Of a stretch of DNA of 64,000 nucleotides, positions 1 to 64,000 are shown one piece after another. The DNA lies in the sequence record NC_101842.1; one strand, written 5' to 3'. The translations under genes were made by a program, and so were the position numbers. Positions within the stretch are counted from its first letter, which is position 1; each line of letters starts with the position of its first letter. The DNA comes from a phage. The notes below the pieces were generated by a model. The model ran no database searches. It was not told where the DNA came from and worked only from the letters and a program-made list of their open reading frames with translations.

Positions 1-2
1 TG

Positions 3-500
3 CACGATTTTGACAGCGGTATTATTTCTGACGCTATGGCCCGTGTTCTTCTACAAGGTGCTATTGGTCACACTGCAGCGGTAGAGATCTGGACTTACCA
101 CACCAAGAAACGTAATTTACCGGAAATCGGTCGGATTATGGCAGGTGGCTGCAAAGAATACGTAGGTCCTAAGCAGCCAGACATTTTGTGGATTCTTGGA
201 TCTGAAGGTTGTATCGCTATTCGCAATATGATGGAAAATGCAAGTATCTCAGACGAAGATCTTGTCAGCTGCGTGGCAAACTTCCTCGATTTCCTTTGGG
301 AAAACTTCAAGGACGAGAACCGAGATTTTGTATTCTCAGTCTTTATGGCGATGATGAAACCTAATGCCTTAGGAAATGCCTTGCTTATCGGTAAAGGGCG
401 TGACAAGATTGTTGCTCAGCTGATCAAAGCATACCCAAACCTGATGAAGATTGTAAAAGAGTTTGGTGAAGAGTTTAGCGCCATTTTGGCTAAAGCTTAA
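3..500 (+). CDS. hypothetical protein, 5'-partial (continues upstream of window)
   Basis: Frame is open from the window edge to the stop at 498-500; no RBS before the first ATG at 36. Confidence 0.4.
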   Translation, partial: HDFDSGIISDAMARVLLQGAIGHTAAVEIWTYHTKKRNLPEIGRIMAGGCKEYVGPKQPDILWILGSEGCIAIRNMMENASISDEDLVSCVANFLDFLWENFKDENRDFVFSVFMAMMKPNALGNALLIGKGRDKIVAQLIKAYPNLMKIVKEFGEEFSAILAKA

Positions 501-510
501 GGGGGGTTGT

Positions 511-891
511 ATGGCTAAAGTAGGTAAGCGGGGAAACTACCTGGTGGTATTGACCGAGGAGCCGGAGAAGGAGTATGAATGCAGCTCCACTTGCGTGATC
601 GATATCCGAGAAAAAGATGTAGATGAAGTCTGGTTTAAAATATTGGACGCTTGCGATAGCAGTGATTATTTCTTCATTTATGTCAACGATAAGGCTGGAT
701 TCTTCCATGACGACGGAGAGTTGCCGTATGAAATCTATGAACTTGTAGAGGCTTGCCATCGTGGAGATGCAGAGTTGTTTGGCCTACGGCTGAAAAGCGG
801 TAAATTCTTCTATCAAGATGAGTGCATGAATCTTCATAACTTTGTAGAGGGAACTTGCAACGATGGAGAGATTTTGGCACACTACGATTAA
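511..891 (+). CDS. hypothetical protein
   Basis: ATG at 511 preceded by GGGGGG RBS; followed by terminator hairpin; track ORF 463-891 trimmed to this start. Confidence 0.6.
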   Translation: MAKVGKRGNYLVVLTEEPEKEYECSSTCVIDIREKDVDEVWFKILDACDSSDYFFIYVNDKAGFFHDDGELPYEIYELVEACHRGDAELFGLRLKSGKFFYQDECMNLHNFVEGTCNDGEILAHYD

Positions 892-899
892 TTTCTAAG

Positions 900-930
900 A
901 CCTCCCCCGCTTCGGCGGGGATTTTCTATT
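900..930 (+). terminator. rho-independent terminator
   Basis: GC stem CCCCGC-TTCG-GCGGGG followed by ATTTTCTATTT. Confidence 0.6.
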
Positions 931-940
931 TGGAGTCATT

Positions 941-1441
941 GTGAAAATTAAGATCTTTGCTATTATTTTGAGCGCACTTTTATCGCTGCCTGTTGTTGCA
1001 GCACCAAAACAAAAAGTATATCATACTTGCAAGCCATCAGATACTAAGGAAAACATTCTGGCATGCAATATCTACAGGGAAGCTAGAGGAGATGGCACGA
1101 TGGGTATGCTGGCATCTGGGTTTGCCACACTAAACAGGAAATCCCACCCTAAATACCCAGACACTATAAGAAAGATTGTCTACCAACCTAACCAGTTTTC
1201 GTGGACAAACCACGGCAAAACTTTTAAGGTGACAGAAAAAGATTCATGGGATCACGCTAAAAGTCTTGCAAAGATGCTTCTAAAGGTCTATAATAACAAC
1301 CATGTTGCATACATGGCTATGGACATAACAGGTGGAGCAACACACTACCATACAACCAAAGTACGACCGAAATGGGCAAAAAAGATGCAGAGGACAGCTC
1401 AATTCGGGAGCCATATCTACTACAAGGAGCGCAATAAATGA
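941..1441 (+). CDS. secreted cell-wall hydrolase, SleB/CwlJ-like
   Basis: GTG start after GGAG; N-terminal signal peptide (MKIKIFAIILSALLSLPVVAA); motifs NIYREARGDG, ATLNR, VYQPNQFSW typical of the SleB/CwlJ hydrolase family. Confidence 0.65.
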   Translation: MKIKIFAIILSALLSLPVVAAPKQKVYHTCKPSDTKENILACNIYREARGDGTMGMLASGFATLNRKSHPKYPDTIRKIVYQPNQFSWTNHGKTFKVTEKDSWDHAKSLAKMLLKVYNNNHVAYMAMDITGGATHYHTTKVRPKWAKKMQRTAQFGSHIYYKERNK

Positions 1442-3420
1442 TTGTAAACAGTAATGAAACTAAAGCAGTGCTGACCGGAAATATGGAGGTCACCAGGGGC
1501 TCAATTTCTCTGAACAAAGAGACTTTTGGGCTAATCATTAAAGGGATTTACGAAGATAAGGTGCTGGCAAGCTGCCGTGAACCAATCTTCAATGCTGTGG
1601 ACTCCCATGTTGAGTCTGGACGGGGTGATGTACCGATCATCATTCACTCTCCTACAGACCTTGAACCATACTTCTTTGTGCAGGACGTTGGATTGGGCAT
1701 GTCAGAAGAGATGGTCCGCAACACTTTCATGAACCTCGGGGAGTCAACCAAGCGCAACAGCAACGCTCTGGTAGGTAATAAAGGTGTTGGTTCAAAGGCT
1801 CCGTTCAGCATGGTGGACACTTTCGATGTTATCAGTGTGCACAATGGTGTTGAAAGCACATATCTATTGTTCTTGGATCAGGGTATCCCAAACGTTACCA
1901 AGATCCGTGAGCGGAAGACTGAAGAGCACAACGGGGTAAAAGTTCAGTTCCATGTTAAGAAAGAGCATGTCCTGAAATATCGCACTGCTATTGCATCGTG
2001 CTTACGCTATGCGAAGTTTCCGTTCATCGTCACCGATCCTATGACCAGTAAGATGTTAGAAGGTGACAAGGTTGAGGCACAGTATCATTACGAGAAGGAT
2101 GGCTGGAAAATGACCATCCTGAAAGGTTATACCAGTTCTGATGAGAGCCGTGTTGTGATGGGTCACCAACCTTACCGCTCCAAGTTCCTGGAGACATTGA
2201 CCGATTACCCTGCAATCTGCGTGGAAATTCCTATTGGGGATTGCAATATTAACCCTGGGCGTGAATGGACCATAGAGGGCCATGACGACGGTGGATTCCA
2301 GGATCGCCTGGAGGCCTTTGTCAAAGAAGGTATACGTCTTCGCGGGGCAGAAGTTATTGCAGAACTGGAGACGGCAAAAACCTCCGCAGAAGCACGGGAA
2401 ATGATGAAGAATAGTGGAGTGTTCGGACACATCTTCGGCAAAAACTTTATGTGGAACCGTTGGGAAGAAACAGGGCTTGGCGACTTAGGCGATTGTGAAA
2501 TTTTCGCTGGCGGCTTAAATAAAGGCCGCATAGGCTATGCTCGTTACGGAAAGTCGGAGTTCTTACGAGGTGTATACCTTGTATTTAACGACGGAGATGG
2601 TAAATATAACCGAAATAAGTGTAACTACTTAAGCGAAATCACCGGACGCAACGTTTTCTATTGCCGGAACACGGATCTGGTGAAAGAGTTTAAAGAGGCG
2701 GCACACCATCCGTTCTTTGCAGATACTGTCAAATTGTTATCAGAGCTCCCTCGCCGACCTGCGAAGAAAGGTGAAACAAAAACTCATTACGAGCCAGGTT
2801 ATTGGGTTAAAAAGCTTGAGAAGGATGGTTACTTCCGTCGTGAACGTATTACTAAGGCAGAGTTCAAGAAGATTAAGCACTGCATTCCTTATGAGGGTGA
2901 TATCCAACGTGGAAGTTGTTGGCTGGGACAGCTGAGTAACATCTACCAGCAAAATTATGACCGTGTGCGTGCTGCACTCCAGATTCCTGAAGGTGAAGAT
3001 CTGTACTTGGTATCAGAATCTCGTCTGCTTTGGACTGATCCTGATTGCCAGTATGTTACAGAGAAGAATGTGGAACATCTGTTGAAAGAGGATGCTTGGA
3101 AATTCTTACTGACTCGCGCAGCAAATGAAACTTCATATGACAGCTTGTATAGACAATTAGGGAAAATTATCCCCATGCAGGATTTTGGAAATTATCGGCC
3201 ACATTTCCACAAGTGGGAAGGTAACACCGCGTGGAAGCACAGTGAGCTAAATCATCGTGCCAAAATCTTAATCGCCAACCGGGTTAAGTGCGGGAAGGCC
3301 TATATTGCAAGATTGGAAAAGAAATATCCACTTTTGAAGCATGTGGGCTTGAAATATTGGGACACCCCTGCTATGATTGAATACCGTGAGCTGATCGATA
3401 CAAAGAATAACATCAAATAA
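1438..3420 (+). CDS. rIIA: rIIA-like protein with GHKL-type ATPase domain
   Basis: Bergerat-fold motifs: N-box EPIFNAVDSH, G1 QDVGLGMS, G2 GNKGVGSKAPF; these match my recollection of T4 rIIA; AAGGAG RBS; ATGA overlap with upstream gene. Confidence 0.7.
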   Translation: MIVNSNETKAVLTGNMEVTRGSISLNKETFGLIIKGIYEDKVLASCREPIFNAVDSHVESGRGDVPIIIHSPTDLEPYFFVQDVGLGMSEEMVRNTFMNLGESTKRNSNALVGNKGVGSKAPFSMVDTFDVISVHNGVESTYLLFLDQGIPNVTKIRERKTEEHNGVKVQFHVKKEHVLKYRTAIASCLRYAKFPFIVTDPMTSKMLEGDKVEAQYHYEKDGWKMTILKGYTSSDESRVVMGHQPYRSKFLETLTDYPAICVEIPIGDCNINPGREWTIEGHDDGGFQDRLEAFVKEGIRLRGAEVIAELETAKTSAEAREMMKNSGVFGHIFGKNFMWNRWEETGLGDLGDCEIFAGGLNKGRIGYARYGKSEFLRGVYLVFNDGDGKYNRNKCNYLSEITGRNVFYCRNTDLVKEFKEAAHHPFFADTVKLLSELPRRPAKKGETKTHYEPGYWVKKLEKDGYFRRERITKAEFKKIKHCIPYEGDIQRGSCWLGQLSNIYQQNYDRVRAALQIPEGEDLYLVSESRLLWTDPDCQYVTEKNVEHLLKEDAWKFLLTRAANETSYDSLYRQLGKIIPMQDFGNYRPHFHKWEGNTAWKHSELNHRAKILIANRVKCGKAYIARLEKKYPLLKHVGLKYWDTPAMIEYRELIDTKNNIK

Positions 3421-3430
3421 GGAGACCAAG

Positions 3431-4636
3431 ATGATTTTCATCTACGAACATTTCAAAACCCGTAAAGAAGCACGAGACCGCCGTGCAGAACTTGAGAAGA
3501 AGGGTTTCACATGTGCCATTGAGAAAGGCGACACAACCTGGACACTGGCAGTTGGTGCCCCAGAGTTGTTCGATCCTGACCGTGACAGCGTCTGCTACAC
3601 CCGTGAGGATTTTGAAACCCGCGAAGAGGCCCGTTTATTTCGATACGGTCTGGAAGATAACGGTAAGTACGCTATGATCTTAGATTTAGGCGAAGGTTCC
3701 GTTAAACGTTGGGGCGTGGTATACCCACTGTGTGTTGTTCACGGTGTGGGGTTCACTGGGGTGGCAATCAAGTCAGAAGAACCTTTAGTAGAAGTCAAAG
3801 ATCCGGTGCTGGAGGTGGTGAGCAGTGTGTCTCAGCAACAGACTCGAAACATCGAGCCTTTGGTAGTTATTTGTGGGGAACTCCTCCAGATCACCTGCAA
3901 CGAAGGCATTTTTGAAATTCGCCGCAGCGAAAGTGAGGAAGTTTACCAGAAAGTCTTCGACCATATCTCTGTTCAGGAATATGACGAGGCAATTGGTGAA
4001 ATCCTTGTCTGGTTGGAACGCAAGAATGAGTTCACTACACTTGCAGACAACCTGATTATGAAAGATGGTAAGCTCTATTACTACGGTGTAGAGATGCAAT
4101 CTACCATTGCAAAGAAAATTGAGGAAGATTATATAGATGGAACACTGGACGACCGATATGTTAAATTCCTTGTCCGTCTGCTACGCAACCCGTCTGCAAA
4201 ATCTGTGAACATGCTCTACGATTTCATGCAGGCTAATGACATCCAGGTTGCAGAAGATGGTCGAATCATTTGCTATAAGGGGGTTCAGTTTAACGGAAGC
4301 AAGTGGGTGGATTGGCACAGCGGTAAAGTTCCACAATACCAGGGTGCTTTTGTATCCATGCCTCGTAACTTTGTAGAAGATGATCCGGAAGCTGCGTGTT
4401 CTTATGGCCTGCACTGCGCCAGCAAAGAGTATGCAGCGGGCTATGGCACCGTAATGATGGTTATGGTTGACCCTGCGGATGTGGTTAGTGTGCCATACCA
4501 ACACAACAGTGCTAAGTGCCGTGCATGCCGCTACGAAATCGTAGCAGCACCGGAATCACGCAAAGATGGCGATCCGATTGAATACGTGGTTGACCGTGAT
4601 GGTAACACTATCGACATTCTTTACGAGGAGGCGTAA
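3431..4636 (+). CDS. rIIB: rIIB-like protein (putative)
   Basis: Immediately downstream of the rIIA-like gene; C-terminal blocks (DFMQANDIQVAEDG, SMPRNFVEDDPEAACSYGLHCASKEY, VDPADVVSVP) resemble rIIB as I recall it; AAGGAG RBS. Confidence 0.5.
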   Translation: MIFIYEHFKTRKEARDRRAELEKKGFTCAIEKGDTTWTLAVGAPELFDPDRDSVCYTREDFETREEARLFRYGLEDNGKYAMILDLGEGSVKRWGVVYPLCVVHGVGFTGVAIKSEEPLVEVKDPVLEVVSSVSQQQTRNIEPLVVICGELLQITCNEGIFEIRRSESEEVYQKVFDHISVQEYDEAIGEILVWLERKNEFTTLADNLIMKDGKLYYYGVEMQSTIAKKIEEDYIDGTLDDRYVKFLVRLLRNPSAKSVNMLYDFMQANDIQVAEDGRIICYKGVQFNGSKWVDWHSGKVPQYQGAFVSMPRNFVEDDPEAACSYGLHCASKEYAAGYGTVMMVMVDPADVVSVPYQHNSAKCRACRYEIVAAPESRKDGDPIEYVVDRDGNTIDILYEEA

Positions 4637-6006
4637 TGGAAAAAGGGCAGTATGATGTAGGCACAGATGCTGCCCTCGTTGCAATCATGAGCGGTGAGAA
4701 TGTCTTCGTTTCAGGACCCGCAGGTTGTGGGAAGACGTACCTCATCAACATGATCCAGTCAATGTATGGAGACTCTTGCATAACGGTTGCCCCGACAGGG
4801 GTAGCCGCTTTAAACGTTAATGGAGCAACAGCACACCGAACCTTCGATCTTGCAGCAGGTGTGAGCATGGAGTCAGACTGGACCGCAATAAGGGCAAAAA
4901 CAGCAAAGCCTTTGAAGAGCAAGGCATTTACCATCCTAATTATCGATGAAATCTCTATGATCCGTGCTGATAAGTTTATAGAGATGGATAGGAAACTCCG
5001 CTTCCTTCGAAAAAATGACAAACCTTTCGGAGGCATACAGGTCATATTGTTTGGCGATTTTTACCAGGCACCTCCTGTTGTCTCTTCTATGGAGAAGGAA
5101 GCCTACTTCAACTTCTACCATACGGACTTGTGTTGCTATACCGAATCTTGGAAAGAGCTTGACCTCCACAACATAGCCCTAATAGATCAGTTCCGACAGG
5201 AGTCTATTCGATTTGCTACAATGCTCAACTGTGTTCGTGAGGGTCGTCGTATAAAAGAGGTTGTAGCAGAACTTAATGCTCGCTGTTACAAAGGAGGTGT
5301 ACCAACAGACGCTCTCACAATTTGCGCCACCAACAAACAAGCAGAGGAAGTGAACAGAAGGTTCTATGATGCCATCAACGCCCCAGAGAAGGTATACACT
5401 GGTGAAATGAAGGGTAAGTTTCCCTCCACCTTGCCAGTTGAGCAGGAGATGAAGTTGAAAATTGGCATGAAAGTTATGATAACCGCCAACGATGTTGACC
5501 CGACGCACAAAGTACCTTATTATGTTAACGGAACACGTGCCACAATTGTTAAATTTAAGAACAAGGCGGTGGTGGTGGAGCTTGAAGATGGAACACAGGT
5601 TGACATAGAACAAAGGTTGTGGGAGAATAACGAGTATAAGCCATCTCAAAGATACAACATTGCAGAAAGGAAGATGGAGAAGTTTATAGAGAGGGTAGTG
5701 ATTGGATCATACAAGCAACTCCCTCTGAAATCTGGGTACGCCGTAACATCTCATAAAAGTCAAGGACTTACGCTAGATTGTTACAACCTGGACCTTGGAA
5801 AGAACGGAGCTTTCTCTCCTGGGATGACGTATGTTGCTTTGAGTCGAGTTAAGACAATACAAGGAATAAACTTGTTGCGTCCACTAAGAGAAGTTGACAT
5901 TATTGTTGACCCGCGAGTAGTAGAGTTTTACAATACAACCTTTCCTGACTTAGACAAAATTGTCAGGAAAGATTTTGAAACCAGAGCAGAAGAGGGGGAC
6001 GTATGA
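4636..6006 (+). CDS. SF1B DNA helicase, Dda/RecD/Pif1-like
   Basis: Walker A GPAGCGKT; motifs IIDEISM, VTSHKSQGLT, TYVALSRV; start overlaps upstream stop (TAATG); GAGGAGG RBS. Confidence 0.85.
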   Translation: MEKGQYDVGTDAALVAIMSGENVFVSGPAGCGKTYLINMIQSMYGDSCITVAPTGVAALNVNGATAHRTFDLAAGVSMESDWTAIRAKTAKPLKSKAFTILIIDEISMIRADKFIEMDRKLRFLRKNDKPFGGIQVILFGDFYQAPPVVSSMEKEAYFNFYHTDLCCYTESWKELDLHNIALIDQFRQESIRFATMLNCVREGRRIKEVVAELNARCYKGGVPTDALTICATNKQAEEVNRRFYDAINAPEKVYTGEMKGKFPSTLPVEQEMKLKIGMKVMITANDVDPTHKVPYYVNGTRATIVKFKNKAVVVELEDGTQVDIEQRLWENNEYKPSQRYNIAERKMEKFIERVVIGSYKQLPLKSGYAVTSHKSQGLTLDCYNLDLGKNGAFSPGMTYVALSRVKTIQGINLLRPLREVDIIVDPRVVEFYNTTFPDLDKIVRKDFETRAEEGDV

Positions 6007-6344
6007 GTTTGTGGAGAAATATAGTTAACTACGTGTGTGGCAATCCAACTCCTGAAGAGAAGGATGTTGTGATTCACGATTTTACTAAAAGATCTCGTGA
6101 AAAAGATCTACTGCTGACAAAGGTGACTGATAAAGATCCTGCAGTAGGGGACTGGGCAGGTTTTGCGTTTACATCGGACAAATACACCTTTAACAAAGGT
6201 GACTATCTTGTTGTGGATTTTAACGAAGACATCGAGGGTGCTGAACCTTACTATCAGACCCTTATTGTTGCAGGGTGTGTCGATCTCTCTGCAGGCATGC
6301 ACAGTTTGATTCTTTTTGAGCTTGACTGTGAAGACCTTCAGTAG
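6003..6344 (+). CDS. hypothetical protein
   Basis: ATGA overlap with helicase stop; GGGGGA RBS; no recognisable domain. Confidence 0.6.
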   Translation: MSLWRNIVNYVCGNPTPEEKDVVIHDFTKRSREKDLLLTKVTDKDPAVGDWAGFAFTSDKYTFNKGDYLVVDFNEDIEGAEPYYQTLIVAGCVDLSAGMHSLILFELDCEDLQ

Positions 6345-6405
6345 TAAGATGTGAGTCTAAAGGGGAGGCACTCCTCCCCACAAAAACTAAGGAGAGCACC
6401 AAACT

Positions 6406-7731
6406 ATGAGCAAAACCAAATTAGAACTCACCTGGATAGGTAAAAACGAGCGCAAAAAGCTAGAGCCGCACACTTTGTTAGAAGATTCGAGCAAGTCTTA
6501 CCACAGCCAGAAAGTGACCGAAAACGATATTTTTGATAATAAGCTGATTTTTGGAGATAACTTATTAGCATTGAAGGCGCTAGAGCAAGAGTATGCAGGC
6601 AAAGTGAAGTGTGTTTACATAGACCCACCATTCAATACCGGAAGGGCTTTTGAGCACTACGATGATAGTCTGGAGCATTCCATTTGGCTGGGCTTAATGA
6701 GGGATAGGTTAGAAATAATTCGTAATCTTCTGAGTGATGATGGGGTAATATTCGTTCACTTAGATGGTTGCGAAATGGCGTATTTAAAAGTTTTGATGGA
6801 CGAGATTTTTGGTCGTGCAAATCAGTTAAATACCATATCGATGACCACAAATTCCCCTTCGGGATTTAAGGCAACAGGAGCCACAGTTTTCTCCACAGCA
6901 AACTTTTTGCTTGTATATGCAAAAGATCGCAACCAGAAACCGCTTAACAAAATCTATATAACTAAAGGGTATGATACAGGATATAACAAATACCTATTAA
7001 ACCCGGATGACCATTATAAAAATTGGACGTGGTGCGGTATTGCCGATGCGTTTGCAAAGGCCAATGGCTATAAAGATGCAAAAGAAGCTAAGAAAAAACT
7101 GCCTGACACATTCGATGATGAATTAGCACAATTCGCAATTGATAATGCAGAACGTGTATTTCAATCTGTTGCAATTGGTGGTGGCGCTAAAATAAAGAGA
7201 AAAGAAACTATCGAGAAGTCAAAGAAAGATAGGGATAAGGTTTATGTACATCCGAATGAGGATGTTGAAGGATTTTATATCGCAAATGGTAGGCAAATGG
7301 TCTTTTACTCCAACAGGCTTTTGGAAATTGACGGTGAGATGCAACCTGCGGAACTAATAACTGATGTTTGGACAGACATTAGTTGGAATGGAATAGCAAA
7401 TGAAGGCGGCGTTAGTTTCAAAAATGGAAAAAAACCAGAAGCGCTTTTGAAGCGGATTCTCGAAATGTGTACGCGAGAAGGTGATTTGGTATTGGATTCA
7501 TTCGGCGGTTCGGGAACTACTGCTGCTGTAGCCCACAAGATGAAAAGACGTTGGATCTTGATCGAACTGGGTGATCATTGTCATACCCATATTATCCCTC
7601 GCTTGCAAAAAGTGATTGATGGTGAAGATCAAGGTGGTATTTCTAAGTCTGCAAGCTGGCAAGGTGGCGGTGGCTTCCGCTATTACAAACTTACCCAGAC
7701 CTTAATTACGAAAGATAATTCTGATCAATAA
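6406..7731 (+). CDS. DNA methyltransferase, N6-adenine/N4-cytosine family (DPPF motif), orphan
   Basis: Catalytic motif IV VYIDPPFNTG and AdoMet motif DSFGGSGTT; AAGGAG RBS; no restriction endonuclease partner seen. Confidence 0.8.
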   Translation: MSKTKLELTWIGKNERKKLEPHTLLEDSSKSYHSQKVTENDIFDNKLIFGDNLLALKALEQEYAGKVKCVYIDPPFNTGRAFEHYDDSLEHSIWLGLMRDRLEIIRNLLSDDGVIFVHLDGCEMAYLKVLMDEIFGRANQLNTISMTTNSPSGFKATGATVFSTANFLLVYAKDRNQKPLNKIYITKGYDTGYNKYLLNPDDHYKNWTWCGIADAFAKANGYKDAKEAKKKLPDTFDDELAQFAIDNAERVFQSVAIGGGAKIKRKETIEKSKKDRDKVYVHPNEDVEGFYIANGRQMVFYSNRLLEIDGEMQPAELITDVWTDISWNGIANEGGVSFKNGKKPEALLKRILEMCTREGDLVLDSFGGSGTTAAVAHKMKRRWILIELGDHCHTHIIPRLQKVIDGEDQGGISKSASWQGGGGFRYYKLTQTLITKDNSDQ

Positions 7732-7744
7732 AGAGTACAATCAA

Positions 7745-8050
7745 ATGATGAAACGTTATAAACCATACACTTTTGAAATCGATTTCGAACTTGACGATAT
7801 GTTTACTGTGGAAGCTCAGGCAGTTGTTCAGTTGCCAGATCCGGAGTGCCGGGATTCTGATGTTGACTGTTACGGATTTAGACAAATCACCGATGTGCAT
7901 GTTTACCACAACGGTGAAGAGGTGGACTTCCACCAACTGCCAAACGATATGCGCCACTCAATTTACAAACGTGCAGCCCGTGAACTAGAGTCCTATCTGG
8001 ATGCAGCGACGACAGCAGCTGCATTTGCTGAAGAAGTGGGAGGTTTCTGA
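7745..8050 (+). CDS. hypothetical protein
   Basis: ORF in compact same-strand array; weak RBS. Confidence 0.5.
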   Translation: MMKRYKPYTFEIDFELDDMFTVEAQAVVQLPDPECRDSDVDCYGFRQITDVHVYHNGEEVDFHQLPNDMRHSIYKRAARELESYLDAATTAAAFAEEVGGF

Positions 8051-8445
8051 TGATTACAGGTGTGAAGATTATCCAATACCACTTAACCAAATTGGAAGAT
8101 GCTGAAAAAGAGCTTGCAGAAGTTCTGAATAGTGGATATACTTTGCTATCATGCGCCTGCTCAGACACATACGCTGTGTGGACACTTATCCGGAAGGAAG
8201 AGCCTGCGGGGATCTTGGTGCCAAACCCTAAGATCATTAGTGAGATGGATGACTACGCTCAGGACGGCCTGCCAGAAGGCTGGGAAGTATGGGAAGGTGG
8301 TGAAAACCCTGCACCAGGTAAGTGGGTAAAATACAAACTGCGTAGTGGCGCACAGTACGCTGACTATTCTGATGACCTGGACTGGAGTCATTCTTCACCA
8401 GAATCATCTGCAAGTTCCTATGATATCATAGCTTTTAAGGAATAA
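8050..8445 (+). CDS. hypothetical protein
   Basis: GGAGG RBS; start overlaps upstream stop. Confidence 0.6.
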   Translation: MITGVKIIQYHLTKLEDAEKELAEVLNSGYTLLSCACSDTYAVWTLIRKEEPAGILVPNPKIISEMDDYAQDGLPEGWEVWEGGENPAPGKWVKYKLRSGAQYADYSDDLDWSHSSPESSASSYDIIAFKE

Positions 8446-8457
8446 GGAGAAGGTGGT

Positions 8458-8940
8458 ATGTCAGATTTTATGTGGAAAGTTGGTTATTCCTCTCCTGAAA
8501 TGTGTAAGGCCTGTTTTGTGAAAATAGGTCGCGAGGATATCGACAAAGTGATTCTTAAGTTTCGTGATGTGGCTGTAATCGGCAACCGAGTGCTTAAGCA
8601 CTTAAAGAATCTGAAGCTCACCAAAAAGAAGTTCTTTGGACTTTTCGAAGAGAAGGTTGATGCTTGGACCCATTGCATTCAGGAAGCTAAATCTCACTAC
8701 AGTGCTATCATTACCCCAGAACGGGTAGCCAAGATGGAAGGATTCATCAACAGCACAGAGTTTGAGTGCCTGAAAGCTGCACTTGATAGTTATCCGAAAT
8801 GCCTCAAGCACTTGGACAAGTATGTAGAAAAGGATGGGGAAATGTATCTAACCCTGGACGCATATTATGAGATGCAAGAAATTTTAAATTTAGATTTGAC
8901 ATTGGTATCCACCGAGTATACAATAGGTATCCGGGTTTAA
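8458..8940 (+). CDS. hypothetical protein
   Basis: AAGGAGAAGG RBS; followed by terminator. Confidence 0.6.
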   Translation: MSDFMWKVGYSSPEMCKACFVKIGREDIDKVILKFRDVAVIGNRVLKHLKNLKLTKKKFFGLFEEKVDAWTHCIQEAKSHYSAIITPERVAKMEGFINSTEFECLKAALDSYPKCLKHLDKYVEKDGEMYLTLDAYYEMQEILNLDLTLVSTEYTIGIRV

Positions 8941-8945
8941 CACTA

Positions 8946-8974
8946 GGCCCTGCCCGAAAGGGTGGGGCTTTTTG
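8946..8974 (+). terminator. rho-independent terminator (repeated element, copy 1)
   Basis: Stem CCCTGCCC-GAAA-GGGTGGGG (with G-U pairs) then CTTTTTG; same 20-nt hairpin recurs at ~19083. Confidence 0.6.
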
Positions 8975-8991
8975 CATTAGGAGACAGCAAA

Positions 8992-9756
8992 TTGAAATTC
9001 ATCTACAAAGAACACTACCACAAAGGTGTTGTGTGGAGTCTATTTGACGGGTCTGGTGGTGCAGTTATTGACTGGGCAAAAGCTGGGTACCTGTGCCTGT
9101 GCTTTAATGCAGAAGGTGCTGACCACGGCAGTTATGCAGAGGTGATAACCGATCATCCTAACATTCACTATGTGGATTATTGGATTGACCCATGGTTCCC
9201 TCAGGAAACTTTTTGCATGTATCCAGCTCCAGACTTTATTCTTGCATTTCCTCCGTGCACGCATTTAGCGGTATCAGGTGCTGCACATTTTAAGAAAAAG
9301 CTGGCTAAGGATCCTTTGATCCAAATTAATGCTGTAAAGGATGCTCGGGTTGCGGAAGAGCTGGGAGAGATTTACGATTGCCCGTGGCATGTAGAGAATC
9401 CTGTTGGTGTTATGTCCACACTGTGGCGCAAACCTGATTACCGTTTTCATCCTTCTGACTATGGCGGGTATTTACCGGAGGATGATGTAAACCCCTGGTT
9501 TCCTGAATTTATAGCTCCACGTGATGCCTATCCAAAAATAACTTGCGGCTGGATAGGTAATGGATTTATAATCCCGGCCACAAAACCTGTCCCGCAAATA
9601 GTTGACGCGGTTAGCGGGTATTCCATGCAACACGCCAAGCTGGGTGGGAAGAGTGCAAGAACGAAGATGATCCGAAGCCTCACACCACGTGGCTGGGCAA
9701 AAGCTGTATTCTTAGCAAACGAGCCTGTAGTAAGGAGCAGAATTAATGGGAAGTAA
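8992..9756 (+). CDS. putative DNA (cytosine-5) methyltransferase-like protein
   Basis: C5-MTase-like motifs: I SLFDGSGG, IV FPPCTHLAVSG (Pro-Cys), VI HVENPVG; probable TTG start at ~8992 after AGGAGA; assignment tentative. Confidence 0.5.
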   Translation: MKFIYKEHYHKGVVWSLFDGSGGAVIDWAKAGYLCLCFNAEGADHGSYAEVITDHPNIHYVDYWIDPWFPQETFCMYPAPDFILAFPPCTHLAVSGAAHFKKKLAKDPLIQINAVKDARVAEELGEIYDCPWHVENPVGVMSTLWRKPDYRFHPSDYGGYLPEDDVNPWFPEFIAPRDAYPKITCGWIGNGFIIPATKPVPQIVDAVSGYSMQHAKLGGKSARTKMIRSLTPRGWAKAVFLANEPVVRSRINGK

Positions 9757-11824
9757 ATTTATGGCATCTGCATACAACCGTTTCGGTGAGCCAAACCCGA
9801 AAGCAACTAAGTATAAAAGTGGGGGAAGTGTGAAACGAGACTATCGTGATGAAAAAGAAGTTGAAACTGTAGAGACTGTTTTAGAAAATACTAAAATTGT
9901 CCCTGTCCCACAACAAAATATCGGTCTGATGGCTGCACAATATTTTGGTGTGCGATCAGCATTGTCCCAAGAAGACGGTGTGACAGTCACTGCAACATAT
10001 TTCCCATATTACGACCGCTACGGAAATCTGTCCGGTTTCAAAAAGCGCGACTGGACGATTCCTAAAGAGCAAAGGGGCCATTTCTCCGTTGTTGGCATCG
10101 TAAAGGCTAACTCCCAGATGTTTGGTCAAAAGCTGTGTGCATCTTCCAACAACCGTAAGCAGATTAACGTTTGCGAGGGAGAAGGTGATGTTATTGCAGC
10201 ATGGCAGGCTGCATATCAGATACAAGTAAAAGGGATTCTCACCAACGCTAAAGCCCCGGCAAAGGTGAAGCAGTGGGCTAAAGAGGTACAGGACGGGATC
10301 GATGCAGTTATCAACGGTGGTGATCTGGCAGGAAAACCCTGCCTACCTTTTGTTGGAATTAACTGCGGATGTGCAAACGCAGTAGATACTTTTGCAAACA
10401 ATGAGAAGTTTATCCGTAGCTATGGAACAGTTGTGCTGGCAATGGATAACGATGCAGCTAACGAGGTAGAGAAGCAAAAACACGTCATTAAAGGTGTTGA
10501 GGCTACGCACAATATCGCAGCATTTTTGATGGCTGATAACGTTTACCACGTAGAGTACCCTGGTGAAGTAAACGATCCTGACGGTGTAAAAGATATCCGT
10601 GACATGCTGAAGGCTAAAAAGCTGGAAGATATTGTAAACATGTTCCGGCATCCTGTTAAGTATGTACCGGATGCTGTATCGGATTTAGAAGACTTCTCTA
10701 TCGAATCTTTGCGGAAAAAGACTTCCAACGGGGTAGATATCAGCGCAGAGTTCCCAAAACTGCAAAAAATGCTAAAAGGCTTGCACAAAGGGACACTCGT
10801 AATGCTTACAGGTCCATCAGGAGGCGGTAAAACAACTGTAGCTAAAAAACTGGAACACTGTATTGCAAGATACCTAATGGACCCGACATGTCCAAAGGCT
10901 GATGATTACGAAGAGGATGATCGTCTATGCATGATTCATCTTGAGGAGGACCCAGAGGAAGCAATTAACTCCTTGTATGCAAACCAGTTAGGGTTTGATG
11001 TTAAAGAGTTTGTTGAAGATCCTAGCCAGTTTTTAACTGATCAAGAACACGCAGAGATTCACCAATCATGGGCAAAAGCTGGAAAAATCAAAGTGTTCAA
11101 ACATTTCGGGTCTATTCCAGTGGACGAGTTGATTACCAAGCTTAAGCAAATGGTTTGCCTGTACCATTGTCGTTATATTGTGCTGGATCACCTGTCCATG
11201 GTAATTTCAGGGCTTAATGTTAAGGATGAGCGAAAAGAACTGGACATGGCTATGACCCAACTGGCTGCGTTTTGTAAGCAGTTTAACGTGTTTATCTTGG
11301 TGATCGCTCACCTCAAACGTACAGAGATTGTGCCCCCTAAGGACAAGGATGGTAACCCATTACCTTTCTGGTATCCTGTGCGAAAAGAGAATTTGCGAGG
11401 ATCGGCTGGGCTTGAACAGTTGAGTTGGGTAGTCATAGGTGTCGAGGCCGAAGAAATGGTGGATCGTTCTCGTGGACGTGTCCGTCTGGTAGGTCTTAAA
11501 AACCGTCCAGCAAAAACTTTAGGTATTGCTGACACTTTAGTTATGGATCCGCATACAGGTAAGTTCCATGATGCCAGTAATTGGTACTGGGACAAAGAAA
11601 TGCAGATGTTTACAGACGGAGAAGGTGGGGAGGTTGTTTGGAGACCTCAGGCTATGTTTGAGGATCAGGAGCATGCAGTTGTAGAAACACCTATGGGCAA
11701 GGTTGTGGCTGATAAGGTTGTAACACCCACTGTCAAGCCTATTGACACGCAGGAAGACCTCCAATACGATGATCCATCCTCTGATCCGGTCCCTGGTTTT
11801 GAGGATGATGAAACACCTTTTTAA
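9746..11824 (+). CDS. bifunctional DNA primase-helicase
   Basis: TOPRIM-like VCEGEGDVIAAW and MDNDAANE; Walker A GPSGGGKTT, Walker B IVLDHL; acidic C-terminal tail ...FEDDETPF; AAGGAG RBS. Confidence 0.8.
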   Translation: MGSKFMASAYNRFGEPNPKATKYKSGGSVKRDYRDEKEVETVETVLENTKIVPVPQQNIGLMAAQYFGVRSALSQEDGVTVTATYFPYYDRYGNLSGFKKRDWTIPKEQRGHFSVVGIVKANSQMFGQKLCASSNNRKQINVCEGEGDVIAAWQAAYQIQVKGILTNAKAPAKVKQWAKEVQDGIDAVINGGDLAGKPCLPFVGINCGCANAVDTFANNEKFIRSYGTVVLAMDNDAANEVEKQKHVIKGVEATHNIAAFLMADNVYHVEYPGEVNDPDGVKDIRDMLKAKKLEDIVNMFRHPVKYVPDAVSDLEDFSIESLRKKTSNGVDISAEFPKLQKMLKGLHKGTLVMLTGPSGGGKTTVAKKLEHCIARYLMDPTCPKADDYEEDDRLCMIHLEEDPEEAINSLYANQLGFDVKEFVEDPSQFLTDQEHAEIHQSWAKAGKIKVFKHFGSIPVDELITKLKQMVCLYHCRYIVLDHLSMVISGLNVKDERKELDMAMTQLAAFCKQFNVFILVIAHLKRTEIVPPKDKDGNPLPFWYPVRKENLRGSAGLEQLSWVVIGVEAEEMVDRSRGRVRLVGLKNRPAKTLGIADTLVMDPHTGKFHDASNWYWDKEMQMFTDGEGGEVVWRPQAMFEDQEHAVVETPMGKVVADKVVTPTVKPIDTQEDLQYDDPSSDPVPGFEDDETPF

Positions 11825-11882
11825 TGTTTAACAAAGAGTGGGAGGGGTAGTACAACCGCCTCCCCTTTAAGGAGAACTGTAT

Positions 11883-14660
11883 ATGAGCATGTGGTCGTTC
11901 GACTTTGAGTCATCCGGTTTGCTGGAAGATCCAGATCTTTATTATCACTGCGGCCTGTTTAAAGAGCTGAATAAGAACCGTTTTATGCTGTTCCTTCCTC
12001 TAAATGACCGCACACACTACTCCGAAGAGGATATAGAGAAGGCTAAGAACTTTATTCTGGCAAAGAAAACTCTTCATAAAGATTTTGAAGTTCGCATAGC
12101 AGATTTTTCGGAGTTGGAAGGTTGGCTTACAGGCAATTCCGACTGGTCACCAACAGCTTTGAACTGCCATAACTGCTACAGTTATGACTTTATGCTGATA
12201 GAAAGATTATCCGGTATTCATTTTGATATGTTCCGTGATCCTAAATGCATGGGGACTATCAACGACCACCAGGTTAACCTGTTTGATACGTTGGCGATGA
12301 GCAGAATCTTGTGGCCTGATCGCCCTTTACCAAAAGGTTGTCCGGACTCTGTATTCAACCCGGTTACTAAGAAAATGCAGCCTGTTGGTCCTCACGGCCT
12401 TATGGCATGGGGCTACGCCCTTGGTAACCAGAAAGTTCAAATTGATGACTGGCGCGATCTTCCGTTGTGGAAGTATGTGGATCGTGTATTCGAGGACGTT
12501 ATCATCCAGGAGCTGCTCTGGAAAGAGCTGGTAGCGGAATCAAAAGGTGTATTCTACGGCAAATCTGACATGCAGAACTTTATGTACGATCCAGCCAAAG
12601 AGAAGCCGAAAGGGTTCAAGAAAATCACCTGGAAGAACGCATTACGCCGAGGCATGCTGCAGCACTTCCTGATGGAGCTGCAGGCCCGTCAGGGTGTGTA
12701 TTTCGACATAGATGGGGCTATTGCTTTACGTGACCGTTGCGATGCGTGGATGAAAGAGATCGCTGATCGTGTTGAACCTCAACTTCCTTTAAAAGAGTTG
12801 TCAATGTCTCAGCGGCCCAAGTTCCCTGAAAAGCCGTTTAACCAAGATGGGACAATCTCCAATAATGGTTGGAAATGGTTAAAAGATAAGCTTGGCTATC
12901 CTGTAGACATGAGCGCTTTAGAATTCAAAGCCCCGCCTAAGCGAGCATTTACCTCCACAGGAGATGTCAGCAAGATGGGGATAAAATGGTGCGAAGAGAT
13001 GGGCTGCAAAGACCCCGACAAGATGGCTGATTTCTTGAGAGGTTATATTAAGGGCACCTCCACACCACAACCTTTACCTAAAGAGCTGATGGATCAGGCA
13101 ATAAGTGATCTGCAGCAGAAGCGAATGCCTGACTGCAAGATACCTATGAAAATCAGCAATCAGGACGACATTAAGCGATACCTGATCAGTGCTGGTTGGC
13201 TTCCGACAATGTGGAGAACTAAGGATGTAACTAAGGACAGCAAGAAGAAAGCTCTACCTGATGCAGATGTTGATGCACGAGTATATGCATACATGGACGA
13301 GCTTTTAGAGTCAGAGTATTGTGACCTAATTATCAACTTCTGGAACAAAACTGATGCTAAGTTTCAGACAACAGTGCACAAGTTCCGAAGCTTTCCTAAC
13401 TCCGAAAGGATTAAAAAGGAAGTGTTCGGGAAAATACGCAGAAAAGCCAGGGCACTTATTACTTCTCCGCAACTGAAAGATACGTTTGGACACCTATGTC
13501 CGAATCTTGAAAAATTGAACGGAGAGATGGCTAAAGATATCGTCTTGTGGTTATCATTGCGAAACCGCAGATCGGTCCTTGATCCAATCAAGGAGGATAA
13601 GGTTGATACTGGTCTTCTTAATCACCCACGTTTGAAGATTGACCATAAGCTTCCTGCTAAAAGCTCTGGATTAACAAACACTTCCCGACAGAAACACAGT
13701 ATTTGTGCAAACATGCCTAAACCATCTCCTAAAGTGGTTATGGGTAAAGAGATGCGTAGCTTGTGGGGTGTTCCTCCTGGATACTTTGAGATCGGTATTG
13801 ACGGGTCCAACTTAGAGCAGCTTATCGGGGCTTGGGGTGCCTTTGAGTTCGACAACGGCTTGTACTATGATGTTGTAAGTAACGGGGACGCACACCAAAA
13901 CAATGCTGAGGCATATACAAAAGTAGCAGGCAGAGAGGTGTCTCGTAACGACGGTAAACCTATCACGTATGGGGTTATGTACGGGGCACAAAAAGATAAA
14001 GTTGCAGATATGCTGGATATCTCCCCAGAGTTGGGGCAAAGGGTGATCGATGCACTTTGGGATGCCAACCCCGGTCTTAAGGGGCGCAAAGAGGATCTGG
14101 AGAAATTCTGGGAAGCAACAGGTAAGAAGTTTATCTACTCTTTTGATGGTCATGCTATCTGGACCCGATCTAAACACTCTTTACTTAATGCATACCAACA
14201 AAATGGTGGTGCATCGCTGTGTGACTTAGTTGGGATACTCATGCACCACCAAATGGTGAAGCGTGGGTGGTACGATGAAGGTGTCCGTCGTATTATCTAT
14301 TACCATGACGAATATCAGCTTCAAGTGCCTGACACACCGAAGTATAAGACTGTGTACACCTTCGACACAATTGAAGAACTGGAAGCATTTAAGGCAGAGC
14401 AGGAAGCCAAACTTCATGTGTTCGACGGTCATAAGTACAAAAAGGCACGCAAGGATGAGGACGGAAACGAAGTGGTTGACAGAGACGGAAACACGGTGTA
14501 CGATCCTATCCTGAACGATGACGGAAAGCTTGAACTTATCTGGAGCCCTGTGGGTGAAATGGTGGTGCATTGCTTCTGGCAAGCTTCTAAAATGATGGGA
14601 GTCCCGTTCCAGATCACAGGTGAATACTTGTGTGGTCGTAACTGGGGTGATTGTCACTAA
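11883..14660 (+). CDS. DNA polymerase, family A, with N-terminal 3'-5' exonuclease motifs
   Basis: Exo I FDFESSG; pol motif A-like EIGIDGSNLEQL; motif B R...K...YGVMYG; motif C YYHDEY. Confidence 0.85.
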   Translation: MSMWSFDFESSGLLEDPDLYYHCGLFKELNKNRFMLFLPLNDRTHYSEEDIEKAKNFILAKKTLHKDFEVRIADFSELEGWLTGNSDWSPTALNCHNCYSYDFMLIERLSGIHFDMFRDPKCMGTINDHQVNLFDTLAMSRILWPDRPLPKGCPDSVFNPVTKKMQPVGPHGLMAWGYALGNQKVQIDDWRDLPLWKYVDRVFEDVIIQELLWKELVAESKGVFYGKSDMQNFMYDPAKEKPKGFKKITWKNALRRGMLQHFLMELQARQGVYFDIDGAIALRDRCDAWMKEIADRVEPQLPLKELSMSQRPKFPEKPFNQDGTISNNGWKWLKDKLGYPVDMSALEFKAPPKRAFTSTGDVSKMGIKWCEEMGCKDPDKMADFLRGYIKGTSTPQPLPKELMDQAISDLQQKRMPDCKIPMKISNQDDIKRYLISAGWLPTMWRTKDVTKDSKKKALPDADVDARVYAYMDELLESEYCDLIINFWNKTDAKFQTTVHKFRSFPNSERIKKEVFGKIRRKARALITSPQLKDTFGHLCPNLEKLNGEMAKDIVLWLSLRNRRSVLDPIKEDKVDTGLLNHPRLKIDHKLPAKSSGLTNTSRQKHSICANMPKPSPKVVMGKEMRSLWGVPPGYFEIGIDGSNLEQLIGAWGAFEFDNGLYYDVVSNGDAHQNNAEAYTKVAGREVSRNDGKPITYGVMYGAQKDKVADMLDISPELGQRVIDALWDANPGLKGRKEDLEKFWEATGKKFIYSFDGHAIWTRSKHSLLNAYQQNGGASLCDLVGILMHHQMVKRGWYDEGVRRIIYYHDEYQLQVPDTPKYKTVYTFDTIEELEAFKAEQEAKLHVFDGHKYKKARKDEDGNEVVDRDGNTVYDPILNDDGKLELIWSPVGEMVVHCFWQASKMMGVPFQITGEYLCGRNWGDCH

Positions 14661-14709
14661 TGTAAACTATCAGCACAGGGAGGTGCTGTTGAGCAAAGAG
14701 GAGACTTTT

Positions 14710-14994
14710 ATGGTAGTAGAGCCAACAAAAACATTTACATCCATGACCATTCCTGTTATTATGCAGGTGGAGTGTGTTCAGGTATCTCAAGTGTGGCCTG
14801 GCACCAAAATCCCAACAGGGCCTGATTTCTTTCAGGTTGGGAAAGTGTACAATGTCTGGAAGGCACCAGATTGTTACCCTTTCATTAAAGATGACCGTGG
14901 GATGCTGTGGTATCTTGGAAATGACTTGACACTGCACCTTGGGAATGCTATTATTGCAGTATTCAGACTTAACAAGAAGGAGACCGATCAATGA
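14710..14994 (+). CDS. hypothetical protein (tandem paralog family A, member 1)
   Basis: Internal ATG with AGAGGAG RBS; shares KDDRGMLWYLGND-type block with the next two ORFs. Confidence 0.55.
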   Translation: MVVEPTKTFTSMTIPVIMQVECVQVSQVWPGTKIPTGPDFFQVGKVYNVWKAPDCYPFIKDDRGMLWYLGNDLTLHLGNAIIAVFRLNKKETDQ

Positions 14995-15218
14995 CGACTT
15001 TGGTTAAAGCTACCTTTGTAGAAGAAAAGATGACAGACCTGTCATTCTTTAAAGAAGGAAAGACCTACGAGGTTTATTACGATAAAGCTCGTGCAAACAA
15101 AATGATTAAAGACGAGGAAGGGGTTGCCTGGTATATCTCTCACCTGGCAAACGGTGAGTATCATATCTACGGAACCACTTTGCTTGCCAAGTTTGTAGTT
15201 GTTGAAGAGGACCTATGA
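14991..15218 (+). CDS. hypothetical protein (paralog family A, member 2)
   Basis: ATGA overlap; block KDEEGVAWYISHLANG. Confidence 0.6.
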   Translation: MTTLVKATFVEEKMTDLSFFKEGKTYEVYYDKARANKMIKDEEGVAWYISHLANGEYHIYGTTLLAKFVVVEEDL

Positions 15219-15409
15219 AAGTAAAGTATCTTGCTGAAGGTATGAATAGGTATTTTACCCTTGGGGAAGAATATTGGCCCTTTACAAACAACGGTGATGT
15301 CTACGTGAAAGATAATTTCGGCACGCCGTGGTTTCTGCACTCTAATGGGCTGGGATACTCCATTTACTGCGGTGCAGTGAACAACACAACTCTTGCAGAG
15401 TTCGTTTAG
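15215..15409 (+). CDS. hypothetical protein (paralog family A, member 3)
   Basis: ATGA overlap; block KDNFGTPWFLHSNGLG. Confidence 0.6.
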   Translation: MKVKYLAEGMNRYFTLGEEYWPFTNNGDVYVKDNFGTPWFLHSNGLGYSIYCGAVNNTTLAEFV

Positions 15410-15419
15410 AGGAGGTAGG

Positions 15420-15791
15420 ATGTTAGTAAAAGGTACCCACACAGTCAAACAACGTATTGAAGTTGAGATTGATGATTGTGAGCTGAAGCATATTTTACGG
15501 TCATGCTCCAACGTTTTGCTCCTTAGTATTCTTCAGGAGCGAGCGGAGAACGAGTTCTTAAATGCATTGGCAGGCCGTCCCGGTGACTTCTGTGTGCGTA
15601 AGCGTGGTGACAACAAGTCATGGTTGTGGGAAATCGATGCCGACTGGGATTACCACAAAAATGAAGGTATAGATGAGCCTATTCGTGAACTGACTGACAA
15701 AGAGATTCAGATGTACAATGAAGTTTGTCATTGGGCAACACGCCAACAAATTTACCTAGACCCTGTGTGGCTGATTGAAAATAGCCATTGA
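15420..15791 (+). CDS. hypothetical protein
   Basis: ATG at 15420 after GAGGAGG RBS; track ORF 15393-15791 trimmed. Confidence 0.55.
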   Translation: MLVKGTHTVKQRIEVEIDDCELKHILRSCSNVLLLSILQERAENEFLNALAGRPGDFCVRKRGDNKSWLWEIDADWDYHKNEGIDEPIRELTDKEIQMYNEVCHWATRQQIYLDPVWLIENSH

Positions 15792-15816
15792 CAAGAAGTA
15801 AGATTAGATATAAGAT
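15788..15816 (+). promoter_or_regulatory. sigma70-like promoter
   Basis: TTGACA, 17-nt spacer, TAAGAT, upstream of the ORF at 15868. Confidence 0.45.
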
Positions 15817-15867
15817 GCTTCGCACAAACAGAGTGTTGATTTTTAAATAACTAAGGAGACTGCTAAG

Positions 15868-16122
15868 ATGAAAATTACTTTGAAGTCAGAATGCGTTGCA
15901 AATGACCGAGCTTTTAAAGATTGCACAGTCGGTGCAATTTATGAAGCAGAGTTTTGTGAGAACCCTCTGGTAAAAGCCCTCCTGGAAGAAGGGGCCCCTT
16001 TATCACAAGAAGAGATCGATGAGCTGGAAAACTCAGCACAGTGCCTTACCTTTAAAGATGATGAAGGAGACTCTGTATGGTGCACTGTTAATGAAGTAGT
16101 TTTTGTAAAACCTGAACATTAA
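15868..16122 (+). CDS. hypothetical protein (paralog family B, member 1)
   Basis: AAGGAG RBS; blocks DRAFKDCTVGAIYEAE and KDDEGDSVWCTV shared with the next ORF. Confidence 0.65.
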   Translation: MKITLKSECVANDRAFKDCTVGAIYEAEFCENPLVKALLEEGAPLSQEEIDELENSAQCLTFKDDEGDSVWCTVNEVVFVKPEH

Positions 16123-16125
16123 TAC

Positions 16126-16154
16126 TTGACAACAGTGATGGGGCCTAATATAAT
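16126..16154 (+). promoter_or_regulatory. sigma70 consensus promoter
   Basis: TTGACA, 17-nt spacer, TATAAT; lies inside the 5' extension of track ORF 16126-16446. Confidence 0.55.
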
Positions 16155-16185
16155 GGCCCTATCAAAACGAAAGGGGACCACAGCA

Positions 16186-16446
16186 ATGACCAAACAATAC
16201 CAACGAATTAAAGCCAAGGTTAAGCCAGACTATCTGGAGAAAGACTCTGCTTTTCGGGACTGCACAGCCGACAAAGTTTACACAGGGGCTGTCCTGTTGA
16301 ACGATAAACTTGAAGTAGATGTGCTGGGTAAAGAGGCCGTTATCGAGGATGACAACGGTGACTGTGTTTTCTGCACCACACGGGAGCTAGAAGTCTTAGA
16401 ATACTTCGGTGAAATCTTCAACTCTTTAGACGACGAGGAAGCGTGA
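16186..16446 (+). CDS. hypothetical protein (paralog family B, member 2)
   Basis: ATG downstream of the promoter; blocks DSAFRDCTADKVYTGA and EDDNGDCVFCTT. Confidence 0.6.
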   Translation: MTKQYQRIKAKVKPDYLEKDSAFRDCTADKVYTGAVLLNDKLEVDVLGKEAVIEDDNGDCVFCTTRELEVLEYFGEIFNSLDDEEA

Positions 16447-16835
16447 TGAAAAATATTTGGGATATTGATATCTTTGAAGCCTCTAAGCTTGACGGTGCTG
16501 ATGGAGTTATTATGGTGTCTGATGGCAAGGCAACACTAACTTCCGGAGATATCATCTATGCCTTGGACGAGCTGGCGCTTCTGAAATCTACCGGTAACAC
16601 TTTAGAGGAGCGTCTTCAAGGCTTCGCCTTCAAAGAAGGTACAAATACCGCCATGATGTGCACCACACGGACAGTTCAGGTTGGTAACGGTGTCTATATG
16701 ATCATTGCGGTGTGTCATAAATTCAGCAACGTCAATAAAGATGATGCTGACGCTGTCAACGATGTGGTTGTTCTCTTCGTAGGTGACGCTATGGCAGACC
16801 TGATGAATGCAGGAGAAGCGGCAAATGAAGACTGA
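16443..16835 (+). CDS. hypothetical protein
   Basis: ATGA overlap with upstream stop. Confidence 0.6.
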   Translation: MMKNIWDIDIFEASKLDGADGVIMVSDGKATLTSGDIIYALDELALLKSTGNTLEERLQGFAFKEGTNTAMMCTTRTVQVGNGVYMIIAVCHKFSNVNKDDADAVNDVVVLFVGDAMADLMNAGEAANED

Positions 16836-17127
16836 AAACATTACCCCAGCAGGGTTCTTAAAAGTATACCGTGAACTGCTATATACTACAGAGGACAGTG
16901 TTCTAGAGTATCCAGAATATCTTTTGCTGTATAAGTATCTGCAGGAGGCTGGTGAAAATCTGCCAGTTAGTGCAGAAGGTGGTCCGAACTGGATATACAG
17001 CGCATGGAGAAAGGTTGACATTCTCCCAGATCCAGGTAAAGATATGGTAGTTTGGCAGCTTATCAACAACATTGGGATTCCAATCTTTGATGAAGCTGTT
17101 AAAATCTATTTTGAACTTGACGATTAA
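16825..17127 (+). CDS. hypothetical protein
   Basis: ATG at 16825 after AGGAG; track ORF 16807-17127 trimmed. Confidence 0.5.
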   Translation: MKTENITPAGFLKVYRELLYTTEDSVLEYPEYLLLYKYLQEAGENLPVSAEGGPNWIYSAWRKVDILPDPGKDMVVWQLINNIGIPIFDEAVKIYFELDD

Positions 17128-17144
17128 TATCAGGAGACCTTAAG

Positions 17145-17390
17145 ATGACTGAAGTAGTTGCTCGCGCAGGACAGAAAGTACGTTGTGTTGAAGTAGGTTT
17201 TGGTGGCAAAGGGTGTCAAAACTTGACTCAAGGTAAGGAATACGCTGTTATTTCTGGTGGTGGCGACGAAAGTATTGTGTTCGAGGGCCACATCCTGGAT
17301 GCTGAAAACTTTGAAATCTTTGACGACGATGGGGATCCGATCACCTGCCTGCTGGACGGGAATTGGGGAACTTTCGAAGTGATTGGCTAA
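17145..17390 (+). CDS. hypothetical protein (DDDGD motif, related to paralog families A/B)
   Basis: CAGGAGA RBS; block FDDDGDPITCLLDGNWG. Confidence 0.6.
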   Translation: MTEVVARAGQKVRCVEVGFGGKGCQNLTQGKEYAVISGGGDESIVFEGHILDAENFEIFDDDGDPITCLLDGNWGTFEVIG

Positions 17391-17473
17391 CAAATACCTA
17401 TTGTAATTTGCAGAAGGGGATGCTAAAATAGTGTCTCCTTCTATGTTGTTCAAATAAAATCGGAGATTCCATA

Positions 17474-17839
17474 ATGGAACAAATGAACGATCAAGCGTCG
17501 GTTGCGATGAACGAGCAAGAACAACCTCAAGAATTTTTCTTAGGGTTAAGTAAAGATCAAGTGTCTCTTCTGCTAGTGCTTTCTTCTTTCATGGGAAGAC
17601 TTCAGGAGCTCACACAACAACCAGAGGCTGAACAATTATTTCAAGCTCTGCGTGAAGAAGAAAAATATCGTCGTTTGGACTATGCCTTAGGTTGGGTAGC
17701 TCAACAACGAGATATGCTGATGGCCCTCTCTGGGACCACAAGTTTTGCAATGGGGCTGTTGGCTCAAGTTCAGGACAAATTAATTCAAGCAGGGTTTGCA
17801 CACACGGCAAACACTAACGAAGAACAAGGAGACAAATAA
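17474..17839 (+). CDS. hypothetical protein
   Basis: GGAGA RBS; Q/E-rich. Confidence 0.6.
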   Translation: MEQMNDQASVAMNEQEQPQEFFLGLSKDQVSLLLVLSSFMGRLQELTQQPEAEQLFQALREEEKYRRLDYALGWVAQQRDMLMALSGTTSFAMGLLAQVQDKLIQAGFAHTANTNEEQGDK

Positions 17840-19065
17840 TGAGCGTTATTCAACAATTCGCTAACCCGATGAATCCGCGTGAAACTGTTTTACTGGCTCA
17901 CGGCATGATTAAACGTGTCAGCATCAAGCCTATCAAAGGTGCTGATCCTACAACAGGTATTAAAACCACTGTGTGGCAAGGTAAGAAAATTGAATCCAGC
18001 CACACCATCTCTTTACTGATTTCTGAACTGGATTCCTCTGATAACCTGCTTCAAAGTGGTGAAGAAGTTTGGATCAGCATGGGTGATAAGCTGCTTAAAC
18101 CTGGTCATCAAGACTCTGTCTCTGTTAAAATTGATGACAAGTGGGAAACCGTAACGCCGGGATGGATCGTAAATATCCCTTTGAAGGCAAACGAGCATAA
18201 CGGTAAGACCTATTACAAAGGCTCACTGGCTAAGATGGTCAAGCTGGGTGCAGGAGAGGCTCCAGCAGCGACTCAGCAGCAAAAACAGCAACAAGGTGCA
18301 CAATCACAAGGCCAGAAGCAGAAACCTCAGCAGAATGCCAATCAGGACGTTTTACGCATCTATGGCGATGTGACTCAGATTGTTGGCAACGTGGTTACTG
18401 TTAATGACCACAAGATTGGCGAAGGTGCTATGGTTGTAACTGATGAGCAGCTTAAAGACCTGGTGGTAGGTGGTCGTGTTGCAGCCATTGTTGACAAAGA
18501 CACCGGAAACATTATCAGTGGTTTCAAAGCCTATCCCCCTAAGGCAGAGAACGGCACTCAAGGCTCCGGTGGCAAGCGTAAATCCTCTTACGACCCTATC
18601 GGTGTGGAAACGGGGCATAGCATCAATGCGTTGCAGATCATCCTGGATCGCGGGTTTAAGGTAGACGACCCACTGGGCGTGGCTAAAACACTGCACGTAG
18701 TCACCATTGAGCTTAAGAAAGAGTATGCTCAAGCCACCAACCGAACTGAAGATGAAGTAGGTGCCAGTGTCGGTAATGCGGTGTTGAACGCTTGTCGCCG
18801 TATTGACAAGAAAACGAAAGTTGATGATTTTGCAGCGGCAATTACTGCAGAAGCAAAAGATGTCTTGACTAATCTGGCTGAACCGTTGTACGATTGGATC
18901 AAGAACGGTGCTGGGTCAACTGACTATCAAGAACCCCAGGCTGCCAAACAGGAAGCAGCTCCACAGCAAAACACTGTAGACGCTCCTCCTGTAAATGATG
19001 AGGAAGATGACCCAATGGATCAGAATCCAGCACAGTATACCTTTGATGATGACATCCCTTTTTAA
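17839..19065 (+). CDS. putative ssDNA-binding protein with SSB-like acidic C-terminal tip
   Basis: Ends ...FDDDIPF, identical in the last residues to E. coli SSB; Q-rich low-complexity linker; sits in the replication module; AAGGAGA RBS. Confidence 0.55.
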   Translation: MSVIQQFANPMNPRETVLLAHGMIKRVSIKPIKGADPTTGIKTTVWQGKKIESSHTISLLISELDSSDNLLQSGEEVWISMGDKLLKPGHQDSVSVKIDDKWETVTPGWIVNIPLKANEHNGKTYYKGSLAKMVKLGAGEAPAATQQQKQQQGAQSQGQKQKPQQNANQDVLRIYGDVTQIVGNVVTVNDHKIGEGAMVVTDEQLKDLVVGGRVAAIVDKDTGNIISGFKAYPPKAENGTQGSGGKRKSSYDPIGVETGHSINALQIILDRGFKVDDPLGVAKTLHVVTIELKKEYAQATNRTEDEVGASVGNAVLNACRRIDKKTKVDDFAAAITAEAKDVLTNLAEPLYDWIKNGAGSTDYQEPQAAKQEAAPQQNTVDAPPVNDEEDDPMDQNPAQYTFDDDIPF

Positions 19066-19080
19066 CATCTAGTTAACATA

Positions 19081-19110
19081 GCCCTGCCCGAAAGGGTGGG
19101 GCATTTTTGT
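19081..19110 (+). terminator. rho-independent terminator (repeated element, copy 2)
   Basis: Same CCCTGCCC-GAAA-GGGTGGGG hairpin followed by CATTTTTG. Confidence 0.6.
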
Positions 19111-19127
19111 ATAAGGAGATCTGAAAA

Positions 19128-19544
19128 ATGACATTAGAAGATATCATTGTTAAGCCTGAGAACTATGACCAATACAACCTGTCAACTCAATCTGTAGACC
19201 TTGGATGCGCCACGGTCAGTGCGTGGCTGGTTAACGGAAAAGAGCTGGATAAATGCTTAGAAGCTCACATGTCTATTAACAAGTTTCTGGATGAAAATAC
19301 TCACTGGCTTGAGGGTGCAGGCGTATATGCTTCATGGTTGGATAGTATGGGATTCGACTACCAATCTGAAGAGGGGTGGTGGAGCTATTTAGCTATCTGT
19401 CCAGAGACGCTACAATGCTTCATGAAATATTCTGAAGATTTGGAGTACCGGGCGGTGGTTGATAGTGCTATTGCCCGTTATAGCCGTAAACCTTTTTCCC
19501 ACGACATTAAAACTGTGGAAGAATTTGTTGAAGTTTTCTGTTGA
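19128..19544 (+). CDS. hypothetical protein
   Basis: AAGGAGA RBS. Confidence 0.6.
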   Translation: MTLEDIIVKPENYDQYNLSTQSVDLGCATVSAWLVNGKELDKCLEAHMSINKFLDENTHWLEGAGVYASWLDSMGFDYQSEEGWWSYLAICPETLQCFMKYSEDLEYRAVVDSAIARYSRKPFSHDIKTVEEFVEVFC

Positions 19545-19640
19545 CACAGATTGAAAGGTGTGCAATTATAACTTCATAGAACGGGAGGACGTGATGAACG
19601 AAGAAAACTGGGATGTATAACTAACAGGAGGCCACTGCCC

Positions 19641-19838
19641 ATGATTTATCGAATCCGTGTAAGAGAAGATGCACCAGGCTGTTACTTTGACTGGCGTGGG
19701 TGGTGGTTTATCCACCCAATGGATGGACTCACAGATAGAATGCTGGATGCTGCCCTTTACACAGATACCGACATAGAATATAATCTCTATCTGAAGGACG
19801 GTATAGATAACGGCCTGTTTGAAGCAATTCCTGTGTAA
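19641..19838 (+). CDS. hypothetical protein
   Basis: CAGGAGG RBS. Confidence 0.55.
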   Translation: MIYRIRVREDAPGCYFDWRGWWFIHPMDGLTDRMLDAALYTDTDIEYNLYLKDGIDNGLFEAIPV

Positions 19839-19906
19839 GAGACTGTGATAGCTATGTTTTATGATCTTCCTGTAGCGCCACCACCTGTTGAACCAGGAGA
19901 ACTAAG

Positions 19907-20332
19907 ATGATCTATGAAATGCCAAAACTGATTCGTGACGATGCCCAAAACGCTCACACCATTATTATGGGCAAACGCATGGATATTATTTGTCATAAAG
20001 ATTTCTGGGAAGGAAGTTACTTCACAGAGTATTTTGGTAAACTGGACAATGGTCTGCTGATCCAGTTCTACACCGATGCGGAAAACAACATTCCCTGGGA
20101 GTTCGAAACTGAAGATGTCTATAAACTTTTCACCTTCCTCGGTATTAAGGTTAAGGCCAAGTTTGAAGAAGGTGAGTGCGACGATTGTGGATTTTATGAG
20201 GTAACAGATTTCTACCTTCCTAGCGGTAAGAACCTTTACTATGAAAGCCACTTCGGTAACTCCAATATGCCACAGTGCTGGACTGAGTTTTTTGAAATTG
20301 CGGAAGAGGAGCTGGCTTACCGTGATTATTGA
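19907..20332 (+). CDS. hypothetical protein
   Basis: CAGGAGA RBS; directly upstream of, and overlapping, the macro-domain gene. Confidence 0.6.
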   Translation: MIYEMPKLIRDDAQNAHTIIMGKRMDIICHKDFWEGSYFTEYFGKLDNGLLIQFYTDAENNIPWEFETEDVYKLFTFLGIKVKAKFEEGECDDCGFYEVTDFYLPSGKNLYYESHFGNSNMPQCWTEFFEIAEEELAYRDY

Positions 20333-20780
20333 TACTGTAGAGGGAGATTTAATCTCCCTTTTTAAGAGCGGTGCTGGTCACCTGATCCACGGTTGTAACT
20401 GCTTCCACACAATGGGCAAGGGTATAGCAAAACAGATTGCCCGTGAGTTTCCTCAAGCACTGTCAGCCGACAAAGAGACTAGATACGGTTGCCTAAGTAA
20501 ACTGGGTGCGTTCTCCCGATGGGAGCACTTATCTCCGATAGGTATTGTCTACGGAATCAATCTATATACCCAGTTCTACCCAGGACCTAATGCTGAGTAT
20601 TTCTCAATCCTGAAAGGCTTTGAGCTAGTCAATGAAGTATTCAGCGGATCGACTTTACCATTCTACATCCCTAAGATCGGGTGCGGCATAGGCGGTTTGA
20701 AGTGGGAACACGTAGAGGACGTTATTAACCTTGCCACTTTCGACATAGATATTGTCGTGGTGGAGTACAAAAAGTGTTGA
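20322..20780 (+). CDS. macro-domain protein, TARG1/OARD1-like (putative ADP-ribose hydrolase)
   Basis: Motif HLIHGCNCFHTMGKGIAKQIAREF resembles the macro-domain fingerprint of the TARG1/DarG-type branch; probable GTG start at ~20322 overlapping upstream stop. Confidence 0.7.
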   Translation: MIIDTVEGDLISLFKSGAGHLIHGCNCFHTMGKGIAKQIAREFPQALSADKETRYGCLSKLGAFSRWEHLSPIGIVYGINLYTQFYPGPNAEYFSILKGFELVNEVFSGSTLPFYIPKIGCGIGGLKWEHVEDVINLATFDIDIVVVEYKKC

Positions 20781-21031
20781 CGACCATCTTCTGAGGTGAT
20801 ATAGTTTCCACGACAACTAAGAGAGGAGAGCACTGTGGAGACTAAAATCTTAATTCTTGCTGTGGTAGATACAACCGAAGGAGCTATATTCGAATCTGCA
20901 GGAGGGTATTTCTACCTACCATACGGAAAAAGAACTTCCGAGCCAAGTAAAGATTCAATCCTCAAAGTGTTCCCGTGTGCTTTCTGGCTGGAGATTTTGG
21001 TATAAGATTGCAGAGGATTTGGGAGAGAATT

Positions 21032-21226
21032 ATGAGAAACAAGAAAGAACTTTACTCCGGTGAGTGGATCAACGATCAACAGGTGGGAGAGGTAACCTGC
21101 TTCCGATGTTTTACCAGGTACAATCTTAAAACTGCACCAAAAAGTGTTCCAAAGACTGACGGTTACTACATAAAAGAACCTCATTGCCCAAAATGTAAAT
21201 GCCGATTGTACTGGAGCAATCTGTAA
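21032..21226 (+). CDS. small zinc-ribbon protein
   Basis: CxxC...CxxC (CFRC...CPKC); GGGAGAGAA RBS; track ORF 20975-21226 trimmed. Confidence 0.5.
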   Translation: MRNKKELYSGEWINDQQVGEVTCFRCFTRYNLKTAPKSVPKTDGYYIKEPHCPKCKCRLYWSNL

Positions 21227-21230
21227 GAGG

Positions 21231-21258
21231 TTGACATCTGAAAACTGCAGTGTATAAT
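21231..21258 (+). promoter_or_regulatory. sigma70 consensus promoter
   Basis: TTGACA, 16-nt spacer, TATAAT, upstream of the ORF at 21290. Confidence 0.55.
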
Positions 21259-21289
21259 ATACGCATAAACTAACAGAGGGTGATGTATT

Positions 21290-21481
21290 ATGGTAATTTT
21301 TAACCGGGATGGTATCATAGTTAGACAGCACCCGTTCCTTGAATACTATCAAATTGAGCAATGGTGCTACGGGGATTGCAGTCACTCCTATGGGCAAAGT
21401 TGGGGATATCGTACAGTTTTTGAATCCACAGACCTTGACAAAGTAAAACAGAAAGTTTTAGAACTTCTTAACAACAAGTGA
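21290..21481 (+). CDS. hypothetical protein
   Basis: AGAGGG RBS downstream of consensus promoter. Confidence 0.55.
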   Translation: MVIFNRDGIIVRQHPFLEYYQIEQWCYGDCSHSYGQSWGYRTVFESTDLDKVKQKVLELLNNK

Positions 21482-21491
21482 GTATCGTGCC

Positions 21492-21824
21492 ATGGTAACA
21501 TTGGAAAGACGTAAAGCTATTGCCGCCACACTGGCAGACATCTTTTGGGATTGTAATTTAAAATCTACCCGAAATTGTGGTGCATCTGTAGATGTATTAT
21601 TCCCACGGCCTACTATTGTTGCAATGGGCAACCTGCTCGATGTGGTATATGGAGCATGGGACAAGGAAGGTGGATTCTATATCTGGCAACCTGACTACGG
21701 GACTTGGAAAGAGGTTAGTGGTTCTTCGGACTTCACTCCTGCAGTGGCTAAAATGGATGGCTGGAAAATCTATGTCGGTAACGACATGGAACTGAAAGGC
21801 GAAATTGTTTACTGGTTACCTTAA
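21492..21824 (+). CDS. hypothetical protein
   Basis: ORF in same-strand array; weak RBS. Confidence 0.5.
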   Translation: MVTLERRKAIAATLADIFWDCNLKSTRNCGASVDVLFPRPTIVAMGNLLDVVYGAWDKEGGFYIWQPDYGTWKEVSGSSDFTPAVAKMDGWKIYVGNDMELKGEIVYWLP

Positions 21825-21845
21825 GAAAGTCCAGGAGATAAAGTT

Positions 21846-22091
21846 ATGAACAAAGGGTGGACATTTGTAGACGGCGTTAAAAACATGCCTCTAGGAAAGT
21901 ATATTGTAGCCATGGCAGATGAGAATGGCAAGGTTGATTTCGGAGTTTGCGAGGTTGTTCTTGCAGGATCTGGTGACTATGCTCACAAAACTGGGATAAT
22001 TAACGGTCATTTCTACTTTGATTACAACCCTGTTGTGGCGTATATGGCTATGCCAGAGTTCGAGCTCCCAAAGGAAGGTGCAGATGTTTAA
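21846..22091 (+). CDS. hypothetical protein
   Basis: CAGGAGA RBS. Confidence 0.6.
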   Translation: MNKGWTFVDGVKNMPLGKYIVAMADENGKVDFGVCEVVLAGSGDYAHKTGIINGHFYFDYNPVVAYMAMPEFELPKEGADV

Positions 22092-22156
22092 GCTTAAATC
22101 TGCATGGAACATCGCTGTGGGGGGACGAGATCCGTATCCCAGGTGGAAAGACCATT

Positions 22157-22282
22157 ATGAAAATATCTCGTATCGAGTACGAAGGTGATCGTGTATTTCA
22201 TATCTTTGCAGAAGATGGTCGAGAAATTTATATACAGGCAGGCTCTCACATCTATATTCGTAAGAAAGGGGAGGACAAATGA
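22157..22282 (+). CDS. small hypothetical protein (41 aa)
   Basis: Not in ORF track (<60 aa); GGTGGAAAG RBS; stop overlaps next start (ATGA). Confidence 0.4.
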   Translation: MKISRIEYEGDRVFHIFAEDGREIYIQAGSHIYIRKKGEDK

Positions 22283-22608
22283 CAGAGATCATCATTTCAA
22301 CTGCAGGGTATGTATTCCTGACAATCATTGCGCTGGCTATTCTGGTGGCGGTGTATGGATTTGTTATCCTTCCTATCCTTGAGACATTTAGTTTGTGTCG
22401 GTGTTGGAGAAAAGCTTACGGTCCACAACCATGGAAGGACTGGCCCCACCTGGTGCGCTTAGCGTTCTCTTATGCTTACGATCACTCCAGTAGTGCATGC
22501 ATAACCGGATACCACGCCCACAACTGGAGCTGGGAAGGGTTGAGGAAATGGAATGTTACAAAGACCATACCTCTGCGCATGTACAAACCTAAAAACAAAG
22601 ACAACTGA
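22279..22608 (+). CDS. membrane protein (hypothetical)
   Basis: N-terminal hydrophobic helix YVFLTIIALAILVAVYGFVILPIL; GGGGAGG RBS. Confidence 0.6.
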   Translation: MTEIIISTAGYVFLTIIALAILVAVYGFVILPILETFSLCRCWRKAYGPQPWKDWPHLVRLAFSYAYDHSSSACITGYHAHNWSWEGLRKWNVTKTIPLRMYKPKNKDN

Positions 22609-23220
22609 TACTTGAAAATTCCTGGCATATCAAGTATAAGGGGGATTTCTAAAATGGATTTCCTCCTTTTGATATTTCACCGGGCTGGATATTTTAAAAT
22701 TCTTAGAAAATCAGAAAATGGATCGAAAACTAAAATGGATTTTTCAGAGTAGGCGCGACAAGCTGAATAACTCATCCTATCGTTTGCACCATATTCCAGG
22801 CCACCATTATAGATTTCCCACACATGCTAACCTCCCTCTACTAGAACTTCCTCCACTTACCCTTGACCTTCTATGGTAACAATCTAACCGCTATCTTGAA
22901 GTTGCGGTGCAGCTTTCCAGGTACTCGATCTACTTTTCATTTCAGGGCTTGGATTTTCTGAAAATTTTTCTCGATAAATTTCTCAGTACTCGATCTGTTT
23001 TTCGTTTTCTGAATCGGATTTTCTGGAAATCGTTCCGGCTCTCAACCTGAAATTTTTGGGGACGAAATCGATTTTTCGTTTTCAGAAATGGATTTTTAAA
23101 ATTTCTATATGGGAATATTTTAGTGGATACTATTTTATAGTAAATTGTTACGGAGGGTAATTAGCGTGCTAATTAAATTTATTAAATGCGAGGAGTTCTC
23201 ATTTAGAATCTTGAATGATA
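22609..23220. repeat. non-coding repeat region: ~66-bp imperfect tandem duplication plus AAATGGAT motifs
   Basis: GTACTCGATCT at ~22921 and ~22987; GGATTTTCTGAAAAT / GGATTTTCTGGAAAT; AAATGGAT at ~22651, 22715, 22732, 23086; no ORFs. Confidence 0.6.
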
Positions 23221-23425
23221 ATCATTCTCGTTTGCAGAATAACGGGCAGGCCCGGTGATTGTCTCCCGGCCCCTGTTGCCCCGGCTTGTTATTATAGTAT
23301 CACACAGGACAAAGAAAGCAAGGATTTTTTTTGCATAAATTTTTAAATGATAATGATAACCGTTCTCATTTTATGCAGCGCTCATCCCTGGTGGTTGTCT
23401 CCCCCGTCACCGGTGCCTGCCGTCC
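23215..23425. repeat. two direct copies of a GC-rich element with GTCTCCC core
   Basis: GGCAGGCCCGGTGATTGTCTCCCGGCCCC (~23245) and GGTGGTTGTCTCCCCCGTCACCGGTGCCTGCCGT (~23390), each preceded by GATAATNATT...CTC. Confidence 0.5.
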
Positions 23426-23623
23426 TTTCGATAGGTATATTGTGCCACCTGTCGGGGCCGCTGTCAACACTTTTCAAAAAATTTTTCTAACCTGATGCGC
23501 TAACCGCTGCAACCTGGCAGGGCCAGCCTGGCAGGACCTAACTGACCAGGTGGGAGAGGGTGAAATCTTGCAAACCTGGTAGGCCCATGCTGTAGGGTAA
23601 ACAATTGAAGAGGAGGTACAAAA

Positions 23624-23656
23624 ATGAAAGGTAATGCTACTCACCTGGAAATGTAG
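23624..23656 (+). other. 10-codon mini-ORF with strong SD (possible leader peptide)
   Basis: GAAGAGGAGG, 7 nt, then ATG AAA GGT AAT GCT ACT CAC CTG GAA ATG TAG. Confidence 0.25.
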
Positions 23657-23756
23657 TGATTAATGATACAGAAGCGCGGGAACATAAAGAAGAGTACGAA
23701 AAAATGGTGGTTAACCTGGCGGGGGGCTCTATCATAAAAATAATTTAAAATAATCG

Positions 23757-23785
23757 TTGACAACAAGGTTAATCATGGTATTATT
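23757..23785 (+). promoter_or_regulatory. sigma70-like promoter
   Basis: TTGACA then TATTAT-like -10 with 16-17-nt spacing. Confidence 0.5.
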
Positions 23786-23834
23786 ACCCTACAAGGTGAA
23801 CAACACCGCACTAACCAGTAAAGAGGATAAATTT

Positions 23835-24032
23835 ATGAACGCATACGGGATCAAAGTACGTCGCAACACTCGCCAGGTGGTCACCGATCAAATGGTTTGC
23901 CAGGTGGACGTAACCATCAACAACGGGCAAGGCCTTTATAAATTCCGTCGCGGTCATAGCTATACCCTGCAACAGCTTAACCGTTGCGCCCTGACAAAAG
24001 GTCAGATCAACCACTGGTTTAATAAAAAATAA
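23835..24032 (+). CDS. small basic hypothetical protein
   Basis: ATG after AAGAGGATAAA RBS; track ORF 23757-24032 trimmed. Confidence 0.55.
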   Translation: MNAYGIKVRRNTRQVVTDQMVCQVDVTINNGQGLYKFRRGHSYTLQQLNRCALTKGQINHWFNKK

Positions 24033-24034
24033 TG

Positions 24035-24063
24035 TTGACATATGGTCTGACACAAAATACACT
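24035..24063 (+). promoter_or_regulatory. sigma70-like promoter
   Basis: TTGACA, 17-nt spacer, TACACT. Confidence 0.55.
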
Positions 24064-24095
24064 GAAATCGCAAAAGACACTAAGAGGATAAAATC

Positions 24096-24494
24096 ATGAA
24101 AACCACTACCTTTAATTTTGATAATGCGGACTTTTCTTTTTCTGATGTCAAGAACTGCCGCCGTGATCGTGGATTTTACAAGGCTTATAATCTGGTGGGC
24201 CTGGACGATGACAATAATTTGCACGAAGTAGCTGAGATCCGGTATTATGCCGCCGCCAGCGGGAACACTCACTACTGCGTGTTTTGGATTCACGACAACA
24301 AGAACAATAAGTACGGTTATACTGGCGGCAAGGCGAGCGGTCACGGTTACGATAAAGCTAACGCAGCACTTGAGAGCGCATTAAATGCTATGGGGATCAC
24401 TGCCGACGGCTGGATCTACGAAGAAGAGTTTTTGTCGGCACTTGCTGACCACCTGGGCTATAAAAAACACATTGTAACATGCGCCCACGAATAA
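24096..24494 (+). CDS. hypothetical protein
   Basis: AAGAGGATAAAATC RBS downstream of promoter. Confidence 0.65.
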   Translation: MKTTTFNFDNADFSFSDVKNCRRDRGFYKAYNLVGLDDDNNLHEVAEIRYYAAASGNTHYCVFWIHDNKNNKYGYTGGKASGHGYDKANAALESALNAMGITADGWIYEEEFLSALADHLGYKKHIVTCAHE

Positions 24495-24499
24495 AAATC

Positions 24500-24556
24500 A
24501 TTGACACGCTGCAAAATTTAAGTAAACTAGACACAAAAGGCGGGAATGTTTCCCGC
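24500..24556 (+). promoter_or_regulatory. sigma70-like promoter plus 5'-UTR GC hairpin
   Basis: TTGACA, 16 nt, TAAACT; then hairpin GGCGGGAATGTTTCCCGCC before the RBS. Confidence 0.5.
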
Positions 24557-24576
24557 CAGCACAAAGGAAAAAGATC

Positions 24577-24972
24577 ATGAATAAGAACGTACGCCGCATC
24601 ATGAACGAACTGGCAAACGATGAAAAAATTATTGATATGCATTTGGTCAACATTTGCCGCCGTTGTGTAACATATAACAACCGCGCCGCAAAAGCGCGTG
24701 AGATGAACGCAAAAGGCACCTTAAAGCCCTTTCAGGTGGTTGTAAAATCTATAACTAGCGCAGCAGGCCAGGCGCAGGACCACAACAACGAGAGCGCTAA
24801 TATTGATCCGTCTTACGTAATGAAACGGATCCGGACTTGCAAGAATAAAGAGCAGGTATATAACGTCATAGATTGGCTGGACTCCCTGGGCGATGTGGTT
24901 TACAATAGGTTTTCTGCAGCTATCGAGATCCAGCTTGACAGATTGGACGGGAAAGTGCTAAAAACTTATTGA
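24577..24972 (+). CDS. hypothetical protein
   Basis: AAAGGAAAAAG RBS. Confidence 0.65.
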   Translation: MNKNVRRIMNELANDEKIIDMHLVNICRRCVTYNNRAAKAREMNAKGTLKPFQVVVKSITSAAGQAQDHNNESANIDPSYVMKRIRTCKNKEQVYNVIDWLDSLGDVVYNRFSAAIEIQLDRLDGKVLKTY

Positions 24973-24973
24973 G

Positions 24974-25019
24974 TTTATTTTTAGATGGCCTTGACACCAG
25001 GGCCATCAATAAAGTAAAC
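24974..25019 (+). promoter_or_regulatory. repeated palindromic promoter element, copy 1
   Basis: TTTATTTTTAGATGGCC-TTGACACCAG-GGCCATCAATAAAGTAAAC; TTGACA sits in the loop of the GATGGCC/GGCCATC inverted repeat. Confidence 0.5.
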
Positions 25020-25052
25020 TAACCACAGTTGAGCGGAAAAGGAGGCTTAAAG

Positions 25053-25172
25053 ATGAGCACTACACGCCAGCACACAAAGGTAACCATCATCGTTTGCATC
25101 ATTGGGTACATCCTGGCGCAAATGTTGATGGGTAGCGCCAACGGTGTCGCAAAATTTTTCTTAAACTTTTAA
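25053..25172 (+). CDS. small hydrophobic peptide (39 aa)
   Basis: Not in ORF track; AAGGAGG RBS; MSTTRQHTKVTIIVCIIGYILAQMLMGSANGVAKFFLNF. Confidence 0.45.
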   Translation: MSTTRQHTKVTIIVCIIGYILAQMLMGSANGVAKFFLNF

Positions 25173-25225
25173 TTGACAAGCTAACTTAAATCGATATAAT
25201 AAGCACATAAACGGGAAAACTTCCC
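25173..25225 (+). promoter_or_regulatory. sigma70 consensus promoter plus 5'-UTR hairpin
   Basis: TTGACA, 16 nt, TATAAT; hairpin GGGAAAACTTCCC. Confidence 0.6.
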
Positions 25226-25251
25226 AGAACACACAAAAGGAGAAAAACACC

Positions 25252-25593
25252 ATGACTACTATGACCGCCTCAGAAAAAGCTATGCAGATCGCTGAACTGA
25301 AAAAACAGATCGCAGACCTTGAGAATAAGATCGATAACTTTGAAATCGACGAGGACAAGTACGACGAAAACTATGATGAATGGTTAGACGAGATCTACGG
25401 CGAAATTATGATCGGAAACATTTCTTTTCTTCCGTCGCGTATCCTCAAGGAGCTAGATCCTATCGCTTACCGCTGCGGATTTAGCGACTACATCGACAGC
25501 CTGGATATTGAGGACGATGAAGAATACCAGGAATTACAGACAGAGTTAGAAGAAGCAAAAGAAGAGCTTGCGGAGCTGGAAGAAAACGAGTAA
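25252..25593 (+). CDS. acidic coiled-coil hypothetical protein
   Basis: AAAAGGAGAAAA RBS; D/E-rich. Confidence 0.65.
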   Translation: MTTMTASEKAMQIAELKKQIADLENKIDNFEIDEDKYDENYDEWLDEIYGEIMIGNISFLPSRILKELDPIAYRCGFSDYIDSLDIEDDEEYQELQTELEEAKEELAELEENE

Positions 25594-25595
25594 GC

Positions 25596-25640
25596 TTATT
25601 TTTAGATGGCCTTGACACCAGGGCCATCAATAAAGTAAAC
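25596..25640 (+). promoter_or_regulatory. repeated palindromic promoter element, copy 2
   Basis: Near-identical to copy 1. Confidence 0.5.
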
Positions 25641-25682
25641 TTTATACTGTTAACACTGAACTAATGCATAGGAGTTAAAACC

Positions 25683-25928
25683 ATGGCAGCACTAATCACC
25701 AAATATTATGCCCCTACCAACACCAAAAGCGCCCGTATCATGGTAAAAGGCTTCGGACGTAAAAAGGTGTACACCTGGGATTATGCCTTAGACACGGAAG
25801 ACAACTACACCAACGCAATGACCGATTTTATTAATGAACTAAATAAGCAGATCTTGACAAGTTATAAAGTGACCGATATTGCTTATATAGGTGAAGGCGG
25901 GATCTGTTTTGTAGGCATTGTGAAATAG
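25683..25928 (+). CDS. hypothetical protein
   Basis: TAGGAGTTAAAACC RBS. Confidence 0.6.
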   Translation: MAALITKYYAPTNTKSARIMVKGFGRKKVYTWDYALDTEDNYTNAMTDFINELNKQILTSYKVTDIAYIGEGGICFVGIVK

Positions 25929-25976
25929 TTATTTTTTCGGTGGTCCTGGCTGCAGGGCCATCTATAAAGATAATTT
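25929..25976 (+). promoter_or_regulatory. degenerate fourth copy of the palindromic element
   Basis: TTATTTTTTCGGTGGTCC-TGGCTGCA-GGGCCATCTATAAAGATAATTTA. Confidence 0.35.
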
Positions 25977-26002
25977 ATCAACACCATGAAAGGAGAAAGT
26001 AC

Positions 26003-26356
26003 ATGATCAGCGGGGCTAGTTTTATTATTGGCGCTATTGCTACGGCTTTAATTGTAAACAAGATCCAATCTAAAAACGAAAAAGATAGCAACGCGCTCAC
26101 AGAATACCCATTTTGGGTATTCAACGACAACGAAGACTACATAATCAAGTACAAAGATGAGAGAGGCGACCAGGTAACACCGCGACCGATCCCAGCTTAC
26201 AAGATGCAGGAAACACTATACCGCCTAAAGGCCGGAGGCGCAAAGATCGTAGACTTTTGGGGATATGATTGCAAGGATCAGGAGGTCATAAAACGTCGTA
26301 TCCGGGCGATTCAGGCAAATATTGAAATTAGTAAAGGGGAAATTTATGAAAATTAA
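26003..26356 (+). CDS. membrane-anchored hypothetical protein
   Basis: AAAGGAGAAAG RBS; N-terminal helix MISGASFIIGAIATALIV; track ORF trimmed. Confidence 0.55.
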   Translation: MISGASFIIGAIATALIVNKIQSKNEKDSNALTEYPFWVFNDNEDYIIKYKDERGDQVTPRPIPAYKMQETLYRLKAGGAKIVDFWGYDCKDQEVIKRRIRAIQANIEISKGEIYEN

Positions 26357-26543
26357 TTTCGAAAAAATTGTAAAGCGCCCCCACGATTCCGAAGAGCTGC
26401 CGGAACGCCGCCAGCGTAACAATAAACTGAATAAACCGAAAAGGTTCGGGAAGATCTGGAGGAATCACTATGATCGCAAATTACCGGGCCTGCTTTTGGA
26501 ACGTGAACGACAGGCGGAACGATACCGCCACAAAGGCAAATAA
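26346..26543 (+). CDS. small Arg/Lys-rich basic protein
   Basis: ATG after AAAGGGGAAA; overlaps upstream stop. Confidence 0.5.
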   Translation: MKINFEKIVKRPHDSEELPERRQRNNKLNKPKRFGKIWRNHYDRKLPGLLLERERQAERYRHKGK

Positions 26544-26550
26544 CAACCAA

Positions 26551-26580
26551 CGCCCCGCCATTGTGCGGGGCTTTTTATTT
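26551..26580 (+). terminator. rho-independent terminator
   Basis: CCCCGC-CATTGT-GCGGGG then CTTTTTATTT. Confidence 0.65.
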
Positions 26581-26713
26581 CTATCCTACGAATAGCGCCC
26601 CTGGTTGGCCCCACAAACGCCACAAAAGCCCCTACCTATGCAATCCCCTTTCTTAGCCTGAAAACATCACCCAGGACCGTTTTATGGTGTTAAAAATATC
26701 TTTTATTTAAAGC

Positions 26714-26742
26714 TTGACACCTTGGAATCGCCTGGATATACT
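26714..26742 (+). promoter_or_regulatory. sigma70-like promoter
   Basis: TTGACA, 17 nt, TATACT. Confidence 0.5.
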
Positions 26743-26777
26743 AACCACATCAAAGCAAGAAGAAAGGAGTAAACGCC

Positions 26778-27038
26778 ATGCGTAAATTAAAAAATTTTGA
26801 TAAAGTCGATGTTGTCCTGAATAATTTTTACTACTGCAATAATAAGGCCGTTTGGTGGCGTGATAGTTCCACCGATAAAGTTAAAGCGCGCTTTCTCCAG
26901 GGGCACTGGCAAGGCCGCCCAGTGATTAAGATCCGGGGGCAATTGGTAGCGTTTAAAAATTGCCGCCGTGTTGATGACGTTGAAGAGATTCTAAACATTT
27001 TACGCCACAATAATTTAAAAAATAGTGTTGACAAGTAA
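26778..27038 (+). CDS. hypothetical protein
   Basis: AAAGGAG RBS. Confidence 0.6.
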   Translation: MRKLKNFDKVDVVLNNFYYCNNKAVWWRDSSTDKVKARFLQGHWQGRPVIKIRGQLVAFKNCRRVDDVEEILNILRHNNLKNSVDK

Positions 27039-27055
27039 GCCTCAATAAGTATACT
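27028..27055 (+). promoter_or_regulatory. sigma70-like promoter
   Basis: TTGACA, 16 nt, TATACT; followed by 5' hairpin GGCTGGAAAACTTCCCGCC. Confidence 0.5.
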
Positions 27056-27112
27056 TAAACACACAGGCTGGAAAACTTCCCGCCACTAACAAAGAAAATA
27101 GGAGAAAATATC

Positions 27113-27736
27113 ATGACCACCGTTAACATTACCGCAGGTTACAATTTATCTTTCGACGTGCTGACCGACGAACAAAAAGAAAAAGCCGTTGAAATGGTCC
27201 GCGAAAGAGAAGAACACAGCGGGGATAACTTTTTTGCAGAAAGTGTAATTGAATACTATAAAGAATATGTTTTTCCAGAGTATGGCCTTGAAGATACCGA
27301 AGTACATTGGTCAGGCTTTTGGTGCCAGGGTGACGGCGCGTCAATCAGTGCTGAAAACGTGGATTTAGAAAAATTTTTGCGTAAAGTAAAGGCCCTGACC
27401 AAGTTCCGATCAATTCGTCACTTGTTCGGCACAATGCACGATGGCGAGTTATCAGCCAGTGTTGAGCGTGATCCATATAGCCGCTATAGTCACGAAAACA
27501 CTGTAAGCGGATACATTGATACCACCTGGCTAGATCTGACCGCCAAACAAGAAAACAAAGTGGAAGACCTGGAAGAGCTGATCACCGAGACGGTACGGGA
27601 GCTATCCCGCAAGGTTTACGTAGACCTGGAGGAGGCCTATCTTGAACAGTTTACTACCGAAAACCTGATCGGCCTTATTGAGGCCAATGATTGGCGGTTT
27701 GATGTGGATGAATATGGCGAGATGACTTTTTCATAA
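27113..27736 (+). CDS. acidic hypothetical protein
   Basis: TAGGAGAAAA RBS; 207 aa; no confident family. Confidence 0.65.
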   Translation: MTTVNITAGYNLSFDVLTDEQKEKAVEMVREREEHSGDNFFAESVIEYYKEYVFPEYGLEDTEVHWSGFWCQGDGASISAENVDLEKFLRKVKALTKFRSIRHLFGTMHDGELSASVERDPYSRYSHENTVSGYIDTTWLDLTAKQENKVEDLEELITETVRELSRKVYVDLEEAYLEQFTTENLIGLIEANDWRFDVDEYGEMTFS

Positions 27737-27744
27737 ATAAAGTG

Positions 27745-27801
27745 TTGCAATAACCTAAAAACCTGCTATATTAAAACTCAAGGGGGCAAGACGTTTGCCC
27801 C
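27745..27801 (+). promoter_or_regulatory. sigma70-like promoter plus 5'-UTR hairpin
   Basis: TTGCAA, 16 nt, TATATT; hairpin GGGGGCAAGACGTTTGCCCC. Confidence 0.45.
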
Positions 27802-27825
27802 ACACAAAACAAAGAGGAAAACATT

Positions 27826-28206
27826 ATGAAAAACACTACCAAGGCTATTGACACCGTTATGTTTAACCTGGTTACATTCCGTGAAGATATGAAAGATCTT
27901 CCACGTGAAACAGTGTGCGATCACATTGAAAACTATCGCAAACTAATCAAAGAGTTGCCCCTAAAACGTGACCAGTATGCGGCTAACGCTATGCTCAACG
28001 CCATGATCAAAAAGATGATCCAGTGTGATTTAACCCTGGCCTATGACTATGCGGGTGGTCGTTTTGCAGTATACAATCAGCCCGTGCCCGGTATGGGCAC
28101 CACCGAAGAATTGCACGCGCTCAATCTAAAACAAGACGTATGGGATAACATGCCCCGCGTGGTGGTGTGGGCAGAAAGCGGAAAGATTTACGGCGATAAT
28201 TTTTAA
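27826..28206 (+). CDS. hypothetical protein
   Basis: AAAGAGGAAAA RBS. Confidence 0.65.
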   Translation: MKNTTKAIDTVMFNLVTFREDMKDLPRETVCDHIENYRKLIKELPLKRDQYAANAMLNAMIKKMIQCDLTLAYDYAGGRFAVYNQPVPGMGTTEELHALNLKQDVWDNMPRVVVWAESGKIYGDNF

Positions 28207-28270
28207 TCAGGTAACAGGCGGCATATTTGCCGCCTTATTATTAAACAGAACTGCAAAAGAGGTACATAGA

Positions 28271-28642
28271 ATGGAATTTATTATTTTGGCTGTAGTAGTT
28301 GCCTTGTTCAACGCCTGGATCGCTGGCAAGATGGGTAGATCCTCCTTTTTATGGTTTATTATATCTATTTTCCTGGGGGTGGTTGCAACTATTGTACTTG
28401 TTATCCTTGCAATTGTTGACAAGGGGAATAATAGAAAGGGTAAAGTATTTTCAGACCTGTACGACGCTCAAACGTTTGTCAACGCCTATTATAGTGATCT
28501 TCCAGTCTCCCTACGCTGCAGCCTGGCACAACAAGTTTTCGATGAGGCTAAAACCAGAGATCAAGCCCATGAGATATGTTTAACTGAGGCGGATCGCCTA
28601 TTTGAGAGGAATAGAAAATATGTGGGCCAACCGTTTAAATAA
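28271..28642 (+). CDS. membrane protein (two predicted TM helices)
   Basis: AAGAGG RBS; hydrophobic stretches IILAVVVALFNAWIAG and FLWFIISIFLGVVATIVLVILAIV. Confidence 0.6.
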   Translation: MEFIILAVVVALFNAWIAGKMGRSSFLWFIISIFLGVVATIVLVILAIVDKGNNRKGKVFSDLYDAQTFVNAYYSDLPVSLRCSLAQQVFDEAKTRDQAHEICLTEADRLFERNRKYVGQPFK

Positions 28643-28841
28643 TGCCACGTTAATTAATCCCTTTAGTGAAGATTTGAAGCCAGCCGCCTGGCGTGATGGA
28701 TTCAATAACGAACGCTTTATTTTCAAGCCTGATCTTGAGGAATTTTATAACAATGGATCGAACAACGACAGAGATAATTTTTCTTGTGGTGTGCGTAGTG
28801 ATGGTACTCCTGGTGGCCATTGTAAACCACGTCACTACTAA
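28620..28841 (+). CDS. hypothetical protein
   Basis: ATG after GAGAGGA; overlaps upstream gene by ~23 nt in another frame. Confidence 0.4.
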   Translation: MWANRLNNATLINPFSEDLKPAAWRDGFNNERFIFKPDLEEFYNNGSNNDRDNFSCGVRSDGTPGGHCKPRHY

Positions 28842-28862
28842 CAGGGGGGAAAGGGGGAGACG

Positions 28863-28982
28863 ATGACACCCAAGGATAAGCCCCGCACCGATAAGGCGCG
28901 CCGTGTTATGGTATGGCTTGAGATCATCGCCCTTGAAATATTGTTAGGGGTAGGGATGTACTTTATCGCTGTAAGTAACTAA
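28863..28982 (+). CDS. small membrane peptide (39 aa)
   Basis: Not in ORF track; GGGGGAG RBS; MTPKDKPRTDKARRVMVWLEIIALEILLGVGMYFIAVSN. Confidence 0.45.
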   Translation: MTPKDKPRTDKARRVMVWLEIIALEILLGVGMYFIAVSN

Positions 28983-28986
28983 GAAC

Positions 28987-29015
28987 GGCCCCCCGATCAT
29001 GGGGGCCTATCTTTT
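28987..29015 (+). terminator. rho-independent terminator
   Basis: GGCCCCCC-GATCAT-GGGGGCC then TATCTTTT. Confidence 0.6.
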
Positions 29016-29030
29016 AAAAAAAAAAAAAAA
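29016..29030. repeat. A15 homopolymer
   Basis: 15 consecutive A directly after the terminator. Confidence 0.9.
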
Positions 29031-29043
29031 TTCTTCCGGGGTG

Positions 29044-29096
29044 TTGCAATCCGGTCCGGAATGTGGATAATAACAATCAACGGGGAGCTAATCCCC
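29044..29096 (+). promoter_or_regulatory. sigma70-like promoter plus 5'-UTR hairpin
   Basis: TTGCAA, 17 nt, ATAATA; hairpin GGGGAGCTAATCCCC. Confidence 0.45.
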
Positions 29097-29127
29097 ACCA
29101 CCACAAAAACCAGAAAGGAGAAACAAA

Positions 29128-29328
29128 ATGAGCAACAATATCCGCGTTATTAACTTCAAAAAAGAAGAAAAAATTGCCGTGCTGATTGACGGTCAAGAAA
29201 TCTTCAAGGGCGACTATGAAGATCATCAAACGGCGATTAGTATCACTCGCGTGATTGGTTACCATAATTTTTACCCCCAAGGCGCTGAGGCAGCGGTTAA
29301 ACGAATCAAAGAGATTGTAGGCCTGTAA
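29128..29328 (+). CDS. hypothetical protein
   Basis: AAAGGAGAAA RBS. Confidence 0.6.
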   Translation: MSNNIRVINFKKEEKIAVLIDGQEIFKGDYEDHQTAISITRVIGYHNFYPQGAEAAVKRIKEIVGL

Positions 29329-29330
29329 AA

Positions 29331-29376
29331 TTTATTTTTAGATGGCCTTGACTCCAGGGCCATCAATAAAGTAAAT
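29331..29376 (+). promoter_or_regulatory. repeated palindromic promoter element, copy 3
   Basis: TTTATTTTTAGATGGCC-TTGACTCCAG-GGCCATCAATAAAGTAAAT. Confidence 0.5.
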
Positions 29377-29422
29377 TTAAACCCTGTTAAATATACCACG
29401 CAGTTAACAAGGAGTGATAGAC

Positions 29423-29722
29423 ATGTTTATCCAGGCTAATAATCTTTATTTCTTTGATGGTCAGATCGTAGACGGTGTGGAAGTGGAGATCACCGGGTGC
29501 CCTGGCGGTCAGGCTATGACTTTTCGGAATAATGCCTTTGATGATTCTCATATCGTTATGAGAATGGAAGTTACGAAGCTGGACGACAAGAAAACACTTA
29601 TTGACTATTCTGTGAAAGATCATCCAGACTACCGCATGATCCATGGCGATTTGTGCATTGTTGACCGTGACAAGGTGGGCGGCATTGTGATCGCTATTGT
29701 GAACGATGTTTTCTCAAACTAA
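29423..29722 (+). CDS. hypothetical protein
   Basis: AAGGAGTGATAGAC RBS; track ORF trimmed. Confidence 0.6.
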   Translation: MFIQANNLYFFDGQIVDGVEVEITGCPGGQAMTFRNNAFDDSHIVMRMEVTKLDDKKTLIDYSVKDHPDYRMIHGDLCIVDRDKVGGIVIAIVNDVFSN

Positions 29723-29739
29723 TTTCAGCAGGTGATTTT

Positions 29740-30090
29740 ATGAAAGTCAAACTATATTACCTTAATGAGCTTAACCCCCTTGCCCAGGTCCGCGCCCTAG
29801 CTAATACCTTGATTTGTGAGAAATCTGCATATTGTGTTGAGCTTAACGCCATGCGTGAACGTCTCAAAGGGGGTTACTTTGACATCCATGCTGCAATCAA
29901 CGGCCTGAATATGGAATTTATACGCTTACGTAACAGCCGCCGGAATCTGGCAAGAATGGAACAAGATCCGGCCCACCTTCGTAAGCTGGTTATTGAAAAT
30001 CATCTGATGTTTAATGCCGAGGGTGATTATTACCATTTTCACCGCAAACGCTGGTACCGTGGCGGCAATACAGGCAAGAATGCAAAATAA
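29740..30090 (+). CDS. hypothetical protein
   Basis: ORF in array; basic C-terminus. Confidence 0.55.
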   Translation: MKVKLYYLNELNPLAQVRALANTLICEKSAYCVELNAMRERLKGGYFDIHAAINGLNMEFIRLRNSRRNLARMEQDPAHLRKLVIENHLMFNAEGDYYHFHRKRWYRGGNTGKNAK

Positions 30091-30128
30091 GGCCCCAGGC
30101 AGGGCCTGCAGCGATATAATCACATAAA

Positions 30129-30160
30129 GGCTATGCGGTTGCATGGCCTTTATTATTTTA
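30129..30160 (+). terminator. rho-independent terminator
   Basis: GGCTATGC-GGTT-GCATGGCC then TTTATTATTTTA. Confidence 0.55.
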
Positions 30161-30291
30161 GCGTTACAGCGGCCCCAAGGCGCTTAAAAAATTTTTAAAG
30201 AAGTACTTGCATCAAGTCCTACAATATGGATAATAGGACGTGTCAGGGGGGCGGCCCCCAATCATTAACCGGATAGATAGGAGTTAAAATC

Positions 30292-30576
30292 ATGGCTATT
30301 GTCACCGTTGGCGATGTAGTGGAAATGGAAGCAAAATACTTAAAAGCGGGTATGCATATCCTACGGAATGATCAAGAATTGTTATTAACGATGGTAGACT
30401 ATAATCCCGGCCAGGATTATCCAAGCATCGACTACTTTTTTGAGTATGTTGATGAAGAATTGAAAGAGGATGAGGCTTATCAGGGTGAATTCTGCAATTT
30501 CTTTTGCCCTGATGAGGTTGTAAAAGTTATCTATCAACCTGGAGTACCTTTCCCGCTGCACGCTATCAATAAATAA
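30292..30576 (+). CDS. hypothetical protein
   Basis: TAGGAGTTAAAATC RBS; upstream hairpin GGGGGCGGCCCCC. Confidence 0.6.
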   Translation: MAIVTVGDVVEMEAKYLKAGMHILRNDQELLLTMVDYNPGQDYPSIDYFFEYVDEELKEDEAYQGEFCNFFCPDEVVKVIYQPGVPFPLHAINK

Positions 30577-30630
30577 ACCTGGCGGGGCCGAAAAGGCCCC
30601 AATTATGAAAATAAAGAGAGGTAAATCATC

Positions 30631-30864
30631 ATGATGGAACAAATTAAACGCGCTGAGGCTATTAATGGCAATGTGATCTATTTTGTCAGCAAAAACGAAA
30701 AAGGCGTACCATATGCGGCGGTAATAGTACAACCTGACGGCGATTATTGGTTTACTGTATACGGATCTTATTCTTTCGGGCGTCCGGTTCATGATAGAAT
30801 TTTGAAAGTAGCAAATCCGACCGGGAAAAATATCACAGCAGAAAAATTTTTTGAAAATAGTTGA
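30631..30864 (+). CDS. hypothetical protein
   Basis: AGAGAGG RBS. Confidence 0.55.
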   Translation: MMEQIKRAEAINGNVIYFVSKNEKGVPYAAVIVQPDGDYWFTVYGSYSFGRPVHDRILKVANPTGKNITAEKFFENS

Positions 30865-30916
30865 CATGACCATATAAGACTGTAATATATAAATCAAAAG
30901 GGGGGCAACAAGCCCC
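30861..30916 (+). promoter_or_regulatory. sigma70-like promoter plus 5'-UTR hairpin
   Basis: TTGACA, 16 nt, TAATAT; hairpin GGGGGGCAACAAGCCCC. Confidence 0.55.
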
Positions 30917-30941
30917 ACCAACCACAAAGAGGATAAAAATC

Positions 30942-31121
30942 ATGGCTATTATTGCAAAGACTGAGATCGTAGGCTTAGATTCTATTCTCCTCGCATATGA
31001 GGAAGCTATAGAAATGTATGTGGTTTCCTATGGTGAATATATCCGTGAATATAAATCTATTGATCTAGCTTTTGAATGTTATATTCGCCAGGTCAATAAA
31101 GCATATGATGATTATCGTTAA
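30942..31121 (+). CDS. small hypothetical protein (59 aa)
   Basis: Not in ORF track; AAAGAGGATAAAAATC RBS behind promoter and hairpin. Confidence 0.5.
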   Translation: MAIIAKTEIVGLDSILLAYEEAIEMYVVSYGEYIREYKSIDLAFECYIRQVNKAYDDYR

Positions 31122-31203
31122 AATAGTTTGACAATAGTCAACAATCTGGTAAAGTGTACTACATAGCGCGGGAATACTTCCCGCCATTAATGAGGGTAAT
31201 TTA

Positions 31204-31341
31204 ATGAAAACTTTCAACGCAACAGCCTCGACAATTGGTTATATTATTACAGTACAAGCCGTGGATCTGGTAGCAGCAGCAAACAAGATTAAAAAGATGA
31301 TTCCGCCAGGTAGTGAATTTTCCGTTTGGGAAGTAAAATAA
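31204..31341 (+). CDS. small hypothetical protein (45 aa)
   Basis: Not in ORF track; promoter-hairpin-RBS cassette nearly duplicated at the next gene. Confidence 0.45.
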   Translation: MKTFNATASTIGYIITVQAVDLVAAANKIKKMIPPGSEFSVWEVK

Positions 31342-31424
31342 ATCTTGACAATAGTTTATTACTTGATAGGCTGTATTTCGTAGGGCGGGGCAATAAGGCA
31401 ACGCCCATTAATGAGGGTAGAATC

Positions 31425-31529
31425 ATGTTAGAGAAAATTTTCACGGTTGTAGTAGTTGGCCTGGCATTATCGGTTGGAGTGGTTGCAACTATGGCTAACA
31501 TGATCCTATCTTCCCACGGTATCGGTTAA
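31425..31529 (+). CDS. small hydrophobic peptide (34 aa)
   Basis: MLEKIFTVVVVGLALSVGVVATMANMILSSHGIG behind a duplicated cassette (TTGACAATAGT...hairpin...AATGAGGGTA). Confidence 0.45.
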   Translation: MLEKIFTVVVVGLALSVGVVATMANMILSSHGIG

Positions 31530-31530
31530 G

Positions 31531-31755
31531 GTGAATCAAATGATCACGAATAAGACAGGTAAAACAGAATTTTTACGCGGCTTGCAAATAGGTAAGCCTG
31601 AGATCTGGCATTGCACTAAAACACCACGTGACGAAATGAAAGACTTCACCGCCACGCTGCAACGGGTAAAGATATCCATCGCGCAGAAAAAGGCCTTGAT
31701 AGTGGTGGAAGGTGAGATCCCTCAAACCGTTGTTATAGTTGAGCGTACAGCATAG
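31531..31755 (+). CDS. hypothetical protein
   Basis: GTG start directly after upstream stop. Confidence 0.5.
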   Translation: MNQMITNKTGKTEFLRGLQIGKPEIWHCTKTPRDEMKDFTATLQRVKISIAQKKALIVVEGEIPQTVVIVERTA

Positions 31756-31846
31756 TTTAATTTATAGCGATACCTGAAAATTAACCAATAAATCATAAAC
31801 AGGCGGTTACCGCCGCCTTAAACGTAGCAGAAAGAGGATAGACACA

Positions 31847-32131
31847 ATGAAAAAGATGATCGCAGTAGTTGCCCTGGTTGTTGGACTTAATGCGCCTGTA
31901 ATGGCTAAAGAGCTGGCAAAAGAGGTTGATCTAACGGATATCCATGCCGTCAATCAAATCGGGGTTACTTATCGCTTATGCCTTGCCGCTAAAACTTTTA
32001 ATGACGGTACAACAGAGTACTACGGATTCGAGGGTATCCGGTGCGGTGAGCTTGCTCGCGACCTTAAGGAAGATCCAGACCTGGAGGATCTACCCATAAC
32101 CGTGAACGGTAAAGCTTACGTTAACCGTTAA
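31847..32131 (+). CDS. secreted/periplasmic small protein
   Basis: AAAGAGGATAGAC RBS; signal peptide MKKMIAVVALVVGLNAPVMA. Confidence 0.65.
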   Translation: MKKMIAVVALVVGLNAPVMAKELAKEVDLTDIHAVNQIGVTYRLCLAAKTFNDGTTEYYGFEGIRCGELARDLKEDPDLEDLPITVNGKAYVNR

Positions 32132-32133
32132 CC

Positions 32134-32268
32134 GTGAAAAAGATAATCATTACCTTGGGGATTGTGGCGGGATCGCTGGCGCTCTTTCCCCTTATGGTTA
32201 GATATGTGCTGATCAGTATTGTCCTGGTGGTCAGTGATCTACTAGAAACGGTTGGCACCTTGTTTTAA
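32134..32268 (+). CDS. possible small membrane peptide (44 aa, GTG start)
   Basis: Hydrophobic ORF; no clear RBS. Confidence 0.3.
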   Translation: MKKIIITLGIVAGSLALFPLMVRYVLISIVLVVSDLLETVGTLF

Positions 32269-32280
32269 AGAGCGATAAAA

Positions 32281-32472
32281 ATGAATGTTGAACAAGTTAG
32301 AAAGGTATTGGCGGTACTGCGTTATCATAATCATAGAAAGGTCATAGACGATCCTGATTATGTTGATTCAAGTCTGGAAGAGGATACACTACAAGCCATA
32401 AGTAACATGCAAGAATTGCTAAAGCGCATGACAGAGAAAAACCGACCGGACTACATAGGCGAAAAAATATAA
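32281..32472 (+). CDS. hypothetical protein
   Basis: ORF followed by terminator. Confidence 0.55.
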   Translation: MNVEQVRKVLAVLRYHNHRKVIDDPDYVDSSLEEDTLQAISNMQELLKRMTEKNRPDYIGEKI

Positions 32473-32487
32473 TCCTTATTAACTAGA

Positions 32488-32518
32488 AAACAGGGCTTGC
32501 AATGGTCCTGTTTTTTGT
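32488..32518 (+). terminator. rho-independent terminator
   Basis: AAACAGG-loop-CCTGTTT then TTTTGTTA. Confidence 0.5.
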
Positions 32519-32530
32519 TATACTTATTAC

Positions 32531-32578
32531 ACGGCAGGCACCTGGCGACGGGGGGAGACAATCACCGGGCCTGCCTGT
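32531..32578. repeat. inverted copy of the GC-rich GTCTCCC element seen at 23.2-23.4 kb
   Basis: GGGAGACAATCACCGGGCCTGCC is the reverse complement of GGCAGGCCCGGTGATTGTCTCCC at ~23245; the left half matches the second 23.4-kb copy. Confidence 0.6.
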
Positions 32579-32601
32579 CATATAAGAACTATAAAAACCG
32601 T

Positions 32602-32660
32602 TGACATCTGCCAGGTGGTGGGGTAACATTTATCTTGAAGGGGCAAAAGTGCCCACACAA
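32602..32660 (+). promoter_or_regulatory. sigma70-like promoter plus 5'-UTR hairpin
   Basis: TTGACA ... TAACAT; hairpin GGGCAAAAGTGCCC. Confidence 0.45.
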
Positions 32661-32683
32661 CAACCAGAAGAGAGGAAAACATT

Positions 32684-32956
32684 ATGTCAAGCTGGATTAA
32701 TCAAGAAGTCGAATCACGTTTTAATGCTATTTGGGATCTCATCGAAAAAGAGGACGGAACATCAAGCCCTTATCTCAATAATCTTGAATTCCATTTCGTG
32801 GAAGCGATGAACGCAGAACATGATCACGAAGGTGGTGCGGATGAGTTCGCTAAATGGTATGGCTTCAACAATGCCAACGAAATGATCGAGGCGGTTGTAC
32901 TCCAGGCTGAGGAAGATTATCAATTAAAAACGCTTGAATTCTGCCGCCGTAAGTAA
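32684..32956 (+). CDS. acidic hypothetical protein
   Basis: AGAGAGGAAAAC RBS. Confidence 0.6.
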   Translation: MSSWINQEVESRFNAIWDLIEKEDGTSSPYLNNLEFHFVEAMNAEHDHEGGADEFAKWYGFNNANEMIEAVVLQAEEDYQLKTLEFCRRK

Positions 32957-33018
32957 TAAGATAATGACACGGGCCAAAAGGCCCACTAAACAAAAACCAC
33001 ATAAAGAGGAAAAACATC

Positions 33019-33282
33019 ATGAAACGTCTTGACCAGCTCAAACTAGTTCAATATATGGCTTATCGTGTTCTGGAAGTCCAGAAAGGTAGCAAAAAAGAGG
33101 TTTGCGAGAAAGCTTATAAGATCTTTACCCGCAAAAAAGATGACTGGATGCTACGCCAGACCAAAAAGGCTGACATCTTGGGGTACCTGGAAGAAGAGAT
33201 CCGACTTGAAGAACAAGAAGAGATCCGCCGTAGTGAGGCAGATTATCAGGCAGCTTGGGAAAACTGGATGAGCAACAAATAA
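33019..33282 (+). CDS. hypothetical protein
   Basis: AAAGAGGAAAAAC RBS after hairpin GGGCCAAAAGGCCC. Confidence 0.6.
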   Translation: MKRLDQLKLVQYMAYRVLEVQKGSKKEVCEKAYKIFTRKKDDWMLRQTKKADILGYLEEEIRLEEQEEIRRSEADYQAAWENWMSNK

Positions 33283-33301
33283 TACAACAAGATGAACGGT
33301 C

Positions 33302-33327
33302 AGGGGCTTAAAGCCCCTTTCTTTTTG
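33302..33327 (+). terminator. rho-independent terminator (end of + strand island)
   Basis: AGGGGC-TTAAA-GCCCCT then TTCTTTTTG. Confidence 0.7.
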
Positions 33328-33929
33328 TCTTCTCTTTTCCTACCATAAACGGCCCTACCTGGCAAGTGGAATAATTGACGAGCCATCAATCCCACACACT
33401 GTACAAATATACATGGAAAATAACTATTGCATAATTTTTCATTGTGTGGTAGCAAGGCCATTTTTACCCGTTTTACCTTCCAAAATTGCACGTAATGCCG
33501 CTATTGCACAAATTTTAACCTGATGCACATCTCCAATATCTTGTCAACAACTAAAAATCTTTATAAGTCATGCACTTACATAACCACAAAAGCGTGTTCT
33601 ACGTGAAAAATCGAGTATAACTATAGCCGCCAGATCTCAGAATTTACGTACGCTCACCAGTCTATAGCCTGCTAAGTATTTATTCCAACCATAGAATAAC
33701 GGAATAGTCAATACCTGCATAAAATAATTATTCGTGTAAACTGCATAACATAAATCGGCTAGGATGTCAACATTTTTCGTAAACAGCTCGAAATTATAAC
33801 GGTGAGTTATAATAAACAGAGAAATCTTTAGTCGTCTAATGTTTACTGTACATTACTATACTGACTGGAATCATTAGATGACTAAGAGAAAGATAAGAAA
33901 TCATTAACAATGCAATTGTTTTATTCGTA

Positions 33930-34115
33930 ACAATAAGGCAACTATGCAAACGAATGGCATGGCGCGACGGAGTCGCGACATAATATAAAAGCAGTAACCA
34001 TCACCCCCGTGATAGTTTGTCTGCAAACTATTAATCAGATCATAGTTGCCTTGTATTTAGTTAATCATGACATAACAAGCAAGGCAACTATAGATCTGCT
34101 AATAGTTGCCCTGCT
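33930..34115. repeat. iteron cluster: AAGGCAACTAT motif x4 (two direct, two inverted)
   Basis: Sites at ~33935 (+), 34042 (-), 34081 (+), 34102 (-); the last two form a 9-bp-arm palindrome around AGATCT. Confidence 0.6.
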
Positions 34116-34194
34116 TTTATATTATGTCATGCTAATTATAATCAGTGCGATTATTGTCATGTATAATTATTGTCATGCAAACGAATGGCATGGC
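33944..34194. repeat. 20-nt exact direct repeat ATGCAAACGAATGGCATGGC
   Basis: Copies at ~33944-33963 and ~34175-34194. Confidence 0.65.
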
Positions 34195-34199
34195 TGATT

Positions 34200-34295
34200 A
34201 TCGGTGTGTAAACAGTCAATCATGTAAATGGTTAGCATGTGAACAATCAGGAATGTAAACAATCCAGTGTGTAAACTAATAGGTGTGTAAAAGTG
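34200..34295. repeat. array of GTGTAAAC-like motifs
   Basis: Six copies (GTGTGTAAACAG, CATGTAAATGG, CATGTGAACAA, GAATGTAAACAA, GTGTGTAAACTA, GTGTGTAAAAG) at 11-22-bp spacing; more copies at ~33731, 34546, 35195, 35270. Confidence 0.6.
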
Positions 34296-34849
34296 TCATG
34301 TTGTGTCAGTTAGGTCACATTATGTCAGACAAGTTTTTCCCCTCTTTGTCAAGTGCTGCATGAAAAATTTACAAGCTTGTATGGTAGCATTTTTGCGGCC
34401 CTGTTTACATTCAGGAGTGTATGTATAATCCTTGGTGTGTGGGCGTTTAGACGTCTAGACGGTTGGAAGTATGCAGGTCAATATCTAATCTATTGGCTGC
34501 TAACTATATCCCACACAAATGATAAGAAATATAATTGTTATATGCGTAAACTGTAACTCATGTTATCAATCCCTGTATGTATCGCCAGTGGTGCGCATAA
34601 TGGGTATTATGTTAAATTGCCCGTAATGATAACTATTCTCACAATGATAGGTATTCTCATTCACCCCCACAAGATAGGTTGCAAATGTTGTGCCACTGTG
34701 TGAACGGCCTAGCCTATTAATTTGCCTCACTGCCTTGATATTTGAGAATTGTTATAAGAATGAGAAGTATTCCCATTTCGTCCGCCTGGCAGCACTCCTG
34801 TAGGTCAGGTCAAAATCGTGGTAGAATTGGGCCTGTTCAGATATTTCTG

Positions 34850-35065
34850 GCTGACTCTTCAGGTCTGTGTGGGAAAAGCCAACCTCTCCGGCGGGGCATG
34901 GGGTCATGACGGGAAAATTGCAGGTCAATTAAAAAATTTACGTGGTGTATGAAGCGCTCTTCAGGTAAGGCATGTATTATGGGATGAAACCCTCTTCAGG
35001 CAATGATATTTGTGGGTGTGATATTTGCTGGAAAGCCAGATATGACGGGACTCCCGGCGGGGCAG
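34850..35065. repeat. degenerate ~140-bp tandem repeat with CTCTTCAGG and CCGGCGGGGCA motifs
   Basis: CTCTTCAGG at ~34855, 34957, 34992 (also 35406, 36056); CCGGCGGGGCA(T/G)GGG at ~34888 and ~35055; GCAGGTCAAT at ~34473 and ~34920. Confidence 0.5.
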
Positions 35066-35766
35066 GGGTAGTACAGACAGGGAAAATATGGAGGATGTGG
35101 TTGGGTAAATTGATCAGGCAGGTAGAGTATGGAATATGTTACAGGTATGTTAAATAGGGAGGCTGAATATCTGTAGGATTTGTGTGTAAAATCAAAGACT
35201 TAAGTGGTGTTGTGGTATTTTCTATAAATAATTCAAGTTTAATAGGTAATATTTGTCTCTATTCGCTTTGTGTGGTAAACAGATTCAGATGAGATTGGTT
35301 TACAAGTGTATACATAATATACAAATTAAAGATACAAGAAACCCCCCTCCCCCTTCGGCTACCATTCACCTTTTCCTCTGACTGGTACTTAAACACTTAT
35401 TCAGACTCTTCAGGTTATCACCCATATATCATATGGCAGTGACTGGTGTCCTCCGGCCCCTCTTTCGTCACCCGTCCGCTTCGCCATGCTAATGCCATAG
35501 CCAATGGTTCGGTTGTTCACCCTGCTCACTCAGGTGTATCTCCATACCCCTTCAAACCGAAGAGAACAGAAAACCCGAATTACTCGGTAAAAGAAAAGAG
35601 AAGAACTTAATTTTATCAGGATAGGCAAGAATGTCAAGGCATGACTGCTCACTAAACAAGCAAACAGTCATGTGTGGGAGGTAAGTGATTGTGGTGGTGG
35701 GAAATTTAGTTGAAAGATGTGCTACAGGTGCGCTTCCAGCACTTTAGCAGGGCAGCTAATTGTGTG

Positions 35767-35982
35767 TCAGTCCAGCGGTTCATCCTCTACTTCACTGAAA
35801 TCAATGTTCATGGTCTCTTCCCAACCATCGATCTCAGCACAAGAGTGGAGTTCTTTAGGACTTACTCCCAAAGCATCAGCAACAGAGTCCATATTTAACA
35901 CCTCTGGCAGGTATGATTCATCGAATTCAAGGTAAATCAGGCCACGAGTGTTGTCAGCTCCACCAAATATTTCTATCTTCAT
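35767..35982 (-). CDS. acidic hypothetical protein
   Basis: First gene (lowest coordinate) of the - strand array. Confidence 0.55.
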   Translation of the reverse strand: MKIEIFGGADNTRGLIYLEFDESYLPEVLNMDSVADALGVSPKELHSCAEIDGWEETMNIDFSEVEDEPLD

Positions 35983-36103
35983 GAAATCTCCTCTGGAAAT
36001 GAGAGTGTGAACAGGGTTTTATACGTTCCGATGCACAGGAATTATGCACGTTTGCCTCTTCAGGTCATGCTTTAGCATGAGGAACCTGTGTGGGCTCGGT
36101 GCT

Positions 36104-36316
36104 TCATAGTCTACCACCCCTGAACTCTTCGTGCTCAGGCATAATAGAGAACCAGATATCTACGATGTCCTCCCACGTCAGGTCATCAGCCTCAGGATCT
36201 GTCTGGGACGAAGATGAAGAGTCCTCAGAATATAAGTTTTCCTCTTTAACTGGCTCATCCAAGGGACATATGGTCACTCCTTCGGATGTCTCTTCAGATA
36301 CATGTGTGTTGATCAT
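36104..36316 (-). CDS. acidic hypothetical protein
   Basis: ORF in - strand array. Confidence 0.55.
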   Translation of the reverse strand: MINTHVSEETSEGVTICPLDEPVKEENLYSEDSSSSSQTDPEADDLTWEDIVDIWFSIMPEHEEFRGGRL

Positions 36317-36414
36317 GTTCCACCCGTGAGTATTCCGGCAACAGCCGCTATGGAAGTAATGATCATCAGGATCACCACTAAAACTTCAGACAATGTTCTC
36401 ATTGTGTATTCCAT
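36313..36414 (-). CDS. small hydrophobic peptide (33 aa)
   Basis: Not in ORF track; MEYTMRTLSEVLVVILMIITSIAAVAGILTGGT; stop overlaps downstream start (ATGA). Confidence 0.4.
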   Translation of the reverse strand: MEYTMRTLSEVLVVILMIITSIAAVAGILTGGT

Positions 36415-36619
36415 ATTCTCCAAACTGTGTGGATACTATCACGGTAGCGGTAATGTGTCAACAGAAACGCCGCGAGGGTTTGGTTAAAATCCGAGCGTAT
36501 GGTGATTTGGGTCAAAACGGACGTGCGTTCTCGCTACGCTCGAAAGAGAGATTTGTTTGTAGGAAGCTCTTAAACGCTCTGTAATGAGATTATCTGTCCA
36601 AGGTATGCAATCGTGCACC

Positions 36620-36650
36620 AGATAAAGAAAAGGACGCCACAGAGCGTCCT
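36620..36650 (-). terminator. rho-independent terminator on - strand
   Basis: GGACGC-loop-GCGTCC followed on the - strand by TTTTCTTTATC. Confidence 0.55.
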
Positions 36651-36674
36651 AGGTGTCTTAAATTTGATATTTTG

Positions 36675-36986
36675 CTATACCCATGAGGGCTTATCAAGGT
36701 TGGAGTAGCTGAAAGGTGTCAAAAGGTGACTGTCAAAATCTCTCAAACTATCTAAATCTTTTTCCTCGTCCTGACACCATCTGTGCCTACATTTATTGTT
36801 GTAGTGCATAGAATGCATAGCGTTCTGCAATTTAACAGGCACAAGTGATTCAGGAGTAGATAGTATTGTTGGGTATGCCAGAACCACCTCAAACAGTGGA
36901 AACACATCGAAACTAAAGTCTACCTCTGCAGAGGTTGATGGCATGTAAGAGTATTTAGCCGCCTTTGTAGACATAATCCACCTCAC
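36675..36986 (-). CDS. hypothetical protein
   Basis: ORF in - strand array. Confidence 0.55.
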   Translation of the reverse strand: MRWIMSTKAAKYSYMPSTSAEVDFSFDVFPLFEVVLAYPTILSTPESLVPVKLQNAMHSMHYNNKCRHRWCQDEEKDLDSLRDFDSHLLTPFSYSNLDKPSWV

Positions 36987-37309
36987 ACAGGTTTGATAAT
37001 ACCTTTACCGAATAACTCTTCGTATCTAATCTTATCCGGATCCCACTCCTGGATAATTTCGAAGACAATATCCAACCCTGGGATAATCACTTCTCCAGTG
37101 TCGAGCTTAGCAAGAACAAAACCGGAAGGTTGAATGGTTTCCCAGTTGCGCCGATTGGAATAGAAGACCTCGAAAATATCGCCGACCTTTATCTGTTGAT
37201 CAAGATGTTCAAGATTCTCTTTCATATAGACGCAGCGGATTTTTCGTGCAGGCCATAGACCACCTGCATCACGTTCATTTAGCTCTTTTACAGTAATCGG
37301 TATACCCAT
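36983..37309 (-). CDS. hypothetical protein
   Basis: ATGA overlap with neighbour. Confidence 0.6.
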   Translation of the reverse strand: MGIPITVKELNERDAGGLWPARKIRCVYMKENLEHLDQQIKVGDIFEVFYSNRRNWETIQPSGFVLAKLDTGEVIIPGLDIVFEIIQEWDPDKIRYEELFGKGIIKPV

Positions 37310-37365
37310 CTCAAATCTCCTTCATAGATAGTAAAAAGAGGGGCCCAAGCCCCCCCTCTTTGTCA

Positions 37366-37671
37366 TTATTCTACAGAGCGTTTGAACAGAATGTCTGCCT
37401 CAGACATGTGCTCAACCTCTTCTTCGATTTTAGCGCGACGTTTTTCAGCCTCATAGCGAATATCGAACTCGGTAGCCACCAGAGATTTGATGAATTTAGG
37501 AGAATACAGGTGATCCTGCTTCTCAACGAGAATGATATCCTTAATGGCATCTTTCAGATCTTTAATCTGAAGTTGGAGTTCTACCAGTTCTTCGATTGTT
37601 TTGCGAAGGCGATCACGCTCTGCAGTGTCAGAAGGAAGAGAGGTGAACAGTTCAACTTTAGATTTAGCCAT
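37366..37671 (-). CDS. coiled-coil hypothetical protein
   Basis: ORF in array; charged helical sequence. Confidence 0.6.
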   Translation of the reverse strand: MAKSKVELFTSLPSDTAERDRLRKTIEELVELQLQIKDLKDAIKDIILVEKQDHLYSPKFIKSLVATEFDIRYEAEKRRAKIEEEVEHMSEADILFKRSVE

Positions 37672-37699
37672 AGTAAGAGTCTCCTTATATTGTTTTAAA

Positions 37700-37951
37700 T
37701 TAACGTTCTACAAAAATACCGTTCAGTTCAATAACCAGGAATTTCTGGTCTTCACTATCGTCTCGTGCCAGCACCTCACAGACGTATCGGTCATCCCCAT
37801 CATCATCGCAGTCAAATACAAGACTGAGGACTTTATCATGGTAAACCTTCGCCACTACCGCCTCGTAAGTATTGCCGATTGTGAATCCAAGATAATCTCC
37901 GATGCATTTGACAACAACATGGTCTCCAGCATTTAAGTCAATCTTCGTCAT
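37700..37951 (-). CDS. hypothetical protein (DDDGDD motif)
   Basis: ATG (MTKIDLNAGDH) after AAGGAG; track ORF 37700-38017 trimmed. Confidence 0.55.
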   Translation of the reverse strand: MTKIDLNAGDHVVVKCIGDYLGFTIGNTYEAVVAKVYHDKVLSLVFDCDDDGDDRYVCEVLARDDSEDQKFLVIELNGIFVER

Positions 37952-38106
37952 TACTGCGCTCCTTGGGTAATAATACTGTATGTAAAACTTTAACCAGAGA
38001 TGTGAATAACGCCCCAAAACACACCGATAGCGCTAAAACAGACAAGGCCATCATTAAAGCTTCAGTAAAATCAGTCATTCCTCACCTCTTGTTAGTCACT
38101 ATACTA

Positions 38107-38370
38107 TCATTTATCCTTGTCGTCAAGAACTTTTTTAAATCTTTCAGGGATATCTCCCGTTCTTAGATAGTTCATGACCTCGCAAGGTTCCCACTTGAAT
38201 TTCTTACAGAGCAGGGCGGCTGAGATTGTTTCATTGCGAAAAGAAAGGATATTAATATCCCACTCTGAGAACCCCAACTTCCGAAGGGTAGCTACAGAAA
38301 TCCTCACCGCAACCCAGCAGCAAAAACATGCAACAAACGCCACTGCTACAACCCACATCAGGATGTTCAT
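38107..38370 (-). CDS. membrane-anchored hypothetical protein
   Basis: N-terminal helix MNILMWVVAVAFVACFCCWVAV. Confidence 0.55.
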   Translation of the reverse strand: MNILMWVVAVAFVACFCCWVAVRISVATLRKLGFSEWDINILSFRNETISAALLCKKFKWEPCEVMNYLRTGDIPERFKKVLDDKDK

Positions 38371-38459
38371 ATAAGCACCTTACTGAAATACAAGACACAG
38401 TGTTAAGGTTACTGACCAGCAAATAATTAGCAGGACCATTGCAACCTTGGCAAGATTTA

Positions 38460-38747
38460 TCATAGTGCCTCTAAGATTTCATATCCTTCAGGTCGAAATA
38501 CAAGCCACTCCGTGGCTCCGTTTGGTCGATACGCTTTATACAGAACAACCTGATCTCGGCACATGCACATGGCTACATAGTTTTCATCCACACCTGCAGC
38601 CTGCATTGCATCTTCTTCTCCGGCAACTGCTTTGCTTACAACTTCCTTGGTAGGCAGGTGTGCGATCAGCTCGTCACCATCATTAATTCCAAAATGACTG
38701 AGTTCTCCATTGGTATCTTTAATCTTAATCTTAACCAGATCTTTCAT
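38460..38747 (-). CDS. hypothetical protein
   Basis: ORF in array. Confidence 0.6.
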   Translation of the reverse strand: MKDLVKIKIKDTNGELSHFGINDGDELIAHLPTKEVVSKAVAGEEDAMQAAGVDENYVAMCMCRDQVVLYKAYRPNGATEWLVFRPEGYEILEAL

Positions 38748-39076
38748 TAGTCTTTCTCCAGGTTCAAAGGTCCTAAGATTTCATATGCCAGATTAGAAGT
38801 TACCAGAGGGTCTTCTGCATCTTTAGTATTGTACCACCCGTGAATAACCAGAGTCCCACTTTGTTTCATATCCAACTGGAACTGTTCTGCAGTTTCCTCA
38901 TCCAGCTCCAAGATTTCCATAAGGTATTTGATGTTAGGAAGGTATGCAGCTGTTACAGTTCCCTCCACCAAACCTTCGGGCCAACCTACATCCGGATGAC
39001 AAGTAGGAACCAGGTTGGTCAACTTAATGGTGTACGCTTTTTCTGCACGAGCCTTCAGTAACGGGTCAATCTTCAT
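38747..39076 (-). CDS. hypothetical protein
   Basis: Start/stop overlap with neighbours. Confidence 0.6.
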   Translation of the reverse strand: MKIDPLLKARAEKAYTIKLTNLVPTCHPDVGWPEGLVEGTVTAAYLPNIKYLMEILELDEETAEQFQLDMKQSGTLVIHGWYNTKDAEDPLVTSNLAYEILGPLNLEKD

Positions 39077-39426
39077 TATTCGTCCTCCTCTTCGGTGCCT
39101 GCTTCCAGTAATAAGTTAAGAATATCTTCTGCACAAGGCTCATAGAACTCTTGGCCTTCATTATCGATGATTTTGTAGTCATCTCCACGAATAATCAGGG
39201 GATCACTCTCAAAATTATCGAGACCTTTAACAACGACAACACGATCGATTGCCATCATTGTAAGAACTTTATCGACATCTTCCTCTGCTACACCATACTG
39301 CAGCAGAATGTCTTTGGTAGGAGGAACAGCATCCACCACAACGCCGTTACCAAAACCTTCTGGAAGTTTAGCTAAAATATCTTCCGGAACCACATTCACA
39401 TCAAAACCGGTAATTTCTACTTTCAT
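39076..39426 (-). CDS. acidic hypothetical protein
   Basis: ORF in array. Confidence 0.6.
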   Translation of the reverse strand: MKVEITGFDVNVVPEDILAKLPEGFGNGVVVDAVPPTKDILLQYGVAEEDVDKVLTMMAIDRVVVVKGLDNFESDPLIIRGDDYKIIDNEGQEFYEPCAEDILNLLLEAGTEEEDE

Positions 39427-39687
39427 TTACAGCACCTCTTCGTCAACTACTTCATAAAAATGGCCTGGGATTGCAATAGCGTTCTCACCTTCACCTACAA
39501 ACACAGTTCCGTCAAGAATCAACATCATAAGAATTTCTGTAATATCCTCTTCCGGAACGTTGCCAAAACCTTTAATCAGCTCGTAGGTTGGAATATTTAC
39601 CTCTAAGATGTCACCATCTTTAGAACGGAAATCAACACCGTCCTGAATCTCTGCCGTTTCAAGGTTTTTCAATTTAATCTTCATCAA
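39427..39687 (-). CDS. hypothetical protein (MKIK-type N-terminus)
   Basis: ORF in array. Confidence 0.6.
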   Translation of the reverse strand: MMKIKLKNLETAEIQDGVDFRSKDGDILEVNIPTYELIKGFGNVPEEDITEILMMLILDGTVFVGEGENAIAIPGHFYEVVDEEVL

Positions 39688-39763
39688 TCGGTCTCCTGTC
39701 TTGTTAAGATGAAGGTATTATTTCACACAGGGTTGGCGTTGTCAACACCTGTGTGCAAGAAAA

Positions 39764-40159
39764 TTACTGAAACAGTGCGGATAAATTACCTTCTGGTGGG
39801 AACTTATCTGCCAAAAACGGTGTTAGCACAGTAGCCTTCTGAAGATCTGGGGTCCACTCGTTGTTCAGAACATCCCAGTAGTACGCAATGTTGCTGTGTG
39901 GGTGCCGCATTACGAACTTTTTCCCTTCGTAGTCGTCTGAAACCTCTACAGAAGAAATAACAACAGAATCTTCAAGGGTTTCTTCATAGAAAGATCCCCC
40001 TTCAAATTTCCAACGAGATGCAAGAGCCCCTGCCTTGAACGCTGCAGATAACGGACTGTCGGCAAGAACATACATTTCTTGCACTCTGTCGCTGCGATCT
40101 TTGCTTCTTACGTTGTATACAGTATCTGAGCTATACTCAACACGGTATAGGCTTACCAT
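39764..40159 (-). CDS. hypothetical protein (paralog of 41966-42364)
   Basis: Shared block HPHSNIAYYWDVLNNEWTP vs HPDSRVKHYWNARTKTWTP. Confidence 0.6.
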   Translation of the reverse strand: MVSLYRVEYSSDTVYNVRSKDRSDRVQEMYVLADSPLSAAFKAGALASRWKFEGGSFYEETLEDSVVISSVEVSDDYEGKKFVMRHPHSNIAYYWDVLNNEWTPDLQKATVLTPFLADKFPPEGNLSALFQ

Positions 40160-40491
40160 TACCGCACCTCCTCAATAACTTCCACATCTGAACCTACCAC
40201 AAATGCAAAAGGACAGGTTTCATGAAAGACATCTGGATCGCCGCCAAGCTTGCTAACAATCTCTCCACCACTAATAAACACAAGCTCACCGATATTCATC
40301 AGATTGCTGAAATAGTACCCATAATGATTAAAGAATGCAGCAGGGTCAGGTAGACTGGTAGCCTCAAGCACTACATCGGTTGAGGTTACTTTCTTATCAT
40401 AACCTCTCGCCTTTTGAGATGCAAGATCTGCAGAATCCTCAGGAGACCGGAGATGCACAGGAATTGTTTCACCAATAAAGCGTACTTTCAT
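40159..40491 (-). CDS. hypothetical protein
   Basis: Start at internal ATG (MKVRFIGE); track ORF trimmed. Confidence 0.55.
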   Translation of the reverse strand: MKVRFIGETIPVHLRSPEDSADLASQKARGYDKKVTSTDVVLEATSLPDPAAFFNHYGYYFSNLMNIGELVFISGGEIVSKLGGDPDVFHETCPFAFVVGSDVEVIEEVR

Positions 40492-40495
40492 ATTA

Positions 40496-40759
40496 TCACC
40501 CAACAACCATAGCTTCAAAAGGAGTCATGAACGAATAAACGGCATCATCATCTGCTTCAGGGAATGCTCCCAAAGACTTCATATCTGAACCCTTGACAAA
40601 TACAAGGTTTTGATCAAAGGCTTCTTGGGGGTCAATCCGATACATATTTCGTAGAATATCGCTTACCTCCTCATCAAGAGGTGAGTATGCTGTGCACGTT
40701 TTTCCGATCAAGCTTTGAGAATCAGGGTATCCACCTGAAGTTTTAAAATAAACAATCAT
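40496..40759 (-). CDS. hypothetical protein
   Basis: ORF in array. Confidence 0.55.
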   Translation of the reverse strand: MIVYFKTSGGYPDSQSLIGKTCTAYSPLDEEVSDILRNMYRIDPQEAFDQNLVFVKGSDMKSLGAFPEADDDAVYSFMTPFEAMVVG

Positions 40760-40850
40760 ATAGTATCACCTCTGGTAAGAGATTGGGATTCCTTTCCCAC
40801 AAATAATTACAAATCTTCCTTATCGAGGAAGTATGCTAATCCAAGCAGGA

Positions 40851-41120
40851 TTATTCCTCTACAATCTCATACACATCAGGAGTTACAATCAATTCTTCTC
40901 CGTTACCCGGTGCAACAAACACCACCAAACCTTCAGGTGTGTGCTTTTTAGCCATCTCGATAACATCTTCTCGCAGAGCTGGCTCCATCAGATCAAAACC
41001 TTCACCCAGGGCATCACGAACCACCTTCATATAGTCCACTGGTTGTGCTTCAACAATCATGCCTTCAACCAGTCCACAGTTTTTGTCTGCCAGCTCAGTT
41101 TTGAATAATTTAATTTTCAT
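40851..41120 (-). CDS. hypothetical protein (MKIK-type N-terminus)
   Basis: ORF in array. Confidence 0.6.
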   Translation of the reverse strand: MKIKLFKTELADKNCGLVEGMIVEAQPVDYMKVVRDALGEGFDLMEPALREDVIEMAKKHTPEGLVVFVAPGNGEELIVTPDVYEIVEE

Positions 41121-41150
41121 TTAGAGGTCTCCTCAATTATTTGATATTAA

Positions 41151-41252
41151 TAGCCGTAACCTAACACATTAACTACAACTGCGATTGCAAACATAATTTC
41201 AAAGCATGCAATCTCTACATTTGGGACTAATTTCTTAATCACACCCATTGTA
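41151..41252 (-). CDS. small hydrophobic peptide (33 aa)
   Basis: Not in ORF track; MGVIKKLVPNVEIACFEIMFAIAVVVNVLGYGY; GAGG RBS. Confidence 0.4.
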
Positions 41253-41257
41253 GCACC

Positions 41258-41575
41258 TCATTCTCCAAAGTCAATCTTTACTTTGCCTTTCCCCTTACCT
41301 TTCTTTCCACCGCATTTAGCCAGCTGACGTGCTGCAACATCTACCATACGGTCAGTTGCCTCGTAAGCATCACTACCTTTAGCCTTGGCAATAACTTCTT
41401 TTCCAGAATTGTCAAAAATGAACGCCATAACTTCCTGGTGATCATTTTCAACTTTTACACTCACACGTGCATAGTTGGCAGAGGGGTGCAAACGCTCCAG
41501 TTTAGACATTTTGTTGGAAATGAAAGACACCATACCTTCAGTGATTTCTACGTTGCCAGTGATTTCAATTTGCAT
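41258..41575 (-). CDS. hpf: ribosome hibernation promoting factor / RaiA-family protein
   Basis: Aligns along its length to E. coli HPF as I recall it: MQIEITGNVEITEG...KLE...VKVE...AKAKGSDAYEATDRMVDVAARQLAK; own promoter and 5' hairpin. Confidence 0.8.
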   Translation of the reverse strand: MQIEITGNVEITEGMVSFISNKMSKLERLHPSANYARVSVKVENDHQEVMAFIFDNSGKEVIAKAKGSDAYEATDRMVDVAARQLAKCGGKKGKGKGKVKIDFGE

Positions 41576-41594
41576 AACGTGTTCCTTTTAAAGA

Positions 41595-41651
41595 AGAGGG
41601 AACCAAACCCTCTTTGAAAACAATGATACTAAATCTGAAGCGTTGTGTCAA
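41595..41651 (-). promoter_or_regulatory. sigma70-like promoter plus 5'-UTR hairpin for hpf
   Basis: On - strand: TTGACA (41651-41646), 17 nt, TATCAT (41628-41623); hairpin AGAGGG-loop-CCCTCT at ~41595-41613. Confidence 0.55.
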
Positions 41652-41657
41652 CAGTTT

Positions 41658-41948
41658 TTACAGATTGTTGTCGATAGTTTTTAAAATATCCACAGCAAGA
41701 TCTGCCATTTTTCGAACATACTCTGCAAACTCAACAGGATCCTTGATCAAAGAATTCACAGGGTCGTACCCTAGAGCGTTCAAAATGGCTGCAGCATCTA
41801 CAACCTTCTCATCATTTGCGAAGATCTCTCCATCAAACTTGTAGGTCCATTTTGAGTCAATCTTGGCAGGGAAGGATTGGTCAACGCTTGTTACACCATC
41901 CTTTTTAAACGCTCCGGTGTTATCAGTGTCCAGAACTAAATCCATCAT
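41658..41948 (-). CDS. hypothetical protein
   Basis: ORF in array. Confidence 0.6.
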   Translation of the reverse strand: MMDLVLDTDNTGAFKKDGVTSVDQSFPAKIDSKWTYKFDGEIFANDEKVVDAAAILNALGYDPVNSLIKDPVEFAEYVRKMADLAVDILKTIDNNL

Positions 41949-41965
41949 GTTAGTACCCCACTGTT

Positions 41966-42364
41966 TCAGTTTAGCTTTTCTTCAACAACCCCATAGCTCG
42001 GGACAGAGTCAAGAGCTTTCTGGTTTAAAAGTGGTGTAGCAGAATCTGCAAACGGTGTCCAAGTTTTTGTTCTGGCATTCCAGTAATGCTTCACTCTGGA
42101 ATCTGGATGCACTATAACAAAAACTTTTTCACTTGTCAACACATTAATTTCTTCTACACCCTTGCTGATAATTTCTCCGTCATAGCCCCCAGTCTGGTAT
42201 CCTTCGTACCAGGTTCTTGCATAGGCATAGCCAGCTTGCCAGCATGCAGCCTCCTCCGAGGTGGAGACTACGTAGAAGTCTTTCTCAAATTCTGGAATAC
42301 GCCCTTGCTTTATGCTCCAAGCTCCGCGAATTTTCATTGTAACTTTGAACAGTTTATTTTTCAC
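41966..42364 (-). CDS. hypothetical protein (paralog of 39764-40159)
   Basis: Shared blocks with 39764-40159. Confidence 0.6.
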   Translation of the reverse strand: MKNKLFKVTMKIRGAWSIKQGRIPEFEKDFYVVSTSEEAACWQAGYAYARTWYEGYQTGGYDGEIISKGVEEINVLTSEKVFVIVHPDSRVKHYWNARTKTWTPFADSATPLLNQKALDSVPSYGVVEEKLN

Positions 42365-42376
42365 AACGGTTACCCA

Positions 42377-42631
42377 TCACAGCTCTACAATATCTGCATC
42401 TGACCCTACCCCAAAGGCATAATAGGACTCTTCCCCGAAATAATATTCAGGTGCACCAGCGGTGATCAGGTCTGCTCCTAAGATAAACACTACGTTGTGG
42501 CCTACATAACTGTGATGTTGCCGAACAGGATCATCCCACGGCAACCCTTCAAAGTATACCGCAGGAACGACCTTTCCCTTCAGGAAGGATTGTCCCAAGT
42601 AGACGTTAGAATCAAGAATTTTAACCTTCAT
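42377..42631 (-). CDS. hypothetical protein (MKVK paralog family, member 1)
   Basis: MKVKILDS...GADLITAGA. Confidence 0.6.
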   Translation of the reverse strand: MKVKILDSNVYLGQSFLKGKVVPAVYFEGLPWDDPVRQHHSYVGHNVVFILGADLITAGAPEYYFGEESYYAFGVGSDADIVEL

Positions 42632-42848
42632 GATTGTCCTCCACTATCTCTACATCCTCACCTAGGGCAAAGTTGTAGGTCCACTGACTGTCAAAGCATT
42701 CCTGAGATGCACCAGCGGCAATAAGATCTGCCCCTTTTATTTTTAAAAGGTCGGGGTAATCTTCGTTAGGGACAGCAGTAAACACTTTCCCCACTAAGGG
42801 CTCCTGACCAATATAGAAGCTTGAATCTAAAACTTTAACTTTCATCAA
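42621..42848 (-). CDS. hypothetical protein (MKVK paralog family, member 2)
   Basis: MKVKVLDS...GADLIAAGA; tandem with member 1. Confidence 0.6.
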   Translation of the reverse strand: MMKVKVLDSSFYIGQEPLVGKVFTAVPNEDYPDLLKIKGADLIAAGASQECFDSQWTYNFALGEDVEIVEDNHEG

Positions 42849-43132
42849 CGGTCTCCATCAGGTGGTTGTGGGACGTAAACACTGTTACGAATATCGTCCG
42901 CAGTATAGTAATAAGTGTCTCCAACCCTATCTCTGGCTGCAATGTACTCTGCTATACCAATAAGTGCCATTGATTTGGTGGCGTATCTTCCCCACTCGTT
43001 AGCTCCCCAGTAGAATTTAGACCAGTAAGGAATAAGACCGAACAAATATACCTTTTGACGAACTTCCCAGTAAGTGCCTTTTCCGACAAGTTTAAACTCG
43101 ACTTCACTACTGTTAATCTTTTTCATTATCAA
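42845..43132 (-). CDS. hypothetical protein
   Basis: ATGA overlap. Confidence 0.6.
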   Translation of the reverse strand: MIMKKINSSEVEFKLVGKGTYWEVRQKVYLFGLIPYWSKFYWGANEWGRYATKSMALIGIAEYIAARDRVGDTYYYTADDIRNSVYVPQPPDGDR

Positions 43133-43425
43133 TCTCCCTCTACCGTGGTAGGATTGTCAGTAAGAAATTGAGCATTGGCTGGAGGCACGCCTGACATTTT
43201 CCACACAACCATAAGTTTGTAACCAGGCACTCTATTAAGTGCAGATCGAGTAGAGTTTGTGCACGTATACTTTCGCTTTCCAAACCCGTTCTCCATCATA
43301 ATCCAGTACCCAGTATCTTTGTCACCAGGTATCGGTAGACCACCTTCATCAACCCACTGAATGGACCACGGCACGATGGCTACAGCTTTATATTTAAACT
43401 TTTTAAACCACTCAAAAAGTTTCAT
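43129..43425 (-). CDS. hypothetical protein
   Basis: ORF in array. Confidence 0.6.
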   Translation of the reverse strand: MKLFEWFKKFKYKAVAIVPWSIQWVDEGGLPIPGDKDTGYWIMMENGFGKRKYTCTNSTRSALNRVPGYKLMVVWKMSGVPPANAQFLTDNPTTVEGD

Positions 43426-43432
43426 AATTCAG

Positions 43433-43522
43433 CCTCGCATAGACATAATCACTATAAACAGGCAAACAATGAATCCGAATGCCACGCCACCCATAAACGT
43501 TAATATTGATGCAATCATAGTC
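43433..43522 (-). CDS. possible small hydrophobic peptide (~29 aa)
   Basis: Not in ORF track; MIASILTFMGGVAFGFIVCLFIVIMSMRG; coordinates approximate. Confidence 0.3.
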
Positions 43523-43706
43523 AATCAGCCTCGCTTGGCAACTCTTCTACCTTAACATGCCGAAAAGTGTTACCGTAATGGTTGATCCATGACATCAGCT
43601 CGCTTTCTTGCTCTTCCTCTGGGATGAACTCTCGAATGCTGACAAGTTTTAAGAAAACCCAATCACAATCTGCACCCATTCTACCAGACAGGCAATAGTG
43701 CTTCAT
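43521..43706 (-). CDS. hypothetical protein
   Basis: ORF in array. Confidence 0.5.
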   Translation of the reverse strand: MKHYCLSGRMGADCDWVFLKLVSIREFIPEEEQESELMSWINHYGNTFRHVKVEELPSEAD

Positions 43707-43724
43707 AAAACCCTCCCGCCTGGT

Positions 43725-43919
43725 TTAGAATATTGCTTCTTCCATTGCGCCTGAGAGCAACAAAGAGGTGATCTGGCTAACATTCATCTCAGACTCTACT
43801 TCCTCCCCTTTGAAAGGTTCGCGGCAGAATAGGACTGTTTCAGGACTTTTACTTCGAACAATATAATACAAATCATTCAATGTGTTGTAGTAATAAGTGT
43901 TAAAACGTAAGTTTTTCAT
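43725..43919 (-). CDS. hypothetical protein
   Basis: ORF in array. Confidence 0.5.
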   Translation of the reverse strand: MKNLRFNTYYYNTLNDLYYIVRSKSPETVLFCREPFKGEEVESEMNVSQITSLLLSGAMEEAIF

Positions 43920-44203
43920 TTTCTAGTCCTCTTCTTAGATTTTTGGGGAGAAACGCTTTCTGCAATACGAGACAGACGTTCTTCTGAAGCCTTACCTACT
44001 CCAGGTTTTTTGAGTGGATTATCTTTATGACCACAATCCAACTGGATATTGGATACCTCTCCAACTTTGTAAGTCAATTCTAGCAAAAGGTTGTCGTCCT
44101 TGTCAAATGTTTTTACGATAAATTTTTTATCGTTCTCCTGAACTTCATATCTGGTACCTGCAGTATACAGCATGGTGCCATCAGCATAGGATATCCAAAT
44201 CAT
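43916..44203 (-). CDS. hypothetical protein
   Basis: ATGA overlap. Confidence 0.6.
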   Translation of the reverse strand: MIWISYADGTMLYTAGTRYEVQENDKKFIVKTFDKDDNLLLELTYKVGEVSNIQLDCGHKDNPLKKPGVGKASEERLSRIAESVSPQKSKKRTRK

Positions 44204-44547
44204 TGAGCCTCCTTTTGCTGCAACAGCATTAACTCTTTGTTAGAAATCTTTACTGCTGTTTTTATTGTTCCATCTTCACGAAACCACGACCAGAACTCTA
44301 CAGTGTCACCACTATCAAGTAAAGCATGCCCATGGTAAAAATCTTTGTCCTTAGACAGTTTCTCATCTATATCTGCATCAACACATTCGTGATCCATAGC
44401 ATTTTGCCTGAACGCATCGGTTATGCCAATGCACGCCTTGCTCTCAAGACTGGTATATCCGATATCTTTTAATTCAGTTTCCCAAGTCCAGTACCCTATA
44501 AAAGCTAAAACAGCTACCCACAGTAATAACGTTTTAATCTTTGGCAT
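44200..44547 (-). CDS. membrane-anchored or secreted hypothetical protein
   Basis: N-terminal hydrophobic segment LLLWVAVLAFIGYWTW. Confidence 0.6.
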   Translation of the reverse strand: MPKIKTLLLWVAVLAFIGYWTWETELKDIGYTSLESKACIGITDAFRQNAMDHECVDADIDEKLSKDKDFYHGHALLDSGDTVEFWSWFREDGTIKTAVKISNKELMLLQQKEAQ

Positions 44548-44609
44548 TCTCTCTACCTCTTTCTTAGTTTATTTCACTATGGCACATCCTTTGTGCCATA
44601 TCTCAACTA

Positions 44610-45080
44610 CTATTTAAATAGTAGTTCAAAATAGTGCAAAATTAACAGAAGTTGAACTACACCTAGTGCAACGGCGAGTATGTTAATCTTAGAATCGAAA
44701 AACTTCTTAACTTTTACTCTAAAAGGTTCCTTAATGTCCTTTACGATCCTATCTATAGATGACCTCATATCTCTGATTACCATCCTGAACATTAAAGACG
44801 GATGCTCCCCCATCTCTGTAACGGAATCGAAAACATACTCTCTTCGGTCATAAGGGCCGCCAGCTCTGCGTATTAACCTCTCCACAGAGACCTCGAACGT
44901 CACACCTGTAACGTAATCATCTATAACAAGTCGTGACGGGTCTTTACCTTTACTATCAAGAGGTATCAAAGTTATCTTTCCAGATTTTGTTAAAATTTCC
45001 CCTTTTTCAAGCAAGGTGTACCAATGCTCTCTGCCAAGACTGTTGAGGCACGTTTTTACATATTTAACAAACATCGTCAC
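44610..45080 (-). CDS. hypothetical protein with C-terminal TM helix
   Basis: C-terminal ILAVALGVVQLLLILHYF. Confidence 0.6.
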   Translation of the reverse strand: MTMFVKYVKTCLNSLGREHWYTLLEKGEILTKSGKITLIPLDSKGKDPSRLVIDDYVTGVTFEVSVERLIRRAGGPYDRREYVFDSVTEMGEHPSLMFRMVIRDMRSSIDRIVKDIKEPFRVKVKKFFDSKINILAVALGVVQLLLILHYFELLFK

Positions 45081-45262
45081 CCCTCATCGCACGTCTGATA
45101 TAACCACTCTATAAAATCTTGATACCATTCGCCCTCTGAGCGCTCCGTAGGCCAATAATCTTCACCCTCTCGTGCATTAAAATCTGAGTATTCAACTTTC
45201 CACTCCTTTACCAGCTCGTGGAGAAGGTTTTCAGCCTGCTCTAAAGATTTATTTTTTACCAT
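45077..45262 (-). CDS. hypothetical protein
   Basis: ATG (MVKNK) after AAGGAG; track ORF 45077-45280 trimmed. Confidence 0.5.
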   Translation of the reverse strand: MVKNKSLEQAENLLHELVKEWKVEYSDFNAREGEDYWPTERSEGEWYQDFIEWLYQTCDEG

Positions 45263-45354
45263 TGCTGTCTCCTTTTTCAAGATAGTTATACATCAGAACT
45301 GCACCACCTAAGATGGCTACCAGTAACAATACCCCAGATAGCATCTCAATAAAC
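45247..45354 (-). CDS. possible small hydrophobic peptide (~35 aa)
   Basis: Not in ORF track; MFIEMLSGVLLLVAILGGAVLMYNYLEK...; overlaps downstream start; coordinates approximate. Confidence 0.3.
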
Positions 45355-45481
45355 ATGGCTTGAAACACTGGAAGGCCTCCCTAAATTAACGCACCATTTT
45401 AAATACATGCTCTTTTCCCATAAAGGTGCCTGGCTAAGATCTGCGTAGAACGCAATCTCTTTAAGAACAGTATAAACAGTT

Positions 45482-45718
45482 TTAGGTGCGGTCTCCATCC
45501 CTACCCTCCTTTTTCTCCTTACGGATATTCTTGTAGTAATCAACCAGGCACATTATCACGATGAAGATAACAACAGGCCAAAAAGGTGCAGCAGTGATGA
45601 TGGTGATAAAATCATCAAACTTCACCCTTCGTCTGGACACGATGCATACACCTGTCAAGAATACCGCTGTTATAACGGACATTACCAGGTAACCTATTAG
45701 CACAACATTTATACTCAT
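45482..45718 (-). CDS. membrane protein (two TM helices)
   Basis: VVLIGYLVMSVITAVFLTGVCIV and FWPVVIFIVIMCLV. Confidence 0.55.
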   Translation of the reverse strand: MSINVVLIGYLVMSVITAVFLTGVCIVSRRRVKFDDFITIITAAPFWPVVIFIVIMCLVDYYKNIRKEKKEGRDGDRT

Positions 45719-45748
45719 TGGTCCTCCCTTTGTAGGTTAAATTGTATA

Positions 45749-46282
45749 CTACAAATGGCAACTGAGGGTGTCAAGAAAATTATCCCGTTCTTTCTCAGAG
45801 TTTTCATGGGTGTAGCTGAAAAACATATCGAGAATAACCTTATTGATATATTCCAGCTCCTCTGTGTTCAGATGCTTAGCAGGATCTACAATGACATCCC
45901 AAATATCATACAGACCACACTCATGATACCCATAACGCCACTCAATTGTCAAGCTGAGCGGCAAATCTTTACCGTCACAAACAACCTTCCATCTACATAT
46001 GTTGGTATCTGGTCGTATCTGTGCACGGTACACCTGTACAAAATCCAATTTGAATTTGAGGTACTCGTCATACAATTTAAGCACAAAGCTCTCGATTTGT
46101 GGAGACACTTTTGCAGCAAACTGTGCGTATTTGTACTTGCACTGGATGATCTTTCTGCGTTTTGCAGTTAAATTTTTTGCCGCCAGTTGTTCTTCAGTGT
46201 ATCTCCACCTACGATCAACAAACGCAACAGGGTCTTTGTCCCCATAGAGGTCTTCCCAGTTAATCAGAAGCATACCTGTCAC
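45749..46282 (-). CDS. hypothetical protein
   Basis: ORF in array. Confidence 0.6.
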   Translation of the reverse strand: MTGMLLINWEDLYGDKDPVAFVDRRWRYTEEQLAAKNLTAKRRKIIQCKYKYAQFAAKVSPQIESFVLKLYDEYLKFKLDFVQVYRAQIRPDTNICRWKVVCDGKDLPLSLTIEWRYGYHECGLYDIWDVIVDPAKHLNTEELEYINKVILDMFFSYTHENSEKERDNFLDTLSCHL

Positions 46283-46512
46283 TCCTCCACAACTTCAAGG
46301 CCTTTACCGCCTCGCTCTGGCAGATTACTTAAAGATAGGTAATACATATAATCAGGAGAGATCCTGCCAGACTCTGCACCTGCAGCTAGTAAATCCTTCC
46401 CTTTAACCAGGACAACATTCTCGTTTGCAGATAGCTGTTTTGCTTCCACAATTTTACCAACACAGTCAACCAAGGAAGGGTACCCTAAATCTGTAAGAAA
46501 TTTAACTTTCAT
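46279..46512 (-). CDS. hypothetical protein (MKVK paralog family, member 3)
   Basis: MKVKFLTD...GKDLLAAGA. Confidence 0.6.
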   Translation of the reverse strand: MKVKFLTDLGYPSLVDCVGKIVEAKQLSANENVVLVKGKDLLAAGAESGRISPDYMYYLSLSNLPERGGKGLEVVEE

Positions 46513-46551
46513 GCTACCTCCTGCTTCTACCGTCCCTGGTAAGATAAATTA

Positions 46552-46953
46552 TTACTGAACAGAGCGCGGGGCTAGGAAGGATAACTCTTCTAAAGAGAAG
46601 ATTTCATTTCCTACCACCCAAGTTGCTGGATCATCTGGGTCAACAGGCTGGATAATCATTACCTCATCCGCCTCGCACACACGTTTCCCACCTATAGTAG
46701 CGGAGTCAGCCACTAGCATACGAGGCTCTTCAGAAATGCACAGGTAACCTCCTCGGCCCACTGTTCCTTCCACAGGATCCTGCCCTTTGACCACAATGAA
46801 TACCTTCTCTCCTGTGGCGATATTACTTTGCACACTAACAGTTTGACCAACTTTAGATGTACCGATCTTGGTGGCTTCAAACATTAAATCCCGAATTACT
46901 GTTGCATAGTTGCCGGACACTTTCTTACCTTCTTTAGTAATCTCAATCTTCAT
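46552..46953 (-). CDS. hypothetical protein
   Basis: ORF in array. Confidence 0.6.
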   Translation of the reverse strand: MKIEITKEGKKVSGNYATVIRDLMFEATKIGTSKVGQTVSVQSNIATGEKVFIVVKGQDPVEGTVGRGGYLCISEEPRMLVADSATIGGKRVCEADEVMIIQPVDPDDPATWVVGNEIFSLEELSFLAPRSVQ

Positions 46954-47225
46954 AATCTAGGCTCCTTAAATGAATCTATGTAATCAATTAAATCCCAAGC
47001 ATCGCGATGGGCTGTCAGAGGGTATACTTCTCCGAGAGGGATCATAGCAATAAGTCTATCAAAAACCCAGTCTGGACGCAACATTTTATGGTGATATTCC
47101 CACTCACCTTCCACAGATTTTTTCTGAGTGATCAGGATCTCTGTGTAGTGTTTCGACTGTCTTGAGTAGATTGAAAATGACTTGTACATAAATGACCCCC
47201 TCTTGTTGAAAACAACAATACACAA
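46950..47225 (-). CDS. hypothetical protein
   Basis: ATGA overlap. Confidence 0.6.
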   Translation of the reverse strand: MCIVVFNKRGSFMYKSFSIYSRQSKHYTEILITQKKSVEGEWEYHHKMLRPDWVFDRLIAMIPLGEVYPLTAHRDAWDLIDYIDSFKEPRL

Positions 47226-47540
47226 CTACCAGGTTACTGTCAAGTAGGCAACCGTATTATTTTTCTCTGGGGAGATGCCAACAACATCTACCTGCAGACC
47301 TCCTGCCCTTAAATCTCCAACAATGTGCGGGAAGTAATCTGAGAGATGCGATGGTAGATTTATCGAAAATCCGCACCCCAGAAAGCCTGCTAACGCTTTA
47401 TTTTGTATCTCCCCTACAATCGCATCATAAATAGAGTTAAGCTCGTCAGGAAGCGTTACAGGACGTTTTAGCGCTAACTGGTGTAATTTGTCCTTAGCAC
47501 TCATTTTCATTTCAGGTCTACCTCTGGAGGTGCCAACCAC
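47226..47540 (-). CDS. hypothetical protein
   Basis: ORF in array. Confidence 0.55.
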   Translation of the reverse strand: MVGTSRGRPEMKMSAKDKLHQLALKRPVTLPDELNSIYDAIVGEIQNKALAGFLGCGFSINLPSHLSDYFPHIVGDLRAGGLQVDVVGISPEKNNTVAYLTVTW

Positions 47541-48040
47541 ATAAATGGCGGCAAGTCTAAACGGTTTTTCTTATCCCAGACAAAATATGCATATGCTTGC
47601 CCGTCAGTTCTGCCATTTGATTGAAAAGATGGACGCTTAGATATTGTGATCACAGTGGTAGGTGCATTATCAAGCCACCATTCAAATCTGGCTTTGCTTT
47701 CCAGAAAATTAAGACGCAAAAGCATAATAACTACGTCAGCATCTTTCAACGCCTTGTCTACAAACTCACGAGCCAAACTGTATGGTGGGTTGGTGATAAT
47801 ACAGTCAACATGGTTGTATTCTGTATTCAGATAGTCAACACCTTCTTGGATTTCTCCCCATGCAGATCCTAACGGCATACGTGAGTAGAACACACCTGAG
47901 GCACTATTCCTGCAAGGCTCTAAATAGGTCCAGTCTTCTGGGAACGTAATAAGGTCATACAGCCCTTCTGCACACCACTCCGGTGTCACATACTCATCGT
48001 AAGCGTTACGTTGTTCATCAGGTTTTCTAGCACAAGTCAT
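47507..48040 (-). CDS. phage-type DNA N6-adenine methyltransferase (Dam-like, NPPY motif)
   Basis: Catalytic motif DCIITNPPY; N-terminal YVTPEWCAEG typical of small phage Dam-family MTases. Confidence 0.75.
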   Translation of the reverse strand: MTCARKPDEQRNAYDEYVTPEWCAEGLYDLITFPEDWTYLEPCRNSASGVFYSRMPLGSAWGEIQEGVDYLNTEYNHVDCIITNPPYSLAREFVDKALKDADVVIMLLRLNFLESKARFEWWLDNAPTTVITISKRPSFQSNGRTDGQAYAYFVWDKKNRLDLPPFMWLAPPEVDLK

Positions 48041-48091
48041 GCAAATCTCCAGATCATAAAAGCCCTCCGAAGAGGGCTTTAGAATTAATGT

Positions 48092-49138
48092 TTAAGCTTC
48101 TTCGACAATTCCTGCACCCAGGATTTTTTCATTGAGCTCTTTTGCTGTTTTAATAATATTGTCCACCAGACGCTTGCGAGTCTTATCTTTTACCTTAACC
48201 TCTTCACCGCCGTTCAGGGTTGTCTTCAATTGGGACAGAATGTCTTGAAGTTCAACGACAGAGAATCGCTGCAGATCTTCTGAGGTAATCTCACCTAAGG
48301 CAATCTTAATGGTCTCACCACTTTCCATCTGCAGATTTAGGAACACAGTGTGAACATCACCTTTCGAACCAACCGCTTTCGCAGATTCAACAGCATGAAC
48401 TAGCTCATCTAAAGAGGTGCACTGGTGAATCTCAGGAAGACCTGCTTCACCTAACACGCCTTCATCACCTTTTGCCAGAAGCTTTTTAGGTTTTTGTCCG
48501 TTCTGGATGCGCTGTATGTTACCTTCATCCAGAATGATGGCTCCAGTTCGAGCTGCCAGCTCCTCTCCGTCCAACCACACTTCACCACCAGCTGTGATGG
48601 ATGCGATCTCATCTTCTGTCAGCACCCCACCGTAGTATTTTTCGATCAGGCGTTCAAAACGTTTTTTCCAGTAGCTGACCTGAGTATTCATGTTCACACC
48701 GTTACCATAAGTGCCACCTTGATAGTAGTGGAACATAAATTCTGTGTCCGGAGCCACAGTGCGTTCTTTACAACCCAGCCATAAGATTGTTCCCGCAGAG
48801 CAGCACATCCCTTCAGCATGTGCAACAACGCTTGCCTGAGACTCGCGGAATGCCTGTAGATAAGCCATTGCAATGTGCACGCAACCACCAGGGCTATTGA
48901 TGATCACCCGAATGCTTTCTTCCGGCTGAGCCATACGGATCGTCTGCAGACGAGACATATGATCCTGCAGGTCTTCCAAATCGTCGATATAAAGAACGTG
49001 GTCAACAACAGGTGTTGGGTAGCTGTATGTTTCCATGATACCGCCCGGCATACCAAACATTTTATTACTCATAGGTTCGAAACCGTTCTGTTTTTCTTTC
49101 ATGCCGTGTACCATGGTGCTGCGAGGTGTTAAATTCAT
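48092..49138 (-). CDS. ClpP-family serine peptidase with N- and C-terminal extensions
   Basis: INSPGG motif, Ser-containing GMCCSAGT, His in EFMFHYY, in ClpP-like order; 348 aa. Confidence 0.7.
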   Translation of the reverse strand: MNLTPRSTMVHGMKEKQNGFEPMSNKMFGMPGGIMETYSYPTPVVDHVLYIDDLEDLQDHMSRLQTIRMAQPEESIRVIINSPGGCVHIAMAYLQAFRESQASVVAHAEGMCCSAGTILWLGCKERTVAPDTEFMFHYYQGGTYGNGVNMNTQVSYWKKRFERLIEKYYGGVLTEDEIASITAGGEVWLDGEELAARTGAIILDEGNIQRIQNGQKPKKLLAKGDEGVLGEAGLPEIHQCTSLDELVHAVESAKAVGSKGDVHTVFLNLQMESGETIKIALGEITSEDLQRFSVVELQDILSQLKTTLNGGEEVKVKDKTRKRLVDNIIKTAKELNEKILGAGIVEEA

Positions 49139-49198
49139 GAGAAATCCTTAATATTGGAAGTTGAAAGCTATTTATTTAAACCTGATTCACATTTACCT

Positions 49199-49510
49199 TT
49201 ATTTAGCAATCACTATGGAATACTTACGATTGTCAGAAGCATCACAACTCAATGATTGCCAGTCTACCACATACCACGTATCATTGTCAACAATTACTTT
49301 ATCGCCTGTTCTGTAGCAGGTGCTGCTTTCAATAATTCGAGACTCGATAAAGAATCTGTGTCGGCGCTCACGTAGCAACGCTAAGTTGATTATATTACCA
49401 CCACTGTCCTTGATCCACACATTCTTGGATCCTTTATTTGCCAAAATTGTCTCACCGTTGTAGACGAACAGGCAGTATATTTTATTCAGTCTCTCTTGTA
49501 TTGTAGCCAT
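49199..49510 (-). CDS. hypothetical protein
   Basis: ATG (MATIQERL) after AAGGAGAAGGAG; track ORF 49199-49636 trimmed. Confidence 0.5.
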   Translation of the reverse strand: MATIQERLNKIYCLFVYNGETILANKGSKNVWIKDSGGNIINLALLRERRHRFFIESRIIESSTCYRTGDKVIVDNDTWYVVDWQSLSCDASDNRKYSIVIAK

Positions 49511-49614
49511 ACTATCTCCTTCTCCTTGTTTTGTCCGATGATAATATCTAAAGCTTACCTGTTTGTCAACAACTGTTTTAGATATTTTAAGGGTGGAATA
49601 ACCACCCTTCTGTA

Positions 49615-50403
49615 TTACTCGGAAACAGGGGTCCAAATATGATTTGCACGATCTTCAATAAGATTGAGTGCAATCTGACGACCCAACCCGGAACGAACGA
49701 CATCGTCTGGACTATCAAAGCTAATCATTCCAACCTCAGGATCTGGATGACGAGTAAAGAAATCCGTCACCCATGCGAGGCCAGATTTACCAGGGATGTC
49801 ACGTTGGCTATTATCACCCATAATTACAAGGGTGGCTTGATCAGAGATCCTTGTGATAATTGACAACATTTCTTCAGGGTTAGTTTGCTGTGCCTCGTCA
49901 ATCAGGACAAAGCATCGCTCATCGAAACTACGACCACGAATGCTTTCAACTTCACAAATCTCGATACGACTGTTCTGACCGTCTCCCAGCATTGCGGTAA
50001 AAGCACCTTTGCCAACACGACGACAAATCGTGTCCATCATGCTTCGAAGATAGGGCCACAGTTTCTGCATTGCATTTCCGGGTTTAAATCCTGAAGTCTT
50101 TCCTGTCTGGACGTAAGGACGTGCAACAATGATCTTATCAATCTCGTTCTTACGCAGAAGATCACCTGCATATGCAGATGCCATAAATGTCTTACCGGAT
50201 CCAAACACACCGTTTACAATAATAATCTTACGTGACCCTAGATAATCAAGATACTTTTGCTGCTTCTTATTCATTGGTCGGAGAGCTGGAGCGGTGTGCT
50301 CTCTTTCGTCAGCAAATTTCTCAGCAGCCTTACGCAGGCGATCAGATTTGCGAGCCTCTCTAGCTTCATCACGCATGCGTTTTGTTTCTTTAGCTCGACC
50401 CAT
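49615..50403 (-). CDS. phoH: PhoH-like ATPase
   Basis: Walker A GVFGSGKTF; blocks VARPYVQTGKTSGFKPG, IRGRSF, IDEAQQT, MGDNSQRD. Confidence 0.85.
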   Translation of the reverse strand: MGRAKETKRMRDEAREARKSDRLRKAAEKFADEREHTAPALRPMNKKQQKYLDYLGSRKIIIVNGVFGSGKTFMASAYAGDLLRKNEIDKIIVARPYVQTGKTSGFKPGNAMQKLWPYLRSMMDTICRRVGKGAFTAMLGDGQNSRIEICEVESIRGRSFDERCFVLIDEAQQTNPEEMLSIITRISDQATLVIMGDNSQRDIPGKSGLAWVTDFFTRHPDPEVGMISFDSPDDVVRSGLGRQIALNLIEDRANHIWTPVSE

Positions 50404-50441
50404 GTTGGGACTCCTTTCAGATTGAGATGTGCCAAGTACTT

Positions 50442-50792
50442 TTACTGCAACAGTTTTTCAATAGCCGCTTCCATGCTGCTTGCAACAGCCTGAACTCGGA
50501 TATTCATCTCTTCTTGGTGGATCAGCTCCTTAAGCTCTTTAATGGTAAATTCTTTAGAGAAACCTTCCACCATAATCTTGTGCAAGGCTTCTTGCGTGTC
50601 TACTTGCAAGAACTTTTCCAGTTTGTTGGCAGAGGCTTCTAAATCAGCCCGAATACGAGGGTCATCTGTGCGATTCAGCATTAGGCGTAAGCCATCAAGA
50701 TTAGTAGAAATAGCATCTGCATGTTGAGTAACTAACCGTGGCAAAATGAGATCTACAAACTTATTAGCCAAATCGATACGTTCTTGTGTCAC
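50442..50792 (-). CDS. hypothetical protein
   Basis: GTG start overlapping upstream stop. Confidence 0.55.
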   Translation of the reverse strand: MTQERIDLANKFVDLILPRLVTQHADAISTNLDGLRLMLNRTDDPRIRADLEASANKLEKFLQVDTQEALHKIMVEGFSKEFTIKELKELIHQEEMNIRVQAVASSMEAAIEKLLQ

Positions 50793-50902
50793 TGTTGCAC
50801 CCCCTCTTCATCTTCATGATGTTTATTTTCACGCTTGTGTTTTTTCTTAAGCTCAAGCGCAATCTCTTTCTTGTACGCCTTCTTCAAGGCTTTTTTAGCC
50901 AT
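50789..50902 (-). CDS. small Lys-rich basic protein (37 aa)
   Basis: Not in ORF track; GAGGAGG RBS; MAKKALKKAYKKEIALELKKKHKRENKHHEDEEGVQQ. Confidence 0.45.
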   Translation of the reverse strand: MAKKALKKAYKKEIALELKKKHKRENKHHEDEEGVQQ

Positions 50903-50964
50903 TTGGCACCTCCTCTGCTTTCATTACGACAATTATAACCGACTTAACAAAGCTTTGTCAACGA

Positions 50965-51438
50965 TTAGTCAACCTGAACCCAACCATCTGCTACCTTTTT
51001 AAACATTCTTTGGTTATCACTGCCTCTAAAGGGTTTTTTGGTGGGGTTATCTTTTTCGTACTTACCGTCCATAATGTAATCAACACTATCTTTAATGTAA
51101 TCGGGGACTTCTTCAAACAAATACCCTGTGTACACCCAGATAGTTTTTGTGTTGCCGAAGCGTTCACGGATAGCGCAAATGATTGAATACATACCATCAA
51201 TATTGTAAGGTGCTAAAGGCTCTCCACCGCATAATGTAACGCCGGTAATATGGTTTGGTTCTATAGAGCTAAGTATGCTCTCGATTGTGTCATTTGTTAA
51301 CGGTTCCCCTTTAGCGGGGGACCAAACACTTTTGTTTTGGCAACCGACGCAGTGATGTGGACAACCAGAACAGAACACCGTTGTCCTGATACCTGGGCCG
51401 TCAACCATGCTACACTCTATAATATTGACAACATTCAT
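50965..51438 (-). CDS. nrdG: anaerobic ribonucleotide reductase activating protein (radical SAM)
   Basis: Cys cluster CSGCPHHCVGC near N-terminus; adjacent to nrdD. Confidence 0.8.
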   Translation of the reverse strand: MNVVNIIECSMVDGPGIRTTVFCSGCPHHCVGCQNKSVWSPAKGEPLTNDTIESILSSIEPNHITGVTLCGGEPLAPYNIDGMYSIICAIRERFGNTKTIWVYTGYLFEEVPDYIKDSVDYIMDGKYEKDNPTKKPFRGSDNQRMFKKVADGWVQVD

Positions 51439-51671
51439 TCCTTACCCTCTTTGAGATAGGGATATTCAGGCCCACAATAAGCTCTATCTAAGAAAACAGC
51501 TTCTTCCCCTCTGGAATCAGTAGATCTATAATACCCATCACCCTGGTAACTAACGAACCAGTAGCACCCATCATTACTTTCTACTGTTGTGGCTCTGTCC
51601 GAATGAAAGATAATTTCGTAATCCTTACCGAATGTAAACCATCTGTTAGCTTTTACACAGACACCTATCAT
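51435..51671 (-). CDS. hypothetical protein
   Basis: ATGA overlap with nrdG. Confidence 0.55.
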   Translation of the reverse strand: MIGVCVKANRWFTFGKDYEIIFHSDRATTVESNDGCYWFVSYQGDGYYRSTDSRGEEAVFLDRAYCGPEYPYLKEGKE

Positions 51672-51822
51672 AAGGAACCTCTCTTCTGTGGTGTGCTTCT
51701 ATTCAAGATAAACTTATAAAAGTCCATTTGATGAAGCCGTATAACTTTTTATACTTACGCTTCAGTGCTAACAATTTTATCTTGATTTTCTTGATAGATT
51801 TCCGCATTTCGACCCCTTATGC

Positions 51823-51939
51823 TTATAAGTACTCCGCATCGCATTCAGGGCAATGCCAAATAAAATCGTCCAGTGCCTTGCACCAACGAAGATTGCAATG
51901 ACAGCCGCACTTGCAAATTTTATAAATACCTGTAGACAT
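51823..51939 (-). CDS. small Cys-rich zinc-finger-like peptide (38 aa)
   Basis: Not in ORF track; GGAGG RBS; MSTGIYKICKCGCHCNLRWCKALDDFIWHCPECDAEYL. Confidence 0.45.
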   Translation of the reverse strand: MSTGIYKICKCGCHCNLRWCKALDDFIWHCPECDAEYL

Positions 51940-52008
51940 ACTGCACCTCCTACTCCTAGCTCACTGTGTGTCAATAATATGCCACATCCTTGTGGCTTTT
52001 GTCAAGTA

Positions 52009-54132
52009 TCAGCAACCACAACTTCCGTAGTGCTTAACTCGCTCGATAACTTCCGCTTGCTTACCTTTATTGTAAGGACGAGAGTTAGGACTGGAAAGGT
52101 ATCCAGACACACGTCGAATTACGCTGATCGTTCCCTCTTCATGGTTTCCACACTCTGGGCATACAAAGCCTTTAGCTGTTGCACTGAACTCACCAGAGAA
52201 ACCACACTTGAGACATTTATCCACAGGCTGGTTGATACCAAAATACATAATGTGTTTATATCCGAAATCAACAAGAGCTTCCAAAGCATCTAAGTTGTTT
52301 TTCAGATTTGGTGTCTCTACGTATCCGATGTTGCCACCAGAGGAGATCATAGCAAAACCTTCCTCATACTCCCACTTATCAAAAGGAGAGCTATTGATCC
52401 ATACTGGCTGATGGAAACTGTTGGTGAGATATTCATGCTCGTGCTTCAACACTTCAGGATATTCACGATCCAGACAGGTTGCAGCTTTATAGCATAGACT
52501 CTCAGAAGGGGTGCCGTACAAGCTAAACGCTAGTCTACTTTCCTTCTTGTATCTCTCACAAGCATCTCTCATGTGCTGAAGTATTCCAAGAGCTAAAGCC
52601 TTGTCACCCTCCCTGCCCAAAATCTGACAGGTTTCATACACACCAATATACCCAATACTGATGGAAGCGTACCCGTCGTAGAAGAGTTTATCAATACTCT
52701 CTTCAGGGTCCAGGCGAGCAAGAGCGCCTTCACACCACATGATAGGGTTCTGCCCTGCCTTTGTCCCTTTTAGACGATTAACCCTTACAAGGTGAGCCTC
52801 GTATGCAAGATCCAGGTATTCGTCAAGAACTGCAAAGAAATCAACACCTTCCGTTTTAGCTTTTGCCGCAATCATTGGCAGATTAAGGCTAACAACGCCT
52901 AAGTTAAATCTGCCAAGGTATTTCTCCTCGCCTGTTTCCAAGTCATTGTATTTGCTAAGAAAACTCCGGCAACCCATGCTCGTTACTTTACCATCTGTCG
53001 AGCCTGTCACTTTACGATTTAGTGGAACAGAAACAAAGTCAGGATAAATCCGCTCTGCAGAGCATTCCAGAGCTAATCGTTTCAAATCATAGTTAGGATC
53101 TCCAGGGTTCATGTTGACACCCTCTTCTAGGAAGAACAACACTTTAGGGAACACAGGTGTGATACGTTCTTCACCAAGACCCATTTTGTGGACTTTCAAG
53201 TAGTTTTTGGTAATCATTCTACCAAAGACTGAGGTGTCCAGACCTAAACTTAATGTGATGAATGGGGTTTGCCCGTTGACAGAAGTTAACGTATTGATTT
53301 GATAGAGTAAAGTCTGCATGCTGTCAAATACGTCTTTATCTGTCATCTGCATTGCAACAGTCTCAGCATCTGGCAACCAATGTTCCTGGCAAAATTTAAG
53401 GTTCTTCTCATAAGTCGCCTCAGCATACTGTGCCAGATAATGATCAATATGGCTCATAGTCTGACCCCCATATTGAGCACTAGCTACCGCACTAGAGATT
53501 TGGCTAAGGATTGTTGTTGCAACCCCTATTGACTTCGGCTTACTGACATGGGCGTTACCAATGTTGAATCCGTTTTCCAACATATCTGGATAATTTACCA
53601 AACAACAGTTTGTTAACGGACTGATCAAGTAGTCAAGATCATGCACATGGATGAAGCCTTTATTGTGCTCTTCTGAGACACGGTCTGGCAGGATCTGTGT
53701 TGATGCAAGGTGTTTGCTAAGGATGCCTGCAAGCAGGTCACGATGAGTGTGTACATGATTGGTAGGCTTATTTGCGTTTTCTTTTGTAAATTCATCACAA
53801 GTTCGATCCAAGAAGCCACTAATATCTGCAAGCAGTTTTCCACCTGCCTCTCTGTTATTATCTCTTGTCTGTCTATACTGGATGTATTCTCTGGCTGCAC
53901 ATTTTAAACCCATATCCATAAGAGCATCTTCAACAAGGATATGGATATTTTTTACAGAGATCGTGCACTGGTCGGTTGGTAGATTGTTAGCAACAACTTC
54001 ATTAACCGCACAAGCGATCCGGTAAGCTTCTTCTTCAGTATGTCCAGACTCAAGTAAGGCGGACTCTGCCGCCTTGATCACCTTAATTCCGTTATAGAAC
54101 TCTTCTCTACCGTCCCGTTTTACAACTTTCAC
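52009..54132 (-). CDS. nrdD: anaerobic ribonucleoside-triphosphate reductase (class III)
   Basis: C-terminal glycyl-radical motif RRVSGYL; Zn ribbon CLKCG...CPECG; 707 aa. Confidence 0.9.
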   Translation of the reverse strand: MKVVKRDGREEFYNGIKVIKAAESALLESGHTEEEAYRIACAVNEVVANNLPTDQCTISVKNIHILVEDALMDMGLKCAAREYIQYRQTRDNNREAGGKLLADISGFLDRTCDEFTKENANKPTNHVHTHRDLLAGILSKHLASTQILPDRVSEEHNKGFIHVHDLDYLISPLTNCCLVNYPDMLENGFNIGNAHVSKPKSIGVATTILSQISSAVASAQYGGQTMSHIDHYLAQYAEATYEKNLKFCQEHWLPDAETVAMQMTDKDVFDSMQTLLYQINTLTSVNGQTPFITLSLGLDTSVFGRMITKNYLKVHKMGLGEERITPVFPKVLFFLEEGVNMNPGDPNYDLKRLALECSAERIYPDFVSVPLNRKVTGSTDGKVTSMGCRSFLSKYNDLETGEEKYLGRFNLGVVSLNLPMIAAKAKTEGVDFFAVLDEYLDLAYEAHLVRVNRLKGTKAGQNPIMWCEGALARLDPEESIDKLFYDGYASISIGYIGVYETCQILGREGDKALALGILQHMRDACERYKKESRLAFSLYGTPSESLCYKAATCLDREYPEVLKHEHEYLTNSFHQPVWINSSPFDKWEYEEGFAMISSGGNIGYVETPNLKNNLDALEALVDFGYKHIMYFGINQPVDKCLKCGFSGEFSATAKGFVCPECGNHEEGTISVIRRVSGYLSSPNSRPYNKGKQAEVIERVKHYGSCGC

Positions 54133-54407
54133 TTTTTCTCTCCAAAACCATTCTTAACAAAAGAGATGAAATCGTCGGCACCGCCTATATGGATACTGTC
54201 AAGATCGCTTTCTAAGAAGATCTGCGGCAACGTTCTGGGGACGATTGGACTACACTTCTCAATAAGCTCTTCTTTTGTGTATCCCTCGCCAAGTGTCTTA
54301 TATACAAAAGGCAGACCTTTGCTGATTGCAAATTCTTTTGCTCTGACACAATGTGGGCAGTTATCCTTACCGTAAATGATGATGAAAAAAGATTTTTCGC
54401 AGCTCAT
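54129..54407 (-). CDS. glutaredoxin-like protein
   Basis: CPHC active site in IIIYGKDNCPHCVRAKEF; sits between nrdD and nrdB. Confidence 0.8.
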   Translation of the reverse strand: MSCEKSFFIIIYGKDNCPHCVRAKEFAISKGLPFVYKTLGEGYTKEELIEKCSPIVPRTLPQIFLESDLDSIHIGGADDFISFVKNGFGEKK

Positions 54408-54410
54408 ATA

Positions 54411-55499
54411 TTAAAACTCCCAAATTTCTTCTTCAGCGTCGTTAACAGTTGTGTTGACGCGGTAGTCAGTGTTCGACATTTCTTGGTTCGCCGTCTGTTG
54501 CAATGAAGGTTTCATCCACACCTGCATAAACGGTAGCGGGTCCTTTGTTGGCGGCACAAAGTCTTTGTCGATGTCGTAGTAATCATAAATCGGTGAACAG
54601 TTATAGTCAACCCATTCTTTAAGCAACGGTGAGTTAAGACCTATAATCGCTCTTCCTTCGCTGAAAATATAGTCACTCCAACCGTACTCTTTGGTTCGTA
54701 CTTCATCAAGAATCTCTTTTAACTCCCCTTTTATCTCCAGGAAGCTTTTCTCCCATGCGGGATCGTTAAGCAAGATATCAATGATGGCAAAATCACCTTT
54801 CGAATGTAGCATTTCGTCAAGCATGATTTTTTGAACAAGCTGCGCCACCTGAACAAAAATACCCTGTTCAGCTACTGCGAAAGTGCATGCAAAACTTGCA
54901 ATAAACTCAATACTTTCCAGGGCTAAAAGTGCAAAAAGCGCTCTAAGAATGCATTTCCGCACAATATCTTCTTCAACACTAGAAGGATCCAGTCGGTATT
55001 TTGCACCAATAACCTCAAGCTCTTGCATGTATTTGACAATAACGCCAGATCTGCTCAGAACGTTTTGGTTTTCCTGAATCTCTTCTATAATCTCACGGGC
55101 ATTGGGGAGGCATTGTCTAACAATCTCTGAGTAAGTTAGTGCGTGAAGAACTTCAATCTCTGACTGTTTCATCAATAGAGTGAAAAGCTCACTATTAGTG
55201 ATGAATGGTGAAAAGAGGCAGATGATCGATCTTGCCGCAACGCTATCAGCCTCCCATTGCCACATCAAGGTCTGCACCATCACGTCATAAGTTGACTTTG
55301 AGCATGTTACAAAATCTGAAATAGATTGCGACAAATCCACTTCATCCTCTGCCCAATCTTGCTCTTTTTGTTTTTTGTATAGTTCAAACAGTTGTGGATA
55401 TTTTTTGTTGATAGAGTCGTACATACCCATTTGCTGTCCCAGAAACAGCGGATAGTCACCAGTTTTATGAGCGGTGTTCTCAGCATTAAATACAGCCAT
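54411..55499 (-). CDS. nrdB: ribonucleotide reductase class Ia beta subunit
   Basis: Probable start MAVFNAENT after AGAGG RBS (track ORF 54411-55559 trimmed); GC hairpin GGGGCTTCGGCCCC in the nrdA-nrdB spacer. Confidence 0.8.
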   Translation of the reverse strand: MAVFNAENTAHKTGDYPLFLGQQMGMYDSINKKYPQLFELYKKQKEQDWAEDEVDLSQSISDFVTCSKSTYDVMVQTLMWQWEADSVAARSIICLFSPFITNSELFTLLMKQSEIEVLHALTYSEIVRQCLPNAREIIEEIQENQNVLSRSGVIVKYMQELEVIGAKYRLDPSSVEEDIVRKCILRALFALLALESIEFIASFACTFAVAEQGIFVQVAQLVQKIMLDEMLHSKGDFAIIDILLNDPAWEKSFLEIKGELKEILDEVRTKEYGWSDYIFSEGRAIIGLNSPLLKEWVDYNCSPIYDYYDIDKDFVPPTKDPLPFMQVWMKPSLQQTANQEMSNTDYRVNTTVNDAEEEIWEF

Positions 55500-55537
55500 T
55501 ATTCTACCTCTAAAATGGGGCCGAAGCCCCTTTAAAA

Positions 55538-57853
55538 TTATAGTGCACAGCTTTCGCAATACGGATCTTCAACTGAACTATCTGCAATCAAAGGATAGTT
55601 CTTTCTGGTTTCATCTTCAGCCTGTTTCTTGGCATGAAGTTCCTCTGCCAAGGAGTCACCAGCACCAACCCTAGAGTTTAAATAATACCATGTCTTCATC
55701 CCGAATTTAGTGGCACGGATAAGGTACCCTAGCTGCTCCTTCATTGAAATTTTACCATCTTTCAACTTGGTGTAGTCTATGTATAAATCCGCGCTGATTG
55801 CCTGACCTGTGAATTTTTGAATCACAGCATACATATCGATCATGTCGTTAGTATCAACGTCCCAAGCCGAAGTGTAATACTCTTTCAACTCATCGTATTC
55901 AGGAACGATAAACAGCACCTGCCCTTGTGGCGACTTTTTAAAGATAATGTGCTCACGGACAGGATAAACCCCGTTAGTGGTGTTTGTTGCCAGCGAAGAG
56001 CTTTCATTAGGCATATATGCTTCAAGAACGCTATTACGTAGCCCACCATTTTCAATGATTTCTTTACGTAACCCTTCCCAATCCTGTTTAAGAGAAGGAT
56101 CTTTCACCACACTATCGACCTCTTTGTTATAAGTGTCGATTGGTAACCAACCTTCTGGATATTTTGTTTTATACATCCACTCGCAGACACCACGCTCTTT
56201 TGCCAACCGTAAACTTGCCTTATGCAAGCTGTAGCTGTGAAGTTCTGCAAGATCGTGAACAAGCTGTTTACTTTCAGGAGATCCGTAAGTAACCTTGTGG
56301 CTGGCAATAAAATGTGCAACATTGGTAAGGCCAACCCCGATGGATCTGCGTTTTTTAACAGTACTCTCCATGTTTTCATACGGATATGTCATGATTTCCA
56401 TAACATTGTCAATCATAAGCACCGTGTAGTATGCAACATCCTCATACTCCTCTGGGGTAACCCTTCCAGCTACAAGAGATGACAGGAAGCACAATGCAAC
56501 CTCACCATCATCAACATCGTACTTGAAGATATTACGCATATCTGAATAGCCTTTTGTCGGGAGGGCTATTTCTGCACACAGGTTGCTTGAATAGATCACA
56601 TCTTTAAAAGGTGTATGTCTATTCATCTCATCTGTCCAGTATACGTACAGCCTTCCCACCTCAGTACGCTGCGTGATCAGCTCAACAGCAAGATCTCTAG
56701 CCCGGATCCATGTCTTAGGAATACTGTCATCTTTAGCAATACGCTCAACCTCTGCATCGAACTCCTCCATAGACATGGTGAAGATACCCTCATGCAGTTG
56801 AGGAGCGTGCTTATAAGAAACAAGCATCCAATCTAAATTCTTAGCCACACGGTTGATAAACGACCTATTAATACCGATGGAGTAGTCCATGGTGTTGATT
56901 CTTTTTGAAGCAACAGTCATAGGGTTTCTCAAACGGATTAGCTCATCAATCTGCGGGTCCAGTGCAAGGAATGATACTGTTGCAGAACCGCCACGTGATT
57001 GTTGTCTGTTCTCCTTAACACCAGCATCAATACCTCGATAATATGGAATCTTACCCATGTGTTTAATAGTGTTACCGCGAACACCATCACCTGCAGATCT
57101 TGATGATAAATAGTAGCCGATACCTGCTTGGTTAACCGTCATTGTGTACGCAACTTCACGTGCCACACCAATAGATTTTGCTGTATCGTCAGCTTTTATT
57201 ACACAACAAGATGCATACCCTGTCTTACCTGTGCGCAGCCCGTTTAAGTACGGTGTCGGGGCATTGATCTTTAAGTCGGACAGATAAGTGTATAATTTTA
57301 CAACATCGTTGATACGACGTTCTTTCGGCATATTCTTCATGACAGCCATTGCTATCCCCATAAACATCATCTGGGGAGATTCAAACAAGGTGTCTTTAAG
57401 AGTATCCTTGATCCCGTATTTGTCGCGAAACTGTTTAAGGACTGCATAGCCATAACCGAGATCTTTACTGTGGTCAATAACAGCGTCTAAAGTGTTTAGC
57501 TCGGTAAAGCTATATCCCATATCCTCCCAATACCCTTTCTCAACCATGTCGTTGTAAAATGATGGTAAGGAAGGGATCTTTGTAAACCCTCCAAAAGCCT
57601 CTTTATAAATCTGACCAATAAGAACACGACCAGCCATACGGGAATGTGCTTCGTCTTTACGGCTAACACAGGAGTCTATGATAGCTTGGTTAACTTCTTT
57701 GGTTGTACATCCATCATACAGTCGTTTGTATGCATCCAGTGCAATATGTGACCAATTGCCGTTACCGTCGTCACCGAAAATAGCTGCCTTATTTAAACGT
57801 TCTGGATCGAATGCCACTTCACATCCGTTGCTTTTAATTACCTTGGTGATCAA
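55538..57853 (-). CDS. nrdA: ribonucleotide reductase class Ia alpha subunit
   Basis: Catalytic NLCAEI block; C-terminal CESC pair; 771 aa. Confidence 0.9.
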   Translation of the reverse strand: MITKVIKSNGCEVAFDPERLNKAAIFGDDGNGNWSHIALDAYKRLYDGCTTKEVNQAIIDSCVSRKDEAHSRMAGRVLIGQIYKEAFGGFTKIPSLPSFYNDMVEKGYWEDMGYSFTELNTLDAVIDHSKDLGYGYAVLKQFRDKYGIKDTLKDTLFESPQMMFMGIAMAVMKNMPKERRINDVVKLYTYLSDLKINAPTPYLNGLRTGKTGYASCCVIKADDTAKSIGVAREVAYTMTVNQAGIGYYLSSRSAGDGVRGNTIKHMGKIPYYRGIDAGVKENRQQSRGGSATVSFLALDPQIDELIRLRNPMTVASKRINTMDYSIGINRSFINRVAKNLDWMLVSYKHAPQLHEGIFTMSMEEFDAEVERIAKDDSIPKTWIRARDLAVELITQRTEVGRLYVYWTDEMNRHTPFKDVIYSSNLCAEIALPTKGYSDMRNIFKYDVDDGEVALCFLSSLVAGRVTPEEYEDVAYYTVLMIDNVMEIMTYPYENMESTVKKRRSIGVGLTNVAHFIASHKVTYGSPESKQLVHDLAELHSYSLHKASLRLAKERGVCEWMYKTKYPEGWLPIDTYNKEVDSVVKDPSLKQDWEGLRKEIIENGGLRNSVLEAYMPNESSSLATNTTNGVYPVREHIIFKKSPQGQVLFIVPEYDELKEYYTSAWDVDTNDMIDMYAVIQKFTGQAISADLYIDYTKLKDGKISMKEQLGYLIRATKFGMKTWYYLNSRVGAGDSLAEELHAKKQAEDETRKNYPLIADSSVEDPYCESCAL

Positions 57854-58080
57854 TTTGCTTCCTCCACTTCATCAACGTATTTATCAAGGCAGGTATCAGT
57901 ATCTTGCTGGATAAAGGTATCCTCTTCTACAGAGATATTTATAATTTTGCCTGTATACTCGTCATAATAAACATCATCATACATTTTAATATCGTTTGTC
58001 AGGCCGTTGAACCAAAGCCAACCAACATACTCTGACCGACTTGCAAAACCAAGATCCTTCCACTTGGAGTTATGACTCAT
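57850..58080 (-). CDS. hypothetical protein
   Basis: Internal ATG (MSHNSKWKDLGF); track ORF trimmed. Confidence 0.5.
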   Translation of the reverse strand: MSHNSKWKDLGFASRSEYVGWLWFNGLTNDIKMYDDVYYDEYTGKIINISVEEDTFIQQDTDTCLDKYVDEVEEAN

Positions 58081-58090
58081 CTTCACCACC

Positions 58091-58552
58091 TTAGCTTTCA
58101 ATACCGAATAATTTTTCCAGGCGATGCAGATCTTCAAAATTGAAAGGTTCATCAACAATATGAATATCTTCAGCCTTTTCAGATTGTTTTGTATACTTTC
58201 TTACATTAACACGATCCTCTACAGGAATATCATACGGAAGATCTTGAACAAGCATTGCCTCACCAGGTGCTTTATCCACATCTAAAATATCTACACCGTT
58301 ATACATTTGCGGGTATCTAAAGTCTGCACGCATGACACCAGCAAATACATCTGCCTTTCGATAATGTGTTGGCTTATTTTTGCATCGAACGTTTTTTCCA
58401 CGAAGAACATCAATACTTTTTAAATCAAACCCTACGGCAAAGAGTGCAGCTCGGAGACCGTTTCGTGTGCGAACGTTAAACCCGGGAACGGTAGATAGGA
58501 AATCCAAAGTAACTGAAATAAATGTCTTTTTAGGAATCATAACATTACTCAT
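58091..58552 (-). CDS. hypothetical protein
   Basis: Internal ATG (MSNVMIPKK) after GGAGA; between nrdA and ThyX-like gene. Confidence 0.5.
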   Translation of the reverse strand: MSNVMIPKKTFISVTLDFLSTVPGFNVRTRNGLRAALFAVGFDLKSIDVLRGKNVRCKNKPTHYRKADVFAGVMRADFRYPQMYNGVDILDVDKAPGEAMLVQDLPYDIPVEDRVNVRKYTKQSEKAEDIHIVDEPFNFEDLHRLEKLFGIES

Positions 58553-58650
58553 ATCTGTCTCCATTTCTGGCTCACCAACAAAGTGAGCCATTATTATAGA
58601 TTATCTAATACTATTAGTCAACACAAAAGTTACCTATCGCTGTGATAGGA

Positions 58651-59634
58651 TTAACCTTTCACGAAGTGGTTATTAAGCAGTTGTCTGTGCTGAACCCACC
58701 CACAAAAGTTGGCAGACCAGAATTTACCATCACGGTCTTGATGGGTTACACCTTCCTGCCAAGTACTGATGTCTTGTGTGATTTCACATGAAGACAGGTA
58801 GTAGTTTAAACGTTCCATTGCGTTATCGTGATCCATAGGTGTTGCCTGGTGCTCGTAAGGGCTTGCATGAATACGATCCCCACCAATCAATTTTTTAGCC
58901 ACACTGTCTGCCTTTTCAAACGTGCTGTCAATATTTCGATAAGATACTTGTGCACAGCAACTAGCACTGATAGACAGAGCTTCTTTAGTATCGAGAATGC
59001 AGAGCTTTCCTTCTGTGTCACGTACAGCGTAGTTAAACTCCCCGTCCAAATAAACGTGCTCTACATATGGAGTGTGCCATTGACCCGGTTTAAGGATTTC
59101 AGGAGTGCTATTCACAAGAGCCTCCCACATACAATTAGCTAACATCTGAATCGTAGGATCCGCATCGTGCCAGCAACGGAGGTGGAAAAAATTATTCCAC
59201 TCGGTGCTTGTTACAACTGTTTTCATGCGCTGAAAAGGCTCCACTAAGCGGTTACATACTTGCTTATGGTAACCAGCAAGGGCAAACTTCTCTGCATGCC
59301 AAGCGGCGTTTTTTGCAGCTTCTTTCCAAAACTCTTCCGGAGTTAGCTCCATATCAGTGTACTCTACACGGATCTTTTGATCGTGTTCCCCACCATCTTC
59401 CATTCCTCGCTTATTTACACCGAAGCGAACTGGCATTGCCGGATTCTCCACAATCTGTTGCAGCATCTTTCCGACAGGCACTGCACGGGAAGACATGGCG
59501 TTTCGGCTGAACACTCGGTGCGTCATAAGCTCTGAGTGAATAATTCGAGGATACTCTAGCTCAAAAGTGGTGATGCGCTTACCTTTCTCGGAAATGCTGT
59601 CAGCAATGATCTTTGCAGTGCACAGTTTTAGCAT
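58651..59634 (-). CDS. thyX: flavin-dependent thymidylate synthase (ThyX-like)
   Basis: ThyX-like signature HRVFSRNAMSSRA; nucleotide-metabolism context; longer than typical ThyX. Confidence 0.6.
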   Translation of the reverse strand: MLKLCTAKIIADSISEKGKRITTFELEYPRIIHSELMTHRVFSRNAMSSRAVPVGKMLQQIVENPAMPVRFGVNKRGMEDGGEHDQKIRVEYTDMELTPEEFWKEAAKNAAWHAEKFALAGYHKQVCNRLVEPFQRMKTVVTSTEWNNFFHLRCWHDADPTIQMLANCMWEALVNSTPEILKPGQWHTPYVEHVYLDGEFNYAVRDTEGKLCILDTKEALSISASCCAQVSYRNIDSTFEKADSVAKKLIGGDRIHASPYEHQATPMDHDNAMERLNYYLSSCEITQDISTWQEGVTHQDRDGKFWSANFCGWVQHRQLLNNHFVKG

Positions 59635-59834
59635 TATTTAGCTCTCCTTGTTTTAATTTTGGAAATTTCGTCTGGGTTTATGTTGGCCTTAAATGCAAGG
59701 TATCTGTTGAACATATCGGAGCACATGTCTTGGGTGATCCTGGAGGCATACACCAGCTTACCTCCCAGATCATACACCTCTAGCCAGTCACCGTATCTGA
59801 CTACAGGATCGCCACCTTTAGAACATCTGCCCAT
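59634..59834 (-). CDS. hypothetical protein
   Basis: Start/stop overlap. Confidence 0.55.
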   Translation of the reverse strand: MGRCSKGGDPVVRYGDWLEVYDLGGKLVYASRITQDMCSDMFNRYLAFKANINPDEISKIKTRRAK

Positions 59835-59835
59835 T

Positions 59836-60429
59836 TCAAATACCTTCTAAAAACTTTCCTATTTTATACCAGCTATTAGCGGTATAGTCAACACTGACCT
59901 TTAACTCCTCAAATTGCTCATAAGGCGTATCTTTTAGGATTTTAATAACTTCAGGGCGTGAAGCGAATTGGTTCAGGTATTCATGCCTGTCGTCAATTAT
60001 AACATCTACAGCCACATTTCCCTTGAAATGCGTGGCGTAGAAGCCGTGACCCTGGGTGTGATCGTCCAGATCCATAAAATCACTAGTCCAACGCTTTAAG
60101 AACCTTGATTTAGATGCAAGGTGACCTTTCTTGCATACCGAGATAAATGCAAGCTTGTGACCACGAGCCACCAAATCTTTCATAACCTCAATAGCCCCCT
60201 CTTCAGGCTTAAGAAAGTCGTAGAGGAACGGGTCACTCCAGAAATCAAAAGGCCCTATGATGTTTTCTTTGGGGCGATCAGGCCAATACTTTGACAGATC
60301 GTAATACATTAACCCATTAGAAGGTTTAGTGACTGTCTTACTGGCTGGACCATATAAACGCTCCAACCACTCCCACCATGCTGTTCCTGAATCTACCAGT
60401 GTCAAATCTACATCAATACCGATTAACAT
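59836..60429 (-). CDS. HAD-superfamily 5'(3')-deoxyribonucleotidase-like protein
   Basis: HAD motif I IGIDVDLTLVDS (DxDxT). Confidence 0.55.
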   Translation of the reverse strand: MLIGIDVDLTLVDSGTAWWEWLERLYGPASKTVTKPSNGLMYYDLSKYWPDRPKENIIGPFDFWSDPFLYDFLKPEEGAIEVMKDLVARGHKLAFISVCKKGHLASKSRFLKRWTSDFMDLDDHTQGHGFYATHFKGNVAVDVIIDDRHEYLNQFASRPEVIKILKDTPYEQFEELKVSVDYTANSWYKIGKFLEGI

Positions 60430-61040
60430 TCTTCTTGGGCCTCTTTAGCATCAATATACTTGCACACAATCTCCGATGCACATTCCCAAGGTGCACCTTC
60501 AGGGTTTACAACATCGAACTCAATTCCTTTTATTCCGTTCTTTTCCAGACTTAGATAGGTTCTGGAATCATTTCCCCAGTCATATCCGACACGGTGAATA
60601 CGGAACAACAACAGATCTCCACCTGTGCTGTACGCGTACTCGCTAAGGCATGCCAGCTCCTCTTTGAATCCACCATCGGAGTAAACAACAACCCCTTTAC
60701 CTTTAGGGAAATCTTTCTTCAAAGATGCGACTGCGGCTTTACCGAAAGCATCTTCACCAAAGATAGGTTTAATCAGATTTTCACTACAATGGATCATCCA
60801 TTCTCGCGGAGAAACATGCTTGCCGTCTATCATTAAGAAAGGGCAAGGCTCTTCTTTGTAGTGGCGGTCATAAAGTGCATTCCAGAGTTGAGGAGTTACA
60901 CCAGCTGCCTTAATTGCCACACTGAAGAGCATCTCCTTAACCTCACGGTGGTGTGAGTTAGGAATAGCTTCCAACAAGAGATCTGCAATGTGATCCTTAC
61001 CACTGCTGGGTGGGGCGTTAAGAACAATAATATCCATCAA
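60423..61040 (-). CDS. P-loop kinase, putative deoxynucleoside monophosphate kinase
   Basis: N-terminal P-loop LNAPPSSGKD resembling T4 gp1-type dNMP kinases. Confidence 0.5.
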   Translation of the reverse strand: MMDIIVLNAPPSSGKDHIADLLLEAIPNSHHREVKEMLFSVAIKAAGVTPQLWNALYDRHYKEEPCPFLMIDGKHVSPREWMIHCSENLIKPIFGEDAFGKAAVASLKKDFPKGKGVVVYSDGGFKEELACLSEYAYSTGGDLLLFRIHRVGYDWGNDSRTYLSLEKNGIKGIEFDVVNPEGAPWECASEIVCKYIDAKEAQEEC

Positions 61041-61240
61041 AAACCTCCGTGGTATTCTTCAACTGCATCAATAATACTTTTACACTTATCTACCAGCTCG
61101 TTAGCCACTACAGCATCGTCTTCCCAAACAGCTTCCTCGATCTGATCAAGCAATGATCGCATCTTACCCATCATTTCTGGGATAAAGTCTTCTGAAAAGC
61201 TGTCTGGAATTGTTAACTTTAGTGTCATTGCGTTCTCCAA
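61037..61240 (-). CDS. hypothetical protein
   Basis: ATGA overlap. Confidence 0.55.
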   Translation of the reverse strand: MENAMTLKLTIPDSFSEDFIPEMMGKMRSLLDQIEEAVWEDDAVVANELVDKCKSIIDAVEEYHGGF

Positions 61241-61255
61241 TCATACTATGCGTTA

Positions 61256-61714
61256 TTAGAAGTTTGTTTTTACACGTCCCTTTTCATCAACCTCGTTGTT
61301 GGCTAGAAGCGTTACAAAGTCTGTGAAACGGACATGAAGAACTCTTTTCTTATCAAGGTATCCTAAAGCCACCCCTGAGAAATTTAGCATCAAAGGGGCT
61401 AAAGAAGCTCTGGCACTGAAATGCTGTTGTTCTACCCTTCCAACACCCTTAGTGTAGGATGGGTTAAGATTGTAAGTTCTGAATCCCAGTTTTGTTGGAG
61501 CTTTAGAATTAAAAACAACTTTATAGCGTTTCTTACTCAACTTATGCTCCAGGATAAGCATTCCCTTATCACCCTTGATAAGTTGAAAATCTGTAAAGTG
61601 CTCTTTTAATACGAAAGGTAGTGCCAGTCCCATCGCCTGCCCCCTTTGTACCGCTGTCTCACCAAAAGCTTTTGCATCAGTAAGTTCTTTGGTCAAGTCT
61701 ATGCTTTTGATCAT
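61256..61714 (-). CDS. hypothetical protein
   Basis: ORF in array. Confidence 0.55.
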   Translation of the reverse strand: MIKSIDLTKELTDAKAFGETAVQRGQAMGLALPFVLKEHFTDFQLIKGDKGMLILEHKLSKKRYKVVFNSKAPTKLGFRTYNLNPSYTKGVGRVEQQHFSARASLAPLMLNFSGVALGYLDKKRVLHVRFTDFVTLLANNEVDEKGRVKTNF

Positions 61715-62525
61715 ACCTAGTCTCCAAAATGTATTGTAGTTCTTTCTTACCTATACTCTTCATTCCGGCAGTCTTACCTGCTTCTTCTTGAAAAGAAGAA
61801 TAGCATTCAGCAAACACTCTGTCAACACCGTCAACTAAAGATTTTATGAAATATGTTGATTCTTCAGATTTTGGGTCATCCTCCCCCAATACTTTTCCAG
61901 CATTATACCCAACACGTCTTACACAGAAGTCGTAGTCATCTGGAGTGCTAAAAGAAAATAACTTATTCTCCCCAATCTCTACAGGATCCCTGTTGCACGC
62001 CTTTTTCTCCCAAATTTGGAAAACACACGGCACGTCATAAGGTTTGCCATTAAGTAGAAACGAGTTCTTAGGGCACCTTTCACTGTAGACAAGGTGCATC
62101 GACATGTCCAGTTTGTTTGCAAAAAATATTTTTTCAAATGTCCGTGGCAAGATGAAGGCTATAGCCCCTCCAAGCTCTAGCAATGATGCACAATGGTTAA
62201 AGAATTTGCAAGCTAAAGATGAATTCTTGCCAAATGGTGGGTTACCTATGAAGACATCTGCCTTGGGATGCACCTCCAAGAAGTTTGCCTGAATGCACGG
62301 TGTTGGTCCTTCAAATTCAGGATCTGGTACTAGATCGTAAGACAGTATCTCTGAAAATAGTTTTGAAAAAGAACCCCTTCCAGCAGAAGGCTCAACGTAT
62401 GCACAATTTCCATACTTATCTTTTACTTTACCAACAAGATATTCTGCATACTCAGGGTTTGTGTAATATTTGTCGTTGGACTCTTTCTTGCTCAAAGTGC
62501 CTCCAAAAGGAAAAGGGAGGCGCAA
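61677..62525 (-). CDS. DNA N6-adenine methyltransferase (NPPF motif)
   Basis: Motif I EPSAGRGSF and motif IV FIGNPPFG; N-terminal KYYTNPEYAEYL. Confidence 0.75.
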   Translation of the reverse strand: MRLPFPFGGTLSKKESNDKYYTNPEYAEYLVGKVKDKYGNCAYVEPSAGRGSFSKLFSEILSYDLVPDPEFEGPTPCIQANFLEVHPKADVFIGNPPFGKNSSLACKFFNHCASLLELGGAIAFILPRTFEKIFFANKLDMSMHLVYSERCPKNSFLLNGKPYDVPCVFQIWEKKACNRDPVEIGENKLFSFSTPDDYDFCVRRVGYNAGKVLGEDDPKSEESTYFIKSLVDGVDRVFAECYSSFQEEAGKTAGMKSIGKKELQYILETRYDQKHRLDQRTY

Positions 62526-62541
62526 GCCTCCCTATACTTGA

Positions 62542-63531
62542 TTAGATTATCTGAATCAGGGTGTTTTTCATTTCTTCTCTGGTACGGATGTTGTTACGGT
62601 CACGAACAACAGATCCACAACCTTCGCAGCGATATGTTTTAAATGCACTCAGTTGAGTATACGCCAAAGCTTCTTCCTCGTGAAGGTGTTCTCCACCGCA
62701 GCGTGGGCAACGAACTTTTGGCTCCTCATCCTGGTAGTACAATGACATGTTGGGGTGCTGCTTAGCAAACGGGCGTGCCAGCAAATACAGGCCTTCCAGA
62801 GATAGGATATCACCAACATTGTACTCCCGCATCTGTTTAAACGCCTCAAGATCACCATGAACACACTTGATCCACATTTCAAATGTGTGGTCAATCAGTT
62901 TCTGTCGGGCAAGTTGGAAGTATTTGCATGCATACTCCAAAGTGTTTGCATTCAAACGGAATGCCTTCTTGATCATTTTAAGGGTGTCAACCTCTTTGTA
63001 TGGGCTTGTTGGAGGCAACCCGTGAAATGCAAATCGTTGGTTTGCCCACCCACAGTCAAAACCTGAATTGTGGGCTACTGCGACATCACATTTATCCAGA
63101 TAATACCACAAGTCCTGAATCAATTCGAGGTCATTGTGAATATCCTCATCCCACATTTTGTAATCGGGAAGAGCGCAGTCAACCACACTAGGACTGTCTA
63201 ACCACTTACCTGCGAAAGTTAGCATATAGGGCATAATTTCAATACCGCAGGTTTGAATGTTGGTCTTATAGTGCCCAAAGAACCAGCCGTTTGTTGGTGA
63301 TGTTTCTGTATCATACACCCAAACTTTAGCTCCTTTGTGTTCTTCAAGGAAGCGCTCCGTTGCTTCTCCTACAATCTCTGACATATTCTCTTGTGCACGT
63401 TTAAGCTGTAGTCGGATCCAACTCTCACGTGACTCACGGCCTAAAAATTCACGAGCAATTTGTCTATTAGTGTATCCCTGCTGCTTTAGTGTTAAAATTT
63501 GCTCAAGAGTTAACTTTGTCATCATCGTCAA
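62542..63531 (-). CDS. DEDDh 3'-5' exonuclease with N-terminal HTH and C-terminal zinc ribbon
   Basis: Exo I VWVYDTETSP, Exo II VAHNSGFDCGW, Exo III YNVGD; HTH-like LTLKQQGYTNRQIAREF; CPRCGG...CEGCG. Confidence 0.7.
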   Translation of the reverse strand: MTMMTKLTLEQILTLKQQGYTNRQIAREFLGRESRESWIRLQLKRAQENMSEIVGEATERFLEEHKGAKVWVYDTETSPTNGWFFGHYKTNIQTCGIEIMPYMLTFAGKWLDSPSVVDCALPDYKMWDEDIHNDLELIQDLWYYLDKCDVAVAHNSGFDCGWANQRFAFHGLPPTSPYKEVDTLKMIKKAFRLNANTLEYACKYFQLARQKLIDHTFEMWIKCVHGDLEAFKQMREYNVGDILSLEGLYLLARPFAKQHPNMSLYYQDEEPKVRCPRCGGEHLHEEEALAYTQLSAFKTYRCEGCGSVVRDRNNIRTREEMKNTLIQII

Positions 63532-63537
63532 AATTCC

Positions 63538-63759
63538 TTAGTAAAACTGAAGAATGTCTTTTAAAGCGAAGTCACGATATTCGCCCTTGTCTACATCAAA
63601 GGCATGCATCAACCACTGCTCTTCTTTATGATACTCTGTAGAGCCAAACCATAAATTAGGCTCAGTAACGCAGCGATCTGCAACAACACCTTTCCAGTTA
63701 CGGTATTTCATCCTGATCAGGACTGAGTCGCAAGGATTGAATACCTTTTTCATCCCCAT
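63538..63759 (-). CDS. hypothetical protein
   Basis: GGAGAG RBS before ATG. Confidence 0.5.
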   Translation of the reverse strand: MGMKKVFNPCDSVLIRMKYRNWKGVVADRCVTEPNLWFGSTEYHKEEQWLMHAFDVDKGEYRDFALKDILQFY

Positions 63760-63976
63760 AGAAATCTCTCTCCTCAGTTTTCTTTATAAACTCCTGCATG
63801 TAGGACTCAATAGCCTCATGCTTGGTGCACTCTGGATTAATGACAAGATTGAGATCTGATTCTGCTCGTGCAATAATCGTAGCTTTAGAGCATCTCCTCA
63901 AGAACTTTGTCATATCATCTCTGTAGTTTTTGTGGAGCGGGAAGTCGCTGTAGTCTTTCTCCAGATAGTCAGCCAT
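63698..63976 (-). CDS. hypothetical protein
   Basis: Probable ATG start MADYLEKDY (track start is a TTG); 3' end overlaps next gene. Confidence 0.4.
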   Translation of the reverse strand: MADYLEKDYSDFPLHKNYRDDMTKFLRRCSKATIIARAESDLNLVINPECTKHEAIESYMQEFIKKTEERDFYGDEKGIQSLRLSPDQDEIP

Positions 63977-64000
63977 CCGGCGCAACGCCTCTGATAAACT

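Follow-up and report, generated by a model that had tools for sequence, protein, structure and literature searches.

Four orphan DNA methyltransferase genes of different kinds in an rV5-like Escherichia coli phage

The 64,000-nt stretch of phage DNA analyzed here (NC_101842.1, referred to as the window) raises the question of what four DNA methyltransferase (MTase) genes of different kinds, each without a restriction partner, do for the phage that carries them. The initial annotation had read them as layered self-methylation against several host restriction systems or as epigenetic control of phage genes. Taken as a whole, our analysis favors an explanation that we consider probable: four stand-alone MTases methylate the phage's own DNA, which would mask a narrow set of sites and carry the cost of being sensed by host retrons.

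Gene content and genomic context

The window belongs to a Vequintavirus, an rV5-like E. coli myovirus, and shares 99.8-100% identity with BASEL phages. Exactly four MTase genes were found in it. The four ORFs noticed initially were confirmed at their coordinates, each with the motif named for it (DPPF at residue 73 of ORF A, NPPY at residue 84 of ORF C, NPPF at residue 95 of ORF D, and FDGSGG, PPC and ENP in ORF B), and their proposed classes proved essentially right when judged by profiles, motifs and folds. In profile searches, ORF A was recognized by Pfam (PF01555), whereas ORFs B, C and D stayed below Pfam and NCBIfam cut-offs and were recognized as members of PHROG families. When the 185 ORFs of the window with a length of 70 aa or more were all scanned for motifs, no further credible MTase emerged; the sole additional DPPF lies in a 94-aa ORF overlapping an annotated holin. 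The absence of a nearby restriction endonuclease (REase), also claimed initially, held up as well: a scan against Pfam and PHROGs detected no REase domain in the ten immediate neighbor proteins, and no REase is annotated across the whole window or in the sister genomes. All four MTase genes are orphans, none having the cognate REase of a restriction-modification (RM) system.

Near-identical public phages, represented by dozens of genomes, already have all four genes labeled as MTases in GenBank. Among them, Bas51 carries the complete set, with enzymes 96.6-99.6% identical to those of the window. At ≥90% identity, ORF A was found in about 86 phage records and ORFs B, C and D in about 116-120, the latter three being core genes of the genus. 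All four genes are under purifying selection. The gene set and two methylation marks (GATC and GTAC, both measured in a sister phage) are already known, and carry little weight as a discovery. The value of the present analysis lies rather in linking the published GTAC methylation to a candidate gene, ORF D, and in identifying ORF A as a Type III mod allele that was captured and shortened and whose presence varies within the genus.

Candidate enzymes for the GATC and GTAC marks

ORF C (47507..48040, minus strand) encodes a minimal NPPY adenine MTase of 177 aa. It is identical at 175 of 177 positions to bas51_0176 of Escherichia phage WalterGehring (Bas51), a different isolate, in which this 'N6 adenine methyltransferase' modifies phage DNA to m6A at GATC and acts as a trigger for both Retron-Asa1 and Retron-Squ1 (PLoS Biol 2025; PMC12548924). 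The two proteins differ by T32P and V174A and share D69, D79 and T83, residues present in only ORF C among the four MTases; in the Bas51 enzyme, D69G, D79G and T83P abolish retron triggering (PMC12548924). Nanopore sequencing showed that GATC m6A calls fall from 1405 to 35 with T83P (PMC12548924). The Bas51 genome contains 703 GATC sites, i.e., 1406 adenines, so that all but one were called methylated in the wild type, and only 2.5% stay methylated in the mutant. Because so few remain, nearly every GATC must be methylated by the phage enzyme and not by host Dam. By analogy with this orthologue, ORF C is predicted to be the enzyme that makes GATC m6A and to act as a trigger of retrons.

The initial description of ORF C as phage Dam-like therefore applies to its predicted site, given the Bas51 orthologue, and not to its family. 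Its score against the phage Dam family PF05869 was 19.2 bits (cut-off 28.1) and that against TIGR01712 was 16 (cut-off 97); all Pfam matches were sub-threshold, and no E. coli/T4-type Dam family was among them. ORF C is instead a minimal gamma-like enzyme that matches phrog_799 (1.7e-66), with no significant PDB match in a single-sequence search and a dN/dS of 0.019.

ORF D (61677..62495, minus strand) encodes a two-domain adenine MTase of the gamma class, in which EPSAGxG precedes NPPF. The start at 62495 (TTG, with GGAGG upstream; 272 aa) is better placed than that at 62525 (282 aa), and the structural model shows disorder over residues 1-14 of the long form. ORF D matches phrog_5172 (2.5e-129), reaches 15.5 bits against a cut-off of 25.3 for the Eco57I family (PF07669) and has no NCBIfam match. 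Searching PDB sequences with the single protein gave nothing significant, and the family profiles of ORFs B to D gave marginal matches only, that of ORF D being to M.TaqI (E 0.06). The structural matches that span both domains (230-254 of 282 residues) are all DNA adenine MTases. As in M.TaqI, M.BseCI and CamA, motif I lies before NPPF, and the catalytic and C-terminal domains superpose on these DNA MTases, although M.BseCI and CamA are much longer proteins and the sequence similarity of ORF D is marginal.

Bas51 virion DNA carries about 99% m6A at GTAC independently of the ORF C orthologue, and the paper names no gene for it (PMC12548924). The Bas51 genome has 258 GTAC sites (516 adenines); methylation was called at 509 of these adenines in the wild type and at 511 with T83P. 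Assigning this mark by elimination failed, as Bas51 holds both ORF A and ORF D. We infer that ORF D, rather than ORF A, is the best candidate, since it has the two-domain DNA MTase fold, and a relative of Type III Mods would be expected to read an asymmetric site. The opposite assignment, with ORF A as the GTAC enzyme and ORF D as an RNA m6A methyltransferase (METTL5/TrmN-like) or an enzyme with another substrate, appears unlikely. Against it stand the two-domain matches of ORF D, which are DNA adenine MTases throughout, and the kinship of ORF A with Type III Mods paired with Res: such Mods modify asymmetric sites on a single strand, while the methylation at GTAC, about 99%, is found on both. 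As a lead, the known GTm6AC enzyme M.HpyAXII resembles ORF D: it is TaqI-like, small and of the gamma class, and its catalytic Asn occupies position 87.

As a route to the specificity of ORF D, we looked for restriction partners beside its bacterial homologues. A gene for a 199-aa protein lies 10 nt downstream of the homologue in Poseidonibacter; this protein has no PDB-sequence or Pfam similarity, R.PabI included. Two other contexts resembled large viral or unclassified contigs, and plasmid homologues are annotated only as hypothetical proteins. In the literature on rV5-like phages, the Bas51 data set was the only one that our search turned up on GTAC methylation or digest phenotypes. GTAC is strongly avoided, being among the most avoided palindromes, and yet is about 99% methylated. 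Simple masking does not explain the avoidance of a fully methylated site.

The DNMT3-like cytosine MTase and the orphan Type III Mod

ORF B (8992..9756, plus strand) encodes a compact DNMT3-like C5-cytosine DNA MTase ('Dcm-like') of 254 aa. Its frame is open from 8962, and the shorter form starting at 8992 (TTG, with AGGAG upstream) is preferable to that from the GTG at 8962. This was the protein for which the initial annotation had most feared a lack of catalytic motifs, and the fear was unfounded: motifs I, IV and VI are conserved in 42 homologues, in which P87-P88-C89, E135-N136-P137 and K182 are invariant and F18, G20, S21 and G22 nearly so. ORF B matches phrog_757 (5e-87) and falls below every Pfam and NCBIfam cut-off. 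Unlike PF00145 members proper, it showed no match to that family at E ≤ 1, let alone at the gathering score, and six of the 42 homologues matched it (best E 1.3e-6). A single-sequence PDB search with ORF B returned nothing significant. Its AF2 model (pLDDT 90.3) has the DNMT3A/3B catalytic domains (E ~2e-6) and the prophage C5 MTase 3g7u as top Foldseek matches, with a probability of 1.0 and a TM score of only ~0.45-0.5. Both the motifs and the fold are those of a C5-MTase.

The mark written by ORF B may be judged from a relative. A 236-aa protein of phage egaa (Hanrivervirus) shares 54% identity (4e-86) with ORF B, and its residues C82/E128/K175/K176 correspond to the numbering published for K42 Dcm. 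The latter methylates the msDNA of retron Ec86 to 5mC, as shown by LC-MS (bioRxiv 10.1101/2023.08.16.553469). The Dcm of K42/KarlJaspers (Drexlerviridae), which is the Ec86 trigger, has the small DNMT3-like fold in common with ORF B and DNMT3A/3B. The invariant C89, E135 and K182 of ORF B are the equivalents of C82, E128 and K175, whereas K176 is replaced by Ile. By analogy, ORF B probably writes 5mC, likely at CCWGG as in its 54%-identical relative of T1-like phages; the Bas51 nanopore run called 6mA only, not 5mC or 4mC. Transfer of a non-methyl group, as by the phage carboxymethyltransferase, was set aside because the K42 family member yields 5mC by LC-MS. The family was found in 1503 phage records, and the dN/dS of ORF B is 0.011.

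ORF A (6406..7731, plus strand; 441 aa) has the order of motifs of a beta-class N6-adenine-type DNA MTase, with DPPF (residues 73-76) before FGGSGT (about 366-371). It matches positions 1-216 of the 221 in PF01555 (1.5e-42; 146.5 bits, cut-off 26.7), and its top PDB sequence matches are the Type III Mod 6k0w (4e-29) and EcoP15I Mod 4zcf (2e-24). Over its full length, ORF A shares 59% identity with a 562-aa Mod of Salmonella IncFIB plasmids (e.g., NZ_CP117699.1), whose gene is followed by that of a PF04851 ResIII protein, forming a Mod+Res pair. Identity is 95% over residues 1-60, 79% over 61-135 and 77% over 346-437, and drops to only 30% in the central recognition region (136-300). ORF A therefore shares with EcoP15I Mod and the plasmid Mod the beta-class core and the conserved ends around a variable center typical of mod alleles, but it measures 441 rather than 562-644 aa and has neither the C-terminal extension nor a Res partner.

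No res gene lies next to ORF A, and the downstream proteins of 101, 131 and 160 aa have no nuclease or helicase domains. Since, in addition, about 129 residues of the plasmid Mod are missing at its C-terminus, ORF A is a Mod-derived orphan and not a Type III system. These alignments identify it as a Type III mod allele that has been shortened and has had its recognition domain swapped; it forms an accessory cassette found in about 86 of 121 genomes. A small ORF at 7745-8050 was considered as the missing C-terminus and rejected on comparison with Mod.

The shortened form of ORF A could be weakly active or inactive. One rival reading holds that a captured mod gene is decaying and that ORF A, its remnant, no longer methylates DNA. 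This would fit the lost C-terminal extension and an out-of-frame 'INKEYN' remnant after the stop codon, the roughly one third of the genus that lacks ORF A (it is cleanly absent from Bas57, for instance) and a dN/dS roughly 3-10 times above that of the other three genes. It would also fit the lack of a consistent difference between phages with and without ORF A on two Type III systems: in raw plating results from BASEL, Bas50, Bas51 and Bas54, which carry ORF A, behave unlike each other, and Bas57, which does not, is among the most EcoP1-tolerant, so that ORF A could not be linked to differences in Type III sensitivity. We nevertheless regard decay as improbable. ORF A matches the full PF01555 profile with both catalytic motifs intact, with a dN/dS of 0.12 it is still under purifying selection, and it is kept intact at 92-100% identity in about 86 genomes; moreover, the two systems assayed need not have its specificity.

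Possible roles of self-methylation

In the explanation that we favor, modules for replication and nucleotide metabolism would express the four MTases, which would act on newly made phage DNA. Virtually all GATC sites would receive m6A from ORF C, and virtually all GTAC sites from another, ORF C-independent enzyme, presumably the TaqI/BseCI-like two-domain gamma-class ORF D. ORF B would add 5mC, probably at CCWGG. ORF A, captured from an enterobacterial plasmid RM system, would probably act on a short asymmetric site, methylating a single strand. What the phage likely gains is no general shield but masking of just these sites against enzymes that read them, for example those of the MboI/DpnII (GATC), RsaI/KpnI/PabI (GTAC) and EcoRII (CCWGG) types and one Type III specificity, and the cost is detection of the MTases by host retrons. 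The phage would thus exemplify a trade-off, in which its MTases mask their own sites only and yet expose it to retron sensing. This cost had no place in the initial annotation.

Whether all four enzymes are active, yielding a four-layer methylome of Gm6ATC (ORF C), GTm6AC (ORF D), 5mC (ORF B) and a strand-asymmetric m6A motif (ORF A), is doubtful, though conceivable. If so, the 349 m6A calls classed as 'other' that persist in Bas51 with T83P would conceal the ORF A motif, ORF D would define a new family of small GTAC-specific gamma-class enzymes widespread in phages and aquatic metagenomes, and the avoidance of a site that is about 99% methylated would point to a strong GTAC-reading defense in enterobacteria.

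Methylation might also serve mainly the phage's own DNA transactions instead of defense. Possible roles are marking of replicated DNA, avoidance of MutH cutting at unmethylated GATC, expression timing and control of packaging, such roles being established for the Dam enzymes of the host and of phage P1. The position of the genes within replication and nucleotide-metabolism modules is consistent with this, as are the abundance of GATC, which is not avoided (334 sites, O/E 1.00), its near-complete methylation by a phage enzyme rather than host Dam, and the core status and very strong purifying selection of ORFs B, C and D. However, the Bas51 mutants D69G, D79G and T83P are viable and plate like the wild type on retron-free hosts (PMC12548924); GATC methylation is therefore not essential in the laboratory, and we consider a mainly non-defensive role rather unlikely.

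Returning to site masking as the probable benefit, its breadth can be judged from the BASEL data. Vequintavirinae were described there as 'exceptionally susceptible' to the six RM systems assayed, without 'any effective protection', and in the raw plating data the sister phages Bas50-59 are reduced to ~1e-4 to 1e-3 by EcoRI and below detection by EcoRV, whether ORF A is present or not. The idea that four layers of methylation together escape many host RM systems, suggested by four MTases of different classes without an REase and by two fully methylated motifs in sister-phage virion DNA, is accordingly very unlikely and largely refuted for these six systems, and each MTase can mask only its own short motif. 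Of the initial proposal, self-methylation stands (GATC and GTAC are ~99-100% m6A in Bas51) and broad evasion does not. Protection from restriction is at most narrow; as none of the six systems targets GATC, GTAC or CCWGG, site-specific masking of the phage's own motifs may still occur. In CB7, a related Vequintavirinae phage, Dam-like and cytosine MTases are present, and digestion with ClaI speaks for methylation of the Dam type.

Four orphan methyltransferase genes in a mosaic stretch of phage DNA

The initial annotation had described four DNA methyltransferases (MTases) of different classes that lack a restriction partner, and this feature is confirmed as real and correctly described. The genes comprise ORF A (6406-7731, + strand, 441 aa, DPPF motif), ORF B (8992-9756, + strand, 254 aa, C5-MTase-like motifs), ORF C (47507-48040, - strand, 177 aa, NPPY) and ORF D (61677-62495, - strand, 272 aa, NPPF), each with its expected motif in place. 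When all 185 ORFs encoding 70 aa or more were scanned for amino-MTase and C5-MTase motifs, only these four emerged; a further DPPF is a chance match within a 94-aa reading frame that overlaps the gene annotated as holin. None of ten flanking proteins contains a nuclease domain of the kind found in restriction enzymes, which agrees with the reported absence of a restriction endonuclease nearby. In profile searches, ORF A is a clear member of PF01555, whereas ORFs B, C and D remain under all curated Pfam and NCBIfam thresholds and strongly match phage protein families. For two genes, a TTG start fits better than the longest ORF, namely that of ORF B at 8992 (AGGAG upstream) and that of ORF D at 62495 (GGAGG upstream); in the structure model of the long ORF D form, residues 1-14 are disordered. 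Comparison with Bas51 (phage WalterGehring, MZ501111), a Vequintavirus of the BASEL collection, gave dN/dS values of 0.12, 0.011, 0.019 and 0.036 for ORFs A, B, C and D, respectively, and as judged from these ratios purifying selection acts on all four genes, very strongly on B, C and D.

Two segments of the window were compared with phage genomes by megablast, and approximately 121 Vequintavirus (rV5-like) records match at 90-100% identity. The window is a mosaic: the 5-12 kb region, which contains ORF A, is closest to CarlMeissner/Bas48 and phage nimi (99.8%), and the 46-50 kb region, which contains ORF C, is 100% identical to MaxTheCat/Bas57, itself without ORF A. Such different closest relatives point to recombination among co-circulating Vequintaviruses and to movement of an ORF A cassette. 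Matches to 5000-12000 and 46000-50000 also include 16-19 "Campylobacter phage" records (host Campylobacter jejuni; for example MG065635, without annotation) that are ~97% identical to E. coli Vequintaviruses and are probably mislabelled or contaminating coliphages.

The deposited Bas48 annotation covers the whole window and already names the four genes, three as "putative N6 adenine methyltransferase" (bas48_0070, bas48_0176 and bas48_0198) and one as "Dcm-like C5 cytosine methyltransferase" (bas48_0074). Dam-like and cytosine MTases have also been described in Pectobacterium phage CB7 of the same subfamily, where a digest backs Dam-type methylation. The set is known as annotation, and by experiment as well in the case of ORF C and of the ORF B family. 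What is added here is the equation of ORF C with a published GATC enzyme, the matching of published methylation counts to genome site counts, a GTAC activity that had no gene assigned and for which ORF D is the best candidate, and the origin of ORF A as a Type III mod allele, now orphaned and shortened.

Relationships of ORF A and ORF B

The best solved relatives of ORF A are Type III Mod subunits. On Salmonella IncFIB plasmids, the gene for a 562-aa homologue directly precedes one for a 912-aa protein that carries PF04851, the Type III Res domain, and the two make up a complete Type III system. Identity between ORF A and the plasmid Mod is 59% across the full ORF A, with 95% at positions 1-60, 79% at 61-135, 30% at 136-300 and 77% at 346-437. 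Conserved ends around a divergent centre are the usual pattern of Type III mod alleles whose target-recognition domains have been exchanged; the Mods of such systems methylate a single strand at short sites that are asymmetric. Unlike ORF A, the plasmid Mod extends for another ~129 residues past the ORF A end. At 90% identity or more, ORF A occurs in approximately 86 phage records, compared with 116-120 for the other three genes, and in Bas57 it is cleanly missing between intact flanking genes; both observations mark it as an accessory cassette. From its sequence, ORF A is recognised as an orphaned Type III mod allele of reduced length.

Directly downstream of the ORF A stop (7700-7760), another frame reads "...LINKEYNQM...", in which "INKEYN" matches "VINKEYNPEM", at which the full-length Mod of the Salmonella plasmids carries on. 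This may be what is left of a deleted or frameshifted ancestral mod C-terminus, although a match of 6 residues may arise by chance. A 101-aa ORF just 3' of ORF A (7745-8050, + strand) weakly resembles phrog_1573 "DNA methyltransferase" in its C-terminal part (2.4e-6 to that part of the family) and has no Pfam match; lacking similarity to the C-terminal part of the plasmid Mod, it was rejected as the missing Mod C-terminus.

ORF B itself has no Pfam match, and six of its 42 homologues match PF00145. Among homologues, motif I, motif IV (Pro-Pro-Cys89) and motif VI (Glu135-Asn-Pro) show no or almost no variation. The structure model is confident (pLDDT 90.3), and its best structural matches are the DNMT3A/3B catalytic domains and a prophage C5 MTase (probability 1.0, at TM scores of only ~0.45-0.5). 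A 711-bp "Dcm-like" gene of the T1-like phage K42 is the trigger of retron Ec86; its product 5mC-methylates msDNA as determined by LC-MS, has C82, E128, K175 and K176 as key residues, and superposes on DNMT3A (bioRxiv 10.1101/2023.08.16.553469). These four residues are all found in the 236-aa orthologue of Hanrivervirus phage egaa, which shares 54% identity with ORF B (E 4e-86), with catalytic residues aligning to C89, E135 and K182. Catalytic residues, fold and homology to the egaa and K42 proteins together place ORF B in an experimentally supported 5mC MTase family, which is present in 1503 phage records. By analogy, the putative target of ORF B would be CCWGG, with 139 sites in the window.

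GATC and GTAC methylation

In 2025, all Bas51 mutants that escaped two environmental retrons were found to carry changes in an "N6 adenine methyltransferase", and retron triggering was abolished by the engineered substitutions D69G, D79G and T83P (PMC12548924). Of the candidate genes, ORF C alone encodes D69, D79 and T83, and bas51_0176, with the same three residues, is identical to it at 175 of 177 positions; ORF C thus corresponds to the published enzyme. Native nanopore sequencing of Bas51 detected m6A at GATC that was nearly gone in the T83P mutant, with 1405 methylated GATC adenines in the wild type and 35 in T83P (PMC12548924 and its source data). The Bas51 genome contains 703 GATC sites, or 1406 adenines, which means that the phage enzyme methylates essentially every GATC and that host Dam adds almost nothing to virion GATC methylation in this phage. 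GATC is abundant and not avoided in the window (334 sites, observed/expected 1.00). The 3' end of ORF C is overlapped by a 104-aa ORF of unassigned function (47226-47540, - strand; phrog_12158), by 34 nt in its longest form and by 4 nt with the start deposited in sister phages; the 4-nt overlap is consistent with translational coupling.

The Bas51 nanopore work quantified two motifs, GATC and GTAC, and called only 6mA (PMC12548924 methods). Methylated GTAC adenines numbered 509 in the wild type and 511 in T83P, and "other" sites 576 and 349, respectively (PMC12548924 source data). With 258 GTAC sites (516 adenines) in the Bas51 genome, ~99% of GTAC is methylated, independently of ORF C. No gene was tied to this activity in PMC12548924. 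Since Bas51 has all four MTase genes, ORF A (bas51_0070) and ORF D (bas51_0200) are the candidates. ORF D is more likely to be the GTAC enzyme, because GTAC is methylated on both strands whereas a Type III Mod acts on one strand of an asymmetric site; any product of ORF A would be expected among the "other" m6A calls. GTAC is avoided both in the window (127 observed vs 192 expected, observed/expected 0.66, z -6.0) and in the whole Bas51 genome (258 vs 441, 0.59, z -11.2), where it is the most depleted of six palindromes scored, more so than CTAG. Simple masking does not explain such avoidance of a fully methylated site. Adjoining ORF D is a DnaQ-like exonuclease (62542-63531, - strand) with a C-terminal zinc ribbon that has sub-threshold matches to many zinc-ribbon families, including Lar restriction-alleviation (PF14354, E 0.004), most likely a generic zinc-ribbon similarity.

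Restriction and the cost of methylation

The set had been interpreted as self-methylation that evades several restriction-modification systems. Self-methylation is borne out by the GATC and GTAC m6A of Bas51, but broad evasion is excluded: in the BASEL raw plating data, each sister phage examined plates at ~1e-4 to 1e-3 on EcoRI and below detection on EcoRV. GATC, GTAC and CCWGG are read by none of the six restriction systems tested in BASEL, so these data leave room for site-specific masking, which would be the most economical account of a putative benefit.

Sister phages differ in how sensitive they are to the two Type III systems, with plating that spans many orders of magnitude (BASEL S1 Data, Bas49-Bas59). 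Bas51 plates at ~0.05 on EcoCFT_II and below detection on EcoP1, Bas56 and Bas57 at 0.1-0.6 on EcoP1, and Bas58 below detection on both. ORF A was rejected as the cause of these differences, as Bas50, Bas51 and Bas54, which carry it, differ from each other, and Bas57, which does not, is among the most EcoP1-tolerant phages.

The MTases also come at a cost. Retron-Asa1 and Retron-Squ1 respond to ORF C, as found for its Bas51 orthologue, which is also toxic if expressed alone (PMC12548924), and retron Ec86 responds to the ORF B family. In Bas51, escape from Retron-Asa1 is aided by a stop codon that truncates bas51_0171 at R87. The "putative glycosidase" at ~45749-46273 (- strand) is the orthologue of bas51_0171, whose first 30 nt are identical in the window, and it places a second retron-trigger gene ~1.2 kb from ORF C.

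Follow-up and report, generated by a model that had tools for sequence, protein, structure and literature searches.

Two proteins encoded in one replication block of a coliphage, a primase-helicase and an SSB-like protein, end in acidic tails closed by Pro-Phe, the format of the C-terminal tip of bacterial SSB (SSB-Ct), and the question raised by this locus is whether the two tails are the same motif and which partners they would engage. The block lies in a stretch of 64,000 nucleotides of NC_101842.1 (hereafter the window), which derives from a Vequintavirus (rV5-like coliphage) and is 99.9% identical to phage nomo. An initial annotation had described both tails, and their endings (Table 1) are indeed present and conserved in homologs. 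The window contains 362 stop-to-stop open reading frames (ORFs) of 60 aa or more, of which these two alone combine an acidic stretch with a PF ending, and the 483 further ORFs of 50 aa or more in the remainder of the genome add no other case, which argues that the paired tails did not arise by chance. The tail of NrdB was the only other acidic, aromatic-ended tail found.

Organization of the replication block

A gene order with the helicase first, the polymerase next, and the SSB-like gene last is shared by Vequintavirus, Phapecoctavirus, ICP1, and metagenomic relatives. The closest solved homologs of the first two products are those of T7: T7 DNA polymerase is the only PDB sequence match to the polymerase at E ≤ 1e-3 (E 7e-16), and the best solved relatives of the primase-helicase are T7 gp4 chains (E 4e-16), in an alignment that stops near residue 610, with phrog_239 spanning residues 18-677. 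The block at 9746-19065 is likely to comprise the genes of a T7-style minimal replisome, namely a gp4-like primase-helicase, a gp5-like polymerase, and a non-canonical SSB as the final gene; the whole explanation developed below, tails included, is given a probability of about 0.6.

The 121-aa ORF upstream of the SSB-like gene shares a homologous N-terminus with the ORF in the same position in one relative (L016), and it is annotated as "putative SSB" in JLBYU08 only. In another relative (L015), the SSB-like gene is directly preceded by a T7 gp5.9-like RecBCD-inhibitor homolog. The terminator-like hairpin downstream of this gene is kept in a third (L003). A second SSB, sought by phmmer with E. 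coli SSB and T7 gp2.5 as queries in the window and in positions 1-20000 and 83000-132999 of nomo, was not found at E ≤ 1, and the parts of the nomo record examined carry no SSB annotation.

Table 1. Features of the replication block and its flanks (positions in the window)
Feature	Position	Strand	Properties
Terminator-like hairpin upstream of the block	8945-8970	+	Consensus scan only; same sequence as the hairpin at 19081
Primase-helicase gene	9746-11824	+	692 aa; T7 gp4-like SF4 helicase; Pfam DnaB_C 1.9e-13, AAA_25 2.1e-15; phrog_239 primase/helicase
Disordered acidic C-terminal tail of primase-helicase	11660-11821	+	Residues 639-692 (~54 residues); pLDDT <50; net charge -12
Helicase tip FEDDETPF	11798-11821	+	ORF ends ...VPGFEDDETPF
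Family A DNA polymerase gene	11883-14660	+	925 aa; T7 gp5-like; phrog_17, phrog_8888, weak Pfam DNA_pol_A
121-aa ORF, conserved neighbour upstream of SSB-like gene	17474-17839	+	phrog_7310; stop overlaps SSB-like start codon
SSB-like gene	17839-19065	+	408 aa; ortholog of Bas52_0087 and rV5 ORF214; phrog_4477
OB fold 1	17839-18255	+	Residues 1-139; pI 9.1; presumed ssDNA-binding domain; SSB/PriB structural class
Q-rich disordered linker	18256-18345	+	Residues 140-169; 13/30 Q; pLDDT 24-34
Small beta domain with OB topology	18346-18546	+	Residues 170-236; strand order b1-b2-b3-short helix-b4-b5
Four-helix bundle	18589-18903	+	Residues 251-355; helices 253-270, 278-299, 304-321, 328-355
Disordered acidic linker ahead of tip	18904-19038	+	Residues 356-400; D/A/Q/P-rich
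SSB-Ct-type tip TFDDDIPF	19039-19062	+	7/8 residues identical to E. coli SSB-Ct octapeptide DFDDDIPF
Terminator-like hairpin directly 3' of SSB-like gene	19081-19102	+	Consensus scan only

The SSB-like protein and its tip

The SSB-like protein matches phrog_4477 over residues 1-408 (E 2.5e-173) and belongs to a family with 245 matches at E ≤ 0.001 among 50%-identity representatives. A Pfam search of the 408-aa protein matched no family, and none of 109 family members matched either PF00436 (bacterial SSB) or DUF2815 (T7 gp2.5-like). Alignment of the family with T7 gp2.5 by hhalign gave a probability of 0.2%, phmmer likewise found nothing, and Foldseek returned weak matches to DUF2815 proteins (BFVD, E 1.8e-2; PDB 4klk, E 8.6e-2).

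Structure prediction bears out the OB folds that had been expected, although the two-domain architecture initially described becomes one of three folded modules. The first is an OB fold of the SSB/PriB class. The second is the small beta domain, which Foldseek matches to the OB domains of IF-1 and of proteasome Rpt (~67 columns, probability 0.99) and which is missing from short-form relatives (~275 aa) and falls in a gap in P0052-P0056. The Q-rich linker, initially placed in front of the tail, actually separates these two OB domains, and the segment ahead of the tip is of a different composition (Table 1) and varies freely in length and sequence across homologs. Among the folded parts of the family, the four-helix bundle (pLDDT 77-95 over residues 251-350) is conserved best, with G255, G259, H260, N263, K293, and G312 invariant in a 22-sequence alignment, and probably serves oligomerisation. 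Beyond it, pLDDT stays below 50 over residues 363-408, and residues 356-408 carry a net charge of -12. With bacterial SSB the protein shares the structural class of its OB fold and a disordered linker that leads into the octapeptide (7 of 8 residues); in contrast to it, its sequence falls outside PF00436, and a second OB domain and a helix bundle are placed between OB fold and tail. It is likely to be the phage replicative ssDNA-binding protein.

The protein ends in NPAQYTFDDDIPF, and E. coli SSB (PDB 1eqq) in PPMDFDDDIPF, so that the last seven residues are the same, one more than the six initially claimed. By profile, the ending matches the tails of the SSBs in PDB 1eqq and 7f2n, and when the family profile is compared with E. 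coli SSB by hhalign, the tail is the only part that aligns (last 14 residues, probability 94%). The family consensus equals the entire bacterial SSB-Ct octapeptide, P407 and F408 are invariant in the 22-sequence alignment, which reaches down to 29% identity, and 151 of 203 family sequences end in xPF; in P0052 and phage ukendt, identity to host SSB extends to 12 residues (EPPMDFDDDIPF). Partner binding by SSB-Ct is set by IPF, which is required, together with Asp residues and a proximal Phe, and an Ile-to-Leu change is tolerated (PMC10143822), in agreement with the I, L, or V found at position -2 in 92% of the SSB-like proteins. Judged by its residues, the tail of the SSB-like protein is a genuine bacterial SSB-Ct motif.

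This tip was already published in a 2026 preprint, with the same SSB-Ct reading, for the ortholog Bas52_0087 (QXV84166.1) of Escherichia phage RudolfGeigy, which is syntenic, identical to the window protein at 404 of 408 residues (99%), and in effect the same protein. It was called SSB-like by Phold, with the C-terminal tip FDDDIPF, and its AF2 model comprises two OB folds, the small second beta domain being named OB-fold-2, a four-helix bundle, and a disordered C-terminus (bioRxiv 10.64898/2026.04.29.721553). Activation of DRT10 needs Bas52_0087, and the substitutions D252V and Y351C allow escape (bioRxiv 10.64898/2026.04.29.721553); D252 and Y351 are both present in the four-helix bundle of the window protein. 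The primase-helicase tail, the extent of the family, the short form without the second OB domain, and an endonuclease insertion that masks the tip go beyond that preprint.

In some relatives, a homing endonuclease is inserted exactly behind the final Phe codon of the SSB-like gene. The insertion is present in rV5 and ~30 other phage records, where 15 extra residues follow IPF and the tip becomes internal, and the endonuclease family targets precisely the codons of the tip. Homing elements usually pick sites under strong constraint. SSB-Ct pockets recognise the free carboxylate of the last Phe, and the 15-residue extension should therefore weaken docking; that rV5 and the other carriers still grow speaks against a strict need for a free tip.

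The primase-helicase tail and the T7 precedent

In the AF2 model of the primase-helicase, residues 1-38 are disordered, residues 40-307 are confidently folded, and a linker (308-326) leads to the helicase (327-~635). Its primase part is putatively of TOPRIM type: EGEGD and DNDxA motifs align to those of the T7 TOPRIM domain, with non-significant domain scores and no Pfam Toprim match. The N-terminal Cys4 zinc-binding domain of gp4A type is absent, with no Cys in residues 1-90; the ICP1 homolog is also without it, and Phapecoctavirus-type helicases carry CPRC.

Helicase tails end in F in 44 of 48 distinct sequences, and these have D at -3 in 65%, E, T, S, or C at -2 in 84%, P at -1 in 93%, and F at 0 in 100%, with a hydrophobic residue at -2 in ~2%. 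The D-x-P-F ending is that of the clade comprising rV5 and ICP1. In Phapecoctavirus and in two metagenomic lineages the SSB tip is retained, but the helicases end in DSNY, EGSY, or NKDF; the pairing of the two tails is therefore not obligatory, and the helicase PF tail is, in the sequences compared, clade-specific. Nor are the two tails equivalent, position -2 being I, L, or V in the SSB tip and polar in the helicase. The initial interpretation is thus supported in part.

Paired tails have their closest precedent in gp2.5 and gp4 of T7, a pair that the initial annotation had not named. In that phage, gp5 carries basic patches to which the acidic tails of gp4 bind, and the gp2.5 tail anchors at the front basic patch (PMC8472574, PMC12593628, PMC12339929). 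As here, SSB and helicase both carry disordered, acidic, Phe-ended tails, and the tethering logic for replisome parts would be the same. The T7 tails, however, end in D-F (DEDGDF and SNDTDF), whereas those of the phage end in x-P-F, the bacterial SSB-Ct format, and the T7 tails measure 17-26 residues as against ~54 in the phage. The SSB-like body is unrelated to gp2.5 in sequence and has additional domains, the window helicase is without the zinc-binding domain, and where T7 has its front basic patch, KWKRRWIK, the phage polymerase aligns with a shortened GKKFIY, so that the patch is not clearly conserved. The helicase tail appears to be a new form of the tail already known from the T7 helicase, and by this analogy its docking partner is probably the polymerase.

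Candidate partners of the two tails

The preferred reading is a T7-style replisome in which the SSB tip would engage SSB-Ct pockets and the helicase tail would tether the polymerase. Binding of ssDNA would free the acidic tail of the SSB-like protein, and its DFDDDIPF-type tip would dock in pockets recognising bacterial SSB-Ct and so bring host SSB-interacting enzymes, possibly also phage enzymes, onto phage ssDNA. Among the host enzymes, genetic support exists for ExoI/SbcB alone, as its dosage in the host modulates DRT10 defence (bioRxiv 10.64898/2026.04.29.721553). That a tip may serve phage rather than host partners has a precedent in HK620, where the last six residues of the phage SSB, the SSB-Ct-like NDYPPF, are needed to load phage-encoded Sak4 onto SSB-coated ssDNA (PMC5928155), although that SSB is distantly homologous to canonical SSB, its partner is an annealase, and there is no helicase tail. 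In the helicase hexamer, six tails of ~54 residues (net charge -12, D-x-P-F) would tether the polymerase, and perhaps the SSB, in the manner of T7 gp4, with a specificity that probably overlaps that of the SSB tip yet differs from it because the -2 residue is polar rather than I, L, or V. Several observations count against this reading: the T7 front basic patch lacks a clear counterpart in the polymerase, some lineages have the SSB tip but no helicase PF tail, the tip is masked in rV5 and ~30 other records, and both DRT10 escape mutations fall in the helix bundle, not in the tip.

Both tails might instead be SSB-Ct mimics that plug the phage fork into the host SSB interactome or titrate ExoI-type nucleases off phage DNA, with the polymerase not a target. 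The seven residues shared with host SSB, 12 in P0052 and ukendt, go far beyond the generic acidity of T7 tails, the genetic link to SbcB/ExoI fits, the helicase tail also has a terminal P-F, an acidic run, and a proximal Phe, and the polymerase does not clearly preserve the T7 basic patch. Such a pure hijack is nevertheless unlikely: helicase tails rarely have the hydrophobic -2 residue of the required IPF (PMC10143822), rV5 tolerates the natural extension of its SSB tip, and Bas52_0087 expressed alone leaves the host unharmed and does not trigger DRT10 (bioRxiv 10.64898/2026.04.29.721553), which speaks against strong titration of essential host partners.

Intramolecular regulation, in which acidic, DNA-mimicking tails fold onto the basic OB or helicase DNA-binding surface and tune ssDNA affinity, with PF as a hydrophobic self-anchor lacking a dedicated external partner, appears distinctly improbable. 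In T7 gp2.5 and E. coli SSB, tail and ssDNA are established competitors (discussed in PMC12339929, PMC5928155), OB fold 1 is basic and both tails carry a net charge of -12, and the tolerated rV5 extension would suit a mostly electrostatic role; but conservation is 93-100% at P(-1) and F(0), whereas the acidic residues differ in number and position, a pattern typical of pocket-docking motifs, the family consensus equals the full SSB-Ct octapeptide, and a homing endonuclease family, an element that usually favours strongly constrained sites, targets the tip codons. That the 408-aa protein is not a replicative SSB but a host-takeover or counter-defence factor binding ssDNA ends or host nucleases, with host SSB used for replication, is highly improbable despite its ortholog being the DRT10 trigger, the RecBCD-inhibitor homolog directly upstream in L015, and the absence of sequence homology to known SSB families, since its last-gene position in the helicase-polymerase module is kept across distant lineages, its OB fold is of the SSB/PriB class, the escape mutants recovered were all missense and none null (n=2; bioRxiv 10.64898/2026.04.29.721553), and phage SSBs are also known to set off other defences built on reverse transcriptases.

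Beside the preferred T7-style replisome stands a further proposal, itself quite unlikely, that the helicase tail, too, mimics SSB-Ct in a tuned form, six copies per hexamer linking the helicase to one subset of the host SSB interactome and the SSB tip to another (e.g., ExoI). If this were true, host DnaG or the chi-psi clamp-loader arm, for example, would be recruited to a helicase whose primase has lost its zinc-binding domain, and the homing endonuclease insertion would represent natural tip-masked alleles that alter both replication wiring and visibility to defences such as DRT10.

Two acidic tails in a replication block

The window belongs to the genus Vequintavirus (rV5-like myoviruses); across 9746-19065 it matches Escherichia phage nomo at 99.9% identity, and each of 111 phage records spans at least 80% of this region. 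A doubtful-looking host label is carried by some 16-21 records (MG0656xx): they are filed as "Campylobacter phage" with C. jejuni as host, yet match E. coli Vequintaviruses at ~98% identity. The SSB-like protein ends in ...AQYTFDDDIPF and the primase-helicase in ...VPGFEDDETPF. The SSB-like protein shares its seven terminal residues with E. coli SSB, as is seen from the ends ...TFDDDIPF and ...DFDDDIPF (in full, ...PPMDFDDDIPF for E. coli SSB). The two SSB-tip-like tails described in the initial annotation were confirmed by direct reading of both ends, by their conservation and by a census of stop-to-stop ORFs. Among 362 window ORFs that are 60 aa or longer, these two alone combine an acidic run with a PF ending, and no ORF does so among 483 of 50 aa or longer from nomo 1-20000 and 83000-132999; census and conservation together rule out a chance origin. 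One further ORF with an acidic, aromatic end encodes NrdB, the small subunit (R2) of ribonucleotide reductase, and was rejected as a third SSB-type tail, since the acidic aromatic tail of R2 classically docks on the large subunit.

Two terminator-like hairpins bracket the 10-kb replication block that holds both genes. The 121-aa ORF upstream of the SSB-like gene is conserved in that position in a distant relative (L016), and no support was found for the "putative SSB" label that it carries in one record. In the metagenomic locus L015, the place immediately upstream of a short-form SSB-like gene is taken by a 54-aa ORF resembling T7 gp5.9, a RecBCD inhibitor.

Coordinates of the features discussed, in the window and in homologous loci of relatives
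Feature	Source	Position	Remarks
Primase-helicase ORF	window	9746-11824 (+)	692 aa
DNA polymerase	window	11883-14660 (+)	family A
121-aa ORF, phrog_7310	window	17474-17839	stop overlaps SSB-like start codon
SSB-like ORF	window	17839-19065 (+)	408 aa
NrdB, RNR small subunit	window	54411-55568 (-)	ends ...DAEEEIWEF
Terminator-like hairpins	window	8945-8970, 19081-19102	near-identical, G+C-rich; GCCCTGCCCGAAAGGGTGGGGC then T run; consensus scan only
Bas52_0087 gene	MZ501102.1	75981-77207	gene order same as window
121-aa ORF homolog	L016	9645-9986	upstream of SSB-like gene
54-aa T7 gp5.9-like ORF, PF25708	L015	9837-10001	stop/start overlap with SSB-like gene
ICP1 ORF68, hypothetical, 388 aa	L017 (ICP1)	16882-18048	syntenic with SSB-like gene; ends ...GIDLDDSIPF
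Endonuclease insertion	L003	4225-4867	window equivalent 19062/19063
Endonuclease insertion	L018 (rV5 DQ832317)	1465-2088	window equivalent 19062/19063
Endonuclease insertion	L004	2945-3425	window equivalent 19062/19063
Different putative homing endonuclease	L009 (Bas51 WalterGehring)	1299-1877	9 nt past SSB-like gene
Locus of the mobile-element observation	L011	3750-6803	

The SSB-like protein and its family

The SSB-like protein lacks a Pfam family and is a member of phrog_4477, a group of unknown function whose record annotations are mostly hypothetical, with a single "putative SSB". AlphaFold2, run with a 22-sequence alignment, predicts a confident all-beta domain (residues 1-139), a Q-rich disordered linker (140-169), a small five-strand domain (170-236) followed by a short linker, a four-helix bundle (251-355) and a disordered tail (363-408). 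The OB fold anticipated in the initial annotation is recovered in the topology of the five-strand domain, in agreement with a published two-OB model of a close homolog. Foldseek searches against the PDB gave no match at E<=0.001 for the protein and none for the helix bundle, and homology to canonical SSBs or gp2.5 was rejected, as none of 109 family members has a Pfam match and the hhalign match is confined to the tail.

The only published account of this family that was found is a preprint on bioRxiv, dated 30 April 2026, describing Bas52_0087 of phage RudolfGeigy, to which Phold assigns an SSB-like function and for which AlphaFold2 gives two OB folds, a four-helix bundle and a disordered C-terminus (10.64898/2026.04.29.721553). 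Its authors equate the FDDDIPF motif with the E. coli SSB C-tip, and report that the substitutions D252V and Y351C in Bas52_0087 let escape mutants evade DRT10, a reverse-transcriptase defence, that SbcB (ExoI) dosage modulates this defence, and that Bas52_0087 alone does not trigger it (10.64898/2026.04.29.721553). The window protein is identical to Bas52_0087 at 404 of 408 positions, D252 and Y351 included, and our model independently agrees with the published one. Since the homolog is syntenic, nearly identical and already described, the SSB half of the finding is known.

Searching 1.84 billion representatives with the family profile returned 245 members at E<=0.001. An xPF ending is present in 151 of 203 collected sequences, the remainder being mostly fragments or near-variants. 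Among representatives clustered at 50% identity whose end is acidic and aromatic, the terminal position (0) is F in 95% and W in 5%, position -1 is P in 95%, position -2 is I, L or V in 92%, and positions -3 to -5 are mostly D, while the linker preceding the tip varies freely among homologs. In some members, the terminal 12 residues of E. coli SSB, EPPMDFDDDIPF, recur without change. The commonest form, of ~275 aa, lacks the second OB domain (87 of 115 full-length representatives).

A homing endonuclease gene at the tip

Several homologs of both proteins run on past PF as APIGLQY..HAIYxL. This extension was rejected as a functional add-on peptide, as these residues come from the 5' end of a free-standing endonuclease gene of ~650 bp (phrog_1035 or phrog_2340, EndoVII/HNH-like) that has been inserted there. 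In the SSB-like gene, the insertion point falls precisely between the final Phe codon and the stop codon; in a primase-helicase homolog, a related element comes after TPF. The endonuclease start codon lies 19 nt past the Phe codon, and the 15 extra codons hold its ribosome-binding site and N-terminus in another frame, which accounts for the conserved letters of the extension. The two window genes resemble each other in DNA sequence at their 3' ends (GATGATGACATCCCTTTTTAA and GATGATGAAACACCTTTTTAA), which may be why related elements occur in both.

The full-length element is present in 32 phage records, including prototype rV5, whose ORF214 ends in ...DFCDDIPFAPVGLQYGKSRIHAL, and Bas50 DrSchubert, whose SSB-like gene encodes 423 aa; the window, Bas48 and Bas52 alleles are uninterrupted. 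In the viable element-bearing phages, IPF is thus internal, followed by a 15-residue extension, and either phage growth does not require a free C-terminal Phe, or the added residues are removed or tolerated. The extended alleles of rV5 and Bas50 are ready-made natural mutants for comparison with the free-tip alleles of Bas48, Bas52 and the window. EmilHeitz and MaxBurger likewise have an extended tip, and nomo a free one.

The homing endonuclease at the tip is a new observation of this analysis. The spot downstream of the SSB-like gene is a recurrent insertion site; Bas51 WalterGehring carries a different putative homing endonuclease beyond an unextended 408-aa SSB-like gene. More broadly, replication genes of the rV5-like group are hotspots for mobile elements. 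The polymerase CDS of Bas52 is annotated as a join of two pieces, the polymerase of JLBYU08 is split, and many primase-helicase homologs (P0209-P0211, P0250-P0298) reach 975-1025 aa but align over only ~80% of the query, a pattern that points to large insertions such as inteins or the like.

The primase-helicase tail and a probable T7-style replisome

The primase-helicase (phrog_239; DnaB_C and AAA_25 domains) has strong PDB relatives only among T7 gp4 chains (E 4e-16), and the polymerase matches only T7 gp5 in the PDB at E<=1e-3 (E 7e-16). The AlphaFold2 model of the primase-helicase comprises a disordered segment (residues 1-38), a folded primase-like domain (40-307) and linker, a helicase core to ~635, and a disordered tail (639-692) with a net charge of -12. 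A gp4A-type zinc-binding domain is absent from the N-terminus (window 9746-9860), as the first 90 residues contain no Cys. The end D-x-[E/T/S/C]-P-F is kept in homologs down to ~42% identity, including ICP1-type Vibrio phages; F is terminal in 44 of 48 distinct tails, with P at -1 in 93% of those 44. The preprint makes no mention of this tail (10.64898/2026.04.29.721553), and it is previously undescribed.

In T7, gp4 docks through its acidic tails on basic patches of the polymerase, and processivity falls when these tails are removed (PMC8472574, PMC12593628); the tail of gp2.5 is anchored at the front basic patch (PMC12339929). These proteins end in ...DWSNDTDF and ...EEADEDGDF, respectively, whereas the window pair appears to repeat the same logic in a bacterial x-P-F format. 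A conserved front basic patch is not clearly present on the phage polymerase, where T7 KWKRRWIK aligns to a shortened GKKFIY. Nor are the two window tails interchangeable copies, since position -2 is hydrophobic in the SSB-like tip and polar in the primase-helicase tail, and SSB-Ct function reportedly requires the IPF segment, in which Leu can replace Ile (PMC10143822).

Obligatory pairing of the tails is ruled out by Phapecoctavirus ukendt, which has the same module with an SSB-like end EEPPMDFDDDIPF and a zinc-finger-bearing helicase ending in ...LPTDSNY, and by the similar metagenomic loci L014 and L015, whose helicases end in ...PEGSY and ...PNKDF. ICP1 has an rV5-type helicase, also lacking the zinc-binding domain, that ends in ...DQDGDEPF, whereas Phapecoctavirus-type helicases have CPRC and no acidic PF tail; from this distribution, the PF tail tracks the rV5/ICP1 clade of helicases that lack a zinc finger. 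ICP1 ORF68 has a body with no sequence relation to that of the rV5 SSB-like protein and, judging by its position and tip, is probably the SSB of ICP1.

The most likely reading, at a probability of about 0.6, is a T7-style replisome. Its SSB would be the SSB-like protein, whose family matches nothing in Pfam at sequence level. A true SSB-Ct tip on the phage SSB would dock SSB-Ct-binding enzymes. Among candidate partners, host ExoI is backed by genetics, and phage proteins may also serve, by analogy with HK620, where SSB uses its tip with Sak4 (PMC5928155). The related but distinct acidic PF tail of the helicase would work like that of gp4. Pure hijack of host partners by both tails, one of the roles raised in the initial annotation, would suit the E. 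coli-like tip and the ExoI genetics, with the divergent -2 residue of the helicase tail on the other side, and is unlikely. Mainly intramolecular autoinhibition by the tails we consider improbable. That the SSB-like protein is a non-replicative takeover factor, a reading that the lack of recognizable SSB homology in its body would suit, deserves very little credence. No second SSB turned up with phmmer in the ~97% of the genome that was scanned, all of nomo but its final 4.7 kb, nor is one annotated in the portions of the nomo record examined.

The tail of the helicase and the endonuclease that targets the tip are both modestly new, on known themes. As the SSB-like protein is a documented DRT10 trigger, knowing the partner of its tip bears directly on how DRT10 senses infection. 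More generally, the sequences suggest that a large rV5-like and ICP1-like group has a T7-type replisome wired by the bacterial SSB-Ct docking code rather than by that of T7, which could offer a testable route for the phage fork to borrow host enzymes.

What the first reader, a model, noticed from the sequence alone, without database searches (positions are those of the whole stretch)
19907..20780. TARG1/DarG-like macro domain: candidate counter to ADP-ribosylation
ORF 20322-20780 carries the macro-domain fingerprint HGCNC...MGKGIAKQIAREF, closest in pattern to the TARG1/OARD1/DarG branch. Enzymes of that branch remove ADP-ribose from protein and from DNA thymidine as modified by DarT toxins. 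A phage copy is therefore a plausible counter-defence against DarTG-like systems. It overlaps an upstream unknown gene (19907-20332) that may be a partner.
Basis: partly seen in the sequence, partly recalled or inferred. Interest (0 to 1): 0.7.

Follow-up and report, generated by a model that had tools for sequence, protein, structure and literature searches.

The report
Phage macrodomain, T4 Tk.4/AdfM homolog
This rV5-like E. coli phage carries a small ADP-ribose-removing enzyme whose phage T4 homolog was recently shown to protect T4 from the bacterial DarTG2 defence, so the gene is real and probably a counter-defence, but it is a new member of a known kind.

Summary
ORF 20322(GTG)-20780 (+) encodes a 152-aa macrodomain with the quoted motif, and it overlaps ORF 19907-20332 by 11 nt. 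The window is a Vequintavirus (100% identical over the 3-kb query, window 19000-22000, to Escherichia phages naswa and magaca).

The protein belongs to the TARG1/DarG/SCO6735/Poa1p (ALC1-like) class (AF2 pLDDT 97; Foldseek TARG1 3e-10). It is a full-length homolog of T4 Tk.4 (39% identity, E 3e-41; 70% to the syntenic Krischvirus tk.4). A 2025 preprint named Tk.4 AdfM and showed genetically that it is T4's anti-DarTG2 factor.

The TARG1/DarG catalytic Lys is absent. An invariant Gln (Q84) sits there, as in SCO6735, where that Gln is essential and the enzyme cleaves thymidine-linked ADP-ribose on DNA.

Best reading (about 0.6): an orphan, antitoxin-like hydrolase that removes DarT2's ADP-ribose from phage ssDNA.

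Main rival: an ADPR-1''-phosphate phosphatase (Adpp), a function shown for NARP1-linked relatives. Those have a different signature, and neither the window nor the complete genome of the close relative APECc02 has a NARP1 gene.

The upstream gene is an orphan with no fold match. It lies 9 kb from tk.4 in Krischvirus and matches 176 of the phage records against 2771 for the macro, so a partner role is unsupported.

New member of a known kind; modest interest.

The parts
20322..20780 (+). Macrodomain gene (152 aa, GTG start), Tk.4/AdfM-type
   Evidence: Pfam Macro, PHROG 335, DarG-profile match over the macro part, AF2 pLDDT 97.1, Foldseek TARG1/Poa1p/DarG, 39% identity to T4 Tk.4.
20388..20402 (+). 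H23-G24-C25-N26-C27 motif. N26 is the equivalent of Taq DarG N22, PhiKZ AdfM N23 and SCO6735 N27. H23 is the equivalent of SCO6735 H24.
   Evidence: Alignments. N26 and G24 are invariant in 62 homologs. The role of the Asn comes from PMC9411070 and PMC13309987.
20559..20573 (+). N80-L-Y-T83-Q84 motif. Q84 occupies the position of the catalytic Lys of DarG (K80) and TARG1 (K84), and of the essential Gln85 of SCO6735.
   Evidence: Independent HMMER and MAFFT alignments agree. N80 and Q84 are invariant in 62 homologs.
20676..20696 (+). I119-G-C-G-I-G-G125 diphosphate-binding loop. The TARG1 D125 position is Gly, as in DarG.
20306..20311 (+). GAGGAG Shine-Dalgarno for the GTG start, inside the 3' end of the upstream ORF
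   Evidence: Read from the sequence.
19907..20332 (+). Upstream overlapping gene (141 aa, PHROG 8157). Probably co-transcribed, function unknown, not shown to be a partner.
19756..19784 (+). Sigma-70-like promoter candidate (TTTACA-17-TATAAT, 11/12) upstream of the two-gene unit
   Evidence: a consensus scan only. The region holds 22 such sites against 11.6 +/- 3.8 in shuffles.
19081..19102 (+). Strong intrinsic-terminator-like hairpin closing the preceding unit
   Evidence: The same site is annotated as a terminator in HdK5.

Best explanation
The gene encodes a stand-alone, catalytically competent macrodomain of the T4 Tk.4 (AdfM) type. It is an 'orphan antitoxin-like' enzyme, probably made early from host-type promoters. 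Proposed mechanism, step by step. (1) It binds the ADP-ribose moiety in the canonical macro cleft (the MGKGIA and IGCGIGG loops); the fold and motifs are shown here. (2) It hydrolyses the C1'' N-glycosidic bond between ADP-ribose and thymine on single-stranded phage DNA modified by the host toxin DarT2. It would use the Asn26/Gln84 pair to position the distal ribose and a water molecule, as proposed for SCO6735, rather than a Lys nucleophile. This step is inferred. (3) This keeps the phage DNA replicable and so defeats DarTG2 abortive infection; this is inferred from the T4 tk.4 knockout phenotype. The protein lacks DarG's C-terminal DarT-binding domain, so any direct inhibition of DarT would have to come from the macro fold itself.
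For: Macro fold and class. Full-length homology to T4 Tk.4: 39% identity, 122 bits, E 3e-41, with shared HGCNCFHTMG and NLYTQFxPGPN motifs. It is 70% identical to Krischvirus JSE tk.4, which sits at the syntenic vs-tk.4-tk locus. The window protein and T4 Tk.4 group together, excluding the NARP1-linked relatives, in 79% of 300 NJ bootstraps. T4 tk.4 is the single DarTG2-specific hit in a transposon screen, and a clean knockout sensitises T4 to DarTG2. A more distant phage macrodomain, PhiKZ gp104, removes DarT2 ADP-ribose from DNA in vitro. Gln-type chemistry is validated in SCO6735: Q85A, Q85E and N27S lose activity, and the enzyme cleaves dT-ADPr and rescues DarT toxicity. The equivalents N26 and Q84 are invariant in 62 homologs. 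The gene behaves as an accessory gene under selection. The Bas54 ortholog (83% identical) is non-essential on K-12, with 31/31 TA sites hit. Against Bas54, dN/dS is 0.11 with dS 1.15, while neighbouring genes have dS 0-0.25, which indicates a swapped divergent allele kept functional. Deleted or frameshifted alleles occur in other assemblies.
Against: No assay was done on this protein or on any Vequintavirus. The T4 evidence is genetic and from a preprint; no biochemistry exists for any Tk.4-type protein. Identity to T4 Tk.4 is only 39%. A member of the same broad family (Vibrio phage Gary Adpp, about 35% identical) is a proven ADPR-1''-phosphate phosphatase, so the family is not mono-functional. 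The catalytic Lys of DarG and TARG1 is missing. SCO6735's Val25 is Gly here, and its Lys-rich mobile loop is absent.
Confidence: 0.6

Rival explanations
1. It is an Adpp-like ADP-ribose-1''-phosphate phosphatase (Poa1p-like) that converts the aRES product ADPR-1P to ADPR.
For: RefSeq and PHROG label the family 'phosphatase'. Poa1p is among the top sequence and fold matches. Gary KNV71_gp137 (Adpp), shown biochemically to dephosphorylate ADPR-1P, is a homolog (35% identity, 68 bits). Homologs sit between the Prs-like Adps and NAMPT-like Namat genes in Vibrio phages Ceto and Gary, and next to those genes in Pseudomonas phage C11.
Against: Adpp is useful only with NARP1: inactivating any of the three genes abolished anti-defence. 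tblastn with Gary Adps and with Gary and C11 Namat finds nothing at E<=1 in the window or in the complete genome of APECc02, which is 99.9% identical to the window over the 3-kb query. The annotation of that genome lists neither gene. Adpp-type proteins differ in signature: H-Q-C-N, Y-G-Q, a 12-14-residue loop and GLAGG, against H-G-C-N, Y-T-Q, a 7-residue loop and GIGGL here and in T4 Tk.4. The BLAST score to T4 Tk.4 is nearly double that to Gary Adpp (122 against 68 bits).
Confidence: 0.12
2. It is a general ADP-ribosyl-protein or O-acetyl-ADP-ribose hydrolase. It would serve the phage's own NAD-consuming enzymes (for example the Sir2-family protein encoded elsewhere in Vequintavirus genomes) or reverse host ART toxins acting on protein or RNA.
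For: TARG1 and SCO6735 also act on protein Glu-ADPr. TARG1 is deposited in the PDB under the name O-acetyl-ADP-ribose deacetylase 1, and JGI gives some homologs the same automated label. APECc02 carries a genuine Sir2-family gene (Pfam E 3e-27).
Against: The Sir2 gene is about 50 kb away in APECc02 (71.2 kb in that genome), which corresponds to a position beyond the end of the window. The Pfam families listed for 97 window ORFs include no ART (only the first 25 of 35 families are shown). SCO6735 was inactive on 2'-OH RNA ADP-ribosylation, and that paper's results report it inactive on 5'-phosphate-linked ADP-ribosylation as well. The only phenotype reported for a Tk.4-type gene is DarTG2-specific.
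Confidence: 0.1
3. The macro gene and the overlapping upstream gene form a two-component counter-defence module, for example with the upstream protein binding DarT in trans, like DarG's C-terminal domain.
For: There is an 11-nt overlap with the SD inside the upstream ORF, and no terminator lies between them. The adjacency is the same in every Vequintavirus record examined. The upstream protein folds confidently (pLDDT 91.5) and has a strongly conserved C-terminal motif. Both genes have their nearest outside relatives in Krischvirus.
Confidence: 0.07
4. It is a non-catalytic ADP-ribose binder or sponge, for example for Thoeris-type ADPR-derived signals.
For: Macro folds bind ADPR derivatives, and the classical catalytic Lys is absent.
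Against: The Asn/Gln pair that is essential for catalysis in SCO6735 is invariant across 62 homologs. Family members have an enzymatic function (Gary Adpp, biochemical) or a function read as enzymatic (T4 Tk.4, genetic).
Confidence: 0.03

Closest known systems
T4 Tk.4 = AdfM (anti-DarT factor Macrodomain; HIDEN-SEQ preprint 10.1101/2025.11.20.689424) and its Krischvirus orthologs (JSE/GEC-3S tk.4)
   Same: Same length and single-domain architecture. It is 39% (T4) and about 70% (JSE, GEC-3S) identical over the full length. The signature is the same: HGCNCFHTMG, NLYTQ-x-PGPN, a 7-residue loop, and IGCGIGGL (IGAGIGKG in T4). Like Tk.4, it lies among short accessory genes, and its Bas54 ortholog is non-essential on K-12.
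   Different: The genome neighbourhood differs: it lies downstream of the DNA polymerase, after an orphan gene, rather than in vs-tk.4-tk. No phenotype has been measured for the Vequintavirus copy. Two deeply diverged alleles circulate within Vequintavirus (dS 1.15).
SCO6735 (Streptomyces coelicolor) and BT1257: Gln-type TARG1-like macrodomains
   Same: It has Gln at the catalytic-Lys position, the partner Asn, His23 and the Gly-rich loop. SCO6735 cleaves thymidine-linked ADPr-DNA and rescues DarT toxicity.
   Different: Identity is about 26%. SCO6735 Val25 is Gly24 here. The loop after the Gln is short and lacks the Lys residues of SCO6735's mobile loop. The Gly-rich loop reads GIGGL rather than GLAGG.
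DarG2 antitoxin macrodomain (M. tuberculosis 5M3I, T. aquaticus 5M31/5M3E) and PhiKZ gp104 AdfM
   Same: Same fold class. The conserved Asn, the loop length and the x-G-G-L Gly-rich loop match. It is the top single-sequence PDB hit (E 1e-6) and matches the NCBIfam and PADLOC DarG profiles.
   Different: Lys80 is replaced by Gln. There is no C-terminal DarT-binding domain and no adjacent darT gene. PhiKZ gp104 groups with DarG (100% bootstrap) and is only 20% identical to this protein.
Adpp (Vibrio phage Gary KNV71_gp137), the NARP1-associated ADPR-1''-phosphate phosphatase, and yeast Poa1p
   Same: Same broad phage family (the PHROG 335 'phosphatase' family), Gln-type, about 33-35% identical. 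It shares the H-x-C-N-C motif with Poa1p.
   Different: No NARP1 genes are present. The signature differs (H-Q-C-N, Y-G-Q, long loop, GLAGG). The window protein clusters with T4 Tk.4 instead.
Human TARG1/OARD1
   Same: Best Foldseek match (E 3.4e-10, TM 0.78-0.85) and same class.
   Different: The K84/D125 dyad is absent (Q84/G) and TARG1 Ser26 is Asn here. Identity is about 25%.

Membership tests
Macro domain superfamily (Pfam PF01661) | Profile match above the curated cut-off | tested here: met
   28 bits against a cut-off of 22, E 2.2e-6, although only the N-terminal 31 profile positions align. The family profile hits more than 14 PDB macrodomain sequences at E 4e-17 to 2e-10 over the full length.
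Macro domain superfamily (Pfam PF01661) | Three-layer alpha/beta/alpha macro fold with Gly-rich ADPR-binding loops | tested here: met
   AF2 pLDDT 97.1, pTM 0.91. Foldseek to TARG1, Poa1p, DarG and viral macrodomains, probability 1.00. The MGKGIA and IGCGIGG loops are conserved.
TARG1 (OARD1) | Catalytic dyad Lys84/Asp125 | tested here: not met
   The aligned residues are Gln84 and Gly.
DarG (type II antitoxin, NCBIfam NF048014) | Whole-protein score above the equivalog cut-off, that is macro plus the C-terminal DarT-binding domain | tested here: not met
   46.8 bits against a cut-off of 250. Only profile positions 3-141 of 338 match, and the protein is 152 aa.
DarG (type II antitoxin, NCBIfam NF048014) | Catalytic Lys80 (Taq numbering) | tested here: not met
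   It is Gln84, invariant in 62 homologs.
DarG (type II antitoxin, NCBIfam NF048014) | Conserved active-site Asn (Taq N22) | tested here: met
   N26 aligns and is invariant.
DarG (type II antitoxin, NCBIfam NF048014) | Operon partner darT | tested here: not met
   The upstream gene has no PADLOC, NCBIfam or Pfam match. It is a phage genome, and the Pfam families listed for 97 window ORFs include no DarT (only the first 25 of 35 families are shown).
AdfM, T4 Tk.4-type | Full-length homology to T4 Tk.4 | tested here: met
   39% identity over 153 aa, E 3e-41. 70% identity to the syntenic Krischvirus tk.4. 79% bootstrap grouping with T4 Tk.4, excluding the Adpp-type.
AdfM, T4 Tk.4-type | Shared signature H-G-C-N-C-F-H-T-M-G, N-L-Y-T-Q-x-x-P-G-P-N, short loop | tested here: met
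AdfM, T4 Tk.4-type | Needed for plating on DarTG2 hosts and dispensable otherwise | not testable with these tools
   Only the dispensability half is known, from published data: Bas54 ortholog bas54_0092 is non-essential on K-12.
AdfM, PhiKZ gp104-type (DarG2-like) | DarG-like sequence with Lys78 and Asn23 | tested here: not met
   20% identity, E 1e-4. gp104 clusters with Mtb DarG in 100% of bootstraps, apart from this family. The Lys is replaced by Gln.
Adpp (NARP1-AP phosphatase) | Gene located in or next to an Adps-Namat (NARP1) operon | tested here: not met
   tblastn with Gary Adps and with Gary and C11 Namat gives no hit at E<=1 in the window or in the whole APECc02 genome. Annotation.
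Adpp (NARP1-AP phosphatase) | Homology to Gary KNV71_gp137 | tested here: inconclusive
   35% identity, 68 bits, so homologous, but less similar than T4 Tk.4, and the motif signature differs.
SCO6735-type Gln macrodomain | Gln85, Asn27 and Gly128 equivalents | tested here: met
   Q84, N26 and the Gly-rich loop align. Their roles come from PMC9411070.
SCO6735-type Gln macrodomain | Val/Ile25 and the extended Lys-bearing mobile loop | tested here: not met
   It has Gly24 and a 7-residue loop against 12-13 residues.

The most novel reading that the evidence does not exclude
The Tk.4-type branch may be a mechanistically distinct, Gln-based 1''-ADP-ribosyl hydrolase with DarG-like loop geometry. 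Its specificity would have diverged from a common phage ancestor shared with the metabolite phosphatase Adpp. The Vequintavirus enzyme could be bifunctional (dT-ADPr DNA and ADPR-1''-P or other 1''-linked adducts). The tightly overlapped orphan upstream gene could add a DarT-directed or other defence-directed activity in trans.
Probability: 0.12. Interest if true: 0.55.

Novelty: new member of a known kind. Interest (0 to 1): 0.3.

Why it matters
If confirmed, AdfM-type anti-DarTG2 activity would extend from T-even and nucleus-forming phages to the Vequintavirinae, a broad-host-range group used in phage therapy collections. Homologs match about 5% of sequenced phage records (2771 of 50,697), so DarT2-like DNA ADP-ribosylation would be a widespread selective pressure. 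The family now has two published activities (AdfM and Adpp) on one Gln-type scaffold. The sequence signatures separated here (H-G-C-N / Y-T-Q / short loop against H-Q-C-N / Y-G-Q / long loop) give a testable rule for annotating these genes, which databases currently call 'phosphatase' or 'hypothetical protein'.

Tried and rejected
1. DarG membership is rejected. Only the macro part matches, Lys80 is Gln, and there is no C-terminal domain and no darT gene.

2. Closeness to PhiKZ AdfM is rejected: 20% identity, and gp104 clusters with DarG.

3. Deep phylogenetic placement by NJ bootstrap is unresolved: 44% with SCO6735/BT1257, 38.5% with DarG, 9% with TARG1. The first attempt, with Biopython bootstrapping, timed out.

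5. A 3189-aa eukaryotic VWD-repeat protein matched the upstream gene's C-terminal motif seven times. I judge this a motif-level resemblance (CGxY...FGNxN/W), not homology.

6. A NARP1 link for this phage is rejected by tblastn.

8. A literature search for 'AdfM' alone was swamped by unrelated matches.

Full report
**What is there.** The 3-kb stretch around the finding (window 19000-22000) is 100% identical to Escherichia phages naswa and magaca. It is 95-99.9% identical to many other Vequintavirus (rV5-like) genomes.

The flagged ORF runs from a GTG at 20322 to a TGA ending at 20780 on the + strand (152 aa). An in-frame ATG at 20241 would give 179 aa. The GTG is the start used in deposited relatives, and it coincides with the N-terminus MII(D/K)... 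of T4 Tk.4, JSE tk.4 and most of the 62 aligned homologs. A GAGGAG lies 10 nt upstream.

The quoted fingerprint is present: HGCNC at residues 23-27 and MGKGIAKQIAREF at residues 31-43. The upstream ORF 19907-20332 overlaps the macro start by 11 nt.

A strong terminator-like hairpin at 19081-19102 and sigma-70-like promoter candidates at 19541-19569 and 19756-19784 precede the pair. No terminator separates the two genes. They are therefore probably co-transcribed, possibly early. This rests on consensus scans only.

**Is it a macrodomain of the claimed branch? Yes.**
- Pfam Macro scores above its cut-off (28 against 22 bits).
- PHROG 335 ('phosphatase') matches at E 2e-59.
- The NCBIfam and PADLOC DarG models match the macro portion at E 2e-12 and 3e-13, far below the DarG whole-protein cut-off.
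- A single-sequence PDB search puts the M. tuberculosis DarG macrodomain first (E 1e-6), then Poa1p, BT1257, SCO6735 and TARG1.
- A profile of 62 homologs hits BT1257, Mtb DarG, SCO6735, TARG1, Taq DarG and Poa1p almost equally (E 4e-17 to 2e-13). Coronavirus and MacroD-type domains follow only at E about 0.01.
- AlphaFold2 gives pLDDT 97.1 and pTM 0.91.
- Foldseek ranks TARG1 (E 3.4e-10, TM 0.78-0.85), Poa1p, DarG, BT1257 and SCO6735 on top.

**Catalytic residues.** Independent HMMER and MAFFT alignments agree on the following.
- The Lys that is catalytic in TARG1 (K84) and DarG (K80) is Gln84 here.
- TARG1 D125 is Gly here, as in DarG.
- The active-site Asn (Taq DarG N22, PhiKZ N23, SCO6735 N27) is N26.
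- N26, N80, Q84 and G24 are invariant across 62 homologs down to 33% identity.

This is the configuration of SCO6735. In that enzyme Gln85 sits at the Lys position. Q85A, Q85E and N27S lose activity. The enzyme cleaves thymidine-linked ADP-ribose on DNA, rescues DarT toxicity, and is proposed to use a positioned water rather than a Lys nucleophile (PMC9411070). The absence of Lys/Asp therefore does not argue against hydrolase activity, but it does mean the protein is not a DarG or a TARG1.

**Closest characterised relative.** tblastn against 50,697 phage records finds homologs in 2771 of them. Outside Vequintavirus the best are the tk.4 genes of Krischvirus (GEC-3S 69.5%, JSE 70%). These lie at the same vs-tk.4-tk position as T4 tk.4. 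T4 Tk.4 itself is 39% identical over the whole length (E 3e-41) and shares the HGCNCFHTMG and NLYTQFxPGPN motifs.

A November 2025 preprint (10.1101/2025.11.20.689424) reports three things about tk.4. It is the single significant DarTG2-specific hit in a T4 transposon library. A clean knockout sensitises T4 to DarTG2. The authors name it AdfM.

Independently, PhiKZ gp104, also named AdfM, removes DarT2 ADP-ribose from DNA in vitro (PMC13309987). That protein is Lys-type. It groups with Mtb DarG in 100% of bootstraps and is only 20% identical to the window protein. The two 'AdfM' proteins are therefore separate recruitments of macrodomains.

**A second published function in the same family.** While checking genomic contexts I found homologs between a Prs-like and a NAMPT-like gene in Vibrio phage Ceto, and next to such genes in Pseudomonas phage C11. 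These are NARP1 operons.

A January 2026 preprint (10.64898/2026.01.28.702374) covers the macro protein of Vibrio phage Gary's NARP1 operon, which it names Adpp. That protein dephosphorylates ADPR-1''-phosphate, the product of the aRES defence, so that NARP1 can rebuild NAD+. All three genes of the operon are required.

Gary Adpp is 88% identical to the Ceto protein and about 33-35% identical to the window protein (68 bits, against 122 bits for T4 Tk.4).

| Feature | Tk.4-type (window, Bas54, JSE, T4, a Felix-O1-like phage) | Adpp-type (Gary, Ceto, C11) |
|---|---|---|
| First motif | H-G-C-N | H-Q-[CA]-N |
| Second motif | Y-T-Q | Y-G-Q |
| Loop after the Gln | 7 residues | 12-14 residues |
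| Gly-rich loop | GIGGL (GIGKG in T4) | GLAGG (GLAGE in C11) |

The Adpp-type features resemble SCO6735 and BT1257. phAPEC8 and PVP-SE1 are close to the Adpp-type. The window protein groups with T4 Tk.4, excluding the Adpp-type, in 79% of 300 NJ bootstraps.

tblastn with Gary Adps and with Gary and C11 Namat finds nothing (E<=1) in the window or in the complete APECc02 genome. Its annotation lists no such genes. An Adpp role in the published sense is therefore unlikely here, but the family is clearly not mono-functional. Both reactions remove a substituent from C1'' of the distal ribose, so dual activity cannot be excluded.

**Behaviour of the gene in populations.** The Bas54 (MaxBurger) ortholog bas54_0092 is 83% identical. 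All 31 of its TA sites tolerated transposon insertion on E. coli K-12, and the authors class it as non-essential. The upstream gene bas54_0091 is non-essential too.

Between the window and Bas54 the macro gene is the most diverged of 17 neighbouring genes (82% amino-acid identity against 88-100%).
- Its dS is 1.15, against 0-0.25 for the neighbours.
- Its dN/dS is 0.11.
- Nucleotide identity drops from about 20207 and is complete again in the next gene, 20835-21002.

This is the pattern of a divergent allele swapped in by recombination and kept under purifying selection.

Other assemblies carry inactivated alleles.
- One has a 508-bp deletion between the 10-nt direct repeats CCAGTTCTAC at 20062 and 20570. 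It fuses the upstream ORF's N-terminus to the macro C-terminus.
- One has an internal deletion.
- Two have frameshifts.

Dispensable, exchanged, sometimes lost, yet constrained when present: this fits an accessory counter-defence gene.

**The upstream gene.** It belongs to PHROG 8157 (unknown function). Homologs match 176 phage records: Vequintavirus, where the gene is adjacent to the macro in every record examined, and Krischvirus. In Krischvirus JSE the homolog lies next to dam, 9 kb from tk.4. A phmmer scan of 1.84 billion representative proteins finds 11 relatives.

It is unrelated to T4 vs, the gene that precedes tk.4 in T4, and it has no DarG-profile match. The overlap is best read as ordinary translational coupling in a compact phage operon. 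A functional partnership is not excluded, but nothing found here supports it.

**Verdict.** The gene is a Tk.4/AdfM-type orphan macrodomain. It is most likely a DNA (thymidine) ADP-ribosyl glycohydrolase countering DarTG2 (confidence about 0.6), using Gln/Asn-based rather than Lys-based chemistry.

What is shown: the ORF, the fold, the class, the residue pattern, the homology, the genomic context and the population behaviour. What is inferred: the substrate, the mechanism and the phenotype.

The concept and the T4 homolog are already published, and several deposited genomes already label the gene 'macro domain protein'. It is therefore a new member of a known kind. The points of remaining interest are the Gln-type mechanism and the AdfM/Adpp functional split within one phage family.

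Noticed in passing
window 20062-20071 and 20570-20579: A 10-nt direct repeat, CCAGTTCTAC, occurs in the upstream ORF and in the macro ORF in the same codon phase. A 121-aa protein from another 135.5-kb assembly (P0017) is exactly the in-frame fusion expected from deleting the 508 bp between the repeats. P0019 is an internal-deletion allele, and P0037 and P0052 are frameshifted alleles.
   Followed up: partly
window about 20200-20780: Against Bas54 the macro gene has dS 1.15 and dN/dS 0.11, while flanking genes have dS 0-0.25. This is a recombined, deeply divergent allele cassette whose left boundary lies inside the 3' end of the upstream ORF.
   Followed up: yes
window 20100-20329 (C-terminal half of ORF 19907-20332): An orphan protein with a very conserved Cys/His/Trp-containing motif (CDxCG...LPSG...HFGNxNxPxxWxEF), a confident AF2 model and no fold match. 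A eukaryotic 3189-aa VWD-repeat protein (P0103) matches the motif seven times, which is probably motif-level resemblance only.
   Followed up: partly
L009:3135-6149 (Vibrio phage Ceto), L013:1629-4659 (Gary), L010:1-3480 (Pseudomonas phage C11): Homologs of the macro protein sit inside or beside NARP1 operons (Prs-like Adps plus NAMPT-like Namat). These are the published Adpp phosphatases, and they carry a different motif signature from the Tk.4-type.
   Followed up: yes
L011:21200-21961 (APECc02 71200-71961; beyond the end of the window): The close relative APECc02 encodes a genuine Sir2-family protein (Pfam E 3e-27) next to a gene annotated as a nucleotide pyrophosphohydrolase. It is another NAD-consuming enzyme in the same phage type, with no evident link to the macro gene.
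   Followed up: partly
window 19065-19128 and relatives: Several relatives (Bas54, and by their annotation nom, DrSchubert and EmilHeitz) carry a homing or HNH endonuclease gene near here, between the 408-aa gene and the next ORF. CM1 and I29 have an extra insertion of about 640 bp annotated as endonuclease VII within the 3-kb region. The window has neither.
   Followed up: no
window 20975-21226 (+): A small ORF two genes downstream matches Pfam PF23903, 'Phage zinc binding domain' (E 1.6e-22). It is not annotated in APECc02.
   Followed up: no
window 21231-21258 (+): A perfect 12/12 sigma-70 consensus (TTGACA-16-TATAAT) lies here. Promoter-like sites in 17000-23500 are about twice the shuffled expectation, which is consistent with a host-polymerase-transcribed early region.
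   Followed up: no
window 41261-41575 (-): A phage-encoded ribosome hibernation / S30AE-family protein (Pfam PF02482, E 1.1e-12).
   Followed up: partly
whole region (database records MG0656xx): Sixteen records named 'Campylobacter phage' (15 list the host as C. jejuni) match this E. coli Vequintavirus region; the two listed are about 96-97% identical. The host labels look doubtful.
   Followed up: no
L014:3995-4780 (Felix-O1-like phage Tribble): A Tk.4-signature macrodomain is fused to a C-terminal extension of about 100 aa of unknown function (261 aa in total).
   Followed up: no
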